This document shows positions 1 through 64,000 of a stretch of DNA of 64,000 nt, piece after piece. A model generated the notes under the pieces. That model was not told the origin of the DNA and did not search any database. It saw only the letters and a list, made by a program, of their open reading frames with translations. How positions within the stretch are numbered: position 1 is the stretch's first letter; every line of letters begins with the position of its first letter. The stretch is from Minisyncoccia bacterium (GTDB lineage: Bacteria; Patescibacteriota; Minisyncoccia; UBA6257; GWB1-50-10). The stretch covers positions 74,483-138,482 of the forward strand of contig JBEKVQ010000002.1 in NCBI GenBank assembly GCA_049997815.1, read 5' to 3'. The position numbers and the translations under genes were made by a program.

Positions 1-61
1 CGTAACGGCAGGACCCCTTTTTCGTTATAACTATTGACGCAGGAGAAACAGTCCTGTAGTT

Positions 62-70
62 TGTTACAAT
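62..70 (+). promoter_or_regulatory. Extended -10 promoter-like element TGtTACAAT upstream of the long leader of the surface-protein gene
   Basis: tgtTACAAT at 62-70; same TGn-TAnnnT pattern recurs at other promoters in the window. Confidence 0.3.
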
Positions 71-445
71 ATAAGTAGGTTTTGCTTAGAGTGAGGCTAG
101 GCAAGGTGTCTAGCCGTTAGCGTGAGAATGCTAATGGCTTTACGTTTTAGCGGAACAAGGGAGGAATCCCGCGTTCGGCTTTGCTGGTCTCGCTTCAAGC
201 GGGACTTTTACTTTTTAGATACTACCCCACCGTTTCCTTGAGCTTCCGCCGCTTACCTCACTTAGGCGGTGGTCGAAAAGCCGGGTTAAATGGTGTTCCG
301 AAACCCAAAAGGTCGGCGGCTTGAAACGAAAAATCGTTTCCAAGTCCGAAAAATCGAAAATATTAAGTCGAAAACAAAACAATTAGCCGATTCAATTAAA
401 TAAGCGATTATTTCTTTGTTTTGGTTATTTGTACTAATTACAGTA

Positions 446-3400
446 ATGAGTAAATTAAGTCGAAAAGTTGTGGCGGTAGGCCTCACACTCACCACGGCCG
501 TTTGGCTCGCTGGTGCAGTGCTTCCGGCTTCCGCCCAAACCTCTGCGGCTACGATTGCCCAGTTAATGGCGCAAATCCAGGCTTTGCAGAGTCAGTTACA
601 GGCCCTTCAGGGTTCTGCGAGCACCCAATCATCTTCCTATAGCTTCACCAGGGACCTCACCCTTGGCAGCAAAGGAGCGGATGTGACGGCGCTTCAGCAG
701 TTCCTCGTGAGCGGCGCCTATCTACAGATGCCCGCCGGAGTGGCTTATGGCTACTTTGGTTCTTTAACGCAGGCAGCTGTGGTGCGCTGGCAGGGAGCTG
801 CCGGCGTCTACCCCACGGCCGGTTACTTCGGTCCTAAGAGCCGCGCGGCCATCGCTTTGGCCGTCGGTACGGGTACTGGTACTGGCACTGGGGGCGTAGT
901 TGTTTCCGGTCCGTCATCGGTGGCTTTGTCGCCGATGAATGTGGCGAACACGAACGTTCCGATTAACGTCGACACCACGCATTTTGAAGTGGTGCCGGTT
1001 TTGACGGTCCGCTTCACGGCCGGTCCGGCTCCTCTCACGGTCACTGGATTTAACGTCCAGCGCTCCGGTTTGTCCTCGGACCAGGATCTTGCGAACGTCT
1101 ATCTATTGGACGGTTCCAAGATCGTGACCACTAACATCGGTATGAACAACGGCCTCGTTCAATTCTCGAACGCCGCCGGTCTCTTCACGGTGAATGCGGG
1201 CACGTATAAGGATATTACAGTGGCGGTCTCCATCTCGATCTCCGCTACCGCTTCCGGCCACACTTACCAATTCTCCGTTCCTTCCGCGGCTTCAATAACC
1301 ACGGCGGGCGCGACGACGGTAGGCGGCGTGTTCCCGATTATGAGCAACACCATGACTGCCGCCTCGGTTACTAACCTCGGCGGAGTAACGGTCACGAACG
1401 GCTCGGCGGGTATCACGGCGGGTACGGCTCTTTCCGTAAACGCTGGTCAGGCAAAGTTCAATGCCGGCGTGTTCACCCTTCAGGCGAACAACCAGGCGGT
1501 TTCCGTGAAGTCAATCACTTTGACGAACACGGCAAGCTTGGGACCCTCTGATCTCGCGAATGTCACCCTTTATAACGGTGCGACGCAGGTCGGCACGGCA
1601 CAGGCAATCGGCGGTGCGAACCAGGTTACCTTCGATCTAACGGCTAACCCCCTACAGCTCTCGGCCGGGCAGAGCGTCCAGCTCTTCCTCTACACCGACA
1701 TTGTGGGCGGCGTGAACCGTTACTTCCAGTTCTCGGTTCAGCACAACTACGACATCGTGGCGACGGATATGATGTACAACATCGGATTCTTGCCGGCGAT
1801 GAACACCGGGAACTTCCCGATGAACTTGTCCTACGTCAGCGTTCAGCAGGGTACGCTCACGCTTACCCGCGATTTTGCCTCTCCGGTGAACTATGTTCTC
1901 CCGGGCGGGACGAATCAGACCATCGCGAAGTTTGACTTTGTGGCGGGCGGTGAAGCGGTGAAGATCACCCAGTTGAATGCAGTCCTGAATACCACGGCTA
2001 ACGTCACTAACCTCAAGGTTATTGATGACCAGGGTACGCAGATCGGCACGACCCAGGCTACGGTTGCAACGACCACGTATTACACGAACCTGAACTACTT
2101 GATCCCTTCGGGAACCAAGAGGGTGGTTTCGATAATCCTGGATGTCGGCACCAACTTCAGCGGCACCTTAACGGGTACCTTGAACAACATTGCGGGTCAG
2201 GGTTACACCTCGCTCGCGACGGTTCCCTCGACGGGCACGTTATCTTCAACGGGTAACACGCTCTCGGTTTCGGGCAGCATCCTGAGCGCTGGTTTGAACA
2301 GCGCGATGGGTAACACGAATGTCGTGTCGGGTCAGGTTAACGCGAGGATCGGCTCTTTCACTTTGACGGCTGGTCCCAGCTCCGGAGTGAATGTCTCGAA
2401 CTTCCAGTTCACGACGGCGGCGGCCTCGTATGATCCGGCCTCTAAGTACCAGAACGTGCGCTTGATGTATGGCAACACGCAGGTCGGCAACACGCAGAAC
2501 GTGTTGACGAACGGCGGTACCATCACCTTCAGCGCGGCTCAGCCGATCTTAATTCCGGCCGGCGGCCAGGTAATTCTTGATGTCTATGGAGACGTAAAGA
2601 CGGGCGCCGGTAGCGGCACCTCCACTCCGGGCATTGTGACTTTGGCCACGAACGGCGTTTCGGCGACGGCGGTGGCGACCACGCAATCCGTTTCTACGGT
2701 CACGGGTACTCCAACGCCCGGCCAGACGGTATTCTTAGTGGCGGCGGGTACGCTCGCCTTCAATGCCGGCAGTATGCCGGGCACAACGGCAGGCGCTACT
2801 CAGATTGGAATGGGTGTAACGGGTGTGAAGCTCGCTTCTTATCAGCTAACCGGCTCACCGAGCGAAGCGATCACTCTCAACAACGTTTACCTCACGTCCA
2901 CGTCGTCACTCACGGGCGCCTTCACCAACTTCCGGTTGATGAACGGTGCTACGCAGCTTGGCAGCGCTTTGTCCCCGAGTCAGTCGAGTTCGCCCTATAC
3001 CGTAACGTGGGTAGGTTTGAACCTTCCGATATCTCAGGGCGGCACGCTTACCTTGGATGTGGTGGCGGATGCGAACACGTATTCGGCGCTTTCCCAGGGT
3101 TATACGACCAGCTCGAACACCACAACGACGGTGTCGATCTATCAGCTTGACTACCAGGGAACGGCGTCCAACCAGACGGCGAGTGTGACCGGCACAGCTG
3201 TGTATGGCAATACCTTCGTTGCTGTCCGCAATACTTTGACGGCGGCGCTCGCGAGCGTACCGTTGGCTTCATCCGTGAGCGATGCCGCTAGCGTTGCAGG
3301 ATTCGCCTTCACGGCGGGTAATGCGGCAGGTACGCAGGACCCGGCTTACTTGAAGAGCATTGCGATCACCCAGATATACTCTGGCTTGAACTCGAGCTCT

Positions 3401-3760
3401 ACGATTCCTGTTACCTACCACGTCCTTGTTAATGGTCAGCAAGTAGCGACGGCTACTAGCACGACTCCTTCGGGAGGTTCCGCGACGCTTACCCTTAGCC
3501 AAGGGCCGGCGACATCGGGAGGACCCGGTGGCACGGCTGGTCTCATCATCACCAAGGGCACTTCCCAGACTCTCACGATCACGGCAGATCTGAGCTCGTC
3601 TCTGTTCACCGAAGCGACCCAGGGCGTGAAAGGACCCTATCAGATCAAGATGACGAATTACACTTGGTCCGATGGTACGATGGCGTCCATCAACGCGGAT
3701 CCGAACAATATCACTGCGACGAACCCGTTGTATGGCTCATCCGCTGCTCTCCAGTTCTAG
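446..3760 (+). CDS. Large secreted surface (S-layer-like) protein with signal peptide, coiled-coil, PG_binding_1-like domain, (GT)n linker and long Thr/Ser/Asn/Gly/Val-rich repeated beta-rich domains
   Basis: ORF 416-3760 (TTG at 416; ATG at 446 gives MSKLSRKVVAVGLTLTTAVWLAGAVLPASA-QT, a classic Sec signal with AXA site); IAQLMAQIQALQSQLQALQG coiled coil; GSKGADVTALQQFL...GYFGSLTQAAVVRWQ peptidoglycan-binding-like motif; GTGTGTGTG linker; recurring N[VF]xL[YM]NGATQ[VL]G modules. Confidence 0.85.
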   Translation: MSKLSRKVVAVGLTLTTAVWLAGAVLPASAQTSAATIAQLMAQIQALQSQLQALQGSASTQSSSYSFTRDLTLGSKGADVTALQQFLVSGAYLQMPAGVAYGYFGSLTQAAVVRWQGAAGVYPTAGYFGPKSRAAIALAVGTGTGTGTGGVVVSGPSSVALSPMNVANTNVPINVDTTHFEVVPVLTVRFTAGPAPLTVTGFNVQRSGLSSDQDLANVYLLDGSKIVTTNIGMNNGLVQFSNAAGLFTVNAGTYKDITVAVSISISATASGHTYQFSVPSAASITTAGATTVGGVFPIMSNTMTAASVTNLGGVTVTNGSAGITAGTALSVNAGQAKFNAGVFTLQANNQAVSVKSITLTNTASLGPSDLANVTLYNGATQVGTAQAIGGANQVTFDLTANPLQLSAGQSVQLFLYTDIVGGVNRYFQFSVQHNYDIVATDMMYNIGFLPAMNTGNFPMNLSYVSVQQGTLTLTRDFASPVNYVLPGGTNQTIAKFDFVAGGEAVKITQLNAVLNTTANVTNLKVIDDQGTQIGTTQATVATTTYYTNLNYLIPSGTKRVVSIILDVGTNFSGTLTGTLNNIAGQGYTSLATVPSTGTLSSTGNTLSVSGSILSAGLNSAMGNTNVVSGQVNARIGSFTLTAGPSSGVNVSNFQFTTAAASYDPASKYQNVRLMYGNTQVGNTQNVLTNGGTITFSAAQPILIPAGGQVILDVYGDVKTGAGSGTSTPGIVTLATNGVSATAVATTQSVSTVTGTPTPGQTVFLVAAGTLAFNAGSMPGTTAGATQIGMGVTGVKLASYQLTGSPSEAITLNNVYLTSTSSLTGAFTNFRLMNGATQLGSALSPSQSSSPYTVTWVGLNLPISQGGTLTLDVVADANTYSALSQGYTTSSNTTTTVSIYQLDYQGTASNQTASVTGTAVYGNTFVAVRNTLTAALASVPLASSVSDAASVAGFAFTAGNAAGTQDPAYLKSIAITQIYSGLNSSSTIPVTYHVLVNGQQVATATSTTPSGGSATLTLSQGPATSGGPGGTAGLIITKGTSQTLTITADLSSSLFTEATQGVKGPYQIKMTNYTWSDGTMASINADPNNITATNPLYGSSAALQF
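868..894 (+). repeat. In-frame (ggtacN)n microsatellite encoding a GTGTGTGTG linker
   Basis: ggtacgggtactggtactggcactggg. Confidence 0.6.
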
Positions 3761-3799
3761 TTCTTCCGAATCGGTTTCCTGATAGCGCATAATCAGGCA

Positions 3800-3837
3800 C
3801 CCCGCCAGTCCATTGGACTGGCGGGGTTTGTCTTTAT
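3800..3837 (+). terminator. Rho-independent terminator after surface-protein gene
   Basis: ccccgccagtcc-att-ggactggcgggg followed by tttgtctttat. Confidence 0.8.
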
Positions 3838-3850
3838 AGAATTAAATCTA

Positions 3851-4105
3851 ATGTTCTATGTTTATGTTTTGAAAAATAAATTCCGGCAGATTTATATCGG
3901 ATACACAGGAGATTTAAGATGAAGATTCAAGGACCATAATTCTGGCAGGTCAAAATATACGAAATTACGCCTACCCTGGACTCTGGCGTATTACGAGGCA
4001 TTTTTATCATCGAAAGATGCTAGAATTAGAGAAAGGACCCTGAAAAGTTATGGAAGTACTCTGGGTCAATTGAAAATAAGAATCAAAAATAGCCTAAACG
4101 GGTAA
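3851..4105 (+). pseudogene. GIY-YIG nuclease family (YhbQ/COG2827-like) gene interrupted by an in-frame TGA at 3920-3922
   Basis: Translation MFYVYVLKNKFRQIYIGYTGDLR*RFKDHNSGRSKYTKLRLPWTLAYYEAFLSSKDARIRERTLKSYGSTLGQLKIRIKNSLNG aligns along its length with the intact 94-aa GIY-YIG protein at 42083-42367 (FYYVYVIRSKKDGIWYTGFTPDLRKRFKEHN...ELIYYEASKNKADARSRERYLKSGMGKRYLKNRLKR); TGA is a genuine stop elsewhere in the window. Confidence 0.7.
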
Positions 4106-4138
4106 AAAGTATCAATGTGTAGCATATCTGTATTAATC

Positions 4139-4147
4139 TGTTATAAT
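4139..4147 (+). promoter_or_regulatory. Extended -10 promoter (TGtTATAAT) for the Wzy_C gene, flanked by direct repeats gtattaatc
   Basis: ctgtTATAAT at 4139-4147; gtattaatc at 4130-4138 and 4150-4158. Confidence 0.5.
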
Positions 4148-4165
4148 CCGTATTAATCCGTGTCT

Positions 4166-5533
4166 ATGGACTATTTAAAGATCTCGAAGCTCTTCCTGAA
4201 AATTTCGGTACTTTGTGTGGCGATTGTGACCGTTTCCACGCTTTTCCCGTTCATCGTCGGAAAATATTCCTGGTTCCGGGCGAGCGTGGATATCGCCCTA
4301 GTCTTTTTCTGTTTGGGGCTCATATTCCAACGGAACCTGGAACCGATCTGGGATCAGTTCCGGCGAATGTTTCGTTCGCCGCTCGTTTGGATGGTAACCT
4401 TGTTCATCGCCGTATTTCTTTTAGCTTGTCTTTTCGGCGTCAATCCTCACTGGTCTTTCTGGTCCAATTTCGAACGGGGCGAGGGGGGATTCCAAATGGT
4501 CCACCTTTACGTATTTTTTTTCCTTCTGGTTCTTTTGTTCCGTGAAGAAAAGGACTGGCAGAGCATCATGAAGTGGTTTTTAACCGGTGGTTTTTTGATG
4601 GTTCTCTACGGCGTGGCCGCGGGTTTCAAATGGTCCGGATTTGTAGGACCGGCTTTCGGTGATTCCGGTTATCGTTTTCAGGGATCTATCGGCAACCCCG
4701 CTTACGTTGCGATTTTTGCCGTATTTATGGTGTTTTATTGCCTATACCTGCTTTTTAACCGCTATCGCCAAAATTTGAAATCCGCCGGGGCCATAACTCT
4801 CTTCGTCCTACTTGCGGTCTTTCTCGCGACGTTCTTCGCGGCCGCGACCCGCGGCACTTTTGTGGGATTGATCGCGGCCATCGTGGTGTTTCTCGGATAT
4901 TTCGCCTACAGCCACAAGGCCTGGCGCAAACGAGCCCTCTTGGCCGGCATAGTAATTATCACCTTTGTGGTTATTATGGGAATCTTTAAAGACACTAAAT
5001 TCGTTCAAAGCATTCCCGGTTCGCGGGTCTTCGATCTTTCCGTGACCGCTCAGACTTTCAGCGACCGGGTCAAAATTTGGAATATGGCCTGGAACGGCTT
5101 TCTCGCCCGGCCGGTCTTGGGTTGGGGACCGGAAAATTTCATCCAGGTCTTTTATCGGTATTTCACTCCGGACTTCTTCTCGCCGAGTGTGGGATTCGGT
5201 GCCTGGTTCGACAGGGCTCACAGCTTCATCTTTGATTATCTGGCGGAGACGGGCGCGCTCGGGTTCCTGAGTTTTGCCGGCATCTTCGTCGCTTTCTTTT
5301 GGAAATTCTTCCGCTCTCAATCCCAGGATGCCGAAACGTCTTTTAGCCGAAGACCTCTCCTAGAAAGGTCCCTGATATTTGCTCTCCCGGTGGCCTATCT
5401 TGTCCAGGGATTGGTTTTGTTCGATGTTTTACCAATTTATATGAACATATTTTTCTTTATGGCTTTCGCGGTCTATTTATTTCAATCGGATCAGTCCCCA
5501 AAGAAAAACTCGCCGCAGTTTAGGCAATCATGA
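4166..5533 (+). CDS. O-antigen ligase / Wzy_C family polytopic membrane protein (candidate O-oligosaccharyltransferase or ligase)
   Basis: About 10-12 TM helices; RFQGSIGNPAYVAIF (R-x2-G-x3-NP-x3-A loop motif of WaaL/PglL/WsaB) and AHSFIFDYLAETGALG (conserved His + E-x-G motif); alternative GTG start at 4160. Confidence 0.8.
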   Translation: MDYLKISKLFLKISVLCVAIVTVSTLFPFIVGKYSWFRASVDIALVFFCLGLIFQRNLEPIWDQFRRMFRSPLVWMVTLFIAVFLLACLFGVNPHWSFWSNFERGEGGFQMVHLYVFFFLLVLLFREEKDWQSIMKWFLTGGFLMVLYGVAAGFKWSGFVGPAFGDSGYRFQGSIGNPAYVAIFAVFMVFYCLYLLFNRYRQNLKSAGAITLFVLLAVFLATFFAAATRGTFVGLIAAIVVFLGYFAYSHKAWRKRALLAGIVIITFVVIMGIFKDTKFVQSIPGSRVFDLSVTAQTFSDRVKIWNMAWNGFLARPVLGWGPENFIQVFYRYFTPDFFSPSVGFGAWFDRAHSFIFDYLAETGALGFLSFAGIFVAFFWKFFRSQSQDAETSFSRRPLLERSLIFALPVAYLVQGLVLFDVLPIYMNIFFFMAFAVYLFQSDQSPKKNSPQFRQS

Positions 5534-6141
5534 GAAGCTCGCTCAAATATATCCTTGCCGGCGTCTTGATCATTGCGGCGGTCTTCGCCACTGTTCGCGG
5601 TTCATTGCAGCCGTTCACGAAAGCCCAGCTTTTCATAAAGGGGCTAAAAAATCTTTCGAGCGTAAAAACACTCGATGATTTCACCGCCCAATTCGACGCC
5701 GTTTTCAACTATCCGTCGCCTGTCGGCAATGAAGAAGTAGCCAAGTTTTTGTCGGATCAGGTAACGAGCATCGTTTCCCAGCAAAGCCAGCCAGAAGACG
5801 TTTCCCGCGTCCTGGTTTCGTACATGGAGTCGCATATATCTCAGAATGATCTCCTGAGCCTTTTCACCATTGCCCATTTTCATGCGATCCTTTGGCAGAG
5901 GTTCCATAGGACAGAGGATTATTCGCAGGCGGAGCAGGCTCTGAAGAGGGCGCTTTCGATTGGCCCCGAGGTTCCTCCGGTGCTCTACAGCCTGGCCAGT
6001 CTCTATGCATCAGGCGGCGACAGGGTTAAGTTCGTGCAAACAGCCCAAACCATTCTTTCGTACTGGCCGGATGACACTCAATTAAAGAGCACTCTTGCAA
6101 ACCTTGCTTCGCCGGTTCCCGCCACCTCAGCCACTAAATAG
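5530..6141 (+). CDS. Hypothetical N-terminally membrane-anchored protein, possibly TPR-like C-terminus
   Basis: ATGA overlap with upstream stop; MRSSLKYILAGVLIIAAVFATV anchor; no recognised catalytic motif. Confidence 0.55.
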   Translation: MRSSLKYILAGVLIIAAVFATVRGSLQPFTKAQLFIKGLKNLSSVKTLDDFTAQFDAVFNYPSPVGNEEVAKFLSDQVTSIVSQQSQPEDVSRVLVSYMESHISQNDLLSLFTIAHFHAILWQRFHRTEDYSQAEQALKRALSIGPEVPPVLYSLASLYASGGDRVKFVQTAQTILSYWPDDTQLKSTLANLASPVPATSATK

Positions 6142-6154
6142 CACCGAAAGTGCA

Positions 6155-7048
6155 ATGAGTGAATTCCGCAGGGAAAAACCAGAAAGTTTTGCGAGTCCGA
6201 CCCAGCTCCCCAGAACCTCGGCCGAAGCCGCTGAATGGCAAAAGAGCAACTCCGACTGGTGGGAAAAGAATCCGATGCGCTACGATTGGAAAAGTTCCAT
6301 CCCGCATGAGAAGTTCTCGCGGGAGTTTTTCAATGAGATTGACGATCGTTTTTTTTCGGCTGCCCGAGAATATCTGGATCCGCATTCGGCGATTCCTTTC
6401 GACGAATTTATCCACTTCGATTCCCTCAAGGATAAAAGGGTTCTCGAGATAGGCATCGGGAACGGAAGTCACGCCCAATTCCTGGCCCGTTATTCGAAGT
6501 CCTTCACGGGGATAGACATCACGGAGTACGCCGTAATGAGCACTAAGGCAAGGATGAAGGTTTTCGGTTTGAAGGGCGACATCGGGAAGATGGATGCCGA
6601 AAAGTTGGAGTTTGACGACGATAGCTTTGACTTCGTTTGGAGTTGGGGTGTCATTCACCACTCCTCCGATACCACGAAAATTTTGAGAGAGATTCATCGC
6701 GTGCTCCGTCCCGGCGGCAGAGCCGTTATTATGGTTTATCACCGCGGCTGGTGGAACTATTACGTCACGGGAGCATTGGAGGGCCTTGTCTCCGGTAATT
6801 TATTGAAGACGAAGTCGCTCGGCGAATCAGTTCAATTGCATACGGACGGCGCGCTCGCGAGGTACTATTCAAAACGGGACTGGATTAGGGTCACGAGGCC
6901 ACTCTTTGCCGAGGCCTCGGTTTGCGTGCGCGGCCCGAAATCGGATATCATTCCTCTCCCGGCCGGCAAGTTGAAAAATCTCGTCTCCTCTTTCTTGACC
7001 GGGAGATTCGAGATGGGAGGTTTTTTAGTCTCTGGCTTGGTCAAGTAA
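6155..7048 (+). CDS. Class I SAM-dependent methyltransferase
   Basis: VLEIGIGNGSHAQFLA (motif I), FDFVWSWGVIHHSSD, VLRPGGRAVIMVY; paralogue of 33679-34449; ATG 6155 preferred over 6095 because the upstream gene ends at 6141. Confidence 0.8.
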   Translation: MSEFRREKPESFASPTQLPRTSAEAAEWQKSNSDWWEKNPMRYDWKSSIPHEKFSREFFNEIDDRFFSAAREYLDPHSAIPFDEFIHFDSLKDKRVLEIGIGNGSHAQFLARYSKSFTGIDITEYAVMSTKARMKVFGLKGDIGKMDAEKLEFDDDSFDFVWSWGVIHHSSDTTKILREIHRVLRPGGRAVIMVYHRGWWNYYVTGALEGLVSGNLLKTKSLGESVQLHTDGALARYYSKRDWIRVTRPLFAEASVCVRGPKSDIIPLPAGKLKNLVSSFLTGRFEMGGFLVSGLVK

Positions 7049-7072
7049 TTTTCATGTATTTAGCTTTCTCAA

Positions 7073-8275
7073 ATGATGGATAAAAAAACCAAATTATTCA
7101 TTGCGACTCTGGATCCGGCAAAGCAGGGGGGCGTTCCCACCATGGCTAAGTTCGTTTATACCGAAGCAATACGGGATGGCCTTGAACCTTGGCCGATTTA
7201 CAACATAGTCCGGAGTTTCAGGCAGGAAAAAGAACCCGGAACCTTCTCTGGTGTTCTCAATGGATTTAAAGCCGAGGCGCATCAGGAGGTTCTTTACGGA
7301 TTGAATGGCATCGGGATTGACAGAGTACTTCCGGAGTTGGAGTTTTTTAATTATCTCCTGAATTTAAGGGTCTGGAAGAGAATCACAAATGAAGACGGCA
7401 TCTTTTTTGGGGCTTGCGGAGCTAATCTTTGCATGTTGCCATTTGCTTTGCTGAACAAAGATTTTTCTCTTTGGGTGGCAACCACGCTCTATGAGGACAA
7501 AATAGACAGGGTAAGGCGATCGTCCCTGTCCTGGAAGATAAGGGATATCCTTTCCTTGCCGATACTCCTGTGGATGGAAGGGTTCGTTTTCAGGAAAGCC
7601 AAGAGAATCTTGGCCCTCAGTACGTATACGAAAGACTGCATAATGAAAAAATATGGCGTGGACATATCCAAGATCGACGTAGCATTTTACCCGATCGACT
7701 CGAAGTCGTTTTATCCAATCCCTTATGGCAAGAGGAAAAATGACTATATCCTCTTTACCGGCCGCATAACCGATTTGAGAAAGAACGCGGCCATGCTGAT
7801 ATCCGCCTTCGCGAAGATACATGAAGAATTTCCGTGGGTAAAATTGAAATTTGCCGGGGAGATTCCAGGTGAGAAATTATTTCGTCTGGTGAGAGAATTG
7901 GGCGTTTCCGACCATGTAGAGTTCATTGATTTTGTGAGAGAGCGCGAGCTGCTGTCTCTTTACCAAAACGCCCTTCTTTTCGTAATCCCGTCACTTCAGG
8001 AGGGCTTGTGCATCTCCGGCTTGGAGGCCTTGGCTTGCGGCATTCCGGTTATCTCCACGAAATGCGGCGGGCCGGAGGATTTCGTCGTTGACGGCGTAAC
8101 CGGATATTTAGTGAACAACGATGACGAAGGCGATATGGTGGAAAAGATGCGCGCATTTTTAAATATGAAGGAAGAAGGACGGAAATCTCTGTCCATGGGT
8201 GCGGTGGAGCATATTAAGGAGAACAACTCGATCGAGAAAATTTGGCCGAAGTTCAGGGATTGTTTTATACTTTAA
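7073..8275 (+). CDS. Glycosyltransferase family 4 (GT-B, retaining)
   Basis: EGLCISGLEALACGIPVISTKCGGPEDFVVDGVTGYLV (E-x7-E region). Confidence 0.85.
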   Translation: MMDKKTKLFIATLDPAKQGGVPTMAKFVYTEAIRDGLEPWPIYNIVRSFRQEKEPGTFSGVLNGFKAEAHQEVLYGLNGIGIDRVLPELEFFNYLLNLRVWKRITNEDGIFFGACGANLCMLPFALLNKDFSLWVATTLYEDKIDRVRRSSLSWKIRDILSLPILLWMEGFVFRKAKRILALSTYTKDCIMKKYGVDISKIDVAFYPIDSKSFYPIPYGKRKNDYILFTGRITDLRKNAAMLISAFAKIHEEFPWVKLKFAGEIPGEKLFRLVRELGVSDHVEFIDFVRERELLSLYQNALLFVIPSLQEGLCISGLEALACGIPVISTKCGGPEDFVVDGVTGYLVNNDDEGDMVEKMRAFLNMKEEGRKSLSMGAVEHIKENNSIEKIWPKFRDCFIL

Positions 8276-8290
8276 GCAAGGTAAAAATCG

Positions 8291-9019
8291 ATGAATATGG
8301 AACAGAATCGAAGATTTTATGATAAATATGTTTCTACTCATACGGGAAATCTCTACGGGCCGCAGGACCTGAAGAAAATTGAGGGGCAATTCTTCGCGTG
8401 GCGCTCGTACTTTTCGGCGTTTTTGCCGAAGGACAGGAACGCAAAGATTTTGGATTTGGGGTGCGGGAACGGCGGTTTTGTCCACTGGCTGGACTCTCTT
8501 GGCTATAAAAACGTTTTTGGTTTGGATATTAGCAATGAACAGGTAAAAGCAGCCGAGATGCTCGGCATAAAAGGCGTAAGCCGGGGCGATATCTTTGATT
8601 TTCTTCCTTCGAGAAGGGGGGAGTTTGAGGTTATTTTTGCGCGGGACATTTTGGAACACATCCCCAGGGAAAAGACGTTGGATTTCGTCGAGCTCGTAGC
8701 CGCTTCGCTCCATTCGGGCGGTTCTTTCGTGGTTCAAACCGTGAATGCCGAGAACCTGCTCTGGGGCAGGTTGCGCCATGCGGATTTTACCCACGAACAG
8801 GCCTTTACGAAAGATTCGCTCCGCCAGGTCATGTCGGTCGCCGGCTTTAAAGATGTTCAAGTGTGCCCGCAACGGCCGATCGTGCATGGATTTATATCCC
8901 TGATGCGGTATATCTTATGGCGTTCGTTCGAACTGTTCATGCGAGGATATCTCCTTGTTGAGACCGGGTCTCATGACGGAATTTTCACCCAGAATGTTCT
9001 GGCGGTGGCAAAGAAATGA
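8291..9019 (+). CDS. Class I SAM-dependent methyltransferase
   Basis: ILDLGCGNGGFVHWLDSLGYKNVFGLDIS, VLEHIPRE. Confidence 0.8.
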   Translation: MNMEQNRRFYDKYVSTHTGNLYGPQDLKKIEGQFFAWRSYFSAFLPKDRNAKILDLGCGNGGFVHWLDSLGYKNVFGLDISNEQVKAAEMLGIKGVSRGDIFDFLPSRRGEFEVIFARDILEHIPREKTLDFVELVAASLHSGGSFVVQTVNAENLLWGRLRHADFTHEQAFTKDSLRQVMSVAGFKDVQVCPQRPIVHGFISLMRYILWRSFELFMRGYLLVETGSHDGIFTQNVLAVAKK

Positions 9020-10164
9020 GAGTTCATAAACTGGCTATCTTTGTCTCTCATCCGATTCAGTATCAGGCCCCGCTCTTCAGGGTAATCTCAGGGGATAAGA
9101 GGATAGAATCGGTCGTTTATTTCGCCGGCCGGGGAGCGACGGAAGAAGCGTATGATTCGGAATTCGGCAGAAAGATAAAATGGGATATTCCTCTTCTCGA
9201 TGGATACAAACACGTTTTCTTGGGTTCAAAGTTTGAATTGCCGAAAATTATTCTGGCTGGAAAGGGGAAAGCGGATGCTGTTTTAGTTTTTGGTTGGAAT
9301 TCTCTCGGGACGCTCCTGGTTTGTCTGGCGGCGATCCTTTCGGGGACGCCCATTTTAATGCGTTCGGAGAGCCCGTTAAATCAGGAGCTTTTGAAGACCG
9401 ACTTTTCTCAAAATGTGAAAAGGATGTTCTTACGGACGCTTTTTAAGTTCATCTCTGCCTTTTTGTATATCGGGGAAGAGAACAGGAAATTCTACAAATA
9501 TCTTGGCGTCCCGGATGCAAAGCTGTTCTTTGCTTCATACGCCGTTGATAATGCGAGATTCATCGGAGAAGCGGAAGTTTTATCGGTGCGCAAGAATGCC
9601 TTAAGGAAAGAAGAAGGCATTCCGGCAGGAGCGAGAGTGGTCCTGTTCGTCGGGAAGCTTATACTGAAAAAACGCCCGATGGATTTGCTTCGCGCGTATG
9701 CCGACCTGTCAATTGAAGACAAAGCGCTGATATTCGTAGGTGATGGAGCTCTTCGTTTGGAGTTGGAACGCTACGTGAAGGAAAAGGATTTAGGGAATGT
9801 GTTCTTTTTCGGCTTCAAGAATCAGACGGAAATAGGCAAATATTACGCGATGTCTGATGTCTTTGTGCTGCCGTCCGGAGCGGGAGAAACCTGGGGCTTG
9901 GTTGTGAATGAAGCTATGTGCTTTTCCCTCCCAATCATGGTATCGGACGTCGTTGGTTGCGGATTCGATCTGGTGAGGAGCGGTTTGAACGGTGGCATTT
10001 TTAAATTGGGGGATATCGGATCCATGACGTTATTATTGGAAGATATTTTGAAATCGGGACGGGCACATTCGATGGGCAAGAGCTCGCTCGATATTGTAAA
10101 AAAATACAGTTTCGTTCAGGATTTAGAGGGCTTGCTGTCGGCATTGGAATGGGTACAAAAATAA
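9016..10164 (+). CDS. Glycosyltransferase family 4
   Basis: ATGA overlap with upstream; GETWGLVVNEAMCFSLPIMVSDVVGCGFDLV. Confidence 0.85.
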   Translation: MRVHKLAIFVSHPIQYQAPLFRVISGDKRIESVVYFAGRGATEEAYDSEFGRKIKWDIPLLDGYKHVFLGSKFELPKIILAGKGKADAVLVFGWNSLGTLLVCLAAILSGTPILMRSESPLNQELLKTDFSQNVKRMFLRTLFKFISAFLYIGEENRKFYKYLGVPDAKLFFASYAVDNARFIGEAEVLSVRKNALRKEEGIPAGARVVLFVGKLILKKRPMDLLRAYADLSIEDKALIFVGDGALRLELERYVKEKDLGNVFFFGFKNQTEIGKYYAMSDVFVLPSGAGETWGLVVNEAMCFSLPIMVSDVVGCGFDLVRSGLNGGIFKLGDIGSMTLLLEDILKSGRAHSMGKSSLDIVKKYSFVQDLEGLLSALEWVQK

Positions 10165-11198
10165 AAATCTTAATAGTTGGCGAGGTTTCTCTCTGCGCAC
10201 CGACGCGCTTGGTTTATGACGATCTCCTCAAATTGGGGAATGAGCCGGAATTAATAGACACCCTCAAATTTTTCAAGGTTTCGCTTTTGAACAGGGTGGT
10301 GAATAAATTCCTAAAAACCCCGCATTACTTCGGTCCCGGCGTCAAAAAGCTCAACAGGTTCATCATTGAGCGCGCGTCCGCCGGAAAGTTCGAATACGTC
10401 CTCTTTTTCAAGCCATCGCTGATATATCCGAGGACGATTCTGGAGTTGAAAAAGAGCGCGAAGATATTGGGAATATACATGGACCACGTCGATTTCCTGA
10501 AGAGCGGAAGCGACCATTTTTATAAAACCTTACCCATGTTCGACCTGTATATGTCCACGATTCATTCCAACACCGAAGCGATGTACAAGTACGGCGCGAA
10601 ACGCTCTACATTTTTCCCGATGACCGCCGATTCAACCTTTCTTCATCCCGTGGAAGTTTCCCCCGAAAACATGAAGCGATTGGGAGCAGACGTGATTTTT
10701 ATCGGAAATTATGCCAATGAGAAGCGCGCCGATTATTTGGAAAGACTGTGTAAGGATGGATATGACGTTCGGATATACGGCTATGGCTGGCAAAATCTGC
10801 CGGCGGATTCCTGCTTACGGCGGAAGAAGAGAATATTCAAACCGGTTCTTTGTACAGACATGGCGGAAGCCTTTAGTGCAGCCAAGATAGGCATGGCTTT
10901 CATGCGCGAATGCAATGACGAAAAGATCGGCTGCCGCACCTATGAAATACCGCTTTGCGGCACGTTCATGCTCCACGAGAGAAATAAAGAGGTTGAGGAG
11001 TTTTTGATTCCGGATAAGGAAGCCGCCTTCTTCGATTCGTATGAAGAGATGAAAAGCAAGATAGATTTCTATCTGAAAAATCCGGAAATTAGGAAGAAGG
11101 TGGCGAAGGCCGGCTATGAGCGAATCTTGAACTGCGGAGAACTCATTTACGACCAGATGAGGAAGATGCCGGCGATGCTCAAGAAAGAGCTGGGTTAG
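10149..11198 (+). CDS. CgeB-like / DUF3880-type glycosyltransferase
   Basis: CRTYEIPLCGTFMLHERNKEVEEFLIPDKEAAFFDSYEEMKSKIDFYLKNPEIRKKVAKAGYERIL matches the CgeB-family C-terminal domain. Confidence 0.75.
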   Translation: MGTKIKILIVGEVSLCAPTRLVYDDLLKLGNEPELIDTLKFFKVSLLNRVVNKFLKTPHYFGPGVKKLNRFIIERASAGKFEYVLFFKPSLIYPRTILELKKSAKILGIYMDHVDFLKSGSDHFYKTLPMFDLYMSTIHSNTEAMYKYGAKRSTFFPMTADSTFLHPVEVSPENMKRLGADVIFIGNYANEKRADYLERLCKDGYDVRIYGYGWQNLPADSCLRRKKRIFKPVLCTDMAEAFSAAKIGMAFMRECNDEKIGCRTYEIPLCGTFMLHERNKEVEEFLIPDKEAAFFDSYEEMKSKIDFYLKNPEIRKKVAKAGYERILNCGELIYDQMRKMPAMLKKELG

Positions 11199-11234
11199 AT
11201 TGAAGTTTGGGGGAAGCTGCGATATCATTCCTAC

Positions 11235-12326
11235 ATGATTAAGAAGAAGTCCAAGAAGAGACCCCAGAAAAGAAAAACCGTACTGATAACCGGCGGGGCC
11301 GGTTTCATCGGCAGTGCCGTAGTCAGGTATCTGCATAATAAATACCCGAAATATCACTTCATTATTCTGGATGCCCTGACCTATGCCGGAGACATACGTA
11401 ACATTCCGGAATCCATCCGGCAAAGCAAGAATTTTGAGTTCCATTACGGGGATATACGCAATCAAAAACTAGTGGAACATCTGGTTTCCCGATCGGATGT
11501 GGTGCTCCATTTTGCCGCGGAAACGCACGTAGCGCGGTCAATTTTTGATGATATTAATTTCTTCGAAACGGATGTAATCGGGACGCAAAGATTGGCGAGT
11601 GCGGTTCTGAGAAACAAGAAAACGATAGATAGGTTCATCCATATTTCCACAAGCGAGGTCTACGGCACCGCCCTTTCGAGGAAGATGAGTGAGAAGCACC
11701 CCTTAAATCCCCAGAGTCCGTACGCTGCCGCCAAGGCCGGAGCCGACCGGCTGGTCTATTCCTACATGGCCACCTATAAGCTTCCCGCGGTTATCGTGCG
11801 TCCCTTCAATATGTTCGGTCCCAACCAGCATTTGGAGAAACTCATCCCTCGTTTTATCACGAGTTGCATCTTGAATGAGCCCCTCACCATCCATGGTAGC
11901 GGAACCAGCCGAAGAGATTTCACTTATGTGGATGATCTGGCCCGGGCGATAGATATGATCCTGCACGCCCCCGCGAAAAAGGTTGTCGGGCAGGTTTTTA
12001 ATGTTGGTTCGGGCCGTGATGTTTCGGTCGGAGAAATAGCTAATCTGATCATAAAGATGATGAATCGCCGCGATAAGAAGGATTCCTCGGTGCGCTACGG
12101 TTCTTCGCCGCTCAATATCGGTGACCGGCCGGGGCAGGTTTTCCGTCATACCGCGGATACGACGAAGATTTTGAAAGCTCTTTCCTGGAAACCGCGCATG
12201 GCCTTCAAAGAAGGTTTAGCTTTGACCATAGACTGGTATATAAAGAACGAGGGATGGTGGAGAGATAAACTGTGGATGCGTCACGTTCCGGTGGAGACCG
12301 AGAAGGGCAAGACGGAGATGCATTAG
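11235..12326 (+). CDS. NDP-hexose 4,6-dehydratase (RmlB/RfbB-like extended SDR)
   Basis: VLITGGAGFIGSAVVRYL, DALTYAGD, HFAAETHVARSI, YAAAKAGADRLV (YxxxK), KLIPRFI. Confidence 0.85.
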   Translation: MIKKKSKKRPQKRKTVLITGGAGFIGSAVVRYLHNKYPKYHFIILDALTYAGDIRNIPESIRQSKNFEFHYGDIRNQKLVEHLVSRSDVVLHFAAETHVARSIFDDINFFETDVIGTQRLASAVLRNKKTIDRFIHISTSEVYGTALSRKMSEKHPLNPQSPYAAAKAGADRLVYSYMATYKLPAVIVRPFNMFGPNQHLEKLIPRFITSCILNEPLTIHGSGTSRRDFTYVDDLARAIDMILHAPAKKVVGQVFNVGSGRDVSVGEIANLIIKMMNRRDKKDSSVRYGSSPLNIGDRPGQVFRHTADTTKILKALSWKPRMAFKEGLALTIDWYIKNEGWWRDKLWMRHVPVETEKGKTEMH

Positions 12327-13582
12327 GTTTTACCGTGAATCCCCCCATAAAAAATAAAAAATTTACTCCGGGTAAGGACTGGATTTGGTACGCTCCGAAT
12401 ACCAAGGATGCTTTCGGCGAAAACGAAACGCGGGCCGTCACTTTTTCCCTAAGGAGCGGCTGGCTGACCTTGGGTGATACCGCCAAAAAATTCGAGGATA
12501 AGGTAGCGGGAATCTTCGGTAAAAAATACGGGCTCTTTGTGAACTCCGGCTCTTCCGCCAATCTTTTGGCCCTCTGCGCTTTAAAATTTCCCAAGGGTTC
12601 CGAAATAATCACGCCGGCGTGCACCTTTAATACGACCGCGGCTCCGATAATCCAAACGGGTCTCGTTCCCGTATTCGTGGACGTGGACCTCGGAACCTAT
12701 CAGATGGATCCGGAAGAGATGAAAAGGGCCCTATCAAAGAGGACTGTGGCGGTCATGGCGCCGCACCTGATTGGTAATTTCATGGACCTGCCGGCCATCC
12801 GAAATTTTTGCGGGAAACACGGACTGATTTTTATTGAAGACAGTTGCGATACGATCGGCGGCAAATTTAACGGTAAGCCGTCGGGCAAGTGGAGCGATCT
12901 CACGACGACGAGTTTTTATGCTTCCCATCTGATAACGACCGGCGGGGCAGGCGGCATGCTCATGACCAACGATAAAAAACTGAGGGAAAGAGCCAGATTA
13001 TTCCGCGATTGGGGGAGAGGAATCTCGCGACATGATGAGGATATCCGTTCCCGGCTTGCCACTTTCAGGATTGACGGAAAGCCATACGACAGCGCCTTCG
13101 TTTTCGTGGAACTGGGATATAACTTCAAGCCCACTGAAATGCAGGCGGCGTTCGGATTGGAGCAGTTGAAGAGATTGGGTGGGTTTATGAATTTGCGCAG
13201 GAAAAATTTCAAGCGGCTTCGCGCGTTCTTCGAGGGTTTCGGGCAATATTTTATCCTGCCGCAAGAGCTGCCCCGAACGAAGGTCAATTGGCTGGCCTTT
13301 CCGCTCACGATAAAGAAAGGTGCCCCGTTTACGAGAAACGATTTGGTCAGATATCTGGAGCGCCATAAAATCCAGACGAGGCCGCTTTTTTCCGGGAACA
13401 TAACGAGGCAGCCGGCATATGCCAAAACAAAATACAGGAAGATCGGTAGTCTGAAGAACTCTCAATTCATAATGGGGCATTCCTTTCTTATCGGCCTGCA
13501 TCACGGGCTGACCGAAGAGATGCTGGAGTACGTCATGGAAGTGTTTTCCGGGTTTTTGGGGAGGATAGATTCGGGCTCTTAG
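12272..13582 (+). CDS. DegT/DnrJ/EryC1-fold PLP/PMP enzyme, RfbH/DdhC-like (NDP-4-keto-6-deoxyhexose 3-dehydrase-like)
   Basis: GWLTLGDTAKKFEDKVAGIFGKKYGLFVNSGSSANLLAL, GGAGGML; length about that of RfbH; start uncertain (ATG 12272 overlaps upstream gene by 55 nt; GTG at 12335 is an alternative). Confidence 0.75.
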   Translation: MDASRSGGDREGQDGDALGFTVNPPIKNKKFTPGKDWIWYAPNTKDAFGENETRAVTFSLRSGWLTLGDTAKKFEDKVAGIFGKKYGLFVNSGSSANLLALCALKFPKGSEIITPACTFNTTAAPIIQTGLVPVFVDVDLGTYQMDPEEMKRALSKRTVAVMAPHLIGNFMDLPAIRNFCGKHGLIFIEDSCDTIGGKFNGKPSGKWSDLTTTSFYASHLITTGGAGGMLMTNDKKLRERARLFRDWGRGISRHDEDIRSRLATFRIDGKPYDSAFVFVELGYNFKPTEMQAAFGLEQLKRLGGFMNLRRKNFKRLRAFFEGFGQYFILPQELPRTKVNWLAFPLTIKKGAPFTRNDLVRYLERHKIQTRPLFSGNITRQPAYAKTKYRKIGSLKNSQFIMGHSFLIGLHHGLTEEMLEYVMEVFSGFLGRIDSGS

Positions 13583-13584
13583 AT

Positions 13585-13610
13585 CTCCGCCTCCTAGGGC
13601 GGTTTTTTAT
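13585..13610 (+). terminator. Rho-independent terminator
   Basis: ccgcc-tccta-gggcgg + tttttt. Confidence 0.6.
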
Positions 13611-13715
13611 GCAGGCACTATATAATTGACAGATTACTGGTTATGTGCTATCCTTCAATCGTTGGTTACTTGACAGCTAAATAGATTTCTCACGAACTTA
13701 CGCCGGAGGTGCCCA

Positions 13716-14273
13716 GTGATAAACATAACTAGTGCGGATTGGACCGGATATGAGAAGAGTATCGCGATTGCGGTCCTGCAAAAGATCGCATACTGCCAGG
13801 ATAAGGGAAAGGGTCTACCGGTCGAGGTCTTCGAGCCGTTCTGTAGGAGTAAGAAGAACATCTCGACCGAGCTTGTGATTTTCAATGAGAAGGGAGAAAT
13901 TTACCTCGTGAAGCGACCGAGCTTGAATGAGAATCCGAGCGAACCATATCCGGAACAGTATCACAGTCCCGGCGCGACACACGACAAGAACGAGACACTG
14001 GAAAATACCCTTGAACGTCTTCGCCGAAGAGAGGGAGTTAATTTTTCCAGCGTTGAGGGGGTCTACCCTCCTCGTGATTCGCGGGACAAAGAACGGGGGA
14101 GATATCTACTCTGTATTTTCATCGCCGATGCAATCGGTGCTCAGACGAATGCCAAGGGACGTTTCTTCAAACAGGAAGATATCCCGTGGAGTGAGCTTGT
14201 AAGCGTCCATCGGGAGATTATCGTTCCCGCCGCGCTTGAGGCATTCAAGAAACGGAACACAAAGCCCCAATGA
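13716..14273 (+). CDS. Nudix-fold hydrolase with degenerate Nudix box, GDP-mannose mannosyl hydrolase (Gmm/WcaH)-like
   Basis: GTG start preceded by GGAGG SD; PGATHDKNETLENTLERLRRREGV resembles the Gmm box GGRVQKDETLEAAFERLTMAELGL (recalled from memory); paralogue of next gene. Confidence 0.6.
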   Translation: MINITSADWTGYEKSIAIAVLQKIAYCQDKGKGLPVEVFEPFCRSKKNISTELVIFNEKGEIYLVKRPSLNENPSEPYPEQYHSPGATHDKNETLENTLERLRRREGVNFSSVEGVYPPRDSRDKERGRYLLCIFIADAIGAQTNAKGRFFKQEDIPWSELVSVHREIIVPAALEAFKKRNTKPQ

Positions 14274-14299
14274 TGAGGGGCGACGCGTATAAAAAGAAG

Positions 14300-14335
14300 G
14301 GAGCAACCGCAATTGTTGCTCCTTTTTCATTTTTA
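14300..14335 (+). terminator. Rho-independent terminator
   Basis: ggagcaac-cgcaatt-gttgctcc + tttttcattttt. Confidence 0.8.
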
Positions 14336-14438
14336 TCCCAGCCGATAATGGATTGACAGTTCATCAGGAATATTTTATTCTCTAAACAGCCCTGAAACAG
14401 TAGAATATCAGCCACATTTAAGAGAAGGAGTGTGATGA

Positions 14439-14984
14439 ATGAAAACCCTGGGAAACTTCCTAGCCAGCTTGGTCGTCAAGATCTTAGTTTGGTTTCTCAA
14501 GTACCTTCCGTCTCTGGAGGAGAGGTTAACCGTTGCTTTATTGAGGAACTTACATTGGCCCCTCAAACAGTCCATATTCTCGGCCATCGTCAATAAAACC
14601 GTCTCCGTTCCGATTGAGCTCGCCGTGTTCGACGAACAGGGCCGGGTTTTGATGTTCTACCGCCGGGACGATGAGTACGACGGTTACCACATACCGGGAA
14701 CCGTTCTCCGGGACAATGAGGACGTTCCGGCGGCAATCCGACGGCTTCTGAAGAGTGAAGTGGTGGGGGGTAGGGTTACTCAGATTACTTCGCTCGGCTG
14801 GATAGAAATTCCAAAGGGAGATAATCCGACCCGTCACGAGATATCGCTTCTCCACTCGTGCGTGCTCGAAGGCCCGTATAACGGAAAAAGCGGGGAGTTC
14901 TTTTTCCCCGACAAACTTCCGTTCACTACTCTCGATCATCACCACACCTTGATCAAAGAAATAATGAAAAGGTCCGGAAGATAG
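14439..14984 (+). CDS. Nudix-fold hydrolase paralogue (Gmm-like, degenerate Nudix box)
   Basis: AAGGAG SD 8 nt upstream; IPGTVLRDNEDVPAAIRRLLKSEVVG; overall collinear similarity to 13716-14273. Confidence 0.6.
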   Translation: MKTLGNFLASLVVKILVWFLKYLPSLEERLTVALLRNLHWPLKQSIFSAIVNKTVSVPIELAVFDEQGRVLMFYRRDDEYDGYHIPGTVLRDNEDVPAAIRRLLKSEVVGGRVTQITSLGWIEIPKGDNPTRHEISLLHSCVLEGPYNGKSGEFFFPDKLPFTTLDHHHTLIKEIMKRSGR

Positions 14985-15007
14985 AGTTCCCATCCCGATT
15001 TCACAAA

Positions 15008-15045
15008 ACGCCGCGTGAGTTTCATTCACCGGCGTTTTTCCATTT
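15008..15045 (+). terminator. Rho-independent terminator
   Basis: aacgccg-(16 nt loop)-cggcgtt + tttccatttt. Confidence 0.55.
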
Positions 15046-15050
15046 TCACT

Positions 15051-15079
15051 TTGATTTCGGACCGCGAATTCCATATAAT
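15051..15079 (+). promoter_or_regulatory. Sigma70-like promoter TTGATT-17-TATAAT
   Basis: ttgatt 15051-56, tataat 15074-79, ATG at 15095. Confidence 0.5.
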
Positions 15080-15094
15080 ACATCTGTTCACTCA

Positions 15095-16036
15095 ATGAAA
15101 AAAATTCTCATCACCGGCGGCACGGGTTTCGTGGGCTCGAACTTCGTCTATAAATTCCTTAAATTGGGAGACGAGGTTCATCTTCTCGTGAGGCCGGAAG
15201 CGAAATTCTGGAGAATCGAGCCGGTAAAGAGCAGGGTTAAGCTGCACAACGTCGATATCACGAATGATAGCGATGTCGACAAATTCATTTCGGAGCTTAG
15301 GCCAGAGATCATTCTTCACTTCGCCACTTACGGCGCGTATCAATGGAAAGAGCAGGACGTAAAAACGACGATAGACACCAATCTCCTCGGCACCGTCAAT
15401 CTGGTGAACGCCTGTAGTAAAATCGGTTTCGAGTGTTTCATAAACACCGGGAGCACTTCCGAATACGGCGAAAAGAAAGCGCCTATGAAGGAGACCGACC
15501 TGCTCGAGCCGAATAATCTATACGGCACGACTAAGGCCGCCGCAACGCTATATTGCCAGTTTCTAGCAAAAAAATTGGACCTCCCGTTAGCCACGATGCG
15601 CCTCTTCTCGCCCTACGGATATTTCGAAGGCGAGGGTCGCTTGATGCCCGCGCTCGTGCGGGCCGCGCTCTACGGAGAAAAATTCGAAGCCCCATCCCCG
15701 TCGATCGTGAGGGACTTTATCTTCATTGAAGACGTGGTAAGCGCGTATTTGAAAGCTATAGGGAAAATCGGTAGCATTAAGGGGCAGATTTTAAACATCG
15801 CATCCGGCGAAGAACATTCCATCGGGGAAGCTGTGGAAATCGTGGAAAGAATTTCCGGCGCAAAGATCGAGGCGAATTACGGAAAAATTCCGCCGAGGCA
15901 GACGGAACCGAAAAGATGGGTGGCCGACATAACGAAAGCGAAGACGTTGCTTGATTGGAAACCCGAGAATTCTTTATTTGACGGCCTGTCAAAATTCATC
16001 GCGTGGGCAAAAAATAACGAAGTATTCATAAAATAA
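15095..16036 (+). CDS. NAD-dependent epimerase/dehydratase (extended SDR)
   Basis: MKKILITGGTGFVGSNFV, YGTTKAAATLYCQ (YxxxK). Confidence 0.85.
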   Translation: MKKILITGGTGFVGSNFVYKFLKLGDEVHLLVRPEAKFWRIEPVKSRVKLHNVDITNDSDVDKFISELRPEIILHFATYGAYQWKEQDVKTTIDTNLLGTVNLVNACSKIGFECFINTGSTSEYGEKKAPMKETDLLEPNNLYGTTKAAATLYCQFLAKKLDLPLATMRLFSPYGYFEGEGRLMPALVRAALYGEKFEAPSPSIVRDFIFIEDVVSAYLKAIGKIGSIKGQILNIASGEEHSIGEAVEIVERISGAKIEANYGKIPPRQTEPKRWVADITKAKTLLDWKPENSLFDGLSKFIAWAKNNEVFIK

Positions 16037-16857
16037 TGCAAAAGAAACAGATTCTGAATTTGGAAGAGAAAGCCAGGGAATTGCGGAGCCAGATCGTGAG
16101 AATGATCTACAGGGCCAGGGCTTCCCACATCGCCTCCGCCTACTCGGTTCTGGATATCGTGCTTTATTTGTACGGTTTTATTTTGCGCGTAGACCCCAAA
16201 AATCCCAAGAGTCCGGAGAGAGACCGGTTCATTCTGAGTAAGGGATGGGCGGCATCCGCTCTTTACGTTGTCCTGGCCGACAAGGGATTCTTTAAAATGA
16301 AGGAACTGGATTCTTATTGCACGGACGGAAGCAAGTTCATAGGTATTGCCACCATGAGCGGCGTCCCCGGCATAGAGACCACAACCGGCTCGATGGGTCA
16401 TGGTTTACCAGTGGGAGCCGGCATGGCGGTCGCCGGAAAGAAACTCAAGAGCAAGCGGAGGGTGTTCGCGGTCATAAGCGACGGCGAATTGGACGAGGGT
16501 TCTACTTGGGAAGCCATTCTTTTCGCCGGCCACAATCATTTGGATAATCTCGTCATCGTCGTGGACTATAATGGGCTGCAGTCGTTTGGCCGAACCAAAG
16601 ATATTCTGAATCTCGATCCCTTACCGGATAAGTTCAAAGCGTTCGGCTGGGCGGTAACGGAAACGAAGGGGCATGATTTTTCTTTCCTTGCAAGAGCGTT
16701 CGCCAAGCTCCCGCTCCAAAAAGGCAAGCCAACCGCGATAATCGCCCACACCGTAAAGGGCAAGGGCGTGTCTTTCATGGAGAACAAGAATGAATGGCAC
16801 TATAAATACCCCAACGAAGCGGATTTGGCGGCCGCTCTTAAGGAACTCTCAAACTAA
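16036..16857 (+). CDS. Transketolase N-terminal (ThDP-binding) subunit of a split transketolase
   Basis: HGLPVGAGMAVAGKKLKSKRRVFAVISDGELDEGSTWEA (GDG ThDP motif), DPKNPKSPERDRFILSKG. Confidence 0.85.
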   Translation: MQKKQILNLEEKARELRSQIVRMIYRARASHIASAYSVLDIVLYLYGFILRVDPKNPKSPERDRFILSKGWAASALYVVLADKGFFKMKELDSYCTDGSKFIGIATMSGVPGIETTTGSMGHGLPVGAGMAVAGKKLKSKRRVFAVISDGELDEGSTWEAILFAGHNHLDNLVIVVDYNGLQSFGRTKDILNLDPLPDKFKAFGWAVTETKGHDFSFLARAFAKLPLQKGKPTAIIAHTVKGKGVSFMENKNEWHYKYPNEADLAAALKELSN

Positions 16858-16858
16858 C

Positions 16859-17794
16859 ATGCGCGGAACTTTCGTAAAAACATTGATGGGGATGATGGAA
16901 AAAGACGAAAAGATAATCGTCGTTACCGCCGATATGGGGTACGGTACTTTCGAGGCATTGAGGGATAAATTCCCGGACCGGTTCATAAATACGGGCGTCT
17001 CGGAAGCCAATGCGGCCGGCGTTTCGGCTGGCTTGGCCCTCTCCGGCTATACCGTCTTCTTTTACGCGCAGGCGGCCTTCGTGACACTCCGATGTTTTGA
17101 GCAGGTCCGCCTGGATATTGCCTCCAACGATTTGGACGTAAAGCTGGTGGGCACTTCGGCGGGATTTACGCTTTGCCAATACGGCGTGAGCCACTTTGCG
17201 CTTGAGGATGTGGCGGCAATGCGTTCCCTGCCCAATATGACGGTAATGTGCCCGGGAGACATTTACGAAGCGGAGTGGGCGACGAAGGCATCGTGCTCAT
17301 TCAAAGGGCCGGCCTACATAAGAATAGGGCGCAGCAACAGCGGACCGGACGTGTTCATCCATCCGAAGAAACCCAGTTTAAAGATCGGGGAGCCGATCAT
17401 TATAAGGAAAGGGGACAAGGCGACCGTAGTTTCAACAGGGAGCATGCTCTTCTTAGCCAGAGAGGTTGAAAAGGAGCTCCATGCCAAAAAGATAAACGCA
17501 TCCCTGGTTTCTATGCCGACCGTAAAGCCGCTCAACGGCCCGAAGACCCTAAACTTATTCAAGAAGAATAAAGCCGTGTATGTGATGGAAGAACACAGTG
17601 TAATCGGTGGTTTGGGTTCGGCCATTTCCGAACTGGTCACAGATAGAGGACTGCCGTACAAGGTGGTCAGGCTGGGGACCGGAGACAAGTTTTTGCATGT
17701 CGCCGGCTCGCGAGATTATTTGCTCTCGCTCCACGGGCTTACGGCAAAGAAAATCGCCGCCCGTATAGCCCGGGACATAAAGGATAAAAAATAA
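16859..17794 (+). CDS. Transketolase C-terminal (pyrimidine-binding + C-terminal domain) subunit
   Basis: ATG immediately after upstream stop; ITADMGYGTFEALRDKFPDRFINTGVSEANAAGVSAGLALSG. Confidence 0.8.
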   Translation: MRGTFVKTLMGMMEKDEKIIVVTADMGYGTFEALRDKFPDRFINTGVSEANAAGVSAGLALSGYTVFFYAQAAFVTLRCFEQVRLDIASNDLDVKLVGTSAGFTLCQYGVSHFALEDVAAMRSLPNMTVMCPGDIYEAEWATKASCSFKGPAYIRIGRSNSGPDVFIHPKKPSLKIGEPIIIRKGDKATVVSTGSMLFLAREVEKELHAKKINASLVSMPTVKPLNGPKTLNLFKKNKAVYVMEEHSVIGGLGSAISELVTDRGLPYKVVRLGTGDKFLHVAGSRDYLLSLHGLTAKKIAARIARDIKDKK

Positions 17795-17795
17795 C

Positions 17796-18938
17796 ATGAG
17801 TGAAAATCCCTTGGTGAGTATTTGTATAACCTTTTTCGGCGCAGAAAAGTACATCCGCAGGGTTCTTTATAGTTGCCTGAATCAAACATACAGGAACATA
17901 GAAGTAGTGATAGTTGACGATGTAAGCATTGACGGGAGCGAGGAGATAATAAAGGAATATGCCAAACGGGACCCCCGGATAAAATACTTTAGGAATACCG
18001 AAAGAGAGCGTTTCATGCTGGGCCTTGCAAAGGCGTTTAAGCTTGCGAAAGGGGATTTTGTTATGTTCATCGGAGCAGACGATTGGTTGTCGAGGGATTA
18101 CATAGAGAACGGGGTGCGAAGTTTCAAGGAGCACCCCGACGCTGCCGGCATAGTCCCCAGAATGATAGGTTTGTTCGAGGTGGACAGCAATAAATTCAAA
18201 TTCCGCAACGAAATATTCGGAAATTTTTCCCCTCCCAAAATCTATTCTGCCGAATGGTTCGCAAAGCGCGCGTATAAAGGGATAGATGCGAACGTAGGCG
18301 CACTGGCATTAACGAGAAAAGAAGATGCGGTGAGCGCGGCGGATTATTTTATTGAGAATTACTACAATAATCCCTCCGATTCCATCCCCGAAGAATTAAA
18401 AAAATCATTTCTCAGGGGGTTCAGCAGCGACGCGATGTCGTTTTTGGAGATTCTAACCAGATATAAAAGTTTCGTTTTCGACAGTTCGTTGAATCATTTT
18501 CACACAACAGGAGGACAAACCCAGCATTTTGAGGGTATTGAGGGAAGGGAATCGCTATCCGAGATTTTCAAACAGGCTCATTATTATACGATCATATTCA
18601 AATATATTTATGAACCGAGATGGACGAGGTTTTACCGGAAAATGAAGATCTTTCTGGCGTCGGAAGCGCTATCGTCGGTATTTATTTATTTTTTGAGATC
18701 CGGCCTTCGCCCGTATTTCTTGAATATCAGGGGGGGTAGGGAAGCGATTCACGAGGTTTTCAAAGATTTTTCGATCTTTGAAACCGTGACGGTGATTTTA
18801 TATTCGATTTCGTTGGTTATATATCGCTGTTTTAAATTTATCGGGAAGCTGTTTACGGAAGAGAGTGTGTATAAAAAAGAATCCCGCATATTCACGCGGG
18901 AGAACTTTCTGAATTCGGAGGGTCGTTTCGCGGAATGA
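17796..18938 (+). CDS. Glycosyltransferase family 2 (N-terminal GT-A domain) with C-terminal domain of unknown function
   Basis: VSICITFFGAEKYIRRVLYSCLNQTYRNIEVVIVDDVSIDGS. Confidence 0.8.
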   Translation: MSENPLVSICITFFGAEKYIRRVLYSCLNQTYRNIEVVIVDDVSIDGSEEIIKEYAKRDPRIKYFRNTERERFMLGLAKAFKLAKGDFVMFIGADDWLSRDYIENGVRSFKEHPDAAGIVPRMIGLFEVDSNKFKFRNEIFGNFSPPKIYSAEWFAKRAYKGIDANVGALALTRKEDAVSAADYFIENYYNNPSDSIPEELKKSFLRGFSSDAMSFLEILTRYKSFVFDSSLNHFHTTGGQTQHFEGIEGRESLSEIFKQAHYYTIIFKYIYEPRWTRFYRKMKIFLASEALSSVFIYFLRSGLRPYFLNIRGGREAIHEVFKDFSIFETVTVILYSISLVIYRCFKFIGKLFTEESVYKKESRIFTRENFLNSEGRFAE

Positions 18939-18953
18939 CCCTGGCCACTTGGA

Positions 18954-18983
18954 TTGACAGAGATAGACCTTAAATGGTATATT
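18954..18983 (+). promoter_or_regulatory. Promoter TTGACA-18-TGgTATATT for FkbM methyltransferase / RmlC-like operon
   Basis: ttgaca 18954-59; tgg tatatt 18975-83. Confidence 0.55.
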
Positions 18984-19034
18984 TGCGACAGTCATTTAAC
19001 CACGAAGTCAGAAAAACAATAGAGGAAACAAAAA

Positions 19035-20081
19035 ATGGCAACCATTACACACATCATAAATCCAAACCCTCGGCTTACGAAACATCTGGTTTCGAAGAAC
19101 GAATTCGCGGAAGAGCTGTTGACCGTCGTCGACGGGGGTGCAAAGGGTGGATTTGAAGAGTGTTGGAACTGGTATTCCGGACAGATACGGCTCCTCGGTT
19201 TTGAACCGAATGTCGCCGAGTATAAGAAACTAAAAAAGGAGATTGTGAAGGCCGGGCAGCGATATTTCCCGACGGCTCTCTCCGATAAAAAAGGGCGCCG
19301 TGCTCTCAGGATCTATGAACTTGCGGCGGCGACCTCTTTTTTGAGGCCGAATTTCCGATTTCTTAAGCGACTGCCTAGCTCGGAGAGCTTTACACTCAAA
19401 AAGAGAATCTCCGTACCCACCGATAATCTCGATTCGATCGTGCGCTCGATAGGACTCAATGCCGTGGATTTCATAAAGCTCGATACGCAGGGAACGGAAC
19501 TCGAGATCCTGCGGGGAGCGAAAAGAATACTGCGTTCCGCACTCGGAGTGACCGTAGAGTGTGCGTTTAATCCGTTTTATGAAAAAGAAACGACGTTTAC
19601 GGATATCGACCGATTTCTGAAACCGTTGGGTTTCTCGCTCTTCAATTTGCCTACGTTCCGTTATGCGCGGACCGAGCTCTCGGTATATCAGGGGACGAGA
19701 ATTCATCAGAATACCAATCCCCATGGCCAGGTTTGCTGGTGCGAGGCGCTCTACTTCCGAGATGCGGCGGATGAAATTCTTCATGGGAAAGGCACTAAAT
19801 GGAAACGTCCCCGGATTTTGAAACTTGCGAGCCTAATGGAGCTTTTCAGCTTCCAGGATTGTGCGATGGAATTACTTCGCGTCGCTTCTGAGGCAGGACG
19901 ACTCAAGGGCGATGATTTGAAGCAAATGTTCGAATTTTTGGTTCCCGATGTCGATGGGGAAGAATACCCGTACGCCGCGTACGTTGAATATATGAGAGCA
20001 ACGCATGAACTCGATTTCCAGAAACGGACGGAGTTCGCGAAACTAAAACGCTCATCGAAAGGAAGGAGAAATCAATCATGA
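19035..20081 (+). CDS. FkbM-family methyltransferase
   Basis: VVDGGAKGGFEE, IKLDTQGTELEILRGAK (FkbM motifs); GAGGA SD. Confidence 0.75.
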   Translation: MATITHIINPNPRLTKHLVSKNEFAEELLTVVDGGAKGGFEECWNWYSGQIRLLGFEPNVAEYKKLKKEIVKAGQRYFPTALSDKKGRRALRIYELAAATSFLRPNFRFLKRLPSSESFTLKKRISVPTDNLDSIVRSIGLNAVDFIKLDTQGTELEILRGAKRILRSALGVTVECAFNPFYEKETTFTDIDRFLKPLGFSLFNLPTFRYARTELSVYQGTRIHQNTNPHGQVCWCEALYFRDAADEILHGKGTKWKRPRILKLASLMELFSFQDCAMELLRVASEAGRLKGDDLKQMFEFLVPDVDGEEYPYAAYVEYMRATHELDFQKRTEFAKLKRSSKGRRNQS

Positions 20082-20584
20082 GATTCGAGAAAACCAAATT
20101 GGACGGAGTCCTGCTTATCACGCCGGACATCAATGATACCGATTTCCGCGGCCCCTACGTCGAGCCCTACAATAAGAAAGAGTTCGCCGAAAATGGGATA
20201 AATATAGATTTTGTCGTGGACGACTTTTCGATGTCATTCCGGGGAGTATTGCGCGGCCTTCATGGGGATCAGGAAACGTATAAGCTTGTCTCCTGCCGCA
20301 TCGGGCAGCTCTATCTCGTGGTTCTGAATTATGACGAAAATTCGCCGCAGTTCGGTCAGTGGCAGAGTTTCTCCTTAAGCGACACGAATCATCAGCAGGT
20401 GCTTATCCCCCCGAAGTTCGCTAACGGCCACCTGGCGCTTTCCGAACGGGTAATGTTCTCCTACAAACAGTCGGAGTATTATCATCCGGAACGGCAGTTC
20501 TCGGTCAGATTCGATGACTCACGGTTCAACATCTGGTGGCCCATTAAGAACCCCATTCGTTCGCTAAGGGATGAGGGAAAGTAG
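20078..20584 (+). CDS. RmlC-like cupin sugar-nucleotide 3,5-epimerase (dTDP-4-dehydrorhamnose 3,5-epimerase family)
   Basis: ATGA overlap; GVLRGLHGD, QQVLIPPKFANGH, strong SD GGAAGGAG. Confidence 0.8.
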   Translation: MRFEKTKLDGVLLITPDINDTDFRGPYVEPYNKKEFAENGINIDFVVDDFSMSFRGVLRGLHGDQETYKLVSCRIGQLYLVVLNYDENSPQFGQWQSFSLSDTNHQQVLIPPKFANGHLALSERVMFSYKQSEYYHPERQFSVRFDDSRFNIWWPIKNPIRSLRDEGK

Positions 20585-20607
20585 TACGTTCGATCATCAT
20601 CGTGAAA

Positions 20608-20645
20608 GCCCGGAGCTATTGTGTCCGGGCTTTTTCATTTTTATC
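20608..20645 (+). terminator. Rho-independent terminator
   Basis: gcccgga-gctattgtg-tccgggc + tttttcattttt. Confidence 0.8.
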
Positions 20646-20665
20646 GGTGGGTAGCAAGCCGTTCC

Positions 20666-20695
20666 TTGACAGTCCATGTGGATTTTTGTTACTGT
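20666..20695 (+). promoter_or_regulatory. Promoter TTGACA-18-TGtTACTGT
   Basis: ttgaca 20666-71; tg t tactgt 20687-95; strong SD GAAGGAGGAAGG before ATG 20759. Confidence 0.45.
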
Positions 20696-20758
20696 TTCCT
20701 CAGTTTCATTACCAATAAGACACACTAAAACAGAAAGAAAGAAGGAGGAAGGACAGCT

Positions 20759-22567
20759 ATGGAAAACCTAACTGCTGGACGGCCGACGATTGCCGAACTG
20801 GTCGAAAAATCGAAACACATCCGCAACCTTATTCTTAATATGTGCGAGAAGGCGGGAACGGGTCACGTGAATTCGTCCTATTCCTGCATCGAGCTTATGG
20901 TTGCGCTCTATCACGGGGGAATCCTCGAATTCGATCCGAAGAACCCGAAGTGGAACGATCGCGACCGGTTCATTCTGAGTAAAGGACAAGCCAGTCCGGG
21001 ACTGTATGTGGTCCTTGCTGATTTGGGATTCTTCCCGTTGGAGGAACTCGACCATTTTAATCGTGCCGAAGGAATTTTCGGCGTGCATCTCCAAAACACC
21101 GTTCCGGGAGTCGAGATAACCTCCGGTTCATTGGGACACGGTTTCGGGGTAGCGCAGGGAATCGCCCTTGCCGAGAAAATGGACGGGAAACACCACCTTG
21201 TCGTGACACTCCTCGGAGACGGAGAGTGCTACGAAGGGTCCGTGTGGGAAACGGCGATGCTTGCGAGTCATCATCGGCTCAATAATCTGGTCGCCATCGT
21301 CGACCGGAACTACATGTGCGCCATTGATTTTACGGAAGACGTTAATCAGCTTGAACCGCTCGATAAGAAGTGGGAATCGTTTGGATGGAGAGTCGTCCGC
21401 ATTAACGGCCATTCCTTTGAACAGATTTTTGCGGCTTTCGACGGGATTCGTTCTCGGCGTTCGACGCAACCCCTGCTCATCATCGCGGATACCGTGAAAG
21501 GCAAAGGTGTGGGGTTCATGAGTGATTCTCCGTTCTGGCATTCGCAGGCTCCTAAGGGAAAGTTCTTTACCATTGCCCAGCAGGAGCTGAACGAGAATGT
21601 CCGGCCCCAGCGGCAGGTGGAGCATGAGATCGTCAAAAGACCCTCGATGCGGGATGCGTTCTGGAACAAGATTTACGACCTCGCGGTTCTCGACCGAAAT
21701 TTAATCCTCGTCTCGGCGGATCAAAATTCGCCGACCCTCGACGATGATTTCCGGAAGAAGATCCCCCAGCAGTTCCTGAACGTGGGGATCGCCGAGCAGA
21801 ACATGGTTCTCGTTGCTGCCGGACTTGCCATAGGGGGCAAGAAGGCGTTCGCGCATGCTATTGCTCCATTCATCACGCTTCGGTGTTATGAGCATATCAA
21901 AATGCAGCTTTCGGCGATGAAGATACCAGTGACGCTTGTGGGAGTGGGGGCTGGATTCAGTTATCCCGACTCTGGACCCACGCACCACACACTTGAAGAT
22001 CTCTCCATTATGCGGACCCTGCCCAATATGCTGGTTCATAATATCTCGGATGACGTGATGGCTGCGGCTTTCGCTCTAATCGCCTATCGCGAACAGCGTC
22101 CACGCTATATACGTCTGGACCGGGAGGCGTGCCCCAATATTCACCAGGCGGACGCCGATTTTTCGAGTGGTGTAGCACTTCTTCGGGATGGCGACGGTCC
22201 ATGCATCGTTGCTACCGGTAATATGGTTCATCGGGCGCTTGCAGTCGCCGAGAATCTCAGTCAAACGATTCCGGGGATCAGGGTTGTAGAGATATATACC
22301 TTCCCCGTGAATCTCGGCGCGTTCGCTGAAGCGATTGGTCCATCGAAACGGGTAGTGACCCTGGAAGAACACTTCCTACCTGGAGGATTGGGGAGTGCAG
22401 TCACTGAGGCGCTCGCGGATTCCGGTATTTGTGTGCCGGTCAAACGGATTGGTGTGGATCCATCGAAGGGATACTGCTACCGATACGGCGGCCGCGGAAA
22501 CATCCAGTTGCAGTATGGGTTGGACGAAGAGAGCATTATCGGCAAGGTCTCGCTGTTCTTGCAGTAG
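20759..22567 (+). CDS. Fused (N+C) transketolase-family enzyme, paralogue of the split pair at 16036-17794
   Basis: DPKNPKWNDRDRFILSKGQASPGLYVVLADLGFF nearly identical in pattern to the split N subunit; GDGECYEGSVWE ThDP motif; 602 aa. Confidence 0.85.
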   Translation: MENLTAGRPTIAELVEKSKHIRNLILNMCEKAGTGHVNSSYSCIELMVALYHGGILEFDPKNPKWNDRDRFILSKGQASPGLYVVLADLGFFPLEELDHFNRAEGIFGVHLQNTVPGVEITSGSLGHGFGVAQGIALAEKMDGKHHLVVTLLGDGECYEGSVWETAMLASHHRLNNLVAIVDRNYMCAIDFTEDVNQLEPLDKKWESFGWRVVRINGHSFEQIFAAFDGIRSRRSTQPLLIIADTVKGKGVGFMSDSPFWHSQAPKGKFFTIAQQELNENVRPQRQVEHEIVKRPSMRDAFWNKIYDLAVLDRNLILVSADQNSPTLDDDFRKKIPQQFLNVGIAEQNMVLVAAGLAIGGKKAFAHAIAPFITLRCYEHIKMQLSAMKIPVTLVGVGAGFSYPDSGPTHHTLEDLSIMRTLPNMLVHNISDDVMAAAFALIAYREQRPRYIRLDREACPNIHQADADFSSGVALLRDGDGPCIVATGNMVHRALAVAENLSQTIPGIRVVEIYTFPVNLGAFAEAIGPSKRVVTLEEHFLPGGLGSAVTEALADSGICVPVKRIGVDPSKGYCYRYGGRGNIQLQYGLDEESIIGKVSLFLQ

Positions 22568-22590
22568 GCAAAGAGCGGGAGACCATCTTG

Positions 22591-22628
22591 GGCCTCACTT
22601 GGAAACAAGTGAGGCCTTTTTATTTTCA
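22591..22628 (+). terminator. Rho-independent terminator
   Basis: ggcctcacttg-gaaa-caagtgaggcc + ttttttattttc. Confidence 0.85.
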
Positions 22629-22658
22629 TTATTGAAACCGAAATTCTCAGGAATGTAC

Positions 22659-22688
22659 TTGACACAATACCGTAAAATTTAGTATTAT
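22659..22688 (+). promoter_or_regulatory. Promoter TTGACA-18-TATTAT
   Basis: ttgaca 22659-64; tattat 22683-88; GGAGA SD; ATG 22738. Confidence 0.55.
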
Positions 22689-22737
22689 TCTTTCAGTTTA
22701 ATTACCAATTTCACGTGCTTATGTAGGAGAATTGAGA

Positions 22738-23688
22738 ATGAAAACCGAAAGCGTTTTGACCACAGGTGATTTTGCCAGTTTAGTCGGCACAGATATCATA
22801 GATCTTAAAAAATATCTCCAAGGCCGGACATTGGACGGCAATTTTTTATACAGAGAACGCACCGGTACCGAGCGCGATGAAGCGATTCTCTTCGTACTCA
22901 AAAAGATCGGATCCGGCGAACTTCTGGTCGCGAGAGAACAGATGAATAAAGATTACTGGACGAATTATTGGGGGGATATTCTTAAGGATTTCCTCGCAAA
23001 CGGGTGTGATGTGACAAGGCTCACTCCTCAGTACATGCGCCGATATCCTTTCTTTCGGCTCTGCCGGAACTACGTCGATTCCGAAGATGCAACATTCACG
23101 ACACGGTGGTTTGATGTTCTGAAGACCTGTTTGTTCAGTCAATATTTGCGGGAGGCCGATTCGGTTTACGAATTCGGTTGCGGACCGGGGCACAATCTGG
23201 TGCTCCTCGCGAAGCTGTTTCCTGAGAAGAATCTTCTCGGATTCGACTGGGTGCAGCCGTCGGCGGATATTTTGACGGCCATGGCGAACGAACACCATTA
23301 CCGCCTCACGGGAGGAGTTTTCGATATTTACTCGCCTGACGAGAGTATCGCGTTTCCACCCTTAAGTGCCGTGATGACAATCCATGCTTTGGAGCAGATC
23401 GGACCGAACTTCGAGCCGTTCCTGGATTTCCTCCTCAGAAAGTCACCCGCGCTGTGCCTTCACATCGAGCCCATTTACGAGCTCTACGATCCGGACAACC
23501 TGATTGATTGGCTCGCCATGGAGTTTCACCGGAAACGGAAGTATCTTGATGGTTTCCTGACCCGTCTCAAGGAACTCGATGAGAGAGGTGTTATCGAACT
23601 CATAAAGGTGCAACGAGTGCCCTTCGGAAGCACATTTCACGATCCTTACTCGTACATCGTGTGGCGGCCGTTGCGAAAAAAGATCTGA
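22738..23688 (+). CDS. Putative class I SAM-dependent methyltransferase
   Basis: VYEFGCGPGHNLVLLAKLFPEKNLLGFDWV (motif I-like); TTG at 22732 is an alternative start. Confidence 0.65.
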   Translation: MKTESVLTTGDFASLVGTDIIDLKKYLQGRTLDGNFLYRERTGTERDEAILFVLKKIGSGELLVAREQMNKDYWTNYWGDILKDFLANGCDVTRLTPQYMRRYPFFRLCRNYVDSEDATFTTRWFDVLKTCLFSQYLREADSVYEFGCGPGHNLVLLAKLFPEKNLLGFDWVQPSADILTAMANEHHYRLTGGVFDIYSPDESIAFPPLSAVMTIHALEQIGPNFEPFLDFLLRKSPALCLHIEPIYELYDPDNLIDWLAMEFHRKRKYLDGFLTRLKELDERGVIELIKVQRVPFGSTFHDPYSYIVWRPLRKKI

Positions 23689-23725
23689 AATCCGTCGCCT
23701 TTCACAAAACACGTTTCAAAATAAT

Positions 23726-23763
23726 CCCTCCTCTGCCCAATAGCGGAGGGGGATTTTTATTTC
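23726..23763 (+). terminator. Rho-independent terminator (+ strand)
   Basis: ccctcc-(13 nt)-ggaggg + atttttattt. Confidence 0.55.
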
Positions 23764-23775
23764 ACGGATATAAAA

Positions 23776-23800
23776 ATACACCACTGTGTCAGTGGTGTAT
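23776..23800 (-). terminator. Perfect 11-bp hairpin terminator for the minus-strand radical SAM gene
   Basis: atacaccactg-tgt-cagtggtgtat; U-run on minus strand (ttttatatccg). Confidence 0.7.
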
Positions 23801-23825
23801 TGAATTTAAATGGGATTGCAGTGAA

Positions 23826-25340
23826 TTATTTAGCCAGGTGATTTCTTTTCAGGCTAATTGCTGATTCCTCCTTAATCTTGTCTACGGTTGGTTCGCCGAA
23901 TTTTCTGCGGATCATTTCAAGATGAGCAGGGTTAGTGAAGCAGGTTTTCCACGCCCAATCTCTGAACTGGAGAACCTGCTGGCCGGTTAAATATCGGGTC
24001 GGCAAGGGCAGGGTATTTTCGGAATGTTGCGAGTAGCCATCCCAACTTTTTGGAAGCGGCCATCCCTCCTTCACGGCTAGATTGTAGAGCTGTGAACCGG
24101 GATAGGCCATTGCCGAATAAAAATTGGAATATTCGCAATTCAATTCCATCGCCTGAGAGAGCGTTTGTTGCATCGAGTCGTAATCGTCCTCAGGGAGTCC
24201 GAAGATGTAATTAGCAGCGACGTAAATTCCGCCGTCTCTGACTTGTTTTATCACGGAAAAAACATCGCTGTCCTTGAATTCCCCTTTCCTTGCATCATTA
24301 CGCACTCGTTCGCTTGCCGCCTCGATTCCGAAGCAAAGCCAACGGAAGCCGGCCCTTCTTAACTTTTCGATAATTTCGTCTCCGGAGATCGTGTCAACGC
24401 GGGTATAGGCCCAGATATTCAGGTCATATCCCCGTTCGATAATCAAATCGCAGATGCCGTTCACGTGTTTCATGTTCAATACAAACATTTCATCCGCAAA
24501 CTTGATGTTCTTTATTCCGAACTTCTCGACGAGAAAACCTATCTGGTCCACAACGAGCTTTGGGTTCCAAAACCGGTAACTGTTTACTTCGGATTTGATT
24601 CCCATCGCGCCTTCCCCGCTTTTGAAAGGAGCTTGAATACAGCAGAAAGAACAGTGATACGGACAACCCAGGGTCGTGTATATTGAGGCATAAGGTTGCC
24701 GTATCAAATCTCCGTAAGAATGCCATAGGTTCGTCCTGTAGAGGTTCATCGGTAAAAGATCCCAGGCGATCCCATTCATTTCTTCGTTGAGATTTTTTAC
24801 GAGAGGAGCCGGTGAGGTCGTTACCAATTCATCGTCTGATTTGTATATCAGGCCCCTGACTTTCCGGTAATCAGTTTCCCTTACCTTTATCGCTTCAGTC
24901 AGGTCGAGTAAGGTGTAGGGTCCTTCCCCCGTGCAAACAAAGTCAACGCACTCCTCGTTCAACGTTTTTTCCGGAAGAGCGGCCACATGTCCTCCGATCA
25001 TGATGATCTTCAGATTCGGATCGGCTTCTTTGATCGCCCTTGCAATCCTGCCGGCCGAAGGCATTACCTGCGTTGATGCGGAAGGATTATGGCCATAGCA
25101 GACTATTGCAACGAGTTCGGGATTGATATCGGCAACTCGACTTGCAACTTCTTTCGGATCAAGACGTTCGACATATGCATCGATGATGGAGGAAGAAATA
25201 TTTTTCTTTCTCAAGAAGGTTGCTAAAAGTCCTGCCCAAATCGGATTTTCGCAGGCACTTTGTCGGTTTCCCAATTCTTGATAGATTTCAACGTTGTCTC
25301 CCGGAGCTATCATTACCACATCTAATCCCTTGGTCTTCAT
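23826..25340 (-). CDS. Cobalamin (B12)-binding radical SAM enzyme (class B radical SAM, probable methyltransferase)
   Basis: N-terminal B12-binding-like region (VVMIAPGDN...PELVAIVCYGHNPSAS); CPYHCSFC CxxxCxxC cluster. Confidence 0.8.
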   Translation of the reverse strand: MKTKGLDVVMIAPGDNVEIYQELGNRQSACENPIWAGLLATFLRKKNISSSIIDAYVERLDPKEVASRVADINPELVAIVCYGHNPSASTQVMPSAGRIARAIKEADPNLKIIMIGGHVAALPEKTLNEECVDFVCTGEGPYTLLDLTEAIKVRETDYRKVRGLIYKSDDELVTTSPAPLVKNLNEEMNGIAWDLLPMNLYRTNLWHSYGDLIRQPYASIYTTLGCPYHCSFCCIQAPFKSGEGAMGIKSEVNSYRFWNPKLVVDQIGFLVEKFGIKNIKFADEMFVLNMKHVNGICDLIIERGYDLNIWAYTRVDTISGDEIIEKLRRAGFRWLCFGIEAASERVRNDARKGEFKDSDVFSVIKQVRDGGIYVAANYIFGLPEDDYDSMQQTLSQAMELNCEYSNFYSAMAYPGSQLYNLAVKEGWPLPKSWDGYSQHSENTLPLPTRYLTGQQVLQFRDWAWKTCFTNPAHLEMIRRKFGEPTVDKIKEESAISLKRNHLAK

Positions 25341-25470
25341 GACGTCGTCCCCTTATTTGGTTTTTGGTTTCAAGAATCTAGTTCGAGCATAACTATTTTT
25401 TGGGGATTTGGCAAGCCCCTGAGGGTTTCGGCTCTATTCCGAACAAATCGTTCATCACCATTGGGAGGGG

Positions 25471-25498
25471 TTGCACACTTAGGGCGAGAGGGTGTAAT
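25471..25498 (+). promoter_or_regulatory. Putative promoter TTGCAC-16-TGTAAT
   Basis: ttgcac 25471-76; tgtaat 25493-98. Confidence 0.35.
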
Positions 25499-25533
25499 TT
25501 TAATAACATCGTTACAGGAAATATTGTTTCAAA

Positions 25534-26472
25534 ATGGCAAAAATATTAGTTACAGGTGGCGCGGGGTATATCGGTTCCGTTCTCGTTCCGGAGCTTTTGC
25601 GGGCGGAACATGAAGTTACGGTTATCGATAATTTTCTCTATGGTCAAACCCCGTTTTTGGAAGTATGCCACATTAAACATTTCACGATTGTGAGGGGAGA
25701 TGCTCGTGATAGAGAACTGATTGCGAAGCATATTGTCGGGAAAGATTATATTATTCCGCTCGCGTGCCTCGTAGGAGCGCCGGTTTGCGACCGGGACCCT
25801 ATTACCGCGAGGACCACGAATGTGGGGGCCGTGGAACTAATCTTGAAATTAAGGAAGCCCGGGCAAAGGATTATCTTCCCGAATACGAACAGTGGATACG
25901 GAACAGGCCGAGGCGACACGACGTTTTGCACGGAAGAGACCCCGCTTAACCCGATATCCCTGTATGGCCGGCTTAAGGTGGAGGCGGAGCGCAAGATCCT
26001 CGAAGCGGGAGAGGCGATAACGTTCCGTTTGGCAACCGTCTGTGGCATGAGCCCGCGTATGCGTTTGGATCTTCTCGTTAATGACTTCGTATACCGCGCC
26101 GTGAACGACCGATTCATCGTTCTTTTTGAAGCCCACTTCAAGCGGAACTTCATCCATGTGCGGGATGTCGCTCGCGCATTTGTGCATGCGATAGACAACT
26201 TCGAGGCCATGAAAAATAATGCCTACAATGTGGGTCTGTCGGACGCGAATCTGAGCAAGTGGGAACTCTGTGAAGAGATAAAAAAGCACGTTCCCGACTT
26301 CGTGTGCATTTCCTCCGGGGTGGGTAAAGATGTTGATCAAAGAAACTACATCGTCAGCAATGCAAAAATAGAACTGACTGGATTCAAGCCCATCACCCCT
26401 CTCGCGGACGCCATACCCGAACTCATCAAGGGGTTCACGATCGTCAAGAGGAATATGTACGGAAACGTCTAG
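25534..26472 (+). CDS. NAD-dependent epimerase/dehydratase (extended SDR)
   Basis: MAKILVTGGAGYIGSVLV; YGRLKVEAE. Confidence 0.8.
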   Translation: MAKILVTGGAGYIGSVLVPELLRAEHEVTVIDNFLYGQTPFLEVCHIKHFTIVRGDARDRELIAKHIVGKDYIIPLACLVGAPVCDRDPITARTTNVGAVELILKLRKPGQRIIFPNTNSGYGTGRGDTTFCTEETPLNPISLYGRLKVEAERKILEAGEAITFRLATVCGMSPRMRLDLLVNDFVYRAVNDRFIVLFEAHFKRNFIHVRDVARAFVHAIDNFEAMKNNAYNVGLSDANLSKWELCEEIKKHVPDFVCISSGVGKDVDQRNYIVSNAKIELTGFKPITPLADAIPELIKGFTIVKRNMYGNV

Positions 26473-26601
26473 AGTCCTTGTAGCATTGAAGAGGAGATTA
26501 CGGGCCAGTATGATATTGCCAGTCTATACGTACCATAGGTAGAAAGTAACCTTAGGGGATCGTTAGGGTATTTTCGCGGCATTAAAGTTGAAACTGCTCA
26601 T

Positions 26602-28071
26602 ATGATAGAAAACCTAAAAAACCTTTTCTTTGATCAGAAAAGCCAAAAGAAGACCGTTTTAAAGAATTTTCTGTGGTTGGGAACCAGTCAGGTTGGAGGC
26701 CGACTCATTAGAGGCATAATCACGATTTATTCTGCGCGCGCCTTGGGAACTGCTGGCTACGGCGTATTTTCCTATGCGATGGGACTTGCCGCTTTCTTTA
26801 TTTTTTTCAAGAACATCGGCGTGGACTCCATCCTAACTAGGGAAGTAGCACACCGGCCGTCGGAAAGAGATAGATTATTTGCGACCTCATTCTGGCTGGA
26901 GGTTGGTTTGCTCGTGATTACCGCGCTCCTCCTCCTTTTTGTGGCTCCGCTTTTTAGTCACATTCCCGAAGCTCTCGCCTTGATTCCGGCAGTGACCCTA
27001 ATGATCGTGGCGGATGATATGAAAGATCTTTTTATCGCTTTCTTCCGAGGAATAGAAAAAATGGAATGGGAAGCCGTGGTCACCGTTGCCTCCAATGTCG
27101 CCGTAGTTGTATTCGGTTTTGGCGCTCTCTTAATCTCGCCGACGCCGCTCTACCTTGCCTTGGCTTATGCTGCCGCCTCCGTTTTCGGGGTTCTTTTGGC
27201 CGGCGGCATAATTTTCGTCCGTCATGTTCGGGGGTTTTTCAAGAGTTTTGATAGCGGTTTGATTGCGCCCATTTTAATATCGGCCTGGCCGATCGCCATA
27301 GGGGGGCTGGCTGGCTTGTTCTTCTTTAATGTGGATATTATCATGCTGGGCTTTTGGCGAACCACCGATGATGTCGGTATCTATGCGGCCGTTCAAAAGA
27401 TTGTGGGTATTCTTTCGGTGATTCCGACCCTGATTATAACCAGCACCTTCCCGGTTTTTTCTAGGCTGGCCCATCAGAATGATTCGGTGCGAATGCGCCA
27501 GGCCATGGAAAGCGTAATTCGCATTCTTTTCCTGTTCTCGGTACCTCTTGTCTTGGGTGGCATTGTATTGGGTGCCCCCCTCCTGAACTTCATTTTCGGA
27601 AACGCTTACGGTTCGGGGGCAAGCGCCATGTCTATACTTTTGATTTCCATAATCGCCTCTTTCCCAACCGGCCTATTCTCTTATTTCATATTTGCCTATG
27701 ATAAGCAGCGCAAGATGGTTTTATATCCGATTATCGCCGCGCTGATCAACATTGGCCTGAATTTATTTTTGGTTCCTCGTTTTGGCATGATCGGCGCCTC
27801 GGTGGCAACCCTTACAACAAGCGTGATTTACTTTTTCTTGCTCTTCCAGCTTTGCTTGAAGATTGAACCGTTCTCATTATGGAGGGGATTCTCAAAGATT
27901 CTGGGTGTAGCGATACTCATGGCAATTTTTGCCTGGGTAATTCAATTGTCGGGCGTGCCAGTGCTCGCGAATATCGCTCTTTCCGCTGGGCTATACCTGT
28001 TCATTCTTAAGGTCCTAAAAGAAGAATCCCTGGAGGAGATTCTTTCTATGGTTCGTTCGACGCGGAGTTAG
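26602..28071 (+). CDS. Wzx-like oligosaccharide flippase (MOP/polysaccharide biosynthesis protein family)
   Basis: About 12-14 TM helices; paralogue of 42408-43880 (KKTVLKNFLWLG...IYSARALGTAGYGVFSYAMGLAAFF). Confidence 0.75.
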   Translation: MIENLKNLFFDQKSQKKTVLKNFLWLGTSQVGGRLIRGIITIYSARALGTAGYGVFSYAMGLAAFFIFFKNIGVDSILTREVAHRPSERDRLFATSFWLEVGLLVITALLLLFVAPLFSHIPEALALIPAVTLMIVADDMKDLFIAFFRGIEKMEWEAVVTVASNVAVVVFGFGALLISPTPLYLALAYAAASVFGVLLAGGIIFVRHVRGFFKSFDSGLIAPILISAWPIAIGGLAGLFFFNVDIIMLGFWRTTDDVGIYAAVQKIVGILSVIPTLIITSTFPVFSRLAHQNDSVRMRQAMESVIRILFLFSVPLVLGGIVLGAPLLNFIFGNAYGSGASAMSILLISIIASFPTGLFSYFIFAYDKQRKMVLYPIIAALINIGLNLFLVPRFGMIGASVATLTTSVIYFFLLFQLCLKIEPFSLWRGFSKILGVAILMAIFAWVIQLSGVPVLANIALSAGLYLFILKVLKEESLEEILSMVRSTRS

Positions 28072-30011
28072 CATTGTTTGGCGATATTTTCCAAGAGCTC
28101 CATCGTCGGCAGGACGTCCTCGGCCGTGACCGGAACCCTCTCGGTTTCGTCTTTAAGCGAAGAGATGAAGCCGTTGTAAATTTGGCGGTGCGAAAAGTTG
28201 CCGTCCTTCCTGATTTTTTTGTCTATAACGTATTGGACCATGGTCTTCACCGAATTTCTGAGGTCACTTAACGGACTGGGTGCTCCCGATTTTATTCGGA
28301 AGCTTTCCGGATAAAATCCGGCAAAATAGGTTTTGTTTTCCGACCGCGCTTCAATGAAAGTCTCGGAATGTGGCGGGAACATCTTAAGGTCAAGAATAAT
28401 ATCATTTCCATTTTTCGTTGCAACGGTGCCCTCCAAATTAACGAGAATCCCACTCGAATCATGCTCGGTTTTTAGCCGTTCTGCCTTTTTGAAATCTCCA
28501 GCTAGTTCCACCCCCAAATCGATGAAGTGGTAAGCCATATCGTAGAGAAGCGCGTTCTTCATCTTTTCGCGCCAACCGCCGGCGCTTTTGATGACGGGGC
28601 CGCTCCAGAATCTGACTCTAACCAAGTTTATTTTCGCGCCGTCTTTTCTCATGGCCGATTTCATCGCGAGTATGTTCCTTCGGAATCGGTAATTGTTAAT
28701 GACGCATATTTTGGCGTTGCTCCCATCGGCCATCTTCGCAATTTCTCTGGATTCAAGGAGATTTAGCGCAAGAGGTTTCTCTATCATCAGATTGATCCCC
28801 GCACCGCTGAGTTCTCGGGCGATGTCGAGGTGGGTGGCGGGTGGAGTAGAGACGGCGACGAAATCTAATTTCCGGTTTTTAAATTCGCTTATCGCTCGAA
28901 CCGCTTCGGCTTTCGGAAAGAAATCATCCCTTATCTGCTTTGCGGACTTCTCGTCTATATCGTAGATCGCTTCCACTTTTATTCTCAGATTCCCGATAAT
29001 GACCGGCAGATGAAGCGTCCTCATGGCAAAACCGCAGCCAATTATGCCGATTCGGACCGGGCCGTAGTGAAAATCAACCATTTGTTTCATCGCTTCCCTG
29101 AAAGGTACAACGGCCTTCCAGCCAAGTTCCGATTTTAGATTTTCCGCAGAGTAGTAAATGTCTTTTTGGGCCCGGGCGAGGAGGTAACCGTATCGGCCTA
29201 AAATAGGGTTCAGCACGAAGAATGATTTTGGTACAAATAACATTCTTTTCCCGTCGGGAGCAAATTCGTTGAAATATTCGACTATTTCCCGAGTGGTCGG
29301 CTGTTCGTCCGAGACCACGTTATAAGTTCCGCTCTCCTTCCCGCTACCCTTAATGGCGGCCTTAACCGCTCCATGAAGGTCGTCAATGTGGATGTAGGGG
29401 AGGCGTTTGTCGCCCATTCCGAGATTTATGCCCACGCTGCCCCTTATGATGCCGCAGCCCATAAGCGGCATTTTCATGTTTGGAGCGTAGACGAGGCCGG
29501 CCCGGAGAATCGTGACCGGCAATTCAGAAGAATCAATTTTTGAGGCGATGGATTGTTCGCCCAATGCTTTGGTTTTCGCGTACCAACCCCGCAGATCCAT
29601 GTGGGGCTCGAAGGGGGTATCCTCGGTTACAACGGAATTCGCCGCCTGGTTCAGGTCGTAGATGCTTACGGAACTCATATAGACCAATCGCTCTTTTTTG
29701 TTTTTCTCGCAAAGTTTGAAAATGAGTTCCGAACCCTTCACGGTCGTGTTGTAGTAATCGTCGTAAGTACCACCGGTGCCGGCGGCGAGATGGACGATGA
29801 TATCGGATTCTTTTACGAAGTTCTCCAGGTTTTTCTCGTCGTTGATGTCACCCTCGAAGATTCTCAGTTTTTCGCCGTATCGTTTCGCTAGAAAATCTAT
29901 CTTCGCTGCATTTCTTACGTAAGCGTTCACGAAGTATCCATCGTCGATGAATTTTTTGACGAAGTGCTTGCCTACGAATCCGCTTGCACCCGTGATGCCT
30001 ATTTTCTTCAT
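28068..30011 (-). CDS. Bifunctional fusion: N-terminal NAD-dependent epimerase/dehydratase (SDR) + C-terminal Gfo/Idh/MocA oxidoreductase
   Basis: MKKIGITGASGFVGKHFV...YAKTK; then IGIIGCGFAMRTLHLPVI...MIEKPLALN. Confidence 0.8.
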   Translation of the reverse strand: MKKIGITGASGFVGKHFVKKFIDDGYFVNAYVRNAAKIDFLAKRYGEKLRIFEGDINDEKNLENFVKESDIIVHLAAGTGGTYDDYYNTTVKGSELIFKLCEKNKKERLVYMSSVSIYDLNQAANSVVTEDTPFEPHMDLRGWYAKTKALGEQSIASKIDSSELPVTILRAGLVYAPNMKMPLMGCGIIRGSVGINLGMGDKRLPYIHIDDLHGAVKAAIKGSGKESGTYNVVSDEQPTTREIVEYFNEFAPDGKRMLFVPKSFFVLNPILGRYGYLLARAQKDIYYSAENLKSELGWKAVVPFREAMKQMVDFHYGPVRIGIIGCGFAMRTLHLPVIIGNLRIKVEAIYDIDEKSAKQIRDDFFPKAEAVRAISEFKNRKLDFVAVSTPPATHLDIARELSGAGINLMIEKPLALNLLESREIAKMADGSNAKICVINNYRFRRNILAMKSAMRKDGAKINLVRVRFWSGPVIKSAGGWREKMKNALLYDMAYHFIDLGVELAGDFKKAERLKTEHDSSGILVNLEGTVATKNGNDIILDLKMFPPHSETFIEARSENKTYFAGFYPESFRIKSGAPSPLSDLRNSVKTMVQYVIDKKIRKDGNFSHRQIYNGFISSLKDETERVPVTAEDVLPTMELLENIAKQC

Positions 30012-30084
30012 ACGCCCTCAATCCTATCCTAAAAAAAACGGGGAATCAATGAAGTTCTTGTAGATATTCAGTCGGTGTGAGAGA

Positions 30085-31284
30085 ATGACTTCTGTGAAGA
30101 TACTGCACATAAATCTGGTTTATTTGCCGGCCTTCCGTTACGGCGGGCCCATTAGAAGCGTCCATAATTTGAATAAGTGGCTCGTAAAAAGGGGAGCCGA
30201 CGTGACGGTTTATACGACGAATATCGACGGGCCGGTAGAGTTGGATGTTCCGACCGGCGTGCCGGTTTCGATAGATGGCGTCAGAGTTTTTTACTTTCCG
30301 GTACATTTTTTCAGGCATTGGTTCTATTCTTCGGATTTCAGGAAAGCGCTCGCGATGACCGCGAAAGATTTTGATATCATCCACATCACTTCGGTCTTCA
30401 CGGCCGCCTCGACGCTCGGGGCGCACTATGCGAAGAAGCGGGACATTCCCTACGTCATCTCACCCAAAGGAAGCCTGATGAAGACTCCCCTAGGAAGCGG
30501 TTCGCTGAAGAAAAAGTTGTATTTATCCCTGATCGAAAGAAAGAACCTTGAAGAAGCCGATGCCATCCACTTCACCGTTCCGGTTGAAAAGGAGGAATAT
30601 TTGAGGCAAGGGTTGTCATTTAAAGACAGTTTCGTCATTCCGAATGGCCTGGACCCGGATGAATTCAAAGAGGAAATCCCTCCGGGTTTTTTCCGCAAAA
30701 AGTTCGGCATCTCGGCCGATAAGAAGATCGTTCTCTTTCTTGGGCGCTTGAATTGGATAAAGGGACTGGATACGCTTTTGCCGAGCTTCAAAAGAGTAGC
30801 TGACAGGATTCCCGCGGCCATTCTGGTTCTTGCTGGCGGTGATGACAAAAAATACAAGAAAACAGTCGAAGACATGGTCGAGAAACACAAACTTGGCGAC
30901 AAAGTCGTTTTTACTGGTATGATTATAGACGGGGATAAGCAAGCCGCCTTGAGGGATAGCGACGTTTTCGTCATGCCCTCCTATTCGGAGAGCTTCGGAA
31001 TGTCGGCGCTTGAGGCGATGTACTCCCGCTTGCCGGTCGTCGTGACTGAGGGAGTAAGTTTGGCTCCGGTAGTAGAAAAGTATTCCGCTGGCCTTGTCGT
31101 CACCAAAAATGAGGATAAGCTAAGTGAAGCGGTCATTAATATCCTGTCCAACCCCGATTCGGCGAAAGCGATGGGAGAGCGCGGACGCAAAATAGCGGAA
31201 AGTAATTTCCTTATGCCCGTGATCGCCGAAAATTTCCTGGCTGCCTACGGAAGAGTCATAGAAACTCACAGGGGCAAAAATTAA
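30085..31284 (+). CDS. Glycosyltransferase family 4
   Basis: ESFGMSALEAMYSRLPVVVTEGVSLAPVV. Confidence 0.85.
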   Translation: MTSVKILHINLVYLPAFRYGGPIRSVHNLNKWLVKRGADVTVYTTNIDGPVELDVPTGVPVSIDGVRVFYFPVHFFRHWFYSSDFRKALAMTAKDFDIIHITSVFTAASTLGAHYAKKRDIPYVISPKGSLMKTPLGSGSLKKKLYLSLIERKNLEEADAIHFTVPVEKEEYLRQGLSFKDSFVIPNGLDPDEFKEEIPPGFFRKKFGISADKKIVLFLGRLNWIKGLDTLLPSFKRVADRIPAAILVLAGGDDKKYKKTVEDMVEKHKLGDKVVFTGMIIDGDKQAALRDSDVFVMPSYSESFGMSALEAMYSRLPVVVTEGVSLAPVVEKYSAGLVVTKNEDKLSEAVINILSNPDSAKAMGERGRKIAESNFLMPVIAENFLAAYGRVIETHRGKN

Positions 31285-31294
31285 AAAACAAACC

Positions 31295-32155
31295 ATGTCT
31301 TATTCCGAAACCAAGCAAAAAATAAAGCGTTCCGTCTATCAAAGCAGCTTGAGGTCTCTCATGAGGCGATTGGGTTTGATCCGGTTATTTTTCGCGATTC
31401 CGAACCAGTTTTCGAACTTGGAGCACCGGATCGCCTTTTCTCTTCACAAGAATTGTCTCGCCGGCATTGAAATTTCCGGTTACAGAGCGATATTTACCGC
31501 TCCGACCTTCATTGAATTCAGAAGGACTGTCGCGATGGGGAGTGAGAAGAAAGTCATAGAGCCATTTTTGGATAAAATAAAAGAGGGAGACACGGTTTTC
31601 GATATCGGCGCGAGCGTTGGCCTTTACACGGTTTTTATCGCGAAGAAGGTTGGAGGCGATGGACGAGTAGTCTCCTTCGAGCCGGAACGCCAGTCAAGGG
31701 AAAGATTAATGGGGAATATCCGCTTGAATTCCCTTGGGAACGTCCGGGTCGTAAGCGATGCTCTTGGACGGGATGAATCGAGGCAGTTTCTGAGGCCCGA
31801 CAAGAATTTCGCCTCAGGCGCCAACATTATTTTTGATGCTAAGGAAAATCCCGGAGCAGCTGGCGGCGAAGAGGTATCCGTATTTTCCGGAGATACGCTC
31901 ATAAAAAAAGGAGTGCTTCCGGTCCCGAACGCCATTAAGATAGATGTGGAGGGGATGGAAGATGACGTTCTTACGGGCCTCAAAGAGACGATCCGGAGGC
32001 CGGAGTGCCGTACAGTTCTCTGTGAAATCCATTTTTCCAATCTTGAAAAGAGAGGCAGGCCCGAAGCGCCGAAGCGCATTGAAGGGATGCTCAAAGATTC
32101 GGGATTCAACCAATTGTTCTGGCTCGACCGTTCCCACATCTTGGCCGTTAAATAG
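31295..32155 (+). CDS. FkbM-family methyltransferase
   Basis: VFDIGASVGLYTVFIAKKVGGDGRVVSFEP; IKIDVEGMEDDVLTGL. Confidence 0.75.
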   Translation: MSYSETKQKIKRSVYQSSLRSLMRRLGLIRLFFAIPNQFSNLEHRIAFSLHKNCLAGIEISGYRAIFTAPTFIEFRRTVAMGSEKKVIEPFLDKIKEGDTVFDIGASVGLYTVFIAKKVGGDGRVVSFEPERQSRERLMGNIRLNSLGNVRVVSDALGRDESRQFLRPDKNFASGANIIFDAKENPGAAGGEEVSVFSGDTLIKKGVLPVPNAIKIDVEGMEDDVLTGLKETIRRPECRTVLCEIHFSNLEKRGRPEAPKRIEGMLKDSGFNQLFWLDRSHILAVK

Positions 32156-32164
32156 AAGAAAACA

Positions 32165-33004
32165 ATGAAATCACCCGTAAGCGTTATTATCCTCACTCTT
32201 AATGAGGAGATAAACATTGAGAAATGTCTCAAGAGCGTTGCCGGCTGGGCTGGCGAGATCATCATTGTCGATTGCCACAGTACCGACCGCACGCTTGAGA
32301 TCGCCAAACGCTATGGTGCCAAGATCTTTGAGCATGATTTCAAAAACCAAGCCGTTCAGTTCAATTGGGCATTGGATAACGTGCCCATAAAGAACGATTG
32401 GATATTGAGATTGGACTCCGACGAATACGTCTTACCAGAACTGGCTGAAGAAATCCAAGAAAGAACTGGGAACGCATCTGCGGAGACAAGCGGATTTTAC
32501 ATTAAGCGCCGGGTTTATTTTATGGGAAGATGGATAAAGCATGGCGGTTATTATCCGACCTGGTTTCTGCGCCTTTGGCGCAAGGGCAATGCGAGATATG
32601 AAGACCGTGAAGTCGATGAGCACGTCGTTTTGAGCTCAGGCAGGGCCGATTTTCTGAAGAACGACTTTGTCGATGAAAACCGCAAGAATTTAGAATGGTG
32701 GATAGGGAGAACGAACAACTATACCACACGGGAAGTTGTCGCGAGAGGAAAAGAGGCGGAAGAATCGCTTTTGCTCCCTGGCCGGTTCTTCGGCACCCAG
32801 TCCGAACGCAAGCGCTGGTTAAGGACGAATGTTTATTATCGTTTGCCGCTGTTTACGCGGGCGTTCATCTACTTTTTTTACCGATATTTCTTCCGGCTCG
32901 GATTTTTGGACGGTAAAGAGGGATTGGTATTCCATTTCCTTCAGGGCTGTTGGAATCAATTCCTGGTTGATGCGAAGATATACGAACAAACGAAAAATAA
33001 TTAA
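32165..33004 (+). CDS. Glycosyltransferase family 2
   Basis: VSVIILTLNEEINIEKCLKSV...IIIVDCHSTDRT; RLDSDE (DxD). Confidence 0.8.
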   Translation: MKSPVSVIILTLNEEINIEKCLKSVAGWAGEIIIVDCHSTDRTLEIAKRYGAKIFEHDFKNQAVQFNWALDNVPIKNDWILRLDSDEYVLPELAEEIQERTGNASAETSGFYIKRRVYFMGRWIKHGGYYPTWFLRLWRKGNARYEDREVDEHVVLSSGRADFLKNDFVDENRKNLEWWIGRTNNYTTREVVARGKEAEESLLLPGRFFGTQSERKRWLRTNVYYRLPLFTRAFIYFFYRYFFRLGFLDGKEGLVFHFLQGCWNQFLVDAKIYEQTKNN

Positions 33005-33007
33005 GAT

Positions 33008-33667
33008 ATGGATAAAAAATCGGAGAAACTTCATTTGGGTTGCGGCCTGATCACCCCTTCAAGCTGGATTAATGTGGATGGTTCGTGGAATGCCCTGTTG
33101 GCAAAGCACCCACTGGTCAAAAAAATATTAATGGCCCTTCATCTTGCGCCGGCCCGCCTATTCGATATTCCCTGGAGCGCTGAAGTCGTGTTCCATGACG
33201 TTCGCCGCCCTCTGCCCTTTGAAGACGATTCCATGGAAGCGGTTTATGCTTCTCATTTATTGGAGCATGTTTATCTGGAGGAGGCGAAGAAGCTTCTCGG
33301 GGAGTGTTTTCGAGTATTGAAACCGGGCGGCGTATTGAGGATCATGGTGCCGGATTTGAGAGGAATCGTTTCACAATACAATCTTCGCCAGCCCACCAAT
33401 GAATCAAAGGCCGATAGAATGATAAAAAGTCTGGATTTTTGCGATACCGTACCGCCGAGCGGAAACATTTTTTATAGGTTGTATTCTTATCTAAAAGATT
33501 TGCACGCTCATAGATGGATGTACGATAGCGATTCTCTAATTTTTTATTTGAGGGGGGCGGGGTTCAACGATGTTATGGAGATGCCTCTTCATGGTTCAAA
33601 GATACAGAACATCGAAGAGGTGGAGTTGAATGAGGGGCTCTGTGTGGAGGGCGTAAAAGCGGGCTGA
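33008..33667 (+). CDS. Class I SAM-dependent methyltransferase
   Basis: VLKPGGVLRIMVPD. Confidence 0.7.
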   Translation: MDKKSEKLHLGCGLITPSSWINVDGSWNALLAKHPLVKKILMALHLAPARLFDIPWSAEVVFHDVRRPLPFEDDSMEAVYASHLLEHVYLEEAKKLLGECFRVLKPGGVLRIMVPDLRGIVSQYNLRQPTNESKADRMIKSLDFCDTVPPSGNIFYRLYSYLKDLHAHRWMYDSDSLIFYLRGAGFNDVMEMPLHGSKIQNIEEVELNEGLCVEGVKAG

Positions 33668-33678
33668 GGGTTTCTAAA

Positions 33679-34449
33679 ATGGATAATAAGGAGTCGGTAA
33701 AAAGGTTTTGGAATAAAAAACCGTGCGGAACGTTCGGGGTTCTTGAAAACAAACCAAATCTTGGATATTTCGAATCCATCAGAAAGCGGCGTTATACCCT
33801 CGAACCGTTCATAAAAGTAATAGTGCCTTTTGCTGAACTTCGGAATAAGAAAGTTCTTGAAATCGGGTGCGGCGTGGGGACCGACGGGGTTGAATTCATC
33901 CGTTCCGGAGCGGATTATGTCGGCGTTGATGCCTCCGATATTTCGGTTGGCCTTGCGAAGAGAAACGTCGCCCTCCTTGGCTTTGATTCCGAGAGAGTGA
34001 GTTTAGCGGATGCGGAACGGTTGCCGTTCCCGGATAATGAATTTGATTTCATATATTCCTGGGGCGTGCTTCACCATACTCCCGATATGGAGAAAGCCGT
34101 GAGCGAGGTTCGGAGAGTTCTGAAACCGGGCGGGAATTTCTGCATAATGCTCTATAATCGTTTTTCCTTAGTTGGTTTTCAGCTCTACATTCTCTACGGC
34201 TTGCTTCATCTGAATCCATTCGTGTCTTTCGAGAGGCTCTTCTCGGAGCATCACGAGAGCCCGGGTACTAAGGCCCTTACCGATGCGGAGGCCTTGAAAC
34301 TCTTCGGGGATTTTAAGAATGTTTCCGTTAAAAATATCGTTACCCCTTACGATTTAAGAATTACGAGAAATATTCACTGGCCTCTATGGTTCGGGAAAGC
34401 GATTCCGCAGAGCTTGGGATTTTTCAAAGTGATTCAAGGGAACAGATAA
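33679..34449 (+). CDS. Class I SAM-dependent methyltransferase (paralogue of 6155-7048)
   Basis: VLEIGCGVGTDGV; FDFIYSWGVLHHTPD; VLKPGGNFCIMLY. Confidence 0.8.
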   Translation: MDNKESVKRFWNKKPCGTFGVLENKPNLGYFESIRKRRYTLEPFIKVIVPFAELRNKKVLEIGCGVGTDGVEFIRSGADYVGVDASDISVGLAKRNVALLGFDSERVSLADAERLPFPDNEFDFIYSWGVLHHTPDMEKAVSEVRRVLKPGGNFCIMLYNRFSLVGFQLYILYGLLHLNPFVSFERLFSEHHESPGTKALTDAEALKLFGDFKNVSVKNIVTPYDLRITRNIHWPLWFGKAIPQSLGFFKVIQGNR

Positions 34450-34509
34450 CCGGTCTGCGTTTCGGCCGATTTACATGGCGGATGGAGCCTTCTATAATGA
34501 AATTTATAA

Positions 34510-36660
34510 ATGAAACAGGTATTCCAAAATCCGAAATCGGGCAAGACACGGGTGGAAGAAATCATTCCGCCTATTTTGCGTTCCGGCGGAGTCCTGGTTA
34601 AAAACCGCTATTCGGTCATCAGTGCCGGAACCGAGCGGGGTATTATAGAACTCTCAAAGAAGAGCTTGCTCCAAAAAGCGAAAGAGCGGCCGGATTACGT
34701 CCGAAAATTCTTCATACTCGTGAAGACCAAGGGATTCAAGTGGGCATGGGGCGTAGCTCAAGCGAAGCTAGAAAAAGACATTGCTTTGGGTTATTCCAGT
34801 GCCGGGGAGGTGATCGCCGCGGGGCGCGAAGTTGAGGAATTTCGCGCGGGCGACCGGGTAGCCTGCGCCGGCCAGGATTACGCTTCGCACGCCGAGGTAA
34901 TCGCGGTGCCAAAGAACCTTTGCGTGAAGATACCGGCGAATGTTTCCGAGAAGGATGCCGCTTTTACGACGATCGCTTCGATCGCCATGCAGGGTATCCG
35001 TCGCGCCAACCTCGCACCGGGCGAAAAGGTAGCCGTTGTCGGTCTCGGCCTGCTCGGACAATTGGCGGTGAGGATGCTCCGTGCTTACGGCCATCCGGTC
35101 ATCGGCTTTGACGTGAATCCCGCGCAGCTCTCTTTTGCGAAGGAGAACGGCATGGATGAGGGGGCCTTAACGGATGATAAGGATATAGACGGTAAGGTTT
35201 CCAAATTTACGTTCGGTAGAGGGGTGGACGCCGTCCTAATCTATGCGAGCGCGAAGACCGACGAGCCGTTGAAATTGGCCGTCAAGATTTCCCGCGACCG
35301 GGGGCGCATCGTACAGATAGGAAACATCCAAGCGGATATTCCCTGGCGCGACTTCCATCCGAAGGAACTTTCGTATTTCTCGTCCCGTTCCTACGGCCCG
35401 GGCCGTTATGACAAAAATTATGAGGAAAGAGGAATGGACTATCCGATTGGCTATGTCCGCTGGACGGAAAGAAGGAACATGGAAGAATTCTTGCGCCTCT
35501 TGTCCGACGGGAAAATCTCGGTGGAAAATCTCGTTACGAAAACCTTTCCCATAAGTGAGGCTGAAAAGGCCTACGAACTCGTTTTCAATCCGAAAGGCCC
35601 GGTGCGCGGAGTGGTTTTGGAATACCCCGAAGCGGCGAAATTCGAACGGAAGATGACATTTAAACCGTTACTGTCGCAGGCAAGCAGTTCGCCTACGGAA
35701 GTGAAGATTGGGATAATCGGAGCGGGATCGTTCATGAAATCGGAAATTCTCCCGCATTTGAAAAAAACCGTTGGAGCGAAAGTGAGGGCCATTGCCCACT
35801 CGAAGGGATTGGATGCGAACGCCATCGCCAAGGAATGGGGCGCGGAGTACGTGACGAACGATTATCACGATATCTTGAATGACAAGGACATCAATCTGGT
35901 CATTTGTGCTTTGCGCCACGCCGACCACGCGAAGGTCGCAAAGGAGGCGCTTGAGGCGGGAAAGAACGTTCATATGGAAAAGCCGCTCGCTTTGGACGAA
36001 ACCGAGCTGAACGAAGTGATGGAAGTGGCGAAACGTTCCAAGGGAAGGTTGTTCGTTGGCTTCAATCGCAGATTTTCCGGCCACTTCGCGGAAGCGAAGA
36101 AGGCGTTCGAAAATTGCCCCACTCCGCTTCAGGTGGTCTATCGGGTGAATGTGCCCCTTACGGAGGAGCACTGGTCCCAAGATCAGAAGGAGGGCGGCCG
36201 CCTCATCGGCGAGGGGTGCCACTTTGCGAACGCGCTCCAATTTCTTATCGGGAGCCGGCCGGTCAGGGTGACGGCATCATCGATACCGGTGGGCGGAGTA
36301 GTTAAACACGAAGAAAATTTCTCGTTCTCGGTTGAGTTCGAGAACGGCTCGCTGGGAACGGTGGTTTACTCCGGGTTGGGTAATTTCCGCCTGCCTAAGG
36401 AATACGTGGAGATTTACGCCGGAGGCAACATCTTCGTCATAGACAATTTCAAGGACGGGAGATTCATCACTTCCGTGAAAACCAAAAAATTCAACTTCTC
36501 GAGACAGAATAAGGGATATCTGGAAGAATTGCAGGGAGAGATAGATGCGATAAGAAACGGTAAGCCGTCGCCTATATCCCTTGAGGAGATCTATCTTTCC
36601 CATCTCGCCATTTTCAAAGTTGCCGAGGCGCTCAAGACCGGCGGGCATGCAGGGATTTAA
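34510..36660 (+). CDS. Bi-domain oxidoreductase: N-terminal MDR/zinc-type alcohol dehydrogenase-like + C-terminal Gfo/Idh/MocA
   Basis: GDRVACAGQDYASHAEV, VAVVGLGLLGQLAVRML; KIGIIGAGSFMKSEILPHL, VHMEKPLALDETE. Confidence 0.8.
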   Translation: MKQVFQNPKSGKTRVEEIIPPILRSGGVLVKNRYSVISAGTERGIIELSKKSLLQKAKERPDYVRKFFILVKTKGFKWAWGVAQAKLEKDIALGYSSAGEVIAAGREVEEFRAGDRVACAGQDYASHAEVIAVPKNLCVKIPANVSEKDAAFTTIASIAMQGIRRANLAPGEKVAVVGLGLLGQLAVRMLRAYGHPVIGFDVNPAQLSFAKENGMDEGALTDDKDIDGKVSKFTFGRGVDAVLIYASAKTDEPLKLAVKISRDRGRIVQIGNIQADIPWRDFHPKELSYFSSRSYGPGRYDKNYEERGMDYPIGYVRWTERRNMEEFLRLLSDGKISVENLVTKTFPISEAEKAYELVFNPKGPVRGVVLEYPEAAKFERKMTFKPLLSQASSSPTEVKIGIIGAGSFMKSEILPHLKKTVGAKVRAIAHSKGLDANAIAKEWGAEYVTNDYHDILNDKDINLVICALRHADHAKVAKEALEAGKNVHMEKPLALDETELNEVMEVAKRSKGRLFVGFNRRFSGHFAEAKKAFENCPTPLQVVYRVNVPLTEEHWSQDQKEGGRLIGEGCHFANALQFLIGSRPVRVTASSIPVGGVVKHEENFSFSVEFENGSLGTVVYSGLGNFRLPKEYVEIYAGGNIFVIDNFKDGRFITSVKTKKFNFSRQNKGYLEELQGEIDAIRNGKPSPISLEEIYLSHLAIFKVAEALKTGGHAGI

Positions 36661-37621
36661 TTATTTCCGGCGGATTTTCAAGGTTTATCTCACCCCGGAT
36701 AAGGGGTACCTTTCTTTTTGGCATGAACATCCGGCGGTAAGCGAAAACATTGATTCCGAAAATCCGGCGGGGCCGTATTACATGACCTTCCTAGACAAGG
36801 CGAAGTACGCGGGCCCGAGAGACGAGGACGGAGTCATTCTCTTCGATTATTACTTTGACATCGGCCGCCAATATAATCCGCTGGCCGTCGCGCAGTACGG
36901 CCTCGGCCACTATAATCTTTATTTGGATAATGGGGCTCCCGAGCATCTGGGAGTAGCGATAACTCAGGCGGACTGGCTCGTGAAGAATCTGGAAGAAAAC
37001 AATGAGGGGTTGCCGGTCTGGAGACACAAATTTCCCTGGCACTATAAACAAGGCCTGGCGGCGGGCTGGTATTCCGCCCACTCTCAAGGGACGGGCATCT
37101 CGCTTTTGGGAAGAATGTATAAAACTACAGGTGATGAGAAATATCTCCGCGCCGCCCGCGAAGCGTTCCGCTCGATGAATATCGCCATTGCAAACGGCGG
37201 AGTGAAATTTACGGATGGGGAGGGGAATATCTGGCTTGAAGAATATATCATCGACCCGCCGACGCACATCTTAAACGGTTTCCTTTGGGCGTTGTGGGGT
37301 GTTTGGGATTACTGGCTTCTCACGAAAGACGAGGCGGCCTTCGAATTATGGAACGGTTGTATCGCAACCCTCAAAAAGAATCTGCCGCGTTACGATGCCG
37401 GCTTCTGGTCGCTCTACGACCTTTCCCGGCAGGCGCTTAAAATGATTGCGAGTCCCTTTTACCATTCACTTCATATTGTCCAGCTCGAGGCGACTTACCG
37501 GATGAGCCAGGAAGAAACATTTCGGAGTTATTCCGAAAAGTTCGCCGGCTATGCGAGTAATCACCTCTATCGGATCATGGCTCTTTTCTACAAAGCGGTT
37601 TTTAAGATATTCTATTTCTAA
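36647..37621 (+). CDS. D-glucuronyl C5-epimerase-like (alpha/alpha barrel) family protein
   Basis: GWYSAHSQGTGISLLGRMY resembles the GLCE C-terminal-domain motif; start taken at ATG 36647 (14-nt overlap) rather than 36581. Confidence 0.55.
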   Translation: MQGFNYFRRIFKVYLTPDKGYLSFWHEHPAVSENIDSENPAGPYYMTFLDKAKYAGPRDEDGVILFDYYFDIGRQYNPLAVAQYGLGHYNLYLDNGAPEHLGVAITQADWLVKNLEENNEGLPVWRHKFPWHYKQGLAAGWYSAHSQGTGISLLGRMYKTTGDEKYLRAAREAFRSMNIAIANGGVKFTDGEGNIWLEEYIIDPPTHILNGFLWALWGVWDYWLLTKDEAAFELWNGCIATLKKNLPRYDAGFWSLYDLSRQALKMIASPFYHSLHIVQLEATYRMSQEETFRSYSEKFAGYASNHLYRIMALFYKAVFKIFYF

Positions 37622-37625
37622 TAAG

Positions 37626-38864
37626 ATGCGCATTTTGATTTTCGAACAGCGTTATACGAATCCCCGGGAGGCCGGTATCGGGCGGTTTTTTTATTTTGGC
37701 GACGCCTGGTCCCGAATGGGGAATGAAGTAACGGTCATTGCCGGCATGGTGAGTTATGTCGCCGGAAAGGCGCACGGGCGCCTCAAATGGAGATTGTTTG
37801 CGGAAGAGAACGAGAATGACCGTTTTCGGGTGATCCGGGTGAATGATTCCACCATCGGCTACCGCTCTTTCGTCGGCCGGCTCTGGTCCTATTTTTCCTA
37901 TTTCTTTCTGGCATTTTTTGCCGGGTTATCTTCCTTGAAGCCCGATGTGATTTTGGCTTCCTCGCCCCCGATATTCATCGGCCTTCTCGGTTACCTGGTC
38001 GCGCTTACTAAGGGAGTGCCGTTCGTCTTTGAGATTCGGGATATTTGGCCCGACGAGGCAGTAGAACTCGGATTTTTGAAAAATAAACTGCTTATCAATC
38101 TGAGCCGGGGCCTGGAAATGTTTCTCTACCGGCATTCCTCCCATATTGTCGTAAATTCGCCCGGCATCGGGGACTATCTGGTGGATAAGAAAGCCGTGCC
38201 CGGCGCAAGGATTTCTTCCGTGCTTAATCCGGTTGATATCGGACTTTTCCGGAACCTGGACGGAAGGAACGGGACCCGCAAGAAACTGGGCTGGGAAGAT
38301 AAAACGGTTTTTATCTACGGTGGGGCCTTGAGCGCCGTTTACGACTTCGATCTTCTTCTGGATGCGGCGAAAGAAATGAACGACCCGACGGTTCTCTTCG
38401 CGATTGTAGGCGATGGGCGCCAGCGGGCGAAGATGAAAGAAAGAGCGGAGCGGGAGAAGATAAAAAACGTTTTTTTCATGGATGCCGTACCGAAAGCGGA
38501 GCTGCCGGCGCTGATCCAGGCATCGGATATCGGAGTCGCCGTCTTGAAAGACATGGGACTTTTGAAATATATCTACGCCACCAAGCTTTTTGATTATATG
38601 GCGGGCGGTTTGCCGATAGTGCTTGCGATGGACGGCGTGAGCCGCGCGCTCGTCTCGGAAGAGGCGAAGAGCGGGCTCACCGTTCCGCCGGGCGATAAAG
38701 AATCCTTGAAGGAAGCGCTTAAGAAATTGGCCGGCAATAAAAAGCTGCGCGATAATTTCGGGCGAGCCGGGAAGGATTTTGCGGCGAAAAATCTCGACCC
38801 CCAAAAGCTGGCCGAGGACTATCTTGAGGTTTTAAGAAAACCAGCGGTCGTACCAGAGCGATAA
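37626..38864 (+). CDS. Glycosyltransferase family 4, WcaI/WbuB-like
   Basis: MRILIFEQRYTNPREAGIGRFFYFGDAWSRMGNEVTVI; start 5 nt after upstream stop. Confidence 0.75.
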   Translation: MRILIFEQRYTNPREAGIGRFFYFGDAWSRMGNEVTVIAGMVSYVAGKAHGRLKWRLFAEENENDRFRVIRVNDSTIGYRSFVGRLWSYFSYFFLAFFAGLSSLKPDVILASSPPIFIGLLGYLVALTKGVPFVFEIRDIWPDEAVELGFLKNKLLINLSRGLEMFLYRHSSHIVVNSPGIGDYLVDKKAVPGARISSVLNPVDIGLFRNLDGRNGTRKKLGWEDKTVFIYGGALSAVYDFDLLLDAAKEMNDPTVLFAIVGDGRQRAKMKERAEREKIKNVFFMDAVPKAELPALIQASDIGVAVLKDMGLLKYIYATKLFDYMAGGLPIVLAMDGVSRALVSEEAKSGLTVPPGDKESLKEALKKLAGNKKLRDNFGRAGKDFAAKNLDPQKLAEDYLEVLRKPAVVPER

Positions 38865-40757
38865 CGAAACCAGGTTCCAGAGACGGAAAATATGGCCGTT
38901 GTCTTCATGGCGGTCAGTGGCTACGAAGCTGTTTACGTAATCGTAGTCCAGAAGCCCCCTCTCTTTGAGTCCTGACCGGCCGATTCGGCCGAGGATCTCG
39001 CGGCCGATTGGGAAATCCATCCTTAGCCACTCGTTCATCGGCGTGGAGAAGCCCTGTTTCGGTCGCCGGATTATCTCCGCCGGTAAAGTTCCCTCCATCG
39101 CTTTCTTCAAAACGTATTTCGGCTCGTTATCCTTGAATTTGATGCTGGTGGGAATCGAGAGCGTAAGTTCGACGAGGCGGCGGTCGAGAAAAGGAACGCG
39201 GCCCTCGACCGAATGCGCCATCGTCATCCGGTCCGCCCGCGCGAGGAGTAATTCCGGTAAGCGGTGTTTAATCTCCAAATAGGTCATCTTTGTGAGAAAA
39301 TCGGCGCCGGGAGTCACAGAAGCCACATCCGCATAATGTTTTTTGACTGGTTCGTATCCTACGGAGAGAGGAACTCGGCTTTTAAACTGGGGTGTGAGCA
39401 TCCTTTCTTTCTGATGGTCGGAAAAGGCGACCGCGAGCCCCCAAAACGGTTCTTGTCCGGCCGAGAGCCGTCTCAGGTATTCTTTTTGGAAATCCAGTTT
39501 ATGGGACGGGGCCAAATTCGATAATCCGTAGATTCCTTTTCTCATCCATTCGGGTAATCTCCGGAGATGCCGCCACCAGCGTTCGTAAAGCTTATTGGCC
39601 AGAAGATAGGTGCTGTAGCCGGCGAAGATTTCGTCCGAGCCCTCGCCGATCTGGACGACAATGACGCCATTCTTGCGCGTGAGCTCGGAGAGATAATACA
39701 TCGGGAAGCAAATATAGTCGCCATTCAGGTCATCGGCATGGTATGGGTATTTTTCAAGGAATTTAAGGAGGTCGTTCTCGTCCACCGCCACCTCGTGGCT
39801 TTTGGCGCCGAGGAATTCGGCCATTTTCCGGGAGTAGGTGAATTCATTGTATTTTTCGTGATGGGAGCCGGCGGAGAATGTTTCCACCGGATGGCCGAGC
39901 GCCTCGGTCATTAAAGCGGCATTGGTCGAAGAATCGATGCCGCCCGAGAGGAAACAGCCGAAGGGAACGTCCGAAATCATCTGGCTCTTTATGGAATCCT
40001 TGAGGATATCCTTAACTTTCTCCAGGTAATCGCTTTCGGTAAGCGGATTTGCCCCATAGCGGAGCGATGATTCCGTGAGAGGATTCCAAAATTCCTTTAT
40101 TTCGATCTGCCCTTTCCGCACTGTGAGACAGTGGGCGGCCGGCAGCTTTTTTATATCCTCGAACATCGTAAGGGGAGCGGGTACCGAGGAATAGGTCAGG
40201 TATTGGGAGAAAGCCGTTTCATTCAGTTCTTTTCTGAAAGCCGGGTGAGCGAGGATGGCCTTAAGTTCGGAGCCGAAATAAAAGGTGCCGTTCTGGACCG
40301 CATAATAGAAAGGTTTTATACCCAAGTGGTCCCGGGCCGCAAAAAAGAGTTTTTTGTTCTCGTCCCAGATGACGAAGGCGAACATCCCATTCAATTTTTT
40401 CGCTATTTCTTCGCCCCATTCCTCATAGCCGTGGAGAATAACCTCCGTATCTCCGTGCGTCTTCATCTTGTGCCCCTTCTTTATCAGTTCTTCCCGGAGC
40501 GGTTTGAAGTTGTAGATTTCGCCGTTATAGGTTATCCAGACCGTACCGTCTTCGTTCCCCATCGGGCACGCCGCTTCCTTTGAGAGATCGATAATGGCCA
40601 AGCGTCTTTGGGATAGGCCGATTTTCTTGTCGGGCGAAACGTAGTTCGCGCCGCCGTCCGGCCCGCGATGGACGAGCGTATCGCGCATTCCGCTAAGTTC
40701 CCGATCGCTCACCGTTCCGGAATTATTGAATTTATAAACGCCGCTGATCCCGCACAT
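38832..40757 (-). CDS. Asparagine synthase (glutamine-hydrolysing) family amidotransferase (AsnB/WbpS-like)
   Basis: MCGISGVY (N-terminal Cys nucleophile), SGGIDSS PP-loop. Confidence 0.85.
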   Translation of the reverse strand: MCGISGVYKFNNSGTVSDRELSGMRDTLVHRGPDGGANYVSPDKKIGLSQRRLAIIDLSKEAACPMGNEDGTVWITYNGEIYNFKPLREELIKKGHKMKTHGDTEVILHGYEEWGEEIAKKLNGMFAFVIWDENKKLFFAARDHLGIKPFYYAVQNGTFYFGSELKAILAHPAFRKELNETAFSQYLTYSSVPAPLTMFEDIKKLPAAHCLTVRKGQIEIKEFWNPLTESSLRYGANPLTESDYLEKVKDILKDSIKSQMISDVPFGCFLSGGIDSSTNAALMTEALGHPVETFSAGSHHEKYNEFTYSRKMAEFLGAKSHEVAVDENDLLKFLEKYPYHADDLNGDYICFPMYYLSELTRKNGVIVVQIGEGSDEIFAGYSTYLLANKLYERWWRHLRRLPEWMRKGIYGLSNLAPSHKLDFQKEYLRRLSAGQEPFWGLAVAFSDHQKERMLTPQFKSRVPLSVGYEPVKKHYADVASVTPGADFLTKMTYLEIKHRLPELLLARADRMTMAHSVEGRVPFLDRRLVELTLSIPTSIKFKDNEPKYVLKKAMEGTLPAEIIRRPKQGFSTPMNEWLRMDFPIGREILGRIGRSGLKERGLLDYDYVNSFVATDRHEDNGHIFRLWNLVSLSLWYDRWFS

Positions 40758-40760
40758 GGT

Positions 40761-42086
40761 TTAGAAATGAGAAACGAAGACGTATTTTACGGTCTTGAAG
40801 ATAATAATGAAATCGAGGAAGATCGAACGATTCTTCACGTAATAGATGTCGTAGCACAGTTTTTCGTAGGCTTCTTCCAAAGAGGCACTGGGTTTGTAGT
40901 TTATCTGCGCCCAGCCGGAGAGCCCCGGTTTGATGATGTGGCGGATTTCGTAATAGGGGAATTTACTGAAAGTTTCCGCCAGTTCCACCCGCTCGGGCCT
41001 GGGGCCGGTGAACGAGATATCGCCCTTCGCGATATTCCAGAGCTGGGGGATCTCGTCAAAATGGGTGAACCGGAGAGCTCTACCAAAGGCCGTTATCCTT
41101 GGGTCTTTCTCTTCAGTCCATGCCGGCGTACCGTCCTTACCGCCTCTCCATGTATTCATGGTGCGAAATTTGAAAAGATTAAAGGTTCGGTTATTTTTTC
41201 CCATTCGTTCTTGCTTGAAGATGGCCGGTCCCCTCGAGGTGACTTTTATGAGGAATGCGAAAACCAGACCGAAAGGCAGGAAAATGATTCCCAATATAAT
41301 GGAGAGCACGACGTCCGTTAGCCGCTTGAAAGCATCGTAAAACGGCCGGTGGGTTGAGATTTTCTCTATGAACCAATTTTCTTCGAGGTCTTTCAACGGC
41401 ACTTTCTCGAAAAGAATTTCGTAAAAGTCCCAGGCATTCACCAAGTTCACTTCAGTGGGGAGAAGCTGAAACACGGTTCTGAGGGTAGAAAAATCCTTGG
41501 CAATGTTGGGTTGGATGATGACTGTGTTTATTTTCTTGTCTTTTATCATCTTAGCCAAAGATGCAACGTCATTCTCCTTCAGGCTCCCGATTTTTTCGGC
41601 GATTTGGTATCCGGCGTGGGGATTCTTCTGGATGTACGACTCGATGTCGTTTAAGAGGGGAGCATCGCCGAGGATCATTATTTTGGTGGCGCCGGCGGTG
41701 AAAATATTCAGTACTAGTATTCTCCAGGCCCAGTTCACCAGGAGGAAGACGGCGCAAAGAATGAGAAGGTTGATTTTTGGCGTCAGTTCGAAAAGCTGCC
41801 CAAAGAGATAGAAGGCGGTAATGGAGACAATGCCGCTTAATACAACCGCTCCCGCAGTGCGTTTAAAGATAATGAACTTGTTTTGGAGTTCGCTGTATTG
41901 GTAGAAATTGGAGAGATAGAAAATTATCACCCAGGCGATGAAAATCAGGGAAAAAGGATAGAGATGACTTCGGAAATAGAAATTGAACTCTCCCACGGGA
42001 TAACGGATTAAGAGGGTTACCGCCAGGGAAAGGTATAGGGCGACGATATCGCCCAAAAGGAGAATAAACTTTTTCAGGCCTTTCAT
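40761..42086 (-). CDS. Polyprenyl-phosphate sugar-1-phosphate transferase (WbaP/EpsL-like bacterial sugar transferase), initiating enzyme
   Basis: N-terminal TM bundle + C-terminal KRLTDVVLSIILGIIFLPFGLVFAFLIKVTSRGPAIFKQERMGKNNRTFNLFKFRTM. Confidence 0.85.
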   Translation of the reverse strand: MKGLKKFILLLGDIVALYLSLAVTLLIRYPVGEFNFYFRSHLYPFSLIFIAWVIIFYLSNFYQYSELQNKFIIFKRTAGAVVLSGIVSITAFYLFGQLFELTPKINLLILCAVFLLVNWAWRILVLNIFTAGATKIMILGDAPLLNDIESYIQKNPHAGYQIAEKIGSLKENDVASLAKMIKDKKINTVIIQPNIAKDFSTLRTVFQLLPTEVNLVNAWDFYEILFEKVPLKDLEENWFIEKISTHRPFYDAFKRLTDVVLSIILGIIFLPFGLVFAFLIKVTSRGPAIFKQERMGKNNRTFNLFKFRTMNTWRGGKDGTPAWTEEKDPRITAFGRALRFTHFDEIPQLWNIAKGDISFTGPRPERVELAETFSKFPYYEIRHIIKPGLSGWAQINYKPSASLEEAYEKLCYDIYYVKNRSIFLDFIIIFKTVKYVFVSHF

Positions 42087-42367
42087 CCCGTTAGAGGCAG
42101 GAAGCGCTTTAGTCTGTTTTTCAGATAACGCTTACCCATACCTGATTTTAGGTATCTTTCTCTCGACCTAGCATCCGCCTTGTTTTTTGAGGCTTCATAG
42201 TAAATAAGTTCAAATGGACCTCGGTTCTTGGTCCACCCAGTTACGTTGCTATTATGTTCCTTAAAGCGCTTCCGTAAATCAGGGGTAAATCCTGTATACC
42301 AGATACCATCCTTTTTACTTCGTATAACATAGACATAATAGAATTGGTTGCCTCTAACGGGATTCAT
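42083..42367 (-). CDS. GIY-YIG nuclease family protein (YhbQ/COG2827-like), intact
   Basis: YYVYVIRSKKDGIWYTGFTPDLRKRFKEHN; stop overlaps PGT start (ATGA). Confidence 0.8.
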   Translation of the reverse strand: MNPVRGNQFYYVYVIRSKKDGIWYTGFTPDLRKRFKEHNSNVTGWTKNRGPFELIYYEASKNKADARSRERYLKSGMGKRYLKNRLKRFLPLTG

Positions 42368-42407
42368 TCAGTTAGATTATGCTAGTACGCTTTGGGGTTT
42401 GCAAGGT

Positions 42408-43880
42408 TTAACCTAATATCGATCTCCGAACGCCAAGGTGCCCGAGGATGGGTTCTTTGGTCGCATAAAGTACGCCGGCGAAGATGAGTCCGGACACTAA
42501 CACGTTTAGTACGATGTTCAGTCCCAAAAGAAGGAGAGAAAAAGTGGCTGCTCCCATGAGTACGGTAGCCAGAATCGTTCTTGAAAGGTGGGGCCATATG
42601 GAAAATGGCTGAATTTTCTTCAGATAAGTCCAGTTGATTATATTCACCAATATTTGCGCGATAATGGTGGCGACGGCCGAACCGGCGATGCCGTAGATCG
42701 GAATGAAGATCAGGTCCAATCCAGTGTTGGCGAGTGCCCCAACGCTGGTTGAGAGGATGAATATCTTCTGTTTGTCGTAGGCGAATATGAGATTGCCGAT
42801 GACCGTGCCGGGGAAGACGAGAAGGGTGGTAATAAGAAGGAGCTGGAATGTCAGCGTGGCATCCAAGTACTCCGGCCCGAATATCAGGCCGACGAGCGGC
42901 TGGCCGGCGATGATGCCGCCGATCGTAATGGGCAGAGCAACCGCGATCACGGCCGTTATGGAGGTCTCTATCACCTTCTTCGCCGCTTCGTGCCGGTTCT
43001 CGTGGACGAGTCTGCTGAAAATTGGGAAGACGCTCGCCGCGAATAAACTTGGGAAGAGGTAAAGAAGCTGCACCGGCCTTTGGGCCGCCGCGTAGAGGCC
43101 AATCTCTCCAGCGCTCCGGAAGATTCCGATTATGACCGTGTCTATGTTTATCATGAACCCTCCGAGGAGCCCGATTATGGCAAACGGCCAGGCCTTGGTA
43201 ATGATCGGTTTCACGAGTTTCCTGTCGAAGTTGGTTAGGATTCCCTTGAACTGTTTTCTTAGGATGAAGAAGACCAGACAGAACCCAATGATGGTTCCGG
43301 CTGTGTAGGCCTCGGCCAACTCTTTGGGATGGGGAGCTACGAGCAGGGATATTATGCCCAGGGCAGTAATGAAGACGTCGGTCGCGATGCCCAACCCCGC
43401 TTCCCACTCCATCTTGTTTCGGGCTCTTGTAATCGAAAAGCCGAAGGTGCGAAGGTTATCGAAGATGAGGAGCAAGACAACGAAGGGAAGGAGAGGTCCT
43501 ATGTCGACCGCCCTGGAGACGAGGGGATAGATGGCGATCATCAGGATGGTCGCTAAGGCCGTGAAGACGAGTTTCAGGAAAAAGGTGGTGGAGAGATATG
43601 CCGAGACCTTGTCCGGATTCTTGATAGTTTCGCGGGTAAGCAAGGGAGAAAGGCCAATATCGGTGAGTATTCCGAAAAAGGCGGCCAAACTAAGGGCGTA
43701 GGAAACGATGCCGTAGCCCTCAGTTCCCAGAACGCGGGCGGCATAGATGATAAGGACCGCCCGGATGAGGCGGCTAACCGTAGTGCCGGCCGTGAGCCAA
43801 AACGTGTTCTTCAGTACCGTCTGTTTGAGCGAAGTGTTCTCGAAGAGGAGGGACTTGATTTTCCCCAGATTGACTTTCAT
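42408..43880 (-). CDS. Wzx-like oligosaccharide flippase, second paralogue
   Basis: Start set at MKVNLGKIKSLLFENTSLKQTVLKN by alignment with 26602 paralogue (ORF extends to 44066). Confidence 0.7.
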   Translation of the reverse strand: MKVNLGKIKSLLFENTSLKQTVLKNTFWLTAGTTVSRLIRAVLIIYAARVLGTEGYGIVSYALSLAAFFGILTDIGLSPLLTRETIKNPDKVSAYLSTTFFLKLVFTALATILMIAIYPLVSRAVDIGPLLPFVVLLLIFDNLRTFGFSITRARNKMEWEAGLGIATDVFITALGIISLLVAPHPKELAEAYTAGTIIGFCLVFFILRKQFKGILTNFDRKLVKPIITKAWPFAIIGLLGGFMINIDTVIIGIFRSAGEIGLYAAAQRPVQLLYLFPSLFAASVFPIFSRLVHENRHEAAKKVIETSITAVIAVALPITIGGIIAGQPLVGLIFGPEYLDATLTFQLLLITTLLVFPGTVIGNLIFAYDKQKIFILSTSVGALANTGLDLIFIPIYGIAGSAVATIIAQILVNIINWTYLKKIQPFSIWPHLSRTILATVLMGAATFSLLLLGLNIVLNVLVSGLIFAGVLYATKEPILGHLGVRRSILG

Positions 43881-43898
43881 TTTGGTTACGGTTAAAAT
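43870..43898 (+). promoter_or_regulatory. Promoter TTGACT-17-TAAAAT for DsbA-like gene, overlapping the divergent flippase start
   Basis: ttgact 43870-75; taaaat 43893-98. Confidence 0.45.
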
Positions 43899-43913
43899 TC
43901 TATCACAAATATT

Positions 43914-44630
43914 ATGGAACCTGAAAAACAAAAACGCGATTATCTTTTGCCGGCCAGCATCCTGATCGCCGGTCTTATGGTGACAGTAGCCCTGGTTTAC
44001 AATGCCGGGAAGAAGACCGAGAATCAGGCGGCAAACCTGGCCGACTCTGCTGCGGCGAGCGCCCAACTTCCATCGCCCGCCAACATGAAACCAATTTCAG
44101 AGGCCGATCACATCTTGGGTGATCCTAACGCGCCGTTGAAGATAGTTGAGTTCTCCGACTTGGAATGCCCGTTCTGCAAGGTATTTCATGCCACATTGCA
44201 CCAAGTGATGCAAACTTATGCCGGTAAGATAGCTTGGATTTATCGCCAGTTCCCGATCCCGCAGCTCCATCCGAAGGCACCGCACGAGGCCCAGGCGGCC
44301 GAGTGCGCGGCGAAGCTGGGCGGGAACGACAAGTTCTGGGCTTTTATAGATAACGTTTTTGAGATTACGCCGTCCAATAACGGTTTGGATCCGGCGGAGC
44401 TTCCAAAGATTGCCAGCAATATCGGTTTGGATGTGGCTCAGTTCAATTCCTGCCTCGCAAGCACCTATGGTCAGGATAAGATTCAGAATGACACGGCGGA
44501 TGCGGGAAATTCCGGCGCGCAGGGTACCCCCTACGCTGTTGTGGTCAACAGTTCCGGAAAGAAGTTCGTGATTAACGGGGCCTTGCCTTTTGACCAGGTT
44601 AGTGCTATCATCAACACGGCTTTAAAATAA
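43914..44630 (+). CDS. DsbA-family thiol:disulfide oxidoreductase (thioredoxin fold), membrane-anchored
   Basis: ECPFCKVFH CxxC motif; N-terminal TM segment. Confidence 0.8.
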   Translation: MEPEKQKRDYLLPASILIAGLMVTVALVYNAGKKTENQAANLADSAAASAQLPSPANMKPISEADHILGDPNAPLKIVEFSDLECPFCKVFHATLHQVMQTYAGKIAWIYRQFPIPQLHPKAPHEAQAAECAAKLGGNDKFWAFIDNVFEITPSNNGLDPAELPKIASNIGLDVAQFNSCLASTYGQDKIQNDTADAGNSGAQGTPYAVVVNSSGKKFVINGALPFDQVSAIINTALK

Positions 44631-44740
44631 AACTCTCGGATTTCCGGGAAAGAAGCCAAACGAGCTAGTGAGCGTCAAAGTGTTTTTAAACCATTTTGCT
44701 GAATTCTTAGCCCGAAAAAGGTCGTTAAGTTTTCAGTACA

Positions 44741-44923
44741 ATGGATTTCGATAATAATCGCGGTGGTCAGGGTTTCCAGAGGCAGATGTACAAGGGTAAT
44801 TGGCAGTGCGCCAAGTGTGGCGCTCCGATAACGGAACTGCCCTTCCAACCCGACGAGAATCGCCTGGACAAGCTCTTGTGCCGCAATTGCCATCTCGAGA
44901 GAGTTCGCTCTTTCAGGAGATAG
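44741..44923 (+). CDS. Small zinc-ribbon protein (CxxC-x20-CxxC)
   Basis: WQCAKCGAPITELPFQPDENRLDKLLCRNC; followed by terminator. Confidence 0.5.
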   Translation: MDFDNNRGGQGFQRQMYKGNWQCAKCGAPITELPFQPDENRLDKLLCRNCHLERVRSFRR

Positions 44924-44931
44924 CAGTAAAG

Positions 44932-44960
44932 GCCCCGCTTCTATAAGCGGGGCTTTTGGT
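44932..44960 (+). terminator. Rho-independent terminator
   Basis: gccccgctt-ctata-agcggggc + ttttgg. Confidence 0.75.
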
Positions 44961-44965
44961 ATAAT
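44957..44965 (+). promoter_or_regulatory. Extended -10 promoter TGgTATAAT, near-leaderless for 44972 ORF
   Basis: tg g tataat; ATG 6 nt downstream. Confidence 0.45.
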
Positions 44966-44971
44966 AAGAGC

Positions 44972-45136
44972 ATGAAATGGAACTACTGGACCCTGCTGGT
45001 TATAGGCCTTTGGCTCGTTATCTCGCCGTGGATTCTGGGGTTTTCGTCTTTCAATCTGCCCGCTTGGAACAGCATCCTGATGGGAGTGCTCGTCATCATC
45101 TTCTCTATCTGGAGTTTTTCCGGGCCGCAGCAATAA
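44972..45136 (+). CDS. SPW-repeat small membrane protein (54 aa), not in the supplied ORF track
   Basis: MKWNYWTLLVIGLWLVISPWILGFSSFNLPAWNSILMGVLVIIFSIWSFSGPQQ, two TM helices with SPW motif. Confidence 0.5.
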   Translation: MKWNYWTLLVIGLWLVISPWILGFSSFNLPAWNSILMGVLVIIFSIWSFSGPQQ

Positions 45137-45184
45137 CTTGGATTTCAAGCGGCTATCTCGGTGGGAGATCCAAAATTTGCAATC

Positions 45185-45418
45185 ATGTCTATCATAGTTT
45201 ATACCACTCCTTCCTGCGTCTACTGCAAAATGCTCAAGAAGTATTTTGCTGATAACAAGGTTCGTTACGAGGAGAAAGATGTTGCGAGCAATCTTGAAGC
45301 GCGCGAGGAGATGATGCATAAATCACATCAAATGGGAGTACCGGTCGTAGATATTGACGGCGAGATTTTCGTCGGCTTCAACCGCTCGGAAATAGCGAGC
45401 CGGCTTGGCATAAAATGA
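45185..45418 (+). CDS. Glutaredoxin-like protein (NrdH/YruB-like, CxxC)
   Basis: IIVYTTPSCVYCKMLKKYF; ORF extends to GTG at 45161. Confidence 0.7.
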   Translation: MSIIVYTTPSCVYCKMLKKYFADNKVRYEEKDVASNLEAREEMMHKSHQMGVPVVDIDGEIFVGFNRSEIASRLGIK

Positions 45419-45473
45419 ACATCTTCCACGGAATCAGGCCCAAAGGCCGTTAATAATCGTTCGCAAGTCCGCC

Positions 45474-45605
45474 ATGTATAAATGCCCAAATTGCGGTTTT
45501 GTGTCCGAGGAGCCGGGGGAATGCCCGATGTGCCACACCCAGATGATCGAAGAGGAAGAAGAGGAAAACGGAAACGGTTCCGGTGGGGAGAAAATCGAGG
45601 AGTAA
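45474..45605 (+). CDS. Zinc-ribbon miniprotein (43 aa) with acidic tail, not in supplied ORF track
   Basis: MYKCPNCGFVSEEPGECPMCHTQMIEEEEEENGNGSGGEKIEE. Confidence 0.45.
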   Translation: MYKCPNCGFVSEEPGECPMCHTQMIEEEEEENGNGSGGEKIEE

Positions 45606-45658
45606 TTTCCCGCTCTCGTTATTTGCCTCAGGAGCGCCGCTAATTTAGAATGTAGGAC

Positions 45659-46579
45659 ATGAATATCTATGATTTGACGATTGTGGGCGGCGGACCGGCT
45701 GGCGTTGCGGCCGGGATTTATGCAGCCAGGAAGAAGCTCAAAACGGTTCTCGTAACCGATACCTTCGGCGGCCAGTCGCTCGTTTCGGATGACATTGGGA
45801 ATTGGATAGGGGAAGAGCACATCTCCGGTTTTGATCTGGCTGGGAAGTTGGAAAAACATCTCAAGGCTCATGAGGGGATCGAAGTCATTGAGGGGGATTT
45901 GGTCTCGAAGATAACGCCTTCCGGCCAGCTTTTCTCGATTGAGACGAAGAACGGAAAGTCGTTCAATACCAAGACCGTTTTGGTTACCGCCGGCAGTCGG
46001 CGGAAGAAATTGGAGGTGCCGGGCGAAAAAGAATTCGAAGGTAAGGGAGTCGCCTACTGCAGCACTTGCGATGCGCCGGTCTTCGGCGGTAAAGAGGTGG
46101 CGGTCGTGGGCGGCGGGAATGCCGGCCTTGAGGCCGTTACAGACCTTCTTCCCTACGCCTCGAAGATTTATTTGATACACCGGAACGTCGCCCTGAAGGG
46201 CGATCCGGTCACGCAGGAAAAAATAAAGAGTGACCCGAAGGTGAAGATTATTTTTAATGCGGAGACCCAAATGATTTTGGGAGAAAAAACAGTCACGGGA
46301 TTGAAATACAGGGACAAGATTACGGGCGAGATTAAGGAGCTTGCGGTTCAGGGCGTATTCGTGGAGATAGGTATTATCCCGAACGGGGATTTGGTGAGGG
46401 ATTTGGTATCGTTGAACTTCCGCGGCGAGATTGTCACGGACCCGAAGACCCAGGCCACTTCCCGGGTGGGCATTTGGGCAGCGGGGGACGCGACCGACGG
46501 TTTATACCGCCAGAATAACATCTCCGCCGGGGATGCGATAAAAGCCCTCCTCAACATCTACGATTATCTGAAAAAATAA
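45659..46579 (+). CDS. trxB: Thioredoxin-disulfide reductase
   Basis: LTIVGGGPAGVAAGIYAARK (FAD), CSTCDAPVF (redox CxxC), VAVVGGGNAGLEA (NADPH). Confidence 0.85.
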   Translation: MNIYDLTIVGGGPAGVAAGIYAARKKLKTVLVTDTFGGQSLVSDDIGNWIGEEHISGFDLAGKLEKHLKAHEGIEVIEGDLVSKITPSGQLFSIETKNGKSFNTKTVLVTAGSRRKKLEVPGEKEFEGKGVAYCSTCDAPVFGGKEVAVVGGGNAGLEAVTDLLPYASKIYLIHRNVALKGDPVTQEKIKSDPKVKIIFNAETQMILGEKTVTGLKYRDKITGEIKELAVQGVFVEIGIIPNGDLVRDLVSLNFRGEIVTDPKTQATSRVGIWAAGDATDGLYRQNNISAGDAIKALLNIYDYLKK

Positions 46580-46602
46580 ATCCTTAATTACCATCATTTG
46601 CT

Positions 46603-46608
46603 ATAATT
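46603..46608 (+). promoter_or_regulatory. -10 box TATAAT 7 nt before ATG 46615 (leaderless-type start)
   Basis: ctataattagcgtaATG. Confidence 0.4.
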
Positions 46609-46614
46609 AGCGTA

Positions 46615-47142
46615 ATGACCGACAAGCAGAGGAATATTGTTATTATCTTCGGAGTACTGGTTTTAATCGGGATTGTTCTGGGGGTTGTCTTCAGCGGAGG
46701 CCAATCTATGATTGGACCCGGTTTGGGTGGTTCGCCGGCTGGCGGGACCGCCTCAACGTCCAAACCGATCGGGTACGTTCCAACTACCCCGCAGGGAGCG
46801 ACACTCACGACCCCCCAAAACGATGCTCCTGCAAGTCCCAATATACAATCGGGCACTATGGCGCGTTTCTTTGATTTGCGCGTGAGTGCGAGCGGATTCA
46901 ATCCGTCTACGCTTACTGTCAATAAAGGAGACACAATCCACCTTAATCTTATGCCGACGGACGGGAATTATGATTTTGAGATTCCCTATCTGCCGTTCTA
47001 TACTTCCGCGGTGAGCATGGGGCAGTCGAGGACGTTGGTATTCGATACTGCGACTCCGGGTACTTTTGAGTTCCGGTGCCGGGATTTTTGCCCCCGAAGT
47101 GGGGCCATAAAGGGCTCACTTATCGTTCTTCCTAGGAAATAA
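46615..47142 (+). CDS. Membrane-anchored cupredoxin-like domain protein (copper ligands not evident)
   Basis: N-terminal TM; FNPSTLTVNKGDTIHLNL...GTFEFRCRDFC...GSLIV beta-sandwich pattern. Confidence 0.5.
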   Translation: MTDKQRNIVIIFGVLVLIGIVLGVVFSGGQSMIGPGLGGSPAGGTASTSKPIGYVPTTPQGATLTTPQNDAPASPNIQSGTMARFFDLRVSASGFNPSTLTVNKGDTIHLNLMPTDGNYDFEIPYLPFYTSAVSMGQSRTLVFDTATPGTFEFRCRDFCPRSGAIKGSLIVLPRK

Positions 47143-47147
47143 TAAGC

Positions 47148-48671
47148 ATGAAGGACAAAAGAATCATTTTTTTATTACCGCTCCTGGCCGTCGACCTTTT
47201 ATTGTTTAACGTTACTCTCGCCTTCACTGGTCCGGGAACCCTGCAACCCGGTTCGGGCGGCGGACTTCTTTTCAGTTCCAGTACGTACATTGGCATCGGG
47301 ACGACGAATCCCGCCGTAACCCTGCATGTCGTAGGAGGAGTTGGAGGAATAAACATCGCTCGTTTTTCTCGTACCAATGGCGCTACCACTGATTCTTTCT
47401 TTTCTGGGTCCGGCGGTTCTTCTTTTGTGGGTTTCACCGATAATGCCAGCGTATCTTGGAGTTTAGGTAGTGATAATGGTGATAGTAGTAAGTTCAAAAT
47501 ATCAAAAAGCATCGATCTTGGTTCTAATTATTATCTAACCATTGATGATGCAAATGGGAACGTCGGCATCGCGACCACCTCTCCCACCTATCCGCTCACG
47601 GTGAATGGGAGCGTGTACTCGACAGGGAATTTTATCGGGGGTCTTTCAGGAACGCTCACTGCCGGGAATATTACCGGTCCCACGGCATTCGGTGCGACCT
47701 TCCAGACTGCTCCTCCCGTCGGATATGTATACGCCTTCCCGCAGGCGCTCGCAGTGGGAACGACGACGGTCGCCGGTTTGCAGACGAATATGTTGTTCGC
47801 GGCCGGTAACGTCGGTATCGGAACGACGGCACCGGTAACAAAATTGGATGTTTCTGGAGCTATAACTGCAAGAGGTGCTAATCCGGGCGGAATCGGCGCG
47901 AATGCTACGGTACTGGATTTTAGCGGAGGAACCGCTCGGTGGTTTAGTTATGGACCAGATGCTTCTACGAACGGCATATTTCAACTTTATTCTCAGAGAA
48001 GCGATGGAACAAATAATATAATTCCAGTCACAATTTTAGGAAATGGCAACGTCGGCATCGGGACGACGGGGCCGGGAGGTATGTTGCATGTAAGAGGTAA
48101 CGGTGTCGCCCAGCCGATGGTAATTGTTGAGGATTATTCTGCTGCCAGCAATCCTGCTATCCAAATAAAGAACGACACGACAAATTGGTTTTTGGAAACG
48201 GTTGGGGCACGAAGCAATAATTTTGAAATTTCGCACGGTGGCGGTGCGGCATCAAATTCATTTCTGGCAATTCAAACGAACGGCAACGTCGGCATCGCAA
48301 CCACCACGCCTAAATATCCACTCTCGGTCAATGGCTCTTATTATTCGGTTGAGCTTGATAAGGGAAACTCCGGTGCTGCTATAACGATTGACTGGAGTGC
48401 AGGCAACACCCAGCACGTAATTTTGACGTCTGGTCCAGGGACTCCCGTAGCTCTCACGTTCACGAATCCCCAGCCGGGTGCCCGCTATACGCTTATTCTG
48501 AAACAAGACGGCACTGGCGGAAGAACCGTGACCTGGCCCGCGACCTTCAGAACTGGTTCGGCCGGACCCATCACTCTCTCGACAGCGCCCAACGCGACTG
48601 ACTACGTGGGTCTTCAGTACAACGGCGTGGACGGAAAATACGATAACGTCGCCTTCAACGCGGGATTCTAA
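47148..48671 (+). CDS. Secreted repeat protein with five about 80-aa tandem repeats carrying GNVGIGTT(x)P motifs
   Basis: Signal peptide MKDKRIIFLLPLLAVDLLLFNVTLAFTG; repeats YIGIGTTNP / GNVGIATTSPTYPLTVNGS / GNVGIGTTAPVTKLDVSGA / GNVGIGTTGPGGMLHVRGN / GNVGIATTTPKYPLSVNGS. Confidence 0.8.
   Translation: MKDKRIIFLLPLLAVDLLLFNVTLAFTGPGTLQPGSGGGLLFSSSTYIGIGTTNPAVTLHVVGGVGGINIARFSRTNGATTDSFFSGSGGSSFVGFTDNASVSWSLGSDNGDSSKFKISKSIDLGSNYYLTIDDANGNVGIATTSPTYPLTVNGSVYSTGNFIGGLSGTLTAGNITGPTAFGATFQTAPPVGYVYAFPQALAVGTTTVAGLQTNMLFAAGNVGIGTTAPVTKLDVSGAITARGANPGGIGANATVLDFSGGTARWFSYGPDASTNGIFQLYSQRSDGTNNIIPVTILGNGNVGIGTTGPGGMLHVRGNGVAQPMVIVEDYSAASNPAIQIKNDTTNWFLETVGARSNNFEISHGGGAASNSFLAIQTNGNVGIATTTPKYPLSVNGSYYSVELDKGNSGAAITIDWSAGNTQHVILTSGPGTPVALTFTNPQPGARYTLILKQDGTGGRTVTWPATFRTGSAGPITLSTAPNATDYVGLQYNGVDGKYDNVAFNAGF
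47285..48520 (+). repeat. About 240-nt (80 aa) in-frame tandem repeats x5 within the secreted protein gene
   Basis: ggNaacgtcggNatcg recurs at 47557, 47805, 48045, 48282 (plus a variant at about 47290). Confidence 0.7.
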
Positions 48672-51600
48672 CGAAATTACTTTTCAGGTCTCGTCGGATG
48701 CGGCGGAGGTTTTTGGCAATCAGCCGCCCGACAGCGTTCGGGCTGAATTTTTTTATAATGTCGCTTTGAGCGACCATCCCTTTGCGCGCCGCTATCTCGC
48801 GGTTCTCGTATATCAATCGCATTCGCCTCGCCGCTTCGTGTTCGTCCGGCTCCGCCCATTCGTTTCCCTGCCGGTAGATGCCGTAATCCCGCTTCAGGGG
48901 AACCAGTTTGTAGTTTATGGGGAAGCTGTTCATCTCATTCATGAAATCCGCGTTCCCGGACCAGTTGGTGGCGATGACCGGCTTCCGGAGAGCCATCGCT
49001 TCGGCGAGCGGCAGGCCGAACCCTTCCGAGCGGTGAAGAGAAACGTAGCAGTCGCAGACGTTCAATAAACTCGCGATCTCTTCGCGGGCCAGATAGCGGG
49101 GGATAAGGTGGATATTGTGTCCTTTCGCGGCGTCCTCGAGAAGCCGAAAATTTTTCGGTTCGACCTTGGGATTGGAACACTTTATAACAAGATGAACGAG
49201 CTCTTCCGAAGAGAACGCTTCCTTGAAGGCGCGGATGGCCGCGAGCGGATTTTTTCTCTCAAAGATGCTGAAGAAATCGAACATAGAGAGGAAGAGGATA
49301 TGTCCTTCGGGCAGTTCGAAGTGCGCGCGGGGGAAAGGATGTCGTCCCACCTCAATGGCGTGGGGGATGACGGTAACGGGGATGTCAGGCCTTAGGCGCT
49401 TTACGGCATCTGCCACGAAAGAACTCGGCACCCAAACTTCGTTTACGCGGTCAAGGAGCTTGCCCCATTCGGGCGGCATCTCCGGAAGTTCCCAGGCCCA
49501 ATAGGCGATATTGTATTTGCCGGCGAATCTCTCTTCCCCGAAGTTTTCGAGTTCTATCCCGAACATGTCCCCGTAGATGGCGATGAGATTTACCCGATAG
49601 GGATTGGTCTTGGCGAATCTTTTGGAAAATTGATTCTCGTTCCGCCGGTGGGGAACGCGGGGACTATTGAGGAGGGCGGAGGGAATGCCGGCCTGGTCCA
49701 CGGCGCGGATAAGGGTCCGAGCGGCTTCGCCGACGCCGCTTTCGGAGTCCAGAAACCCGAAGATATTCACTCCACTTCTGGCGTCTCGCCTGGAATATCT
49801 TTCGGATAAGCGATTGCCGGGGGAATCGGCAATTCGGATTTTGTCCAAGCTTTCCTGGTTTTCTTCGCGAGTCTCCCCGGTTTTTCTTAACTTCTCTCTC
49901 TGCTGTTCCGCCGAAAAACTTTCCACATCGATTTTCCCGGCTCGGCGGTTGTAGAGTAGGTGCATTCTGGTGGTGAGATATTTCACAGGACCGTACTCCA
50001 GATACATCTTCGAATATAGTTTTACGAAGAATGTCGGTTTGCCGCGGACGAGTTTTTTGGGATTGATGCGTCCCAGAACCGCATTTTGAATATGTGAACC
50101 CTCGCGTCGGAGCGTTTCCATTACCTCGGCCGGAAACGGTTTCCCCGTTTGTGTCTCGATCGCGCGGAGATAGAAGAAAAGTTGGGAGAGGGCGTTGCTC
50201 CGTCTTCCCTCATCGATAACCTCCCGCCAGTTCGGTTCGTTCTCCTTTAGGAAGCTTGCGGCGGCGGTTATCCTTCGGCCACACTTTTTGAATTGCTTCG
50301 GAAAGTGGTAATAAGAAAGTTCAAGGCATAAAAGGCAAGCATCGGTCACGAGCGCACCGGGACCGTTTTGAAGAGCCATGTCCGAGATTGATGAGAGCGA
50401 GAACGGTAGATTCGAGAGGCGTTCGGAGAGGGACAATCTGTCGCCCTGCCTCATCATATTCACGGGCGGCAGGATGACGCGGTGTTTGAAGAGATTAAAG
50501 ACGGGCAGAACCATCCTGTGTTTTGCGAAGTTATAGACGGGCAGAACCATCCTGTGCTTTACCCAGTTAAGGGGAGGAATGAATATCGGCAGGATGATCT
50601 TGTGTTTCAGAAAATTGTATGGGGGTAGTACCACCCTGTGTTTCACGAAATTGAACGGGGGGAGAAATAACGGCAGCACCACCCTGTGTTTCATATAGTT
50701 GAAGGCCGGAAGGATAATCTTGTGTTTCGCATATTCCAGAGATGGAGGAAGACGGTGGTACTTTTGCATCGGCCGCTTGGTGGCGCGCCGGGGTTCCGCG
50801 GGAACGGTGAACCTGTTTTTTTGTTTTTCTATCCAGGCCCTTACCGGGGTGGTGTCCTGAGCAGCAAGCTCCAAAATGAATTGGTCGGTTCTCTTCCGGC
50901 TTCGCTGTATCTTCCGTCGTTCCTTGAGGGTGTTTGGCAAATGCAGGATATTCCATCCCAGAGCCAAAAACGGGATTGAAACGTATGTGAGTTTCTTTCC
51001 CAAAGGGATCTGATATTTGCTGGTCTGGAAATATCCGACAATGGCGAACCAATAGCCGATGAGTACGTACGAAATTTGCCTGGGGAGTTCGGGCGCCCCG
51101 TAGTTCTTGATGGCCGATCGCAGGGCGTTTTTCTTGCAGAGATAAAGTTTTTTGTATTGGGCTCCCCGATAACTCGCGCTGTGTTTGTGATAAATGACGG
51201 CGTCTTTTTCGAAGAATATGTCGTAGCCCATGAGGTTGGCGCGCCAGCTCCAGTCCAGGTCCTCGAAATAAGCGTTGAATTTCTCGTCGAGAAATCCGAC
51301 CTTCCGGAGCGCGTCGGCGCTTATAAGCGACGCTCCCCAGCACGCCCCCAATACCTTAGAGCTCCTTTTCTTGCCGAACTGCCTCTGAAGGCCGAAGTTA
51401 GCGTCGTAACCGTCGCCGTTCCAGTCTATCGTTCCGCCTTGGCTGTTTATTATCTCCGGATGATTGTAAAAGAGCATATTGGAGGTTACCGCGGCGATGT
51501 TTGGGGCGCTCTTCGCTCTCCGGACGAGTGCGGCAAGCCAAGCGCTCTCGGCTCTCGTATCATTGTTCATGACGGCGATGAAACCGGGATGGTACTTCTG

Positions 51601-51840
51601 GAGGGAATAGCGCAGTCCCGCATTCACCGTGCGGGCGAAGCCCCGATTTCGGGGAAGAATGAGAATGTCCACTTCCGGAAAATTCGCGCGGAGATATTCC
51701 TCGGTGTCATCGGTCGAAGCATCGTCGGCGACGACGGTCTTAAAGTTTTGGTACGATTGTCCGCGCAGGGAACGTAAGCATTCATCGAGAAGCTGTCTGC
51801 CGTTGTAGGAGGGGATGACGATTATCGTTTCGTAGGCCAT
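48655..51840 (-). CDS. Multi-domain glycosyltransferase: N-terminal GT2 + central 12-aa tandem-repeat module + C-terminal GT4
   Basis: IVIPSYNGRQLLDECLRSLRGQSYQNFKTVVADDASTDDT (GT2); PAFNYMKHRVVL/PPFNFVKHRVVL/PPYNFLKHKIIL/PPLNWVKHRMVL/PVYNFAKHRMVL/PVFNLFKHRVIL repeats; RSEGFGLPLAEAMALRKPVIATNWSGNADF (GT4). Start set at ATG 51840 (MAYETIIVIPSYNG), 8 nt after upstream stop; ORF extends to 51936. Confidence 0.8.
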   Translation of the reverse strand: MAYETIIVIPSYNGRQLLDECLRSLRGQSYQNFKTVVADDASTDDTEEYLRANFPEVDILILPRNRGFARTVNAGLRYSLQKYHPGFIAVMNNDTRAESAWLAALVRRAKSAPNIAAVTSNMLFYNHPEIINSQGGTIDWNGDGYDANFGLQRQFGKKRSSKVLGACWGASLISADALRKVGFLDEKFNAYFEDLDWSWRANLMGYDIFFEKDAVIYHKHSASYRGAQYKKLYLCKKNALRSAIKNYGAPELPRQISYVLIGYWFAIVGYFQTSKYQIPLGKKLTYVSIPFLALGWNILHLPNTLKERRKIQRSRKRTDQFILELAAQDTTPVRAWIEKQKNRFTVPAEPRRATKRPMQKYHRLPPSLEYAKHKIILPAFNYMKHRVVLPLFLPPFNFVKHRVVLPPYNFLKHKIILPIFIPPLNWVKHRMVLPVYNFAKHRMVLPVFNLFKHRVILPPVNMMRQGDRLSLSERLSNLPFSLSSISDMALQNGPGALVTDACLLCLELSYYHFPKQFKKCGRRITAAASFLKENEPNWREVIDEGRRSNALSQLFFYLRAIETQTGKPFPAEVMETLRREGSHIQNAVLGRINPKKLVRGKPTFFVKLYSKMYLEYGPVKYLTTRMHLLYNRRAGKIDVESFSAEQQREKLRKTGETREENQESLDKIRIADSPGNRLSERYSRRDARSGVNIFGFLDSESGVGEAARTLIRAVDQAGIPSALLNSPRVPHRRNENQFSKRFAKTNPYRVNLIAIYGDMFGIELENFGEERFAGKYNIAYWAWELPEMPPEWGKLLDRVNEVWVPSSFVADAVKRLRPDIPVTVIPHAIEVGRHPFPRAHFELPEGHILFLSMFDFFSIFERKNPLAAIRAFKEAFSSEELVHLVIKCSNPKVEPKNFRLLEDAAKGHNIHLIPRYLAREEIASLLNVCDCYVSLHRSEGFGLPLAEAMALRKPVIATNWSGNADFMNEMNSFPINYKLVPLKRDYGIYRQGNEWAEPDEHEAARRMRLIYENREIAARKGMVAQSDIIKKFSPNAVGRLIAKNLRRIRRDLKSNFVRIPR
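50462..50757 (-). repeat. 36-nt (12-aa) tandem repeat x about 8, with two 12-nt insertions, coding the KH[RK]hhLP..N.. module
   Basis: gacgggcagaaccatcctgtg... repeated on + strand; protein repeats listed above. Confidence 0.8.
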
Positions 51841-51848
51841 CTTGTCGC

Positions 51849-52568
51849 TTAAAGTCCCCCGTATTGGTCTAGAACGTCCTTCGTCTTTCCGAAAGCTTTC
51901 AATTCGCCTTTGTCGAGGAGAAGCGTGCGCTCGCAATGTTCGGCAACGGCAGTCAGGTCGTGGCTAGCGAAGATTATGGTTTTTCCCCTTCGCTTGTAAT
52001 CCTCGAATACGGAGAAGCATTGCGGTTTGAAATCCTTGTCACCCACGGCGAAGATTTCGTCCAGAAGAAGCACGTCAGGGTCGGTTTGCACCATCGTAGC
52101 GAAAGCGAGGCGTGCTATCATGCCCGATGAAAAATTCTTAACCTTCATATCCCTGAACTTTCCGACGCCAGCGAAGTCGAATATCCGGTCCAGCTTGTCT
52201 TTTATCTCTTTCCGCGGCATGCCCAAAATGGCGCCGTAGAGGTAAAGATTTTCTTGGGCGGTAAGTTCATGATGGAAACCGACGCTCAAACTTAGAAGAG
52301 GCGCTACCGTGCCCTCGATTTGAAATTCACCTTCGGTGGGCGGCACTATCCCCCCCAGAATCTTAAGAAGAGTGGTCTTTCCGCTTCCGTTCTTGCCGAC
52401 CAGCCCCACCATTTCGCCCTTGTCTATTGAGAAATTCACGTTTTTTAGGGCATAAAAGTTCTCGTAGGTTACCTGGTCCTTTATGTAGCCCAAGACGAGC
52501 TCGAAAAGCGTCGTCGTTTTCTCGTGGGGAATCCTGTATAACTTTGCGATGCCTTTAGCTTTAATCAT
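51849..52568 (-). CDS. ABC transporter ATP-binding protein, Wzt/TagH-like polysaccharide exporter
   Basis: GLVGKNGSGKTTLLKIL (Walker A), LLLDEIFAVGD (Walker B). Confidence 0.85.
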   Translation of the reverse strand: MIKAKGIAKLYRIPHEKTTTLFELVLGYIKDQVTYENFYALKNVNFSIDKGEMVGLVGKNGSGKTTLLKILGGIVPPTEGEFQIEGTVAPLLSLSVGFHHELTAQENLYLYGAILGMPRKEIKDKLDRIFDFAGVGKFRDMKVKNFSSGMIARLAFATMVQTDPDVLLLDEIFAVGDKDFKPQCFSVFEDYKRRGKTIIFASHDLTAVAEHCERTLLLDKGELKAFGKTKDVLDQYGGL

Positions 52569-52571
52569 GGT

Positions 52572-53342
52572 TCATAGTTCGTCGATGAATGTGCGCCCGT
52601 ATTTTCTGAATACCAGCCATCCGCCAGCAAAGACAACGGCCGTTATCGCGATGGTGATGAGAAGTTGTTTCGCCTCCGGGAAGAAGTTGTAAAGGACGGC
52701 GTTTCTGGCATCGATGATTATGCGCGCCACCGGATTCAAAAGATACCACCGGCTGTACGGCTCCGGCACCAAGGTGTACTGGTAAACGATGGGCGTAGCC
52801 CAGAAAAGCATCTGGAGAAATATGTCCCAGATGTGTCCGAAATCCTTGAAGCGCATATGGAGCGGAACGATAAGAAACGAGACGCCGGCGGTTAGAATGA
52901 TGAGTGACGGAACTAAAAGAAGGAGCGTGAGCGCGCTCCAGGTCAGGTGAAGGCCGAGGGCGAAGAAGAAAATGAAAAAGATGGCGAGCGTAATAAGAAA
53001 CGTCCAGAGCGAATGGACGATGACGCTCGTGACGACCACGAAGGGCGGCAGGTTCGTTTTTTGAAGGAGATGAGCCTTTGTAACCACGCCGACCGTGCTG
53101 TCCTTCGTGGTATCGGCGAAGAAGTTCCAGAAGATGATGCCTAAGAGCAGATAAACCTCGTAATTTTGGATGCCTACCTTGAGGAAGTAGAAGAAGACGA
53201 CATAAAGTATGGCGAGCATCATGAACGGTTTCAGGAAGCTCCAGAGGAGCCCGAGCACCGAACCGTAGTATTTCAGCTTGAAGTCCAGGCGGGACAGCTC
53301 GTAGATGACGTTGAGGTAGTGGCTTAGTTTTTTCTTTTTCAT
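52572..53342 (-). CDS. ABC-2 type transporter permease, Wzm/TagG-like
   Basis: 6 TM; start chosen at MKKKKLSHY (ORF extends to 53372). Confidence 0.8.
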   Translation of the reverse strand: MKKKKLSHYLNVIYELSRLDFKLKYYGSVLGLLWSFLKPFMMLAILYVVFFYFLKVGIQNYEVYLLLGIIFWNFFADTTKDSTVGVVTKAHLLQKTNLPPFVVVTSVIVHSLWTFLITLAIFFIFFFALGLHLTWSALTLLLLVPSLIILTAGVSFLIVPLHMRFKDFGHIWDIFLQMLFWATPIVYQYTLVPEPYSRWYLLNPVARIIIDARNAVLYNFFPEAKQLLITIAITAVVFAGGWLVFRKYGRTFIDEL

Positions 53343-53394
53343 GGTAGACTCAGGCTTGCGGGTCAAACCCATTCGTCATTATAGTTATTATATT

Positions 53395-54396
53395 ATGCGC
53401 ATTCTGACACACCCTGTACATACCGCTTGGGAGTACGAGTTCGCTAAAACCGGGCACGAAATATTCACGGTGGCGCCCGACGATTTCAAGAAGCTAGCTC
53501 CCGATTGGTGGGGCGTTTGCCGGGGAACATTGACGGGTGGACCGGTGTGGGACACGAAGAATCGACCGTTGCCGGATAACGTGAGAGTGATATCTTTGGA
53601 TGCCGCTCTTCGCATGCATTTTGATGTTTGCATCGTCCATGCCTTGCCTTGGCTTGAAGAATTACGGAACGTATCTTGTCCGATTATCTACAAAGCTCAC
53701 GTGATTCCTCCTGCCGACTTTCTGCCTAAATGGGCCGAGAAAGTCATATCTGCATTAACTTTTGGCAATGAGGTAACGATGAATAAAATCGTTACCAAGC
53801 GCCCGATTTTTAGGAATGTCATTCGCGTCCCCATTGACTCCAGTATATTTGACGGTTATGTCGGCGGTACAGAAAGATGCCTTGCGATTGCAAATCTCGT
53901 TCGGGGCCGACCGGATAAAAGATTTGATCGTCTGGACAAGATCGCTTCAGTGGCGCCGGTTGACCTCCTCGGTGGCGGGAACAACGGGGTCTCCTACGCC
54001 ATAGGAGAAGCGCGGTCATTTGACGAGCTTTTGTCGTTCTATAGAAATTACGCCGTATTTCTGGAGGCCGGTGATTATGTCAGTATGTCCTGCCGGGAAG
54101 CGATGATGGTGGGCATGCCGGTGGTGTTATTTCTTCATGAAAATCGTAAGCAGAAGCTTTTTAGAAACGATGAAAATTGCATTATTGCGGAAACGGAAGA
54201 GGAAGCCGCGGAGGCGATTAAATCGCTTTTAGGTGACCCAGCGAGGAGAAAGAGGATCGGCGCGAACGCCCGTTCGTCCGTTTTGGACCTTTTTGACGTC
54301 AATACATTCCGCCGTCAGTGGAACGATTTATTGCGGAAAGTGGTTCGAGAACATAAGATTCTTTCTTTGTCCGATAAAAAGGGGTCAAAATTTTAA
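53395..54396 (+). CDS. Glycosyltransferase family 4-like
   Basis: SCREAMMVGMPVVLFLHEN; start at MRILTHP (ORF extends to 53341, which would collide with the divergent permease). Confidence 0.65.
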   Translation: MRILTHPVHTAWEYEFAKTGHEIFTVAPDDFKKLAPDWWGVCRGTLTGGPVWDTKNRPLPDNVRVISLDAALRMHFDVCIVHALPWLEELRNVSCPIIYKAHVIPPADFLPKWAEKVISALTFGNEVTMNKIVTKRPIFRNVIRVPIDSSIFDGYVGGTERCLAIANLVRGRPDKRFDRLDKIASVAPVDLLGGGNNGVSYAIGEARSFDELLSFYRNYAVFLEAGDYVSMSCREAMMVGMPVVLFLHENRKQKLFRNDENCIIAETEEEAAEAIKSLLGDPARRKRIGANARSSVLDLFDVNTFRRQWNDLLRKVVREHKILSLSDKKGSKF

Positions 54397-54404
54397 AGAT
54401 AAAA

Positions 54405-55136
54405 ATGGTTTCGAAAATAATTCTTATCGGTCTCTTCATTACGTTCGGCCTCTACATTGCGCTTCAAGCCGTTAGTCCGAATTTGATCAACTCCGGCAGC
54501 CCTGGGGTTTCATCGTCAACTCCGGCAAAACTCAATGTGGCCAGTAGTACCGACGGAAGTAGCATTGATGGTCAGCCGTTGAAACCGACCTGGGATGCGA
54601 AGACATTTGATTGCGATTCACCGCCTAAAGCGGCCGGTGTTGCCGACCCACGGGAGATGGTTGCTCTCTCTTGCCCCGTTGGAGTAACGGGAGACGGCGT
54701 CGCTCTCCCGGAAGTCAGGGATGCGCTCTGTAAAGCTGGCGAAGCGGCCGCGCGCGAAGGATATGTGATCCGCGTGGCCTCAAGTTTCCGTTCATATGAG
54801 TCACAAGTTGCGCTGTGGTGCGGAAAGGAGGGGGACTGTTTTTCAAAATATCCGGATGTCAATGAACGCAGGGGGTACTGCGCGGTTCCCGGCTATTCCA
54901 GTCACGGATTGGGCCGAGCGATCGACGTAGTGCTTATGAAGGACGGCAGAGCGCTCTATAACATTGATTACGGAGAACAGTGTTCGATGGATAAAACCGT
55001 TATTGGGAAGATTGCTCAGCTCATGTACAGCGGGGGGTTTGTCCGCTATGAAGGTGAAATTTGGCACTTTGAAGTTGGGACTAATCTTGCTGCCCGCGGG
55101 AGGTACACAAGCTATCCGGCAAAATGCGGTAAGTAG
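54405..55136 (+). CDS. M15-family peptidase, VanY-like D-Ala-D-Ala carboxypeptidase, membrane-anchored
   Basis: YSSHGLGRAIDVVL (SxHxxGxAxD), EIWHFE. Confidence 0.75.
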   Translation: MVSKIILIGLFITFGLYIALQAVSPNLINSGSPGVSSSTPAKLNVASSTDGSSIDGQPLKPTWDAKTFDCDSPPKAAGVADPREMVALSCPVGVTGDGVALPEVRDALCKAGEAAAREGYVIRVASSFRSYESQVALWCGKEGDCFSKYPDVNERRGYCAVPGYSSHGLGRAIDVVLMKDGRALYNIDYGEQCSMDKTVIGKIAQLMYSGGFVRYEGEIWHFEVGTNLAARGRYTSYPAKCGK

Positions 55137-55258
55137 GGATTCCGGAGCGGGAAAATATCTCAGCGAGATTTTTAGCGTTCGTGTGAATTGTAGCGCGCCG
55201 CTAAATTGCCTTTCCCGCTACACGTTCATATAATGGTATGAATAGAAAACGCTAAAAG

Positions 55259-56005
55259 ATGAGAACGCTCGCAATTATAGCTCTTCGGGATGAAGAACGT
55301 TACGCGCCCGGTTATTTCGATCATCTTAGGAGGTTTGTGGATGGGTTTGCTGTTGTGGATGACGGTTCGCTGGATAAAACCCCGCTCATTATACGGCAGG
55401 AGCCGAAATTGAAGTTTAGTTTCAGACGGGATGTTCGCGAGCCCGACCATTTTTTTGAGGTTGATAACAGGGAAATACTAATGAATGCCGCTAAGGACTT
55501 GAATGCGGAGTGGGTGCTTTGTTGCGATACCGATGAGCGTTATGAAACACCTTTTTTGGAAAAAATAAATTCCGTTCAGGACGAAGCCGACAAGATTGGC
55601 AAACCAGTCGTGGGATTTCGCGTACTTAGTTTGCGTGAGAGCCTGAAAACCTACTATGCGGTCGAACAAAGCAGAATATTGACGAAATTCCTAATGTTTA
55701 GAGTTCCAAATGAGATTTCGTACGCGGATCGTCCAAGGCGCGCACTGCATACTCCATGGTTGCCGGCCGGGTTGCGAGATCAACATCTCCTATGGTCGAC
55801 CGAATACCGAGTGTATCACTTTTGCTCGCTCCGCGCCGAGGATAGGCGAAGGCGATACGAGAAGTTCAAGCGTATCGACCCCGACAATAAATGGCAGCCC
55901 ATTGGTTACGATCACCTGATTCAGGAAGATGGAGTGAGGCTGAAAGAAATAGAGCCGGGCCGGGAGTTTGATCTCCATTCGGTGCCGCCCGACCTGCTTA
56001 CTTGA
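55259..56005 (+). CDS. Glycosyltransferase family 2-like protein
   Basis: LAIIALRDEERYAPGYFDHLRRFVDGFAVVDDGSLDKT; CCDTDERY (DxD). Confidence 0.45.
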   Translation: MRTLAIIALRDEERYAPGYFDHLRRFVDGFAVVDDGSLDKTPLIIRQEPKLKFSFRRDVREPDHFFEVDNREILMNAAKDLNAEWVLCCDTDERYETPFLEKINSVQDEADKIGKPVVGFRVLSLRESLKTYYAVEQSRILTKFLMFRVPNEISYADRPRRALHTPWLPAGLRDQHLLWSTEYRVYHFCSLRAEDRRRRYEKFKRIDPDNKWQPIGYDHLIQEDGVRLKEIEPGREFDLHSVPPDLLT

Positions 56006-57080
56006 TGACGGGAAAGTTTATCGTTTCCTCCAGATACTTTTCCAGTTCCTCGGCCGCCAGCTTGTTTCCGGCGATATTCCAATGGATGTCGTTGGGTTTA
56101 TAGAGCTTGAGCCCCCGGTCGTGGGCTTCCTGGAACGGTTTATAAAGGTCCAGGAACGGTACATTATTTTCCCGGAACCATTCAGCGAGCGCAGTGTTAG
56201 GATATGAGAAGTCGTACTCCCCGCTGTATTTGTCGTCGTTTACATTGGCTTTTTGGATTTCCTCTCGAAGCGCCGGGTCTATCTGCATTTGCTCCGGTAT
56301 GACGACGAAAGCGATTTTAGCGCCGTTCTTTTCGCTCAATGTCTTCAGTGCACCAAGTTGGGCCATAACTTTCCCTCGGATATCTTCAAAAACGGGGTAG
56401 GTTTTTCTGGCGCCGGCCAGTATGAATACGTAGGATTCTCCTTCCTCTACTTTTATGAATGCATTCTGATTGAAAGCTGGTCGGTTGTCGTCATAAACAT
56501 CGGCACTGAAGTCAGTTCCCTGGTAAAGGGAAGGACGGATGAAAAAGACATAGCGCAGAAGAGAGGCGACGTAGGAATATTCTTCCGGCTTATCTTCTTT
56601 ATTTGTGGTGAGGGTAGTGAAGTCATTGCCCATGAAGAAGGAAACCAAAACGAGGTCGGGGTTCAATTGAAGCCCCTCATTCGCCAGGACCGATACGTAA
56701 TCCTGCGGGCCGGTCTGGGGTATTCCCATGTTCAGCACCTCAACGTTGTAGCCCTTATCCTGGAGTTGTTTCTCCACAAGCTTCAGATAATTGTTCTCGC
56801 GGGGCACTACTCCGAAGGCAAAGGAGTCGCCCAGGGCAACGATACGGAATACACCCTTTTTCTTTGGCTGGAATTCCGCGTCGTTGAATCCCCGCGAGTT
56901 CAGCTTGGAGCCGTAAAGCTCGGAAAAGGGTTTTCCCCGGAAGCGGTTGTAGGATTGGTCGTAGAAGATGAAGGAAGGCGAGTATGAATTATAGACCCGA
57001 AGCAAAACCTCGGAGAGACCAAGACCGATGGCTATCATAAGCACCGCGCCGAGAAATCTCGTCAGGTATTTTCGTTCCAT
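55998..57080 (-). CDS. SGNH/GDSL-family hydrolase or acyltransferase, membrane-anchored
   Basis: FRIVALGDSFAFG (GDS block), NDIHWN (catalytic His block). Confidence 0.65.
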   Translation of the reverse strand: MERKYLTRFLGAVLMIAIGLGLSEVLLRVYNSYSPSFIFYDQSYNRFRGKPFSELYGSKLNSRGFNDAEFQPKKKGVFRIVALGDSFAFGVVPRENNYLKLVEKQLQDKGYNVEVLNMGIPQTGPQDYVSVLANEGLQLNPDLVLVSFFMGNDFTTLTTNKEDKPEEYSYVASLLRYVFFIRPSLYQGTDFSADVYDDNRPAFNQNAFIKVEEGESYVFILAGARKTYPVFEDIRGKVMAQLGALKTLSEKNGAKIAFVVIPEQMQIDPALREEIQKANVNDDKYSGEYDFSYPNTALAEWFRENNVPFLDLYKPFQEAHDRGLKLYKPNDIHWNIAGNKLAAEELEKYLEETINFPVIK

Positions 57081-57081
57081 A

Positions 57082-58200
57082 TCAACTGAATATTATACCT
57101 TCCATTTGTCTGGCGCTCTCGTCCCAATCGTGCGTTCTCGCCCACGCTCGGCATGCTCTTTCCTTTTCGCTGAGCTTTTTAATACTGAGCCACTCGGTGA
57201 TTGCCGCCGCGAAGCGGGAAGTGTCGTAACAATCGACTAGGAGACCGGTTTCTCCGTTCTTTACGGATTCCTTAAGTCCCGGAACGTCGTTTGCGATAAT
57301 GAAGGTCCCGGTCGCATTCGCTTCCAGGACGGTAATGCTATACCCCTCTATTCTTGACGGAGCCACGAAAAGCCAGGCTGTCTTTAGAAGCTCCCGCTTT
57401 TGCTCTTCCGATACGAAGCCCGGAAACGATATTTCCCTGGGCGAATATTCACGGCGGTAGCATTTTAAAATGCTCCGAGTGCGGTTACTCCCGAACGAGA
57501 ATTCTCGCCCCGCTATGACATATTGAACATCTCCGATTGCGCGTTTTACGAGCGGGTAGGTTTTCAAAAGAAGGTCGGTGCCTTTTCTTCCCTCAAGGCG
57601 TCCCAGAAAAAGGACCGTCGGCCGGCGGGCGTACTCTTTATTTATGTTTAGAAGATTTTTATCAATTCCGTTCAGGACCTTATAGACGTTGGAAAATCCG
57701 TTGCCCAGTAACTCCTCGCGCATCCATTCGCTCACCACCACCACGGTTTCTTTTTTATAGAGCACACGGAAGAACGCCTCTGCAATGACTGAAATTAGGG
57801 CGAAAAACGGCCTTTGGGAAGAAAAAGCATGTACCCCGTTGAAGTTATGGATCATCACCGCCTTATTTTGTTTTGGATAGAAGAGGGGTGTGAAAAGGGG
57901 TATGACGCTCACGTCTTCAAAGAGAACGTCTGGCTTGAGCGTTTGCAGGTATCCTTTGAGCACAAGTGGCAGAAGCAGATGGATTCGGATGACGTTTTCC
58001 GAACGGGGACTTCCGATTCGGATGATATTGATGTTCCGATAAATTTCCTCTCTTTGCGCTCCCGGAAACATCGCCGCGAGAAGAAAAACCCGATTGTGCG
58101 CACCGATGCGCGAGAATATTTCGGCGAGGTTTTTTTCGGCGCCACCCGCCTTCGGGTGGAGGGGACAGAATTTATTTATGATGAGTATCGTTTTTGCCAT
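57082..58200 (-). CDS. Glycosyltransferase family 4
   Basis: EGYSITVLEANATGTFIIANDVPGLKESVKNGETGLLV. Confidence 0.85.
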   Translation of the reverse strand: MAKTILIINKFCPLHPKAGGAEKNLAEIFSRIGAHNRVFLLAAMFPGAQREEIYRNINIIRIGSPRSENVIRIHLLLPLVLKGYLQTLKPDVLFEDVSVIPLFTPLFYPKQNKAVMIHNFNGVHAFSSQRPFFALISVIAEAFFRVLYKKETVVVVSEWMREELLGNGFSNVYKVLNGIDKNLLNINKEYARRPTVLFLGRLEGRKGTDLLLKTYPLVKRAIGDVQYVIAGREFSFGSNRTRSILKCYRREYSPREISFPGFVSEEQKRELLKTAWLFVAPSRIEGYSITVLEANATGTFIIANDVPGLKESVKNGETGLLVDCYDTSRFAAAITEWLSIKKLSEKERACRAWARTHDWDESARQMEGIIFS

Positions 58201-58247
58201 TCTTGTCCGATATCCAAATTATCGCATTTTTAAGATACAATGTGCAT

Positions 58248-59492
58248 GTGGATGAGGTTTACGGTAAACTGAAAAAATTATCGCTCGGCCTAGGCCGAAT
58301 TATTTTGGGAATTGTCGCGGTGCTTCTTATCGGAGAGGTCGTCTCAATATTGCTTTTTACCGTAAAGGATGGGAAATTCATTCCCGCGAAGGAAAGATTC
58401 CTTTCTCGGGCTGACGCTTACGTTCAGGAACTCAATGGCTTGACCAACGATAATTGCACTGCCGACGAGATGTACGCGCCCCATCCTTATCTCGGATATG
58501 TTTTGAAAACCATTGGCCGTTGCAGTGTTCCCACCGCGAACAGTAGCGGTCTTTTCGGAGATAATCCGCCGCTTGAAAAATCCAAGGATAAGTTCACCGT
58601 TCTTTTGAGCGGCGGCTCCGTCGCGACCGAGTTCGGACAAATGAGTCCGGGCGGGCCGAAGTATCTGGAAGAAGCCCTGAATGCCAAGTACATTAGTCCC
58701 AACGGCAAGCCGTTTTTGGTCTTGAATGGGGCTATCGGGGGATGGAAAGAACCGGACCAATTCATATTGTTTTCTCTTTATGCGAACGTCCTTGATGCCG
58801 TGGTTACTTTGGATGGCTACAATGAATCCGGAGTGATAATGGTAGACCATCGGTTCGAATTTCCGCCGCCGTATTACTTCTCGGCCAATCCTCAGGGTTT
58901 AGCGGGGGGCGGATATGCTCCGGCCCTTGTGAGCTGGATAGCCGACAGCATATACTCGGCACTCTTAAAGAACGGCCTGACCTCCAATTCCCATTTGGCG
59001 TATCTTTTGGGTACTACGGCGGAACATGTCGCGAAATACTACGGTGCCGGAAACCCGGGGGGCGAAAACCTAGTCGATTCGGTAATGAAGTTGCCCTCGG
59101 ATTGGAGTCCCGACAAGCGCTTCGATTGGCAGATGAACCAATATAAGAGCTATATTAGAATGATGAATTACATCGCGGAACGCATGGGCATAAAGACCGC
59201 GAATTTCATCCAGCCGATGCCCCTTATCGACAAGCCGCTTACCGAGGAAGAAAAGTTGAATAGCGACGAGAATGAGAATCAGCTCTTAAAACAAAATTAC
59301 GCGAGGATGACGGATGATCTCATGAGCTTGCGCAATGAGAATATGCCGATTTTCAGCTTGCTTGATATATTCGCGAATGATAAGGAAACCATTTATCGGG
59401 ACCATATCCATCTGAACGATGAAGGTTACCGGATTATGGCCGATGTGATGGCGAAGGATATCGGTGAGGTTTGGGGGTTGAAAACGAAATAA
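58248..59492 (+). CDS. SGNH-like hydrolase/acyltransferase family protein, membrane-anchored
   Basis: RDHIHLNDEGYRIMADVM (DxxH block); start set at GTG 58248 because ATG 58194 would overlap the divergent GT4 start. Confidence 0.5.
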   Translation: MDEVYGKLKKLSLGLGRIILGIVAVLLIGEVVSILLFTVKDGKFIPAKERFLSRADAYVQELNGLTNDNCTADEMYAPHPYLGYVLKTIGRCSVPTANSSGLFGDNPPLEKSKDKFTVLLSGGSVATEFGQMSPGGPKYLEEALNAKYISPNGKPFLVLNGAIGGWKEPDQFILFSLYANVLDAVVTLDGYNESGVIMVDHRFEFPPPYYFSANPQGLAGGGYAPALVSWIADSIYSALLKNGLTSNSHLAYLLGTTAEHVAKYYGAGNPGGENLVDSVMKLPSDWSPDKRFDWQMNQYKSYIRMMNYIAERMGIKTANFIQPMPLIDKPLTEEEKLNSDENENQLLKQNYARMTDDLMSLRNENMPIFSLLDIFANDKETIYRDHIHLNDEGYRIMADVMAKDIGEVWGLKTK

Positions 59493-59503
59493 CATAGAAA
59501 TTC

Positions 59504-59689
59504 ATGTTCAAGGATTTTTTCAAAAGTACTTCAACATATACGAGAACCATTGCCAATCTCTTCCGTTTCCTTTGGAACAAGCGGCTTTGGTTCCTTATTC
59601 CTCTTGTCATCGTACTCGTGATATTCGGGCTTTTCATATTTTTGGGTCAGACCACGCCTCTCGGTCCTTTTATCTACACTATTTTTTAG
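59504..59689 (+). CDS. Small membrane protein (DUF5989-like) preceding carbamoyltransferase
   Basis: 61 aa, WFLIPLVIVLVIFGLFIFLG; conserved position upstream of carbamoyltransferases. Confidence 0.55.
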   Translation: MFKDFFKSTSTYTRTIANLFRFLWNKRLWFLIPLVIVLVIFGLFIFLGQTTPLGPFIYTIF

Positions 59690-59899
59690 ATGCTAGGCCG
59701 CCTCTCAAGGGGATTGAAGAAATTCGGCGATTTCATCTCCACCTTTATCTTGGTGATTTTTTATTTCACGCTCTTCGCCGTCTTCGCCGTTTGCGTAAGG
59801 TTATTCTCGGATTTTTTGGGAAAGAGGCCCAAGAGTTCGAATTTCATCGGAGTTCGGTCCCGCTTCGAGGATTTGGAAAGTTTCAGACATGAGGGATAA
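59690..59899 (+). CDS. SxtJ-like small membrane protein
   Basis: 69 aa, FISTFILVIFYFTLFAVFAVCV; ATG abuts upstream stop. Confidence 0.5.
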   Translation: MLGRLSRGLKKFGDFISTFILVIFYFTLFAVFAVCVRLFSDFLGKRPKSSNFIGVRSRFEDLESFRHEG

Positions 59900-61688
59900 A
59901 AGCGTGAAAATTCTGGGGCTTTCGTTCTTCTACCATGATGCGGCGGCGGCGCTCTTGATTGATGGCGTGCCGGTGGCGATGGCGGAGGAAGAAAGATTTT
60001 CGAGAAAGAAACATGATTCCGGATATCCCGAGAAAGCGATTGATTTCGTCTTGTCCCGGGCGGGCGTTTCCCCCGAAGAACTGGATTACGTGGTCTTCTA
60101 CGAAAAACCCTTCGTAAAACTTGAACGGGTTTTAAAGACGCTTATCGCCACCTGGCCCTGGACGCCCATCGTTTTTGCCCAGTCCGTGAAGAGCTGGTTC
60201 ATCGATAAGTTGTGGATAAGGAACATTATCGCGCGCGGACTGAAAATCGAATCAGGGAAGATTCTTTTCTCCGATCATCATCTTTCCCATGCCGCTTCGG
60301 CATTTTTCTCTTCCCCCTATGAAGAGGCGGCGATTTTGACGATTGATGGAGTAGGCGAGTGGGCCACGATGTCTCTGGGCGTTGGCCGGGGCAATAAGAT
60401 AGATATCCTCAAAGAAATAAACTTCCCCCATTCGCTCGGCCTCCTTTATTCCGCATTCACGGCATTTCTGGGGTTTGAGGTTAACGAAGGCGAATATAAG
60501 GTGATGGGAATGGCTCCTTACGGGAAGCCCCGGTACGCCGACGAAGTGCGTAAAACGGTGAATGTTCATCCGGACGGTTCATTCGAATTGAATTTGGATT
60601 ACTTCGATTTCTATCGCTCGGAGAAGCGCTCTTTCTCCGACAAGTTCGTAAAGCTTTTCGGAAAGCCCCGCGACCCCAAATCGAAGTTCTTCACGCGGGA
60701 GTCCGGCTGGCTTACGTACTTTGGGGAGAGGCCGGATAATTGGGAAGCGCTGGCCGAAGAACAGGAACGCTATGCCGATATCGCCGCCTCCGTTCAGAAG
60801 GTGACTGAAGATATTATTATCGGCCTTTCGGATACAGCTTGCCGGGAGACCGGATTGGACAAGCTTTGCTACGCCGGCGGCGTTGCTCTAAATTCGGTGG
60901 CGAATTGGAAGATCGTTCAAAATACTTCTTTCAAAGAAATTTTTATCCAGCCGGCGGGCGGAGATGCCGGCGGGGCGCTGGGCGCAGCTCTCTATGTTCA
61001 CTATGCGCTTCTCCATACTGGAGAAAAAAGGAATTTCATGTTGAACCATGCTTTCTATGGCGCCGAGTACGGGGAAAATGAGATAAGAGGTTTCTTAGAT
61101 AAAAAAGGTGTCGCTTATTCCCATTTCGACAAGGAAGAAGAATTGCTCACGCACGCCGTCTCCGCCTTGACGCGAGGGAAGGTGATGGGTTGGTTTCAGG
61201 GAAGATTTGAGTGGGGTCCCCGAGCGCTGGGTGCGCGCTCAATTTTAGCCGACCCGCGCAATGCCGAGATGAAGAATATTGTGAACGTGAAGATAAAATT
61301 CCGCGAACCTTACCGTCCTTTTGCACCCTCGGTCTTGGCGGAAGATGCCGAAGATCTATTTGAATTCCCCGATGCTCTGCACCACTTACCCGGACGGTTC
61401 ATGCTTTATGTGGTTCCAGTTAAAAAAGACCGCCGGAAAGAAGTTCCGGCCATTACTCACGTTGACGGAACCGCCCGGCCTCAACTGGTCTTTAAAGAGA
61501 CGAGCGAGCGGTACTATCGATTGATTAAAAAGTTCAAGGAAGTTACCGGCGTCCCGATGGTCCTTAACACCTCTTTTAATCTGAAAGGGGAGCCGATCGT
61601 GAATACTCCCGAAGATGCCTTGGCGACATTTGAAAGAAGCGGGCTGGATGTCCTGGTTCTGGGGAACTTCGTGGTTACGAAGAATTGA
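59889..61688 (+). CDS. Carbamoyltransferase (NodU/CmcH family)
   Basis: KILGLSFFYHDAAAALLIDGVPVAMAEEERFSRKKHDSGYP; 599 aa. Confidence 0.85.
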   Translation: MRDKSVKILGLSFFYHDAAAALLIDGVPVAMAEEERFSRKKHDSGYPEKAIDFVLSRAGVSPEELDYVVFYEKPFVKLERVLKTLIATWPWTPIVFAQSVKSWFIDKLWIRNIIARGLKIESGKILFSDHHLSHAASAFFSSPYEEAAILTIDGVGEWATMSLGVGRGNKIDILKEINFPHSLGLLYSAFTAFLGFEVNEGEYKVMGMAPYGKPRYADEVRKTVNVHPDGSFELNLDYFDFYRSEKRSFSDKFVKLFGKPRDPKSKFFTRESGWLTYFGERPDNWEALAEEQERYADIAASVQKVTEDIIIGLSDTACRETGLDKLCYAGGVALNSVANWKIVQNTSFKEIFIQPAGGDAGGALGAALYVHYALLHTGEKRNFMLNHAFYGAEYGENEIRGFLDKKGVAYSHFDKEEELLTHAVSALTRGKVMGWFQGRFEWGPRALGARSILADPRNAEMKNIVNVKIKFREPYRPFAPSVLAEDAEDLFEFPDALHHLPGRFMLYVVPVKKDRRKEVPAITHVDGTARPQLVFKETSERYYRLIKKFKEVTGVPMVLNTSFNLKGEPIVNTPEDALATFERSGLDVLVLGNFVVTKN

Positions 61689-61696
61689 TACCCCGG

Positions 61697-62761
61697 TTAT
61701 TTTATGGATAGCGTTGAGAGAACGATGGAGTTCGAGATGGTCTCTAGGCCGATGATGGTTGAAACGAGCATCGGGTCGAAAAGGGAGGAGTCCGCTCCGG
61801 CTATCTTCATTATTACGGGTACGCCGATTAGGAGAGACCCCAGTGTAAGGGCGGACGAGAGGCGGAATCGGGCGTAAAACTTTCTCAAGGATTCGTTGGT
61901 CTCATTAAATCGCGTCATCAGATAGGTTTTTGCGAAAAGCCCAAGGAAGAGTATCTGAACCCCGAAAATGGGGAGAAGGATTCTGACCGTGGCGGTCGCA
62001 AAGATGGGACTGATCCCTTCGCCGGTTGCGAGTCCGAAGATTCCCAAAAGCAGGAGAATGCCACCCACGGCCAAATAGGCCGATATCGGCGTCTGGATGA
62101 GTATGTACTTGACGTGGGAGAAGCCGTCCCGGTAGGGCCTTAACTTAGAGGCGCCTTTTCTCCTGAAATAATTGATGGGCATCTCTTTAATTACAAGATT
62201 CCTTTTCTTCGCTTTTATGAGCATTTCCGTCGCGAATTCCATCCCGGCGGTTTTAAGTTCAAGCTCGTCGAAGGTTTTCCGGCGGAGGACCCGGAAGCCG
62301 GATTGGCTGTCGGACATTTTGATTCCGAAGAATAAAAGAAGTAAGGCATTGATTATCGGAGTACCGATGAAGCGGTGCGAGAAGGGCATTGCTCCTTTCT
62401 CGATATTCCCCATCTTCCGGCTTCCAATGACAATGTCGGCATCGTGAAGCGCGCGGACAAGATTCGGAATTTCGGCGAAGCGGTATGTCCCATCCCCGTC
62501 TGCGTACGCCAGAATTTCGCCGTGCGAATTCTCGACGCCTTCCCGGATAGCCACCCCGTAGCCCTCCTGGTCGTGTTTCGCGACCGCCGCCCCCATGTCC
62601 TCGGCAATGCGGCGGGAACCGTCTTTTGAAGAATCCGAAACGATTATTTCACCGTCAATGTTTTCTTTCGCCAGCACTTCCTTGATCTCTCGGATGCATT
62701 CCCCGATGGCTTCCTTTTCGTCCCGGCACGGCACGATGACGGAGATTTTTATGCCTTTCAT
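61697..62761 (-). CDS. Polyprenol-phosphate glycosyltransferase, GT2 (DPM1/ArnC-like) with C-terminal TM helices
   Basis: ISVIVPCRDEKEAI; AYADGDGTY (DxD); C-terminal hydrophobic segments. Confidence 0.8.
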   Translation of the reverse strand: MKGIKISVIVPCRDEKEAIGECIREIKEVLAKENIDGEIIVSDSSKDGSRRIAEDMGAAVAKHDQEGYGVAIREGVENSHGEILAYADGDGTYRFAEIPNLVRALHDADIVIGSRKMGNIEKGAMPFSHRFIGTPIINALLLLFFGIKMSDSQSGFRVLRRKTFDELELKTAGMEFATEMLIKAKKRNLVIKEMPINYFRRKGASKLRPYRDGFSHVKYILIQTPISAYLAVGGILLLLGIFGLATGEGISPIFATATVRILLPIFGVQILFLGLFAKTYLMTRFNETNESLRKFYARFRLSSALTLGSLLIGVPVIMKIAGADSSLFDPMLVSTIIGLETISNSIVLSTLSIK

Positions 62762-62772
62762 CCGTATTAGCT

Positions 62773-62778
62773 TATAAT
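62773..62778 (+). promoter_or_regulatory. -10 box TATAAT 12 nt upstream of ATG 62791
   Basis: cttataatagaaatatcctcATG. Confidence 0.4.
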
Positions 62779-62790
62779 AGAAATATCCTC

Positions 62791-64000
62791 ATGTCGATTT
62801 TGATTGCTTCCCCGCTCATTTTTCTTTTGCCCGGCTATGCGATTACTCTCGCGATGCCATGGGTGCGTCGCGCAATTGCGCGGCTGGGATACGCTTTGGT
62901 AACGAGTGTTGCTCTTGGGGTGGTTGTAAGCTCCGGAGCGGCGTATGCAAAATTTCCATTGGGAGCTTCGCTTTTTGCATCGCTCGTCGCCGTAACCCTT
63001 CTTTTCGGATTGGCGTTCAGGCGGCGGATTACGCAGGTAGCGGAGGAGTGGCGGGACATGGCGAGGGCAGAATGGCTCTTCCTCGGATTCGCGCTTCTTA
63101 TTGCCGTAGCCGCGGCCGTTTTCATCGCCGTTCCTCATTTTAATTATCCATGGCCGAGCCACGGGGATGAATGGTGGTCGGTTGGCACCGTTCAGAACCT
63201 TTTGAGCGGTAAATCTATCAATACCCACCCTTATCTCCCCATAGATTTTCCGGATTATAAGCCGGGTTTTTACAGCTACATTGCTTCCGTCCTTAATCTT
63301 GTGGGCGCTGATCCGGTGAGTTCCTGGGCTTTTTTGCCGGCGCTCAATGTTTTTCTGGTTTCATTCGTGGCCTCGCTCTTTCTCTTCGGACAAACGAAGA
63401 GATCTTTTGCGGGTTTGCTCCTGCCGGTTTTTTTGGTCGCTCTGCGGTCGGATATCAACATTCTGGGTTGGTGGTTTTTCGTTCCCTCAATGTTCGCGTT
63501 CTTTTTTATCCTGCCTCTACTCTTCGGTATGCGCGATTGGCTCCGCTCGTCTTCCGGTCTCGGTTGGGCGGCTTTGGCGCTTGGCGCTCTTTTTCTCGTT
63601 TACCTTCCCTTTGGCGTTCTCGCCGTTTTCGCGTTGGCATTGTCCGCCGTCTTTATCTTGGATAAGCGTCGCCGTATTTTTATGCTGGTTGTTATTTTAT
63701 TTCTTATTGCTGCGGGAGTCGTCATGGGGATGGCGTTAAGCCCCTACCAGGTTTATTGGCAGATAGCGAACTTCCATTTTTCTTCTCCGCTCGCGGAAAA
63801 ATTTGTTTCGTCGTTCTTCGTGCCGGCCGGAGCGACAGTGCCGGATCCTCGCCATGCATTCTTGGGTTTTCTCGGCCTGCCCATCCTCGTACTGGCGGTG
63901 ATTGGGGCGTGGTGCGTGCGGAAAGAGAAGTGGATGTATGGCGTGCTTACGGCATTCGCCATGGGCGCACTCAATCTGGTTTTGCTTTGGATAACCGATG
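62791..64000 (+). CDS. Large polytopic membrane protein, 3'-truncated by window end; candidate GT-C-type glycosyltransferase partner of the DPM1-like enzyme
   Basis: Uninterrupted + strand frame from ATG 62791 to window end (not in ORF track because open-ended); >10 hydrophobic helices; supplied antisense ORFs here look random. Confidence 0.6.
   Translation, partial: MSILIASPLIFLLPGYAITLAMPWVRRAIARLGYALVTSVALGVVVSSGAAYAKFPLGASLFASLVAVTLLFGLAFRRRITQVAEEWRDMARAEWLFLGFALLIAVAAAVFIAVPHFNYPWPSHGDEWWSVGTVQNLLSGKSINTHPYLPIDFPDYKPGFYSYIASVLNLVGADPVSSWAFLPALNVFLVSFVASLFLFGQTKRSFAGLLLPVFLVALRSDINILGWWFFVPSMFAFFFILPLLFGMRDWLRSSSGLGWAALALGALFLVYLPFGVLAVFALALSAVFILDKRRRIFMLVVILFLIAAGVVMGMALSPYQVYWQIANFHFSSPLAEKFVSSFFVPAGATVPDPRHAFLGFLGLPILVLAVIGAWCVRKEKWMYGVLTAFAMGALNLVLLWITD

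Follow-up and report, generated by a model that had tools for sequence, protein, structure and literature searches.

A three-gene set in a metagenome-assembled genome of Patescibacteria (Paceibacteria/Minisyncoccia), encoding a secreted Ser/Thr-rich surface protein, a Wzy_C-family membrane protein and a TPR-like protein, may represent an envelope-glycoprotein cassette of this ultra-small candidate phyla radiation bacterium. By analogy with SgsE/WsaA/WsaB of Geobacillus, the Wzy_C and TPR proteins would form a two-part O-oligosaccharyltransferase (O-OTase) that glycosylates the adjoining envelope protein, a reading to which we assign a probability of about 0.5. The core of the first-pass annotation of this DNA, namely that a Wzy_C enzyme glycosylates the neighboring Ser/Thr-rich protein as in S-layer glycosylation (slg) loci, survives as a proposal, although parts of the reasoning behind it do not. 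The features on which the argument draws, all located in a 64-kb window (the whole stretch of DNA that was analyzed), are listed in Table 1.

Table 1. Coordinates of the proposed cassette and of the glycan-pathway genes in the window
Feature	Position	Strand	Evidence
Surface protein gene, proposed glycan acceptor	446..3760	+	ORF list, Pfam PG_binding_1, composition, AF2
(GT)n linker codons (aa 141-154), between wall-binding domain and beta array	866..907	+	AF2, homologues
Intrinsic-terminator-like hairpin and T-tract	3799..3837	+	Stem/loop prediction
Wzy_C (GT-C_B, WaaL-like) glycan transferase gene, proposed catalytic subunit	4166..5533	+	Pfam Wzy_C
Membrane-anchored TPR-like protein gene, proposed acceptor-binding or scaffolding subunit	5530..6141	+	Pfam TPR_19
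Wzx/MOP flippase 1, possible lipid-linked glycan exporter	26602..28071	+	Polysacc_synt, 133.8 bits
Bac_transf polyprenyl-phosphate glycosylphosphotransferase (WbaP/WcaJ-like)	40761..42086	-	Pfam, NCBIfam
Wzx/MOP flippase 2, adjoining the phosphoglycosyltransferase	42408..44066	-	Polysacc_synt, 118.9 bits from aa 84
wzm-wzt-GT operon, second, ABC-dependent glycan route	48655..53372	-	Pfam
1093-aa GT2+GT4 two-domain glycosyltransferase	48655-51936	-	Glycos_transf_2, Glycos_transf_1
Wzt ATPase	51849-52568	-	Pfam ABC_tran
Wzm ABC-2 permease	52572-53372	-	Pfam ABC2_membrane

In agreement with the first-pass annotation, which described a secreted surface protein of 1105 aa with a peptidoglycan-binding domain, the first gene encodes a secreted protein of 1104 aa harboring a Sec-type signal peptide (aa 1-30, ending ASA/Q at aa 30/31), a helix predicted with low confidence at aa 35-54, a PG_binding_1 domain at aa 77-134 (26.3 bits against a Pfam cut-off of 23) and an all-beta array spanning aa 155-1104. 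An alternative TTG start is found at 416; the start at 446 is supported by the fact that homologues of the protein begin MSK. The protein is rich in Thr (14.3%), Ser (10.3%) and Asn (6.5%) and devoid of Cys, its Ser+Thr content reaching 24.6% compared to 11.3% for a set of 17 further window proteins, and its Lys+Arg+Asp+Glu content amounting to 5.8% compared to 22.4% in the same 17 proteins. The Thr/Ser/Asn-rich repeats reported earlier are not of low complexity. They correspond instead to approximately six beta units, each ~150 aa long, which lie in tandem and have diverged from one another; the motif N[VF]x[LV]..G.TQ[VIL]G recurs in them at aa 217, 372, 522, 670 and 828. An AF2 model (mean pLDDT 80.9) was beta-rich with Ig-like matches; Foldseek detected similarity to generic Ig-like domains only and to no named S-layer family, with Sap of B. 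anthracis at ranks 20 and 40 of its listing. Patescibacteria harbor 418 homologues of ~1060-1300 aa, and the median Ser+Thr content of homologues is 25.9%, in keeping with a role as acceptor. No Ser/Thr position of the beta array was invariant across homologues and a recognizable sequon is therefore absent from it, which counts against the O-OTase reading. The (GT)n linker that joins the wall-binding domain to the beta array is disordered (pLDDT <50), and the equivalent segment in 40 homologues consists of poly-T, (GT)n or (TP)n stretches of 29-87 aa with a median Ser+Thr content of 31.5%. This linker would be the most likely target region for O-glycosylation, and its presence in the surface-protein family strengthens the glycosylation proposal. 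Highly expressed proteins with peptidoglycan-binding domains have been described in Paceibacteria (PMC10936435); no tie was made between them and the present family, the one gene checked being 2079 nt long.

The 405 nt separating the surface-protein gene from the Wzy_C gene had been taken to provide the latter with its own promoter. Promoter-like sequences in this gap were no commoner than in shuffled sequence (4 found against 4.4 expected), and the gap is not a promoter region alone: it also carries a terminator and, at 3851-4105, an 84-codon GIY-YIG ORF with an in-frame TGA. Beginning 39 nt past the surface-protein stop codon, the terminator hairpin (3799-3827) comprises a 3-nt loop on a 13-bp stem, 10 pairs of which are GC, and is followed by TTTGTCTTTAT. 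Because of this strong terminator 3′ of the gene, the surface-protein gene appears to be its own transcription unit, which lends further weight to the proposed glycosylation given that the S-layer gene sgsE likewise adjoins the slg cluster and is monocistronic (PMC2943079).

The second gene encodes, as first annotated, a polytopic membrane protein of the Wzy_C family. Its 455-aa product has 12 transmembrane (TM) segments, matches Wzy_C (PF04932) over aa 215-370 with 58.8 bits (Pfam cut-off, 31.7), and displays the GT-C_B polytopic fold with an extracytoplasmic catalytic loop, the structural evidence being from the homologue P0105 (53% identical) and not from the window protein itself. The motifs R170-x2-G173-x3-N177-P178 and H352/E361-x-G363 noted earlier were recovered, and 34 homologues conserve them. 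Among the residues that are invariant and extracytoplasmic are R170, N177, R229, R301, G319-W-G-P-E323 and H352, and all invariant motifs fall within loops predicted to be extracytoplasmic, so that both the HMM search and the topology prediction bear out the family assignment. The WaaL ligase of Cupriavidus metallidurans (PDB 7TPG/7TPJ) was the one solved structure that sequence comparison detected, and it also ranked first among the structural matches. Upon HMM alignment to 7TPG, R229, R301 and H352, which are invariant in the 34 homologues, aligned to R191, R265 and H313 of CmWaaL, the equivalents of which are R215, R288 and H338 in EcWaaL and R224, R298 and H349 in NmPglL (PMC3643930). Whereas these three are the known catalytic residues that can be mapped onto the Wzy_C protein, the R-x2-G-x3-NP loop did not align convincingly to the solved WaaL, and its earlier designation as "diagnostic" is unsupported. 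The protein resembles WaaL in its catalytic Arg/Arg/His set, its 12 TM helices and a large outer loop carrying the His, but is only 16-18% identical to it and differs in having a TPR subunit and two additional N-terminal motifs invariant in its family, FPFIVGKY and SxFERGEGG, all of which are missing from WaaL. It shares with PglL, PilO (TfpO) and PglS of Proteobacteria the GT-C_B fold, the R/R/H residues and a P-x2-G-x-G motif. Unlike PglL, it matches neither PglL_A (PF15864) nor Wzy_C_2 in Pfam even at E<=1, and in the region of PglL H400/E404/P406 it reads YLVQG..LFD, without H-x3-E-x-P. No NCBIfam family matched the protein.

That the WaaL/PglL catalytic residues are retained strengthens the O-OTase proposal, yet WaaL-type ligases and protein O-OTases are inseparable by sequence (PMC3643930), and the fold and catalytic residues are equally those of WaaL, a glycan-to-glycolipid ligase. 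The Wzy_C/TPR pair might accordingly ligate an Und-PP-linked polymer to a non-protein envelope glycoconjugate, either a membrane glycolipid, in the manner of a TacL-like lipoteichoic acid ligase, or another wall acceptor, with the surface protein a mere neighbor owing to the general clustering of envelope genes. We regard this main alternative as somewhat unlikely. In its favor, the PglL-specific motif is absent, TacL of S. pneumoniae is an O-antigen-ligase-like lipoteichoic acid ligase, and S-layer and surface-protein genes of Firmicutes adjoin wall-polymer loci for reasons of anchoring. The surface protein described here, however, has its own PG_binding_1 domain, such that a secondary polymer for anchoring is not obviously needed, and the Thr-rich disordered linker of its family also argues against the ligase interpretation. 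Among the ORFs of the window, no lpx- or waa-type genes and no lipid A-core pathway were seen, and no NCBIfam WaaL model was matched. Patescibacteria are regarded as having no outer membrane or LPS.

The third gene, the start of which overlaps the Wzy_C stop codon (ATGA), encodes a 203-aa protein made of an N-terminal membrane anchor and a predicted extracytoplasmic TPR-like domain (TPR_19, 26.9 bits). It had not been mentioned in the first-pass annotation. Of 86 loci, 84 have a TPR homologue after Wzy_C, the two being fused in frame in 8, and the structure model of a fused Wzy_C+TPR protein reached a pTM of 0.90. The distances of the two proteins are correlated (r=0.82; partial, 0.79), a sign of co-evolution. 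The wider Wzy_C family (2767 clusters at 50% identity, E<=1e-30) consists mostly of Wzy_C+TPR fusions of 640-850 aa, a family size that would suit a housekeeping envelope function and, to that extent, the ligase alternative. The TPR domain itself points to a protein partner, as in WsfB/PglL and WsaA, and thereby favors the O-OTase reading.

Gene order was examined in 53 species-level loci with enough upstream sequence, a surface-protein gene being scored when the same strand encoded, just upstream, a homologue with a length of 900 aa or more. The order surface protein/Wzy_C/TPR was found in 44 of these 53 species-representative genomes, a recurrence beyond chance. The surface-protein homologues are strikingly uniform in length (median, 1120 aa). 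The surface-protein gene was missing upstream of Wzy_C in the remaining 9, four of which had RNase Y in its place; the pairing is thus frequent but not obligatory, and these 9 loci with a Wzy_C-TPR pair alone speak for the ligase alternative. Against it, 83% of loci keep the order although the class is deeply diverged and other neighbors change. Together with the extracytoplasmic TPR partner, this class-wide adjacency reinforces the original proposal. With ClpB controlled for, distances of the surface protein also track those of Wzy_C and TPR (partial r 0.34, Mantel p 0.0005), weak support for a link between the surface protein and the pair. In many related loci, Wzy_C(-TPR) is present as two or three paralogues in tandem, which would fit a general or type IV pilin-specific protein O-OTase that acts on many secreted proteins, with the adjoining protein as one substrate or none. 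Acinetobacter, for instance, has a pilin-specific and a general O-OTase. Pairs of this kind have been described (PMC9829042), and PglL of Neisseria is a general OTase whose gene is not adjacent to pilE (PMC3643930). For pglL/pilO genes as a whole, adjacency to the target gene is the rule (21 of 31 cases; PMC3643930), a precedent for the O-OTase reading of the present locus. We give this possibility very little weight, as the window has a single copy corresponding to the paralogue most consistently placed after the surface-protein gene, and no pilin gene was found near the Wzy_C locus in a Pfam scan of the window ORFs.

The remainder of the window is rich in glycan-pathway genes, and Pfam and NCBIfam searches verified the WbaP-like initiating enzyme, Wzm/Wzt, methyltransferases and large multi-domain glycosyltransferase (GT) reported downstream. 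The Bac_transf protein (194.6 bits in Pfam; TIGR03025, 323 bits, above cut-off) is the likely initiator of a lipid-linked glycan donor. Many methyltransferases, GT4/GT2 enzymes, a carbamoyltransferase, sugar-nucleotide enzymes and an AsnB homologue are also encoded. Two Wzx/MOP flippases, neither of which figured in the first-pass annotation, complete this inventory; the first gave a weak NCBIfam Wzx_EPS match, and the ORF of the second, which probably starts downstream of the listed TTG, overlaps a thioredoxin gene on the opposite strand. The earlier argument that an ABC-dependent pathway dispenses with a polymerase fails in the face of these flippases beside the ABC transporter, and pathway logic leaves room for a Wzx/Wzy route. 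The Wzy_C protein could then be a Wzy-type repeat-unit polymerase, as the 64 kb encode no other Wzy-like multi-TM protein, a WbaP/WcaJ-like initiator is present, and Pfam Wzy_C includes some polymerases such as TuaE of B. subtilis. This interpretation is nevertheless quite improbable. With 38-56% identity and ~70 invariant residues across species-level genomes with differing GT sets, the family shows far more conservation than would be expected of a serotype-specific polymerase; the ligase R/R/H set is kept; the polymerase model TIGR04370 scored 7.9 bits, where its cut-off is 40; Wzy_C alone matched at E<=1 in Pfam, with no O-ag_pol_Wzy or EpsG; no Wzz/PCP chain-length regulator was found among the scanned window ORFs; and Wzy proteins are not known to have a TPR subunit of their own. 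Median identity to 42 species-level relatives was 49% for Wzy_C and 29% for the surface protein, and most downstream GTs were present in just 3-22 of the 42 loci. Such a pattern would be expected of a transferase that tolerates varied donors while its acceptor stays constant, and so fits a ligase or OTase better than a polymerase.

Under the O-OTase reading, the 1104-aa protein would be exported by Sec and anchored on the wall through the PG_binding_1 domain near its N terminus, with its chain of beta-sandwich domains projecting outward. The glycan would be assembled in the cytoplasm on undecaprenyl phosphate, initiated by the Bac_transf enzyme and elaborated by the GTs, methyltransferases, carbamoyltransferase and sugar-nucleotide enzymes that the window encodes, before moving outward through a Wzx flippase and/or Wzm/Wzt. 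At the outer face of the membrane, the two-subunit enzyme would transfer it en bloc from Und-PP to Ser/Thr hydroxyls of the surface protein, R229 and R301 of the catalytic Wzy_C/GT-C_B subunit holding the pyrophosphate, H352 serving as the base, and the membrane-anchored TPR subunit recruiting or positioning the protein acceptor; exposed loops of the beta array would be candidate sites in addition to the linker. The analysis itself establishes which genes are present, the fold, topology and conserved residues of the enzyme, its partnership with the TPR protein and the conservation of synteny; that the acceptor is a protein, and the 1104-aa product in particular, we infer, as we do the identity of the transferred glycan. 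A bolder version, which we advance only tentatively and hold to be rather doubtful, has the PG_binding_1/beta-array protein as the major S-layer-like envelope glycoprotein of Paceibacteria and the split Wzy_C+TPR as its dedicated O-OTase. If true, the two would make up a class-wide, vertically inherited cassette responsible for the distinctive coat of these ultra-small episymbionts, and the variable glycan genes further downstream would give each strain its own surface chemistry, with a part in recognizing hosts or evading phages. The protein would then be the first CPR envelope glycoprotein to be identified at the molecular level together with its glycosylation machinery.

The closest parallels, drawn from features described in PMC2943079, are with the slg loci of Geobacillus stearothermophilus NRS 2004/3a and Paenibacillus alvei, where the O-OTases that modify S-layer proteins, WsaB/WsfB, belong to Wzy_C, a C-terminal TPR is described for WsfB (and PglL), and WsaA is a separate 168-aa TPR ORF adjoining wsaB. 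These loci combine a WbaP-like initiator (WsaP), Wzm/Wzt, and a multidomain GT (WsaE), to which the P. alvei locus adds an AsnB homologue (PMC2943079). The window shares with them the Wzy_C and TPR module, whether separate or fused, a nearby structural target gene transcribed alone, the initiator, ABC transporter, multidomain GT and methyltransferases, the AsnB homologue, and a monoderm-type envelope of the organism. It differs in the PG_binding_1 anchor of its proposed target (SLH domains in slg), in the position of the TPR gene downstream of Wzy_C (upstream in slg), in its two flippases, and in the conservation of the cassette across a whole class, slg loci being strain-specific. As with pglL/pilO, the enzyme gene is co-oriented with and adjoins its proposed target gene, which here, in contrast, is not a pilin, the TPR moreover being a separate subunit. 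Among eukaryotes, the O-mannosyltransferases TMTC1-4 and OGT/SPINDLY are TPR-bearing protein glycosyltransferases; their likeness to the present pair is one of analogy only, in that the generic TPR fold is shared while donors and GT-C subclass differ.

The two open reading frames on which the first-pass annotation had founded a candidate protein O-glycosylation system were correctly described, the upstream one encoding a surface protein with a peptidoglycan-binding domain and the downstream one a Wzy_C protein; a third gene, encoding a TPR protein, had been overlooked. The table collects these and the other features of the locus. Identical copies (100%) of the Wzy_C protein were present in three independent assemblies, and all of its relatives were patescibacterial, with Paceibacteria-type lineages (such as Jorgensen-, Wolfe-, Brenner- and Liptonbacteria) predominating, which identifies the source as a CPR bacterium. 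CPR/Patescibacteria make up a large fraction of bacterial diversity; they are considered to have neither an outer membrane nor LPS, and we know of almost no molecular characterisation of their envelope. Literature searches for this group returned no publications that deal with its Wzy_C enzymes, its S-layer proteins or glycosylation of its proteins, and the two families, recorded as 'peptidoglycan-binding protein' (surface protein) and 'O-antigen ligase family protein' (Wzy_C), are otherwise unannotated. Contigs L020 and L057 and the homologous protein P0186, all from contigs that bear this Patescibacteria-specific cassette, were deposited as 'Spirochaetia bacterium', 'Nanoarchaeota archaeon' and 'Acidobacteria bacterium' MAGs, and many other cassette contigs are labelled 'uncultured Candidatus Saccharibacteria'; these labels are probably binning or labelling errors.

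Features of the window, and positions of additional paralogues and of RNase Y in related loci
Feature	Position	Strand	Details
Surface protein	446-3760	+	1104 aa; Pfam PG_binding_1 at aa 77-134, 26.3 bits
GC-rich hairpin and T-tract	3799-3837		13-bp stem; 39 nt past the surface-protein stop codon
GIY-YIG nuclease-domain ORF	3851-4105	+	84 codons; Pfam E 2.3e-13; occupies most of the remaining spacer
Wzy_C protein	4166-5533	+	455 aa; Pfam Wzy_C 58.8 bits (cut-off 31.7)
TPR protein	5530-6141	+	203 aa; Pfam TPR_19 26.9 bits; ATGA overlap with the Wzy_C stop codon
Bac_transf initiator			TIGR03025, above cut-off
Two Wzx/MOP flippases	26602-28071 and 42408-44066
Glycan-cluster enzymes			GT4/GT2; SAM and FkbM methyltransferases; sugar-nucleotide dehydratases, epimerases, aminotransferase; RmlC
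Further cluster genes			AsnB homologue; SGNH/GDSL acyl-modifying enzymes; wzm-wzt-GT2/GT4 operon
Two transketolase-like sets, B12-binding radical-SAM enzyme, carbamoyltransferase	16036-17794, 20759-22567, 23826-25340, 59889-61688
Thiol-redox/copper island	43914-47142		DsbA/thioredoxin-like, thioredoxin-reductase-like flavoprotein, cupredoxin
Secreted protein with repeats	47148-48671	+	507 aa
Second Wzy_C+TPR paralogue, related loci	about 6-10 kb		L019, L022, L034, L042, L046, L048, L050, L054, L071, L079, L081-L085
Further paralogue-bearing loci	12007-13335 (L043); 5286-9240 (L062)
RNase Y before the Wzy_C-TPR pair, related loci	about 8.0-10 kb		L026, L049, L065, L069

The surface protein carries a Sec signal peptide ending ASA/Q, and the start at 446 was preferred to a TTG at 416 because homologues begin MSK. 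It is rich in Thr (14.3%), Ser (10.3%) and Asn (6.5%), devoid of cysteine and has a pI of 5.8, Ser and Thr together reaching 24.6% against 11.3% in the other proteins of the window, and charged residues 5.8% against 22.4%. An AlphaFold2 model built with 40 homologues (mean pLDDT 80.9) placed, from the N- to the C-terminus, a low-confidence helix (aa 35-54), the helical peptidoglycan-binding domain, a linker and some 950 residues of beta structure. The motif N[VF]x[LV]..G.TQ[VIL]G recurs in the protein at aa 217, 372, 522, 670 and 828, a spacing of ~150 residues, pointing to some six tandem units that have diverged. Foldseek comparison of the model with the PDB retrieved generic Ig-like strings only (PrgB, integrins, mastigoneme; TM about 0.15), with the Bacillus anthracis S-layer protein Sap at ranks 20 and 40, matches to a predicted structure that cannot decide whether the surface protein forms an S-layer. 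The family numbers 418 detected members of markedly constant length (median 1120 aa; median S+T 25.9%), and in each of 40 members that were aligned, a poly-T, (GT)n or (TP)n stretch of 29-87 residues joins the wall-binding domain to the beta array, with a median S+T of 31.5%. In the window protein, the G/T linker (aa 141-154) is modelled as disordered (pLDDT <50). Low-complexity Thr-rich segments of this type are typical targets of O-glycosylation systems. This family could not be matched to the highly expressed peptidoglycan-binding-domain proteins reported from Paceibacteria (PMC10936435): the sole gene found in the supplement is 2079 nt long.

For the Wzy_C protein, a GTG start (457 aa) gave no match in an exact look-up, and the 455-aa product of the ATG at 4166 is on record. 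Twelve hydrophobic segments were delineated, with Lys and Arg accounting for 16 of 70 residues in inside loops and 12 of 140 in outside loops; by this topology, all invariant motifs fall in outside loops. Some 70 residues are invariant among 34 homologues (49-80% identity), including FPFIVGKY (27-34), SxFERGEGG (100-108), R170 followed by IGN (175-177), T228-R229-G230, R301, P316, G319-W-G-P-E323, GAWFDRAH (345-352), D357 and G363. The single solved relative recovered with the family profile was the WaaL ligase of Cupriavidus metallidurans (7TPG/7TPJ; E 1.4e-9), onto whose R191, R265 and H313 the alignment placed R229, R301 and H352, which are thus predicted from sequence to be catalytic. The corresponding R215, R288 and H338 of Escherichia coli WaaL were shown to be important, and Neisseria meningitidis PglL keeps R224, R298 and H349 (PMC3643930); a PglS model also bears on these Arg/Arg/His positions (PMC12800693). 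The AF2 model of P0105, a homologue 53% identical to the window protein in which the TPR part is fused, was confident (pLDDT 89.4, pTM 0.90).

These residues, the conservation pattern, the lack of matches to polymerase models and the failure to find a Wzz/PCP protein in the window all speak against a Wzy polymerase, which we consider improbable. The window yielded no second Wzy-like membrane protein. No curated NCBIfam family applies to the Wzy_C protein, searches at E<=10 having given nothing above noise with the window protein and, with its relatives, IctB-family matches below threshold; PglL_A, Wzy_C_2 and polymerase families were likewise absent from its Pfam matches. Profile alignment with hhalign to E. 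coli K-12 WaaL and to the O16 polymerase WbbH yielded no alignment with either, and was uninformative on ligase versus polymerase.

The TPR protein begins with a membrane anchor (MRSSLK followed by a transmembrane segment), which places its TPR-like domain, a protein-binding domain type, outside the membrane. Of 86 loci, 84 have a TPR homologue after the Wzy_C gene; the ATGA overlap is often shared, and in eight the two are fused in frame. Pairwise distances of the two proteins across 34 genomes are correlated (r=0.82; 0.79 controlling for ClpB). The high pTM of the fused P0105 model points to one compact body. From this adjacency, the fusions, the correlated distances and the model, our conclusion is that both genes specify parts of a single enzyme. 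An exhaustive profile search extended the Wzy_C family to 2767 clusters at 50% identity (E<=1e-30), mostly of 640-850 aa, sampled members of which were Wzy_C+TPR fusions.

To survey gene order, one genome per GTDB species was searched, returning 80 loci with 38-56% identity to the window Wzy_C protein. Upstream sequence of 7.5 kb or more was available for 53 loci, and in 44 of these a surface-protein homologue of at least 900 aa lay just upstream on the same strand (HMM search), the BLAST count being 43 loci, 24 of them directly adjacent; in 17 of the 53, a second Wzy_C+TPR paralogue (742-923 aa) was wedged between the two genes. Further upstream, many relatives keep the gene order HtrA-like protease, (210-aa PG_binding_1 protein), ClpB, 245-aa hypothetical protein (1-6280 in L001-L003). 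Over 42 full loci, median identity to the window proteins was 71% for ClpB, 49% for Wzy_C, 36% for TPR and 29% for the surface protein. The downstream glycan genes vary, individual glycosyltransferases of the window recurring in only 3-22 of these 42 loci and GT9, GT10 and radical-SAM genes appearing in others, so that Wzy_C is much more conserved than the surface protein and than the enzymes that build the glycan. Mirror-tree analysis gave only a modest signal linking the surface protein with the enzyme pair (partial r 0.34); as ClpB controls imperfectly for phylogeny, we count this as weak evidence. Some related genomes carry an extra tandem copy of a short Wzy_C paralogue; the window genome has one Wzy_C copy only within the 64 kb.

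As the first-pass annotation had it, the remaining 58 kb hold glycan synthesis genes by Pfam and NCBIfam, among them the Bac_transf initiator, wzm-wzt, methyltransferases and GT2/GT4 enzymes. Its contention that no polymerase is needed because the pathway is purely ABC-dependent fails, since two Wzx/MOP flippases are present.

The most economical reading, still a prediction to which we assign a probability of about 0.5, is that Wzy_C/TPR is an O-oligosaccharyltransferase (O-OTase) for the neighbouring surface protein, given its outward-facing WaaL/PglL catalytic apparatus, its high conservation, the TPR subunit and the class-wide gene order with a Thr-rich protein. The enzyme would move an Und-PP-linked glycan onto the wall-anchored surface protein, the disordered Thr-rich linker being the likeliest attachment region. 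A general or pilin-directed O-OTase, as a variant of this reading, seems even less probable than a polymerase. That the pair instead ligates a glycopolymer to lipid or wall is possible, if rather unlikely, and stays in consideration because ligases and O-OTases are inseparable by sequence (PMC3643930), the PglL_A motif is absent and some genomes retain the enzyme pair without the surface gene. The latter is missing upstream in nine of the 53 loci, in four of which RNase Y precedes the pair; these four retain the pair in a different neighbourhood. An SLH-type anchoring-polymer explanation was also considered and down-weighted, as the surface protein itself bears a peptidoglycan-binding domain.

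The O-OTase reading finds a close parallel in the slg cluster of Geobacillus stearothermophilus, where the monocistronic S-layer gene sgsE adjoins the cluster, WsaB is a Wzy_C O-OTase and WsaA, of 168 aa, is a TPR protein in its own right; WsfB of P. alvei itself carries the TPR, and both loci include a WbaP-like initiator, Wzm/Wzt and multidomain glycosyltransferases (PMC2943079). Shared traits include an adjoining surface gene, a Wzy_C enzyme and a separate TPR protein. Likewise, pglL/pilO genes usually lie beside their target gene (PMC3643930), as the Wzy_C gene lies near its putative one. The present cassette differs from known systems in its anchoring domain, in its split two-subunit enzyme and in a conservation that is class-wide rather than strain-specific; as components and logic are already known, the system does not represent a new kind. 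If the reading holds, this three-gene Paceibacteria cassette would provide one definite protein as the candidate main surface glycoprotein and a testable enzyme pair (R229, R301 and H352 predicted catalytic) with a predicted target in the Thr-rich linker, and would widen a Wzy_C+TPR O-OTase design known from few Firmicutes to a 2767-cluster family, from which donor-tolerant O-OTases for glycoengineering might come. Were the enzyme a ligase, the cassette would still mark an envelope-glycopolymer attachment step in these organisms. The cassette thereby offers a lead on the envelope biology of CPR bacteria that is testable and well supported, though still a prediction.

The 405-nt spacer between the surface and Wzy_C genes is not empty. 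Its GIY-YIG ORF contains an in-frame TGA (3920-3922) and does not differ among three independent assemblies; related loci L047 and L080 have intact homologues at the same site, in which Ala stands in place of the TGA, and the copy in L077 is truncated. Most probably the ORF is a small selfish or mobile gene in decay, read-through being an alternative. The promoter that the first-pass annotation had assigned to the Wzy_C gene is unproven, since promoter-like matches in the spacer were at the level of shuffled sequence. The 445-nt leader of the surface gene (1-445) looks structured, with two hairpins (112-139 and 186-206); Rfam and tRNA scans of the window gave no matches, and hence none that explains it.

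One of the transketolase-like sets is split into N and C halves and the other is fused; together with the B12-binding radical-SAM and carbamoyltransferase genes, they hint at unusual sugars that are branched, C-methylated or carbamoylated. The thiol-redox/copper island lies amid glycan genes, and the listed TTG start of the second flippase (44066) overlaps its thioredoxin gene on the opposite strand, so that this flippase probably starts further downstream. The 507-aa secreted protein, which matched no Pfam or NCBIfam family, has a repeated GNVGIGTTxP motif and a tail-fibre- or collagen-like look, and its gene sits between the cupredoxin gene and the giant glycosyltransferase gene.

Follow-up and report, generated by a model that had tools for sequence, protein, structure and literature searches.

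A probable six-domain S-layer protein of a patescibacterium, with a structured leader upstream and a Wzy_C/TPR gene pair downstream

The 64-kb window (the whole stretch of DNA analysed, 64,000 nucleotides) contains near its left end an open reading frame that is a real gene (Table 1), and that probably specifies the principal S-layer (surface-lattice) protein of a patescibacterium of the Paceibacteria/Parcubacteria type. The original prediction, of a modular, secreted and wall-anchored surface protein of S-layer type, is supported, and the internal homology that it implied is real. We propose that the pre-protein would be exported by Sec with removal of a 30-residue signal peptide, that a short heptad helix and a PG_binding_1 domain would fix the N-terminus to the bacterium's own peptidoglycan, and that a flexible Gly/Thr linker would join this anchor to six Ig-like beta-sandwich domains, which may have arisen through ancient internal duplication. 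The nearly uncharged, Thr/Ser-rich surface would probably be O-glycosylated by glycans from the island immediately downstream.

Table 1. Features of the surface-protein locus in window coordinates.
Feature	Position	Strand	Evidence
Extended -10-like box, TGTTACAAT	62..70	+	locus alignments
Leader hairpin HP1, invariant loop GUGAGG (91-96)	83..103	+	conservation, compensatory changes
Terminator-like hairpin HP2 (186-206) and U-run	184..217	+	pairing, fold, covariation
Leader hairpin HP3, loop CCUCAC (256-261)	245..272	+	conservation, covariation
Invariant box AAAGGUCGRCGG	307..320	+	locus alignments
Surface-protein gene, 1104 aa plus stop	446..3760	+	ORF list; identical protein P0001
Predicted Sec signal peptide, aa 1-30 (MSKLSRKVV...LPASA/QTS)	446..535	+	read from sequence
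Helix, aa 34-54, Ile/Leu at 3-4 spacing	545..607	+	H34-54 in structure model
PG_binding_1 domain, aa 77-134, cell-wall anchor	674..847	+	Pfam PF01471
Imperfect (GGTACN)4 tract encoding GTGTGTGTG, flexible linker	866..892	+	TRF
Module M1, aa 156-305, beta-sandwich, hairpin motif NVYLLDGSKIV at nt 1094	911..1360	+	hhalign, all-beta model
Module M2, aa 306-455, motif NVTLYNGATQVG at nt 1559	1361..1810	+	motif scan, segment BLAST, hhalign
Module M3, aa 456-603, motif NLKVIDDQGTQIG at nt 2009	1811..2254	+	motif scan, hhalign, HMM
Module M4, aa 604-761, motif NVRLMYGNTQVG at nt 2453	2255..2728	+	motif, BLAST, hhalign, HMM
Module M5, aa 762-924, motif NFRLMNGATQLG at nt 2927	2729..3217	+	motif, BLAST, hhalign, HMM
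Module M6, aa 925-1104, degenerate motif YHVLVNGQQVA at about nt 3416	3218..3757	+	profile-profile comparison
Intrinsic-terminator-like hairpin and T tail	3799..3837	+	13-bp stem, 10 G-C pairs
Wzy_C (O-antigen-ligase family) membrane protein	4160..5533	+	Pfam E 7e-16
TPR protein after Wzy_C gene	5530..6141	+	Pfam TPR_19
Glycan-biosynthesis island	6155..36660		Pfam scans

Anchor, composition and six modules

The ATG at 446 matches the N-termini of homologs in their alignment. The signal peptide was predicted by eye from its basic n-region, hydrophobic core and A-x-A site; K7, G23 and A30 are nearly invariant in this region of homolog alignment A1, and residues 1-34 have pLDDT values below 50 in the AlphaFold2 model. 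The predicted helix that follows carries Ile or Leu at heptad positions I37, L40, I44, L47, L51 and L54, of which I37, L40 and L47 are nearly invariant; the region has a weak FlxA-like match in the Pfam scan, and is a possible coiled coil through which the protein may oligomerise. After this helix sits the PG_binding_1-like domain, as originally predicted, matching PF01471 with 26.3 bits (gathering cut-off 23, E 8.5e-6, profile positions 2-55 of 57). It is modelled as three helices, and the PDB sequence matches (4lpq and 5nm7) are confined to it. No SLH domain is matched in Pfam at E <= 1, and the NCBIfam search gave no meaningful match. The near absence of charge and the dominance of a few small or polar residues that had been noted are confirmed: D, E, K and R make up 5.8% of the protein and T, S, G, N, V and A 63%, Cys is absent, and no other of the window's 64 ORFs of 200 aa or more has so low a charged fraction (median 24.7%).

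Beyond the linker, modelled with pLDDT below 50 at residues 141-154, are six homologous modules of the beta-sandwich type, about 150 aa each. At least four had been predicted; the recurrence stands and the count is six, M3 and M6 having been overlooked. Likewise, of the four sites given for the signature N[VF]xL[YM]NGATQ[VL]G, two are strict matches, at aa 372 (nt 1559) and aa 828 (nt 2927), and those at nt 1094 (where the N is aa 217) and nt 2453 are looser variants. Internal homology had been put forward as a claim that profile methods could refute, and it held for 15 of 15 module pairs, each aligned in register by hhalign from orthologous sub-alignments at 95-99% probability and E 1e-8 to 1e-18 (1e-8 to 1.5e-14 for M1 against the others); column-shuffled controls reached a probability of at most 2.5%. 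An HMM built from M2 only recovers M1, M3, M4 and M5 (i-E 2.7e-3 to 2.3e-15), and a library search with the M2 profile finds six matched stretches in the window protein. M6 is not significant with the M2-only HMM and is detected by profile-profile comparison only, at E 5e-8 to 1e-9. Profile methods were required because whole-protein self-BLAST returns the identity match only and segment BLAST is significant for M2, M4 and M5 only; protein identity between modules is 24-38%. Close homologs are most alike in the N-terminal anchor and the proximal modules, and M6 is the most divergent and most variable module (43% identical, versus 77-81% for M1-M3), which is consistent with a position at the exposed tip.

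The family spans the Patescibacteria. More than 420 word-indexed homologs were found, mostly about 1100 aa long, and where a source names them it is chiefly as 'peptidoglycan-binding protein' of Parcubacteria, Patescibacteria or Minisyncoccia; an exact search of the contig index for the window protein gave no match. The named lineages of homologs and loci include Paceibacterota and Nealson-, Kaiser-, Lipton-, Colwell- and Jorgensenbacteria. There are 479 relatives among species-representative genomes, and 2777 cluster representatives (50% identity) carry the module, typically in 5-6 copies. Relatives are about 1070-1350 aa long.

Leader and downstream genes

Of 86 related loci, 37 have a conserved structured leader of roughly 370 nt immediately before the gene. 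The -10-like box, conserved as TTTG(T/G)TATAA in about 12 related loci, is a putative promoter element; TTGACG at nt 35-40 was rejected as its -35 box, since the spacing is 24 nt and varies between loci. The HP1 loop sequence GTGAGG is found upstream in all 36 loci having enough upstream sequence. In the HP1 stem 31 cells are compensatory and 75% of cells are paired; slid controls give 17-48%. HP2 is paired in 96.5% of cells, and its segment 184-195 can alternatively pair with 89-100 (GAGUGAGGCUAG) as an antiterminator. This alternative helix is adopted in the MFE fold of 77-330 (z = -4.3) and shows covariation across loci, and when cognate and non-cognate duplex energies were compared none of 5000 permutations was as low. 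The HP3 loop is complementary to that of HP1; CCTCAC is present in 33 of the 37 leader-model matches, and in helix 2 of HP3 all four pairs have changes on both sides. GUCGA-like motifs recur after the invariant box to about nt 385. A GAUAYYAAC element after the terminator is a possible second promoter, but is not consistently -10-like. We suggest that expression would be controlled by a choice between terminator and antiterminator, in which the GUGAGG loop would stay in its own hairpin context or engage either the terminator 5' arm or the downstream CCUCAC loop. Rfam 15 matches nothing in the entire window at gathering score, nor anything in nt 1-600 at E <= 1, and this terminator/antiterminator leader may be new.

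The second terminator-like hairpin starts 39 nt past the surface-protein stop codon and is followed by the Wzy_C gene, whose product is by its sequence a candidate O-oligosaccharyltransferase, ligase or polymerase. Of 61 eligible loci, at least 22 have a Wzy_C homolog as the next gene after the surface-protein gene (24 with two overlapping cases) and 30 have one somewhere, whereas about five loci carry one within the 8-kb flank upstream; roughly half of the loci have no such neighbour or none that was detected. A TPR homolog follows Wzy_C in 13 loci, and at one locus, L001, the order is Wzy_C, TPR and an Asn-synthase homolog. The synteny of the Wzy_C/TPR pair with the surface-protein gene may also be new. 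The island encodes methyltransferases, GT4 and GT2 glycosyltransferases, sugar dehydratases, epimerases, a DegT aminotransferase, a dTDP-sugar epimerase and a Wzx-type flippase (26602-28071). No tRNA genes were found in the 64-kb window. With Wzy_C and TPR genes adjoining the surface-protein gene, glycosyltransferases and nucleotide-sugar enzymes, the locus has the composition of an slg cluster (PMC2943079), and by analogy the glycan may be transferred to Ser, Thr or Tyr of the surface protein. Since ligases and polymerases that act on non-protein acceptors also belong to the Wzy_C family, and a Wzx flippase is encoded in the island, the glycan could instead be a wall polymer. The joint proposal that the leader is a new cis-regulatory RNA class for the S-layer gene in Paceibacteria and that the Wzy_C/TPR pair is a protein O-oligosaccharyltransferase is put forward tentatively, as somewhat short of an even chance.

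The S-layer reading and its alternatives

Passages of a preprint (bioRxiv 10.1101/2024.05.28.596244) describe, for patescibacteria, an S-layer protein predicted with SymProFold whose six assembly domains are Ig-like, along with confident multimer predictions of p6 assemblies; self-assembly of the window protein into a p6 lattice is a prediction taken from that source. S-layers have been observed on such cells. High expression of the gene is predicted: in three Paceibacteria, PGBD proteins are reported within the top five signal-peptide genes by expression (PMC10936435), and the strong terminator after the gene and the long conserved leader before it are indirect signs. Some points count against the S-layer reading. 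A 13-nm lattice on unidentified Patescibacteria is, in passages of the same preprint, a better fit to a three-domain protein (13.5 nm) than to a six-domain one (18.5 nm), and a charged fraction of 5.8% is atypical of classical bacterial S-layer proteins.

The original prediction also likened the protein to beta-solenoid (beta-helix) adhesins, which the T, S, G, N, V and A composition alone recalls. The confident AlphaFold2 model (pLDDT 83.5 at full length; pLDDT 84.5 and pTM 0.77 for M2 modelled alone, aa 300-456) is a string of discrete Ig-like beta-sandwich domains, the best PDB fold matches of the full model are tandem Ig-like, macroglobulin-domain and integrin-leg arrays, and no beta-helix is among the best 50 PDB matches of either model, which leaves the solenoid fold next to no credence. 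Matches to the single module, to cohesins and CBMs, are weak (best E 2.7e-3, TM 0.41-0.46; TM about 0.43 for cohesin-like sandwiches) and do not place it in any particular fold family. The idea that the gene is a contingency gene, in which the linker microsatellite and the repeat modules drive phase or antigenic variation, is very unlikely and already close to refuted. A GT-encoding, SSR-like tract is indeed present, at 866-891 in TRF (period 6, 4.3 copies, 90% matches), and M6 evolves fast. Linker length and sequence also differ between species, although this is usually how low-complexity linkers behave. Against this, slippage at the tract stays in frame because its unit is 6 nt; the tract is short and imperfect; and the linker is invariant at strain level, the outcome named beforehand as refuting the idea, since all six other >=90% cluster members that cover it, near-identical copies drawn from NCBI, JGI, ENA and Logan assemblies, carry it unchanged. 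The modules offer no recombination substrate, given their low identity and the lack of DNA repeats between them longer than 27 nt at 70% identity; no paralogous cassette is found within the 64-kb window, and module number is constant in relatives (5-6 detectable). Variation would be slow and evolutionary, concentrated in the distal M6 and the linker, and not switch-like.

Highly expressed PGBD/Ig-like proteins of Paceibacteria have been read as possible host-adhesion factors (PMC10936435), and the window protein could accordingly be a host-attachment adhesin or 'extracellular enzyme' whose PG-binding domain grips the host wall and whose Ig-like domains form a stalk. PrgB and pilins, adhesins of the kind for which Ig-like domains in tandem are typical, appear among the fold matches of the full model. 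We nonetheless consider this reading unlikely: no catalytic domain was found by Pfam, NCBIfam or PDB sequence searches, one rigid architecture is kept over very diverse lineages and habitats where host-specific adhesins usually vary in domain number, and conservation is highest in the N-terminal anchor and proximal modules. Methanogenic archaea are not known to have murein. As these are the hosts in PMC10936435, PG_binding_1 more plausibly grips the bacterium's own wall. The protein could also be an abundant wall-anchored glycoprotein forming a non-crystalline fibrillar or brush coat and not a true two-dimensional lattice, as its extremely low charge, Thr/Ser richness, flexible linker and adjoining glycan island would allow, the evidence for a lattice being predictive. 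Such a coat is improbable, since a constant domain count and conserved inter-domain regions in thousands of relatives suggest packing constraints, and the p6 multimer predictions reported in the preprint passages (bioRxiv 10.1101/2024.05.28.596244) are confident for the six-domain protein.

The phase-variation and beta-solenoid claims can be abandoned. A large part of bacterial diversity belongs to the Patescibacteria, which are mostly uncultured and live attached to other cells, and their envelope is the interface for this lifestyle. Databases label the protein merely 'peptidoglycan-binding protein', and a six-domain S-layer-type label would improve thousands of annotations. The Wzy_C/TPR neighbour makes a glycosylated patescibacterial S-layer a testable hypothesis; if the pair is a protein O-oligosaccharyltransferase, S-layer glycosylation would be widespread and genetically linked in these ultra-small bacteria. 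The leader offers a handle on the regulation of what is probably the cell's most abundant protein.

Comparison with known systems

The closest likeness is to the SymProFold protein. As far as the preprint passages go (bioRxiv 10.1101/2024.05.28.596244), a six-domain S-layer-type protein is already predicted in patescibacteria and the window gene probably adds one more: it shares with those proteins the patescibacterial origin, a signal peptide, six Ig-like domains in series, a length of about 1100-1300 aa (1131-1274 aa there, 1104 aa here), very many homologs across patescibacterial classes and highly expressed PGBD-bearing relatives (PMC10936435). The examples given there, Nealsonbacteria A0A1G2EN61, Kaiserbacteria A0A0G1WWP5 and Parcubacteria GMX59286.1, are likened to it by description; cluster members carry other accessions, and the 1185-aa homolog P0113 was rejected as a link, as it comes from a different MAG. 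Neither the Wzy_C/TPR synteny nor the leader RNA is found in the term-searched passages of the preprint.

Geobacillus stearothermophilus SgsE/SbsC and Paenibacillus alvei SpaA have the same plan of an N-terminal wall anchor followed by Ig-like 'beads on a string', and SgsE likewise has six Ig-like domains according to the preprint passages. Their slg clusters also include an adjoining Wzy_C transferase, which has a TPR domain or a partner of the TPR type, alongside an Asn-synthase homolog, glycosyltransferases, methyltransferases and nucleotide-sugar enzymes (PMC2943079). The window Wzy_C/TPR pair resembles the WsaB/WsaA and WsfB transferases of these Gram-positive S-layer glycosylation clusters, and the order at L001 mirrors WsfA/WsfB and WsaA/WsaB (PMC2943079). 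However, these proteins have no sequence homology to the window protein, are anchored by SLH or alpha-helical SCWP-binding domains instead of PG_binding_1, are far more charged, and form oblique lattices, whereas a hexagonal one is predicted for the six-domain patescibacterial type. Haloferax volcanii csg, an analogy made in the preprint passages, also has six Ig-like domains, arranged in a spiral and forming hexagonal pyramids, but is archaeal and acidic, has a C-terminal lipid or membrane anchor and has the opposite polarity, with the N-terminal domains at the hexamer; it is absent among the best 50 fold matches of the full model. The leader resembles transcription attenuators and riboswitch platforms in having a U-run terminator hairpin and a mutually exclusive, covarying upstream pairing. 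It differs from them in that the segment between the elements varies in length and sequence, so that no conserved aptamer is evident, and in carrying a second complementary loop, CCUCAC, downstream of the terminator.

Modules and fold of the surface protein

The surface-protein gene (446-3760, + strand; ORF list) encodes a product of 1104 aa in which profile comparison recovers six related modules, M1 to M6. The original prediction had counted four of these from a signature motif; the internal repeat units are real but number six, and the strict signature is present only at nt 1559 and 2927, with relaxed forms at about nt 1094, 2009, 2453 and 3416, the sites being ~150 aa apart. Segment BLAST among the modules is significant for M2, M4 and M5 only (E 2e-5, 8e-6 and 2e-3; 28-38% identity), and the remaining pairs are weak, several nonetheless in similar register. 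When the six module sub-alignments are excised from a 50-sequence family alignment and compared using hhalign, all 15 pairs are supported at probabilities of 95-99% (E 1e-8 to 1e-18), whereas column-shuffled targets of equal composition do not exceed 2.5%, so the signal is not an artefact of composition and the predicted internal homology is confirmed by profile methods. Run on the window protein, an HMM from M2 orthologs alone finds M1, M3, M4 and M5 and misses M6; in an M2-profile scan of 1.84 billion representatives this protein has six matched stretches, and its full-length relatives mostly have five or six.

Features of the surface-protein locus (positions in nt of the window, or in aa of the surface protein where marked)
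Feature	Position	Remarks
Extended -10-like box	62-70	
Leader hairpin HP1	83-103	invariant loop GUGAGG; in 36/36 loci with enough upstream sequence
Leader hairpin HP2	186-217	terminator-like, with U-run
Leader hairpin HP3	245-272	loop CCUCAC in 33/37 matches to the leader model R1
AAAGGUCGRCGG box	307-320	invariant
Module M1	aa 156-305	
Module M2	aa 306-455	
Module M3	aa 456-603	
Module M4	aa 604-761	
Module M5	aa 762-924	
Module M6	aa 925-1104	
Terminator-like hairpin	3799-3827	strong; 3' of surface-protein gene
Wzy_C membrane protein	4160-5533	Pfam
TPR protein	5530-6141	Pfam

An AlphaFold2 model built on the family alignment has a mean pLDDT of 83.5, with low confidence only at the signal peptide, aa 55-63 and the linker (aa 141-154), and beyond aa 156 it is all beta-strand, in blocks of ~150 aa. 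The signature motif spans adjacent modelled strands (E370-377 and E380-385) linked by an N-G turn. In the PDB, Foldseek matches the whole model to arrays of several Ig-like domains, among them those of PrgB, the MG domains of alpha-2-macroglobulin, integrin legs and pilins. The beta-solenoid proposed earlier from composition is rejected, as the modelled blocks are Ig-like sandwiches and no beta-helix is present among these PDB matches. M2 modelled singly (pLDDT 84.5, pTM 0.77) has weak fold matches, of which cohesins are the best (E 2.7e-3, TM about 0.43), and the modules are accordingly sandwich domains without a close solved relative.

The ATG start at 446 agrees with the conserved N-terminus (MSKxxxK) of the homologs. 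This region reads as a Sec signal peptide with a predicted end ASA/Q at aa 30, and A30 is almost invariant in the family alignment. A helix at aa 34-54 of the model has Ile/Leu at a spacing of 3-4 residues, of which I37, L40 and L47 are almost invariant. PG_binding_1 (PF01471; aa 77-134) is the sole Pfam domain, scoring 26.3 bits (cut-off 23), and NCBIfam and PDB sequence searches of the protein added nothing to it. The G+C content is 0.54-0.55 in the first 4 kb of the window compared to 0.46-0.54 across most of it, which fits a surface protein composed chiefly of Thr, Ala, Gly, Ser and Val.

Probable S-layer identity and sequence variation

A word-indexed search yielded more than 420 relatives, mostly of 1060-1300 aa and nearly all with PF01471, and 479 were confirmed in a species-representative genome scan, spread among Colwell-, Wolfe-, Lipton-, Jorgensen-, Harrison-, Kaiser-, Lloyd-, Nealson- and Komeilibacteria and others. 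The few that are named at source are mostly 'peptidoglycan-binding protein' of Parcubacteria, Patescibacteria or Minisyncoccia. S-layers have been observed on patescibacterial cells (literature), and the Parcubacteria envelope was still called unclear in a 2017 genome paper. In a preprint (bioRxiv 10.1101/2024.05.28.596244), the patescibacterial S-layer proteins listed are of 1131-1274 aa, and for two Paceibacteria their homologs are placed among the top five signal-peptide genes by expression, with PMC10936435 as the source study. The window protein matches exactly the six-domain architecture of the S-layer protein predicted there. Judged by this architecture, the window protein very probably belongs to these six-domain S-layer proteins, and the original leaning towards an S-layer is judged to be right. 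It is a further member of a recently proposed kind of protein and is ordinary for its lineage; the parts worth following are the conserved glycosylation neighbourhood and the leader RNA.

An alternative view is that such proteins may bind hosts. Methanogenic archaea are not known to have murein. The view comes from a study in which highly expressed Paceibacteria proteins bear peptidoglycan-binding domains and have similar predicted structures (PMC10936435); the hosts there are methanogenic archaea, which makes host binding by the PG_binding_1 domain less likely, and the S-layer assignment is preferred.

Phase or antigenic variation through the modules and the GT microsatellite had also been proposed. 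The GT tract (866-891; period 6, 4.3 copies, 90% matches, TRF) has a 6-nt unit, so slippage would not cause a frameshift. The cluster at ≥90% identity has eight members (NCBI, JGI, ENA and Logan assemblies) that are 1-3 substitutions apart; the linker GTGTGTGTGG is identical in every member spanning it, and the length differences are truncations or start-codon calls. Linker length is thus invariant in near-identical copies but variable between species, from 10 to 68 residues, with Cys-containing inserts in some. There are no direct DNA repeats between modules longer than 27 nt at 70% identity, and the module is absent from all other ORFs of the 64-kb window. Identity to the four closest homologs is 77-81% for M1-M3, 70% for M4, 66% for M5 and 43% for M6, and the same drop is seen against more distant homologs. 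The stable linker, the lack of inter-module repeats and the falling conservation argue strongly against repeat-driven phase or antigenic variation, an idea judged to be wrong, and point to ordinary divergence, mainly at the distal end, that is not switch-like.

We note that in P0050, P0052, P0060, P0070 and P0085, all homologous proteins, the plain Gly/Thr linker after PG_binding_1 is replaced by a Cys-containing insert, present once or twice, with the approximate sequence LPAGCTSTxGYSxTTGxxC.

Conserved leader RNA

Neither an ORF nor an Rfam match is found in the 445 nt 5' of the surface-protein gene. This stretch nevertheless aligns with the sequence upstream of homologous genes whose proteins are only 32-51% identical. 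A covariance model of the leader (R1; nt 181-323) gives 39 matches in 1.35 Mb searched, representing the window and 38 related loci. The match is just upstream of the surface-protein gene and on its strand in 37 of those loci; of the two weakest matches, the one in L007 lies some 360 nt upstream and the one in L084 just past the downstream end of the gene. In the model-fitted alignment 92% of cells are paired versus 33-45% for slid partners, with compensatory changes in 8 of 11 pairs.

The leader comprises three covarying hairpins and an alternative antiterminator pairing, in which GUGAGGC and the 3' arm of HP1 are complementary to the bases right before HP2 and its 5' arm (G[C/U]CUCGC). This pairing is adopted in the minimum-energy fold of nt 77-330 (z = -4.3). 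Cognate duplexes are at -17.4 kcal/mol versus -15.7 kcal/mol for non-cognate ones, with none of 5000 permutations as low, and the pairs flanking the alternative helix covary (78% of cells paired versus 29-44% slid; 25 compensatory cells). The predicted anatomy is that of a terminator/antiterminator switch.

The leader occupies 52-323 (on to 445), and is likewise found just upstream of the homologous gene in L001, L011, L020, L037, L045 and ~30 more loci. A block CGTAAC-N(about 14)-TTTCGTTAT, a partial inverted repeat, is situated 5' of the -10-like box at 1-29, and at the matching position in L001, L005, L011, L020, L037, L045, L046, L087 and L089; it may act as an operator, or may be the terminator of the preceding gene. 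Upstream synteny is conserved in L001, L005/L006, L087 and L089 (trypsin-PDZ protease, ClpB and a 250-261-aa protein with a weak DUF5656 match), and a gene-free gap of ~500-600 nt separates these genes from the homologous surface-protein gene.

Downstream neighbourhood and glycan genes

The TPR gene is followed by genes for methyltransferases, GT4/GT2 transferases, sugar dehydratases/epimerases, a DegT aminotransferase, a dTDP-sugar epimerase and a Wzx-type flippase, extending to at least 36.6 kb (Pfam). The glycan island (4160 to ~36660) is very large. Its methyltransferases number at least seven, and it also encodes a B12/radical-SAM enzyme and has transketolase-like genes; farther along the window, at 48655-51936 (-), lies a GT2+GT4 fusion of 1092 aa.

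A small GIY-YIG nuclease-like ORF (3851-4105, +; Pfam E 2.3e-13, stop masked) follows the surface-protein terminator and precedes the Wzy_C gene. It has an in-frame TGA (3920-3922), and is a candidate for either a pseudogene or read-through. The 10-nt tandem repeat ATCTGTATTA at 4126-4158 (3.3 copies, 78% matches) directly precedes the Wzy_C gene, which starts with GTG.

Downstream sequence of at least 2.5 kb is available for 61 related loci. A Wzy_C homolog is directly downstream on the same strand in 22 of them (24 including two overlapping ORF calls) and anywhere in the locus in 30; the 8-kb flank upstream contains one in only about five loci. A TPR homolog follows Wzy_C in 13 loci. Glycan genes are absent from the vicinity in L003, and L005 encodes a flippase and transferases but no Wzy_C. 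The link between Wzy_C and the surface-protein gene is frequent, not universal. Six loci (L031, L037, L068, L074, L076 and L078) carry tandem Wzy_C-family genes, with a divergent copy directly 3' of the surface-protein gene and, ~2.4-3 kb farther downstream, a close ortholog of the window Wzy_C together with TPR.

The gene order in L001 is Wzy_C, TPR and an Asn-synthase homolog. In the S-layer glycosylation cluster of G. stearothermophilus, WsaA is a TPR protein and WsaB a Wzy_C protein, and in that of P. alvei, WsfA is an Asn-synthase homolog and WsfB a Wzy_C protein with TPR (reviewed in PMC2943079). Patescibacterial loci such as L001 mirror both of these clusters in their Wzy_C, TPR and Asn-synthase homologs.

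What the first reader, a model, noticed from the sequence alone, without database searches (positions are those of the whole stretch)
6155..34449. Unusual density of methyltransferases: seven SAM methyltransferases plus a B12-radical-SAM enzyme
There are class I methyltransferases at 6155, 8291, 22738, 33008 and 33679, with 6155 and 33679 clear paralogues. There are FkbM-type methyltransferases at 19035 and 31295, and a cobalamin radical SAM enzyme at 23826. In ABC-transporter-dependent glycan synthesis, non-reducing-end methylation is the chain-terminating signal read by the Wzt exporter (WbdD paradigm). Additional methyltransferases imply heavily O- and/or C-methylated sugars. The FkbM pair and the class B radical SAM enzyme suggest both O-methyl and unactivated-carbon methylation.
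Basis: partly seen in the sequence, partly recalled or inferred. Interest (0 to 1): 0.55.

Follow-up and report, generated by a model that had tools for sequence, protein, structure and literature searches.

The report
Methyltransferase-rich surface-glycan locus in a CPR bacterium
A tiny-genome (CPR/Patescibacteria) peat bacterium carries a large sugar-polymer gene cluster with seven methyl-adding enzymes and a vitamin-B12 radical enzyme; most sit beside sugar-joining enzymes, two belong to a widespread uncharacterised sugar-building cassette, and none is tied to the ABC exporter as first proposed.

Summary
Six of the seven SAM methyltransferases pass Pfam or NCBIfam. The seventh (22738) has no Pfam hit but has motif I and a confident class I methyltransferase fold. 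The gene at 23826 has B12-binding and radical-SAM domains with an invariant CxxxCxxC. The density, 7 in 28 kb, far exceeds 69 comparator glycan loci (0-2 each), though one other Patescibacteria locus matches it.

The host is a CPR bacterium (Minisyncoccia), so O-antigen is unlikely. The methyltransferase block lies in a flippase-type locus with a phosphoglycosyltransferase, two Wzx and a Wzy_C protein. Wzm/Wzt lie about 17 kb away, past redox genes. Their locus holds no methyltransferase and no WbdD-like protein. Wzt has no carbohydrate-binding domain and scores best against TagH.

Six methyltransferases each adjoin a glycosyltransferase gene and probably O-methylate the repeat unit (inferred). 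The other two enzymes sit in a conserved cassette at 20078-26472: RmlC-like epimerase, transketolase, the 22738 methyltransferase, the radical SAM enzyme and a dehydrogenase close to PDB 6vo6 (which I recall as Cj1427). Natural fusions join the 22738 family to transketolase, E1-alpha and class B radical SAM domains. That points to modification of a nucleotide 4-keto sugar. Methylation by the radical SAM enzyme is plausible but unproven.

The parts
4160..5533 (+). Wzy_C-family membrane protein (polymerase, ligase or O-oligosaccharyltransferase type)
   Evidence: PF04932 at 58.8 bits, cutoff 31.7
5530..6141 (+). TPR protein immediately upstream of the first methyltransferase
   Evidence: PF14559
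6155..7048 (+). Class I SAM methyltransferase MT11_a. Member of a large family of about 305 aa that is common in CPR
   Evidence: Methyltransf_11 at 82.8 bits. More than 4400 homologues at E<=1e-20, named hits mostly CPR. Homologues adjoin GT4 genes in L091 and L092
7073..8275 (+). GT4 glycosyltransferase
   Evidence: PF00534 at 119 bits
8291..9019 (+). Class I SAM methyltransferase MT23
   Evidence: Methyltransf_23 at 66.5 bits. Motif I 'ILDLGCGNGGF'. 41% homologue in L091
9016..11198 (+). Two glycosyltransferases (GT4 at 9016-10164; Glyco_trans_1_2 at 10149-11198)
11235..12326 (+). NDP-hexose 4,6-dehydratase-like SDR
   Evidence: TIGR01181 at 322 bits, cutoff 365
12272..13582 (+). E1/RfbH-like NDP-4-keto-6-deoxyhexose 3-dehydratase. 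His replaces the Schiff-base Lys, and the E1 Cys-rich Fe-S motif is absent
   Evidence: 3bcx at E 1.5e-87 over the full length, alignment read directly. RfbH NF011936 at 397.5 bits, cutoff 423
13716..14984 (+). Two NUDIX / GDP-mannose-mannosyl-hydrolase-like genes (13716-14273 and 14439-14984)
15095..16036 (+). Extended SDR (epimerase or reductase)
16036..17794 (+). Split transketolase-type ThDP enzyme (N subunit 16036-16857; pyr/C subunit about 16790-17794)
   Evidence: Homologues flank the radical SAM gene in 16 of 78 loci
17796..18938 (+). GT2 glycosyltransferase
19035..20081 (+). FkbM-family methyltransferase with a C-terminal extension of about 150 aa
   Evidence: PF05050 at 62.3 bits; TIGR01444 at 60.5 bits
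20078..20584 (+). RmlC-like sugar 3,5-epimerase; first gene of the conserved cassette
   Evidence: PF00908 at 150 bits. Found with MT316 homologues in 25 of 32 loci at median 56% identity
20759..22567 (+). Fused transketolase-type ThDP enzyme
   Evidence: This domain is naturally fused to MT316 in other genomes
22738..23688 (+). MT316: divergent class I SAM methyltransferase of a family with no Pfam model
23826..25340 (-). Class B (B12-binding) radical SAM enzyme of an uncharacterised clade
25534..26472 (+). Extended SDR close to PDB 6vo6 (recalled as Cj1427); conserved partner of the radical SAM enzyme
   Evidence: 6vo6 at E 2.5e-112. Present in 65 of 78 radical SAM loci at median 59% identity
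26602..28071 (+). Wzx/MOP flippase inside the methyltransferase block
   Evidence: PF01943 at 133.8 bits
28068..30011 (-). SDR + GFO/IDH/MocA fusion oxidoreductase
30085..31284 (+). GT4 glycosyltransferase
31295..32155 (+). FkbM-family methyltransferase
   Evidence: PF05050 at 58.6 bits; TIGR01444 at 95.9 bits
32165..33004 (+). GT2 glycosyltransferase
33008..33667 (+). Short class I SAM methyltransferase (partial Pfam match; N-terminal 'LHLGCG' motif)
   Evidence: The single-sequence AF2 model was uninformative
33679..34449 (+). Class I SAM methyltransferase MT11_b
   Evidence: Methyltransf_11 at 82.2 bits. Best solved relative is D-glucose O-methyltransferase 6uv6
34510..38864 (+). ADH_zinc+GFO oxidoreductase, C5-epimerase-like protein and GT4
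38832..44066 (-). AsnB-type amidotransferase, polyprenyl-phosphate glycosylphosphotransferase (40761-42086) and a second Wzx flippase (42408-44066)
48655..53372 (-). Separate ABC-transporter glycan locus: 1093-aa GT2+GT4 protein, Wzt (239 aa, no carbohydrate-binding domain) and Wzm. It contains no methyltransferase

Best explanation
The range is the tailoring-rich core of a flippase-type cell-surface glycan locus in a CPR (Minisyncoccia) bacterium. The locus is initiated by a phosphoglycosyltransferase and carries Wzx and Wzy_C genes. The eight enzymes fall into two groups.

Group A is 6155, 8291, 19035, 31295, 33008 and 33679. Each lies directly beside a glycosyltransferase gene, with gaps mostly of 25 nt or less or overlapping. 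These enzymes most likely O-methylate (possibly N-methylate) individual sugars of the lipid-linked repeat unit on the cytoplasmic face, in step with glycosyl transfer. This is inferred from context.

Group B is the methyltransferase at 22738 (MT316) and the B12-radical SAM enzyme at 23826. They are part of a conserved nucleotide-sugar cassette at 20078-26472. A dehydrogenase close to PDB 6vo6 makes an NDP-4-keto sugar. An RmlC-like epimerase acts next to the keto group. A transketolase-type ThDP enzyme adds a two-carbon branch. MT316 and the radical SAM enzyme then decorate that intermediate. The radical SAM step is most likely methylation of an unactivated carbon. All cassette steps are inferred.

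A second upstream module (11235-17794) has a 4,6-dehydratase, an E1/ColD-like 3-dehydratase, an SDR and a split transketolase. It probably makes a yersiniose-like 3,6-dideoxy C-branched sugar.

The Wzm/Wzt exporter belongs to a different, methyltransferase-free locus, so methylation here is decoration rather than a WbdD-type termination signal.
For: Domains and fold of all eight enzymes.

Locus type: Wzy_C, two Wzx and a phosphoglycosyltransferase above the TIGR03025 cutoff.

Host: NCBI names the identical proteins '[Minisyncoccia bacterium]'. All named homologues of the TrxB-like protein, at 64-82% identity, are CPR.

Pairing of methyltransferase and glycosyltransferase genes is read from the coordinates. 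It recurs for MT11_a homologues in L091 and L092.

Sugar O-methyltransferases are among the best solved relatives of the 33679 protein.

Cassette evidence:
- The SDR at 25534 accompanies the radical SAM gene in 65 of 78 genomes from many phyla, at median 59% identity.
- That SDR matches 6vo6 at E 2.5e-112. I recall 6vo6 as Cj1427, and Cj1427's function is given in PMC10680097.
- Other recurring neighbours are an HddA-like kinase, an HddC/ManC-like nucleotidyltransferase, an Fcl-like SDR, a DegT-family protein that scores best against RfbH, and E1 alpha/beta or split transketolase.
- MT316 homologues co-locate with RmlC-like genes in 25 of 32 loci, with transketolase in 14 of 32 and with a class B radical SAM gene in 10 of 32 (examples).
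- Natural fusions exist: transketolase+MT316, MT316+E1-alpha and B12-radical SAM+MT316.

Upstream module: an E1-like 3-dehydratase with the His-for-Lys substitution. ThDP branching of NDP-4-keto-3,6-dideoxyhexose is an established scheme (PMC9306805).
Against: No substrate or product is known for any of these proteins. No methyltransferase reaches an NCBIfam equivalog cutoff.

The radical SAM enzyme scores highest against HpnJ and BchE, which are not known methylases. Its best solved relative is the dehydratase AprD4.

None of the window's seven methyltransferases was found next to this radical SAM clade in 78 other genomes. The fused radical SAM-MT316 protein belongs to another class B clade, at 22% identity.

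The window lacks a sugar-1-phosphate nucleotidyltransferase and the GmhA/HddA/HddC genes, so the nucleotide sugar is undefined. The RmlC-like protein is no closer to GDP-heptose epimerases than to dTDP RmlC.

The transketolase-type enzymes are not YerE-type carboligases. The fold of the 33008 protein was not verified. The identification of 6vo6 as Cj1427 rests on memory. The depositor's name is only 'putative sugar-nucleotide epimerase/dehydratase'.
Confidence: 0.6

Rival explanations
1. The methyltransferases serve an ABC-transporter-dependent polysaccharide, and non-reducing-end methylation is the chain-terminating signal recognised by Wzt, as in the WbdD/O9a paradigm.
For: Wzm and Wzt and a large multidomain GT2+GT4 polymerase-like protein are present in the window. 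A TPR protein sits next to the methyltransferase at 6155 and could in principle act as a ruler or scaffold.
Against: Wzt is 239 aa with only an ABC_tran domain and no carbohydrate-binding module. It scores best against TagH and mycobacterial galactan Wzt. No methyltransferase lies within or next to the ABC locus; the nearest is about 17 kb away across redox genes. No methyltransferase has a kinase domain or WbdD architecture. The methyltransferase block has its own Wzx, Wzy_C and phosphoglycosyltransferase. The host is CPR.
Confidence: 0.06
2. The B12-radical SAM enzyme is not a methylase. Together with its conserved SDR partner it performs radical deoxygenation, as AprD4/AprD3 do, or a ring contraction or rearrangement of a sugar, as proposed for HpnJ and shown for OxsB. 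Only the seven SAM enzymes would then methylate.
For: The best solved relative is AprD4 (E 2.1e-11). The best NCBIfam scores are to HpnJ and BchE rather than to known methylases such as PhpK, HpnR, KedN5 and TsrM. A strictly conserved adjacent SDR (65 of 78 loci) echoes the AprD4/AprD3 pairing, which I cite from memory. A review lists several class B enzymes with non-methylating chemistry (PMC12931638).
Against: All these similarities are remote and far below family cutoffs. QCMT, a true C-methylase, scores the same as AprD4 (3.5e-11; identity of 9CCB). From memory, AprD4 does not use cobalamin, whereas this protein has a well-scoring, conserved B12-binding domain. The partner SDR is far closer to PDB 6vo6, which I recall as a sugar C4-dehydrogenase that creates rather than removes the keto group. 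Most characterised class B enzymes are methylases (PMC12931638).
Confidence: 0.3
3. Some or most of the methyltransferases act on non-glycan substrates such as lipid anchors, proteins including pilins or S-layer proteins, or a glycosylated small molecule. Their clustering with glycosyltransferases would then reflect co-regulation and not sugar methylation.
For: Class I methyltransferase families Methyltransf_11/23/25 are substrate-promiscuous. The top NCBIfam hits are lipid and quinone methyltransferases at sub-threshold scores. MT11_a belongs to a very large, highly conserved family (52-79% identity), which could indicate a housekeeping-like role.
Against: All seven lie inside tight co-directional runs of glycosyltransferase and nucleotide-sugar genes. 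MT11_a homologues adjoin GT4 genes in unrelated genomes. MT316 is fused to sugar-pathway ThDP enzymes. No PKS, NRPS or lipid-synthesis genes are in the window.
Confidence: 0.1
4. The clustering is an assembly or binning artefact, or chance.
For: The sequence comes from a metagenome.
Against: The same gene order occurs on a 395-kb JGI contig and on an independent Logan assembly. Enrichment is significant. GC content is uniform across the block.
Confidence: 0.02

Closest known systems
E. coli O9a WbdD / Wzt-CBM chain-termination system (from general knowledge)
   Same: SAM-dependent methylation occurs in a glycan locus, and Wzm/Wzt genes are present in the same window.
   Different: There is no kinase-methyltransferase-coiled-coil protein. 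Wzt lacks the C-terminal carbohydrate-binding module. The methyltransferases sit in a separate Wzx/Wzy_C/phosphoglycosyltransferase locus. The host is a CPR bacterium.
Multi-methyltransferase glycan and glycolipid loci such as mycobacterial glycopeptidolipid (rmt2/3/4, fmt) and the methylmannose polysaccharide cluster (from memory, not tested here)
   Same: Several class I methyltransferases are interleaved with glycosyltransferases, with one methyltransferase per sugar position and O-methylation coupled to chain assembly.
   Different: There is no detectable orthology. Here the locus also holds FkbM-type enzymes, a family with no Pfam model and a class B radical SAM enzyme, and the phylum is different.
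Class B radical SAM sugar C-methyltransferases of antibiotic pathways (GenK, GenD1, Fms7, MoeK5; listed in PMC12931638)
   Same: An N-terminal B12-binding domain plus a radical SAM core, and a sugar context.
   Different: No family-level match to any characterised class B enzyme (GenK, GenD1, Fms7 and MoeK5 were not individually scored). The enzyme sits in a surface-glycan locus and not an antibiotic cluster. Its conserved partners are a 6vo6-like dehydrogenase, ThDP enzymes and a DegT-family protein across many phyla.
C. jejuni capsular GDP-heptose modification pathway (Cj1427 C4-dehydrogenase, C3/C5-epimerases, C3-dehydratase, C4-reductases; PMC10680097)
   Same: The SDR at 25534 matches 6vo6 at E 2.5e-112. 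An RmlC-like epimerase is present. Related loci carry HddA-, HddC-, GmhA- and GmhB-like genes and an Fcl-like reductase.
   Different: The window has no GDP-heptose synthesis genes. As far as I recall, C. jejuni has no transketolase, MT316 or B12-radical SAM step. The nucleotide and sugar here are undefined.
YerE/YerF-type ThDP-dependent acyl-branched sugar synthesis (yersiniose, erwiniose, caryophyllose; PMC9306805)
   Same: A 4,6-dehydratase and an E1-like 3-dehydratase would give NDP-4-keto-3,6-dideoxyhexose. A ThDP enzyme, a reductase and SAM methyltransferases lie in the same cluster.
   Different: The ThDP enzymes are of the transketolase/E1 type and not YerE type. The 3-dehydratase lacks E1's Fe-S cysteines. 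An extra radical SAM step is present.
NovW/NovU (RmlC-like epimerase plus C-methyltransferase at C5 of dTDP-4-keto-6-deoxyglucose; from memory)
   Same: An RmlC-like protein is tightly paired with a SAM methyltransferase (25 of 32 MT316 loci). NovW appears among the solved relatives of the 20078 protein.
   Different: From memory, NovU is of the TylC3 type, with which MT316 shares no recognised family model. The C- versus O-methylation specificity of MT316 is unknown.

Membership tests
Class I SAM-dependent methyltransferase | Curated family model above threshold | tested here: met
   6155, 8291 and 33679 clearly pass. 33008 passes Methyltransf_11 on a partial match. 22738 fails all Pfam models and is covered by the fold row.
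Class I SAM-dependent methyltransferase | Rossmann-like methyltransferase fold (for 22738) | tested here: met
   AF2 pLDDT 93.2, pTM 0.92. 825 PDB matches at E<=1e-3; all 50 listed are methyltransferases or close methyltransferase-fold relatives.
Class I SAM-dependent methyltransferase | Glycine-rich motif I (E/DxGxGxG) followed by an acidic residue at the end of beta-2 | tested here: met
   VLEIGIGNG (6155) and VLEIGCGVG (33679). ILDLGCGNG...GLDIS (8291). VYEFGCGPG...GFDW (22738). LHLGCG...NVD (33008).
Class I SAM-dependent methyltransferase | Complete fold for 33008 | tested here: inconclusive
   The single-sequence AF2 model reached only pLDDT 36.8.
FkbM-family methyltransferase | PF05050 / TIGR01444 above cutoff | tested here: met
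   Both genes pass.
Class B (cobalamin-dependent) radical SAM | N-terminal B12-binding domain, radical SAM core and CxxxCxxC | tested here: met
Class B (cobalamin-dependent) radical SAM | Membership of a characterised subfamily (HpnJ, BchE, PhpK, HpnR, KedN5, AprD4, TsrM, QCMT and others) | tested here: not met
   All scores are far below the curated cutoffs. The best is HpnJ at 150 bits against 577.
Class B (cobalamin-dependent) radical SAM | Methyl transfer to carbon; cobalamin actually bound | not testable with these tools
   Needs biochemistry.
WbdD-type chain terminator with Wzt-CBM export | Bifunctional kinase-methyltransferase with a coiled coil, encoded with Wzm/Wzt | tested here: not met
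   No kinase domain occurs in any methyltransferase, and no methyltransferase lies in the ABC locus.
WbdD-type chain terminator with Wzt-CBM export | C-terminal carbohydrate-binding module on Wzt | tested here: not met
   Wzt is 239 aa with ABC_tran only.
Wzx/Wzy-dependent glycan assembly | Initiating polyprenyl-phosphate glycosylphosphotransferase | tested here: met
   TIGR03025 at 323 bits, cutoff 295.5.
Wzx/Wzy-dependent glycan assembly | MOP/Wzx flippase | tested here: met
   Two PF01943 proteins.
Wzx/Wzy-dependent glycan assembly | Wzy polymerase and a chain-length regulator | tested here: inconclusive
   A Wzy_C protein is present, but the family also includes ligases and O-oligosaccharyltransferases. 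No Wzz/PCP-type protein was found.
YerE/YerF acyl-branched sugar pathway | YerE-type (acetolactate-synthase-like) ThDP carboligase | tested here: not met
   The ThDP enzymes are of the transketolase type.
YerE/YerF acyl-branched sugar pathway | 4,6-dehydratase and 3-dehydratase supplying an NDP-4-keto-3,6-dideoxyhexose | tested here: met
   Both are slightly below the equivalog cutoffs. The His-for-Lys substitution is present.
C. jejuni-type GDP-heptose modification | Cj1427-like C4-dehydrogenase | tested here: met
   6vo6 at E 2.5e-112. That 6vo6 is Cj1427 is from memory.
C. jejuni-type GDP-heptose modification | GDP-heptose supply genes (GmhA, HddA, GmhB, HddC) | tested here: not met
   Absent from the window. 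Present in related loci.

The most novel reading that the evidence does not exclude
The block at 20078-26472 represents an undescribed nucleotide-sugar pathway that is spread by horizontal transfer across many phyla: Cyanobacteria, Nitrospirota, Acidobacteriota, Chloroflexota, Planctomycetota, Desulfovibrionales, a Coxiella endosymbiont and CPR. In it, a 4-keto sugar made by a 6vo6-like dehydrogenase is C-branched by a transketolase- or E1-type ThDP enzyme. It is then modified by a methyltransferase family with no Pfam model (at least 619 cluster representatives) and by a cobalamin-dependent radical SAM enzyme. As far as I could find, this would be the first B12-radical SAM step in making a cell-surface polysaccharide sugar. 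It occurs in a genome-reduced CPR bacterium that presumably has to scavenge cobalamin.
Probability: 0.35. Interest if true: 0.7.

Novelty: new variant of a known kind. Interest (0 to 1): 0.5.

Why it matters
CPR/Patescibacteria are episymbionts with minimal genomes, and to my knowledge their surface chemistry is largely uncharacterised. Devoting roughly 40 kb to a heavily tailored glycan suggests that surface decoration is central to their lifestyle, for example host attachment or evasion of phage and predators.

The radical SAM enzyme and its 6vo6-like partner, the ThDP enzymes and the MT316 family form a widespread, uncharacterised toolkit for branched or methylated sugars. That makes it a tractable target for enzymology and a possible source of new glycan epitopes.

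For annotation, the result warns against reading every methyltransferase near Wzm/Wzt genes as a WbdD-type terminator.

Tried and rejected
- A metagenome scan with the 33008 protein found no relatives.
- Single-sequence AF2 of the 33008 protein failed at pLDDT 36.8 and was not used.
- A PDB sequence search with the first FkbM protein returned only spurious designed-repeat hits.
- Literature searches found no description of the cassette. The queries combined radical SAM or cobalamin with O-antigen, yersiniose, virenose, transketolase and GHMP kinase, and Patescibacteria with glycan methylation.
- The Cj1427 structure paper (PMC7509852) is not held, and a search for '6VO6' found nothing relevant. 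The link between 6vo6 and Cj1427 therefore stays a recollection.
- Rfam found no cobalamin riboswitch or other RNA, and there are no tRNAs.
- The GC profile gives no clear sign of recent transfer of the block.
- I considered that the 12272 protein was an aminotransferase. I rejected this because His replaces the catalytic Lys and the best match is the E1 dehydratase.
- I considered that the B12-radical SAM+MT316 fusion directly links the window's radical SAM clade to MT316. I weakened this because the fused radical SAM domain is only 22% identical.
- I tried to assign the nucleotide (GDP or dTDP) from the RmlC-like protein. The result was indecisive.

Full report
**1. Observation**

A mechanical ORF list and Pfam/NCBIfam scans of essentially every long ORF in the window confirm genes at all eight stated positions.

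- 6155-7048, 8291-9019 and 33679-34449 are unambiguous class I SAM methyltransferases of the Methyltransf_11/23/25 type.
- 33008-33667 matches only the C-terminal half of Methyltransf_11. It has an N-terminal 'LHLGCG' motif I, and MitM aligns over residues 8-110.
- 19035-20081 and 31295-32155 pass PF05050 and TIGR01444, the FkbM models.
- 22738-23688 has no Pfam hit. It contains 'VYEFGCGPGHN'. Some of its homologues carry PF13649 or PF08242. An AF2 model built on 35 sequences (pLDDT 93.2, pTM 0.92) gives 825 PDB matches at E<=1e-3, and all 50 listed are methyltransferases or close methyltransferase-fold relatives. It is a divergent class I methyltransferase, called MT316 below.
- 23826-25340(-) has B12-binding and Radical_SAM domains. 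The motif C226-x3-C230-x2-C233 is conserved in at least 97% of 52 aligned homologues.

The proteins at 6155 and 33679 are 32% identical (E 2e-28), so they share a subfamily but are not close paralogues. The two FkbM proteins are not detectably similar to each other.

**2. Is the density more than chance?**

Inside 6155-34449, 8 of 27 genes are methyltransferases or the radical SAM enzyme. In the rest of the window the count is 0 of 26 (Fisher p=0.004).

A phmmer scan with the seven window methyltransferases over 69 comparator glycan loci of at least 15 kb found 0 hits in 50 loci, 1 in 16 and 2 in 3. The window has 7. The control is biased because the queries are the window's own proteins.

Pfam-annotated contexts show that another Patescibacteria locus (L091) has 4 methyltransferases in 15 kb. 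The density is therefore high but not unique.

The arrangement is reproduced on a 395-kb JGI contig and on an independent Logan assembly.

**3. Host**

NCBI names the identical proteins 'MAG... [Minisyncoccia bacterium]'. Minisyncoccia is a class of the phylum Minisyncoccota.

The one housekeeping-type gene in the window is the TrxB-like gene at 45659-46579. Every named homologue among its best hits (64-82% identity) is CPR: Minisyncoccia, Patescibacteria group, Jorgensenbacteria, Parcubacteria, Liptonbacteria and Microgenomates.

The radical SAM gene has no near-identical copy in the GTDB species representatives. The best is 61%.

**4.

The block from 4160 to 44066 is one glycan locus. It contains:
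- a Wzy_C protein (4160);
- seven glycosyltransferases;
- a Wzx flippase in the middle (26602);
- oxidoreductases and a C5-epimerase-like protein;
- an AsnB-type amidotransferase;
- a polyprenyl-phosphate glycosylphosphotransferase above the TIGR03025 cutoff (40761);
- a second Wzx (42408).

DsbA, TrxB-like, cupredoxin and unknown genes follow. Only then comes a separate locus with a 1093-aa GT2+GT4 protein, Wzt and Wzm.

Wzt is 239 aa with only an ABC_tran domain. Its best NCBIfam scores are to teichoic-acid exporter TagH and mycobacterial galactan Wzt, all below cutoff. No methyltransferase and no kinase-methyltransferase protein lie in or beside this locus.

The WbdD/Wzt-CBM termination model is therefore not supported. 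The weaker claim, that the glycan is heavily methylated, remains the best reading.

**5. Two functional groups**

Group A is 6155, 8291, 19035, 31295, 33008 and 33679. Each lies directly beside a glycosyltransferase gene, with small gaps or overlaps.
- MT-GT4-MT-GT4-GT at 6155-11198.
- GT2-FkbM at 17796-20081.
- GT4-FkbM-GT2-MT-MT at 30085-34449.

The 6155 protein belongs to a very large family of about 305 aa, with more than 4400 hits at E<=1e-20 and named hits mostly from CPR. Its homologues adjoin GT4 genes in L091 and L092.

The best solved relatives of the 33679 protein include a D-glucose O-methyltransferase (6uv6) and 3bus, which I recall as RebM.

The inference is that these enzymes methylate individual sugars of the lipid-linked repeat unit. 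No step in this inference is demonstrated.

Group B is MT316 and the radical SAM enzyme. The radical SAM enzyme has orthologue-grade relatives (43-61% identity) in 80 genomes from many phyla.

Its most conserved neighbour is the SDR at 25534-26472, present in 65 of 78 loci at median 59% identity. That SDR matches PDB 6vo6 at E 2.5e-112. [quoted passage not shown] The function of Cj1427 is described in PMC10680097.

Other recurrent neighbours are:
- an HddA-like GHMP kinase;
- an HddC/ManC-like nucleotidyltransferase;
- a GDP-fucose-synthase-like SDR;
- a DegT-family protein that scores best against RfbH;
- either E1 alpha/beta or a split transketolase.

The MT316 family has 619 cluster representatives at E<=1e-30. 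Members co-locate with an RmlC-like gene in 25 of 32 loci, with transketolase in 14 of 32 and with a class B radical SAM gene in 10 of 32 (examples).

Natural fusions join MT316 to transketolase pyr+C domains, to E1-alpha, and in one case to a B12-radical SAM protein. That fused radical SAM domain belongs to a different clade, at 22% identity.

In the window, the RmlC-like gene, transketolase, MT316, the radical SAM gene and the 6vo6-like SDR are contiguous at 20078-26472.

The inferred mechanism has four steps:
- C4 oxidation of an NDP-sugar;
- epimerisation next to the keto group;
- ThDP-dependent two-carbon branching;
- methylation by MT316, O- or C-directed, and by the radical SAM enzyme.

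**6. A second sugar module**

The gene at 11235 is a dTDP-glucose-4,6-dehydratase-like SDR (322 bits, cutoff 365).

The gene at 12272 is closest to the Yersinia E1 3-dehydratase (3bcx, E 1.5e-87). It has His in place of the Schiff-base Lys but lacks E1's Cys-rich Fe-S motif. I read this as ColD-like chemistry.

Together with the SDR at 15095 and the split transketolase at 16036/16790, this parallels the YerE/YerF scheme for acyl-branched 3,6-dideoxy sugars (PMC9306805). The difference is that the ThDP enzyme is of the transketolase type.

**7. What the radical SAM enzyme does**

It is a bona fide class B enzyme by domain content. It reaches no characterised subfamily:
- HpnJ scores 150 bits against a cutoff of 577, and BchE 147 against 481.
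- PhpK scores 89 bits, QCMT-type 83 and HpnR 64.
- The nearest solved structures are AprD4 (2.1e-11) and QCMT 9CCB (3.5e-11) (identity of 9CCB from PMC12931638).

Methylation of an unactivated carbon is the commonest class B chemistry, and I rate it most likely, at roughly 0.5-0.6. AprD4-like dehydration or an HpnJ/OxsB-like rearrangement cannot be excluded.

**8. Comparison, novelty and verdict**

The finding is an ordinary kind of thing, a tailoring-rich glycan locus, in an unusual host and with an unusual enzyme combination.

It fails the membership tests for the WbdD/Wzt-CBM system. It fits a flippase-type pathway, although the Wzy_C function is ambiguous and no chain-length regulator was found.

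I found no paper describing the cassette of radical SAM enzyme, 6vo6-like SDR, ThDP enzyme and MT316. Absence from the held library is weak evidence.

I rate the locus a new variant of a known kind, with interest 0.5. The most novel reading not excluded is a widespread, undescribed B12-radical SAM step in making a surface-glycan sugar. I give it probability about 0.35 and interest 0.7 if true.

Noticed in passing
whole window; 45659-46579: The window comes from a CPR/Patescibacteria (Minisyncoccia) MAG from a metagenome (JGI 3300038425, 395-kb contig). Roughly 55 kb of the 64 kb is glycan biosynthesis, which is a large share for a lineage that, from general knowledge, has a genome of about 1 Mb.
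   Followed up: yes
12272-13582: This E1/RfbH-like 3-dehydratase keeps the His-for-Lys substitution. It lacks the Cys-rich [2Fe-2S] motif of Yersinia E1 (DWGRDCYCAPGCDNTCKK becomes DWGRGISRHDEDIRSR). It is an E1-length protein that probably works like ColD.
   Followed up: partly
16036-17794 and 20759-22567: One glycan locus holds two separate transketolase-type ThDP enzymes, one split and one fused. This suggests two C-branching steps or two branched sugars.
   Followed up: partly
P0302, P0306, P0314 (MT316-family proteins of 610-642 aa): Several MT316 homologues carry an N-terminal domain of about 300 aa with no Pfam match and no similarity to any window protein. It contains an 'HSD...H'-like motif that might indicate a metal-dependent oxygenase.
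   Followed up: no
43914-48671: A small redox island separates the two glycan loci. It holds a DsbA-like thioredoxin, a 214-aa unknown, a TrxB/AhpF-like flavoprotein, a cupredoxin-like protein and a 507-aa protein with no family match.
   Followed up: no
55998-57080(-), 58194-59492, 59889-61688: The ABC-transporter locus has its own non-methyl tailoring enzymes: an SGNH/AlgX-like and a GDSL-like protein, which may be O-acetyltransferases or esterases, and a carbamoyltransferase with Carbam_trans_N and Carbam_trans_C domains.
   Followed up: no
61697-62761(-): A GT2 related to AglJ and dolichyl-phosphate hexose transferases. It is a likely polyprenyl-phosphate hexose synthase and hints at extracytoplasmic glycosylation.
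   Followed up: no
416-3760: A 1114-aa protein whose only recognisable domain is a peptidoglycan-binding PG_binding_1 domain lies directly upstream of the glycan locus.
   Followed up: no
13716-14273 and 14439-14984: Two adjacent NUDIX / GDP-mannose-mannosyl-hydrolase-like genes sit inside the nucleotide-sugar module. NUDIX genes recur next to MT316 homologues in L088 and L090.
   Followed up: partly
L076 (Coxiella endosymbiont of Amblyomma nuttalli, NZ_CP064834.1 828846-850354): A reduced tick endosymbiont genome retains the SDR, radical SAM gene, GHMP kinase and second SDR at 46% identity. This is another genome-reduced lineage that keeps the cassette.
   Followed up: no
window 23689-25533: No cobalamin riboswitch, or any other Rfam family, lies near the B12-dependent gene or anywhere in the window. 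No cobalamin transport gene is in the window either.
   Followed up: partly
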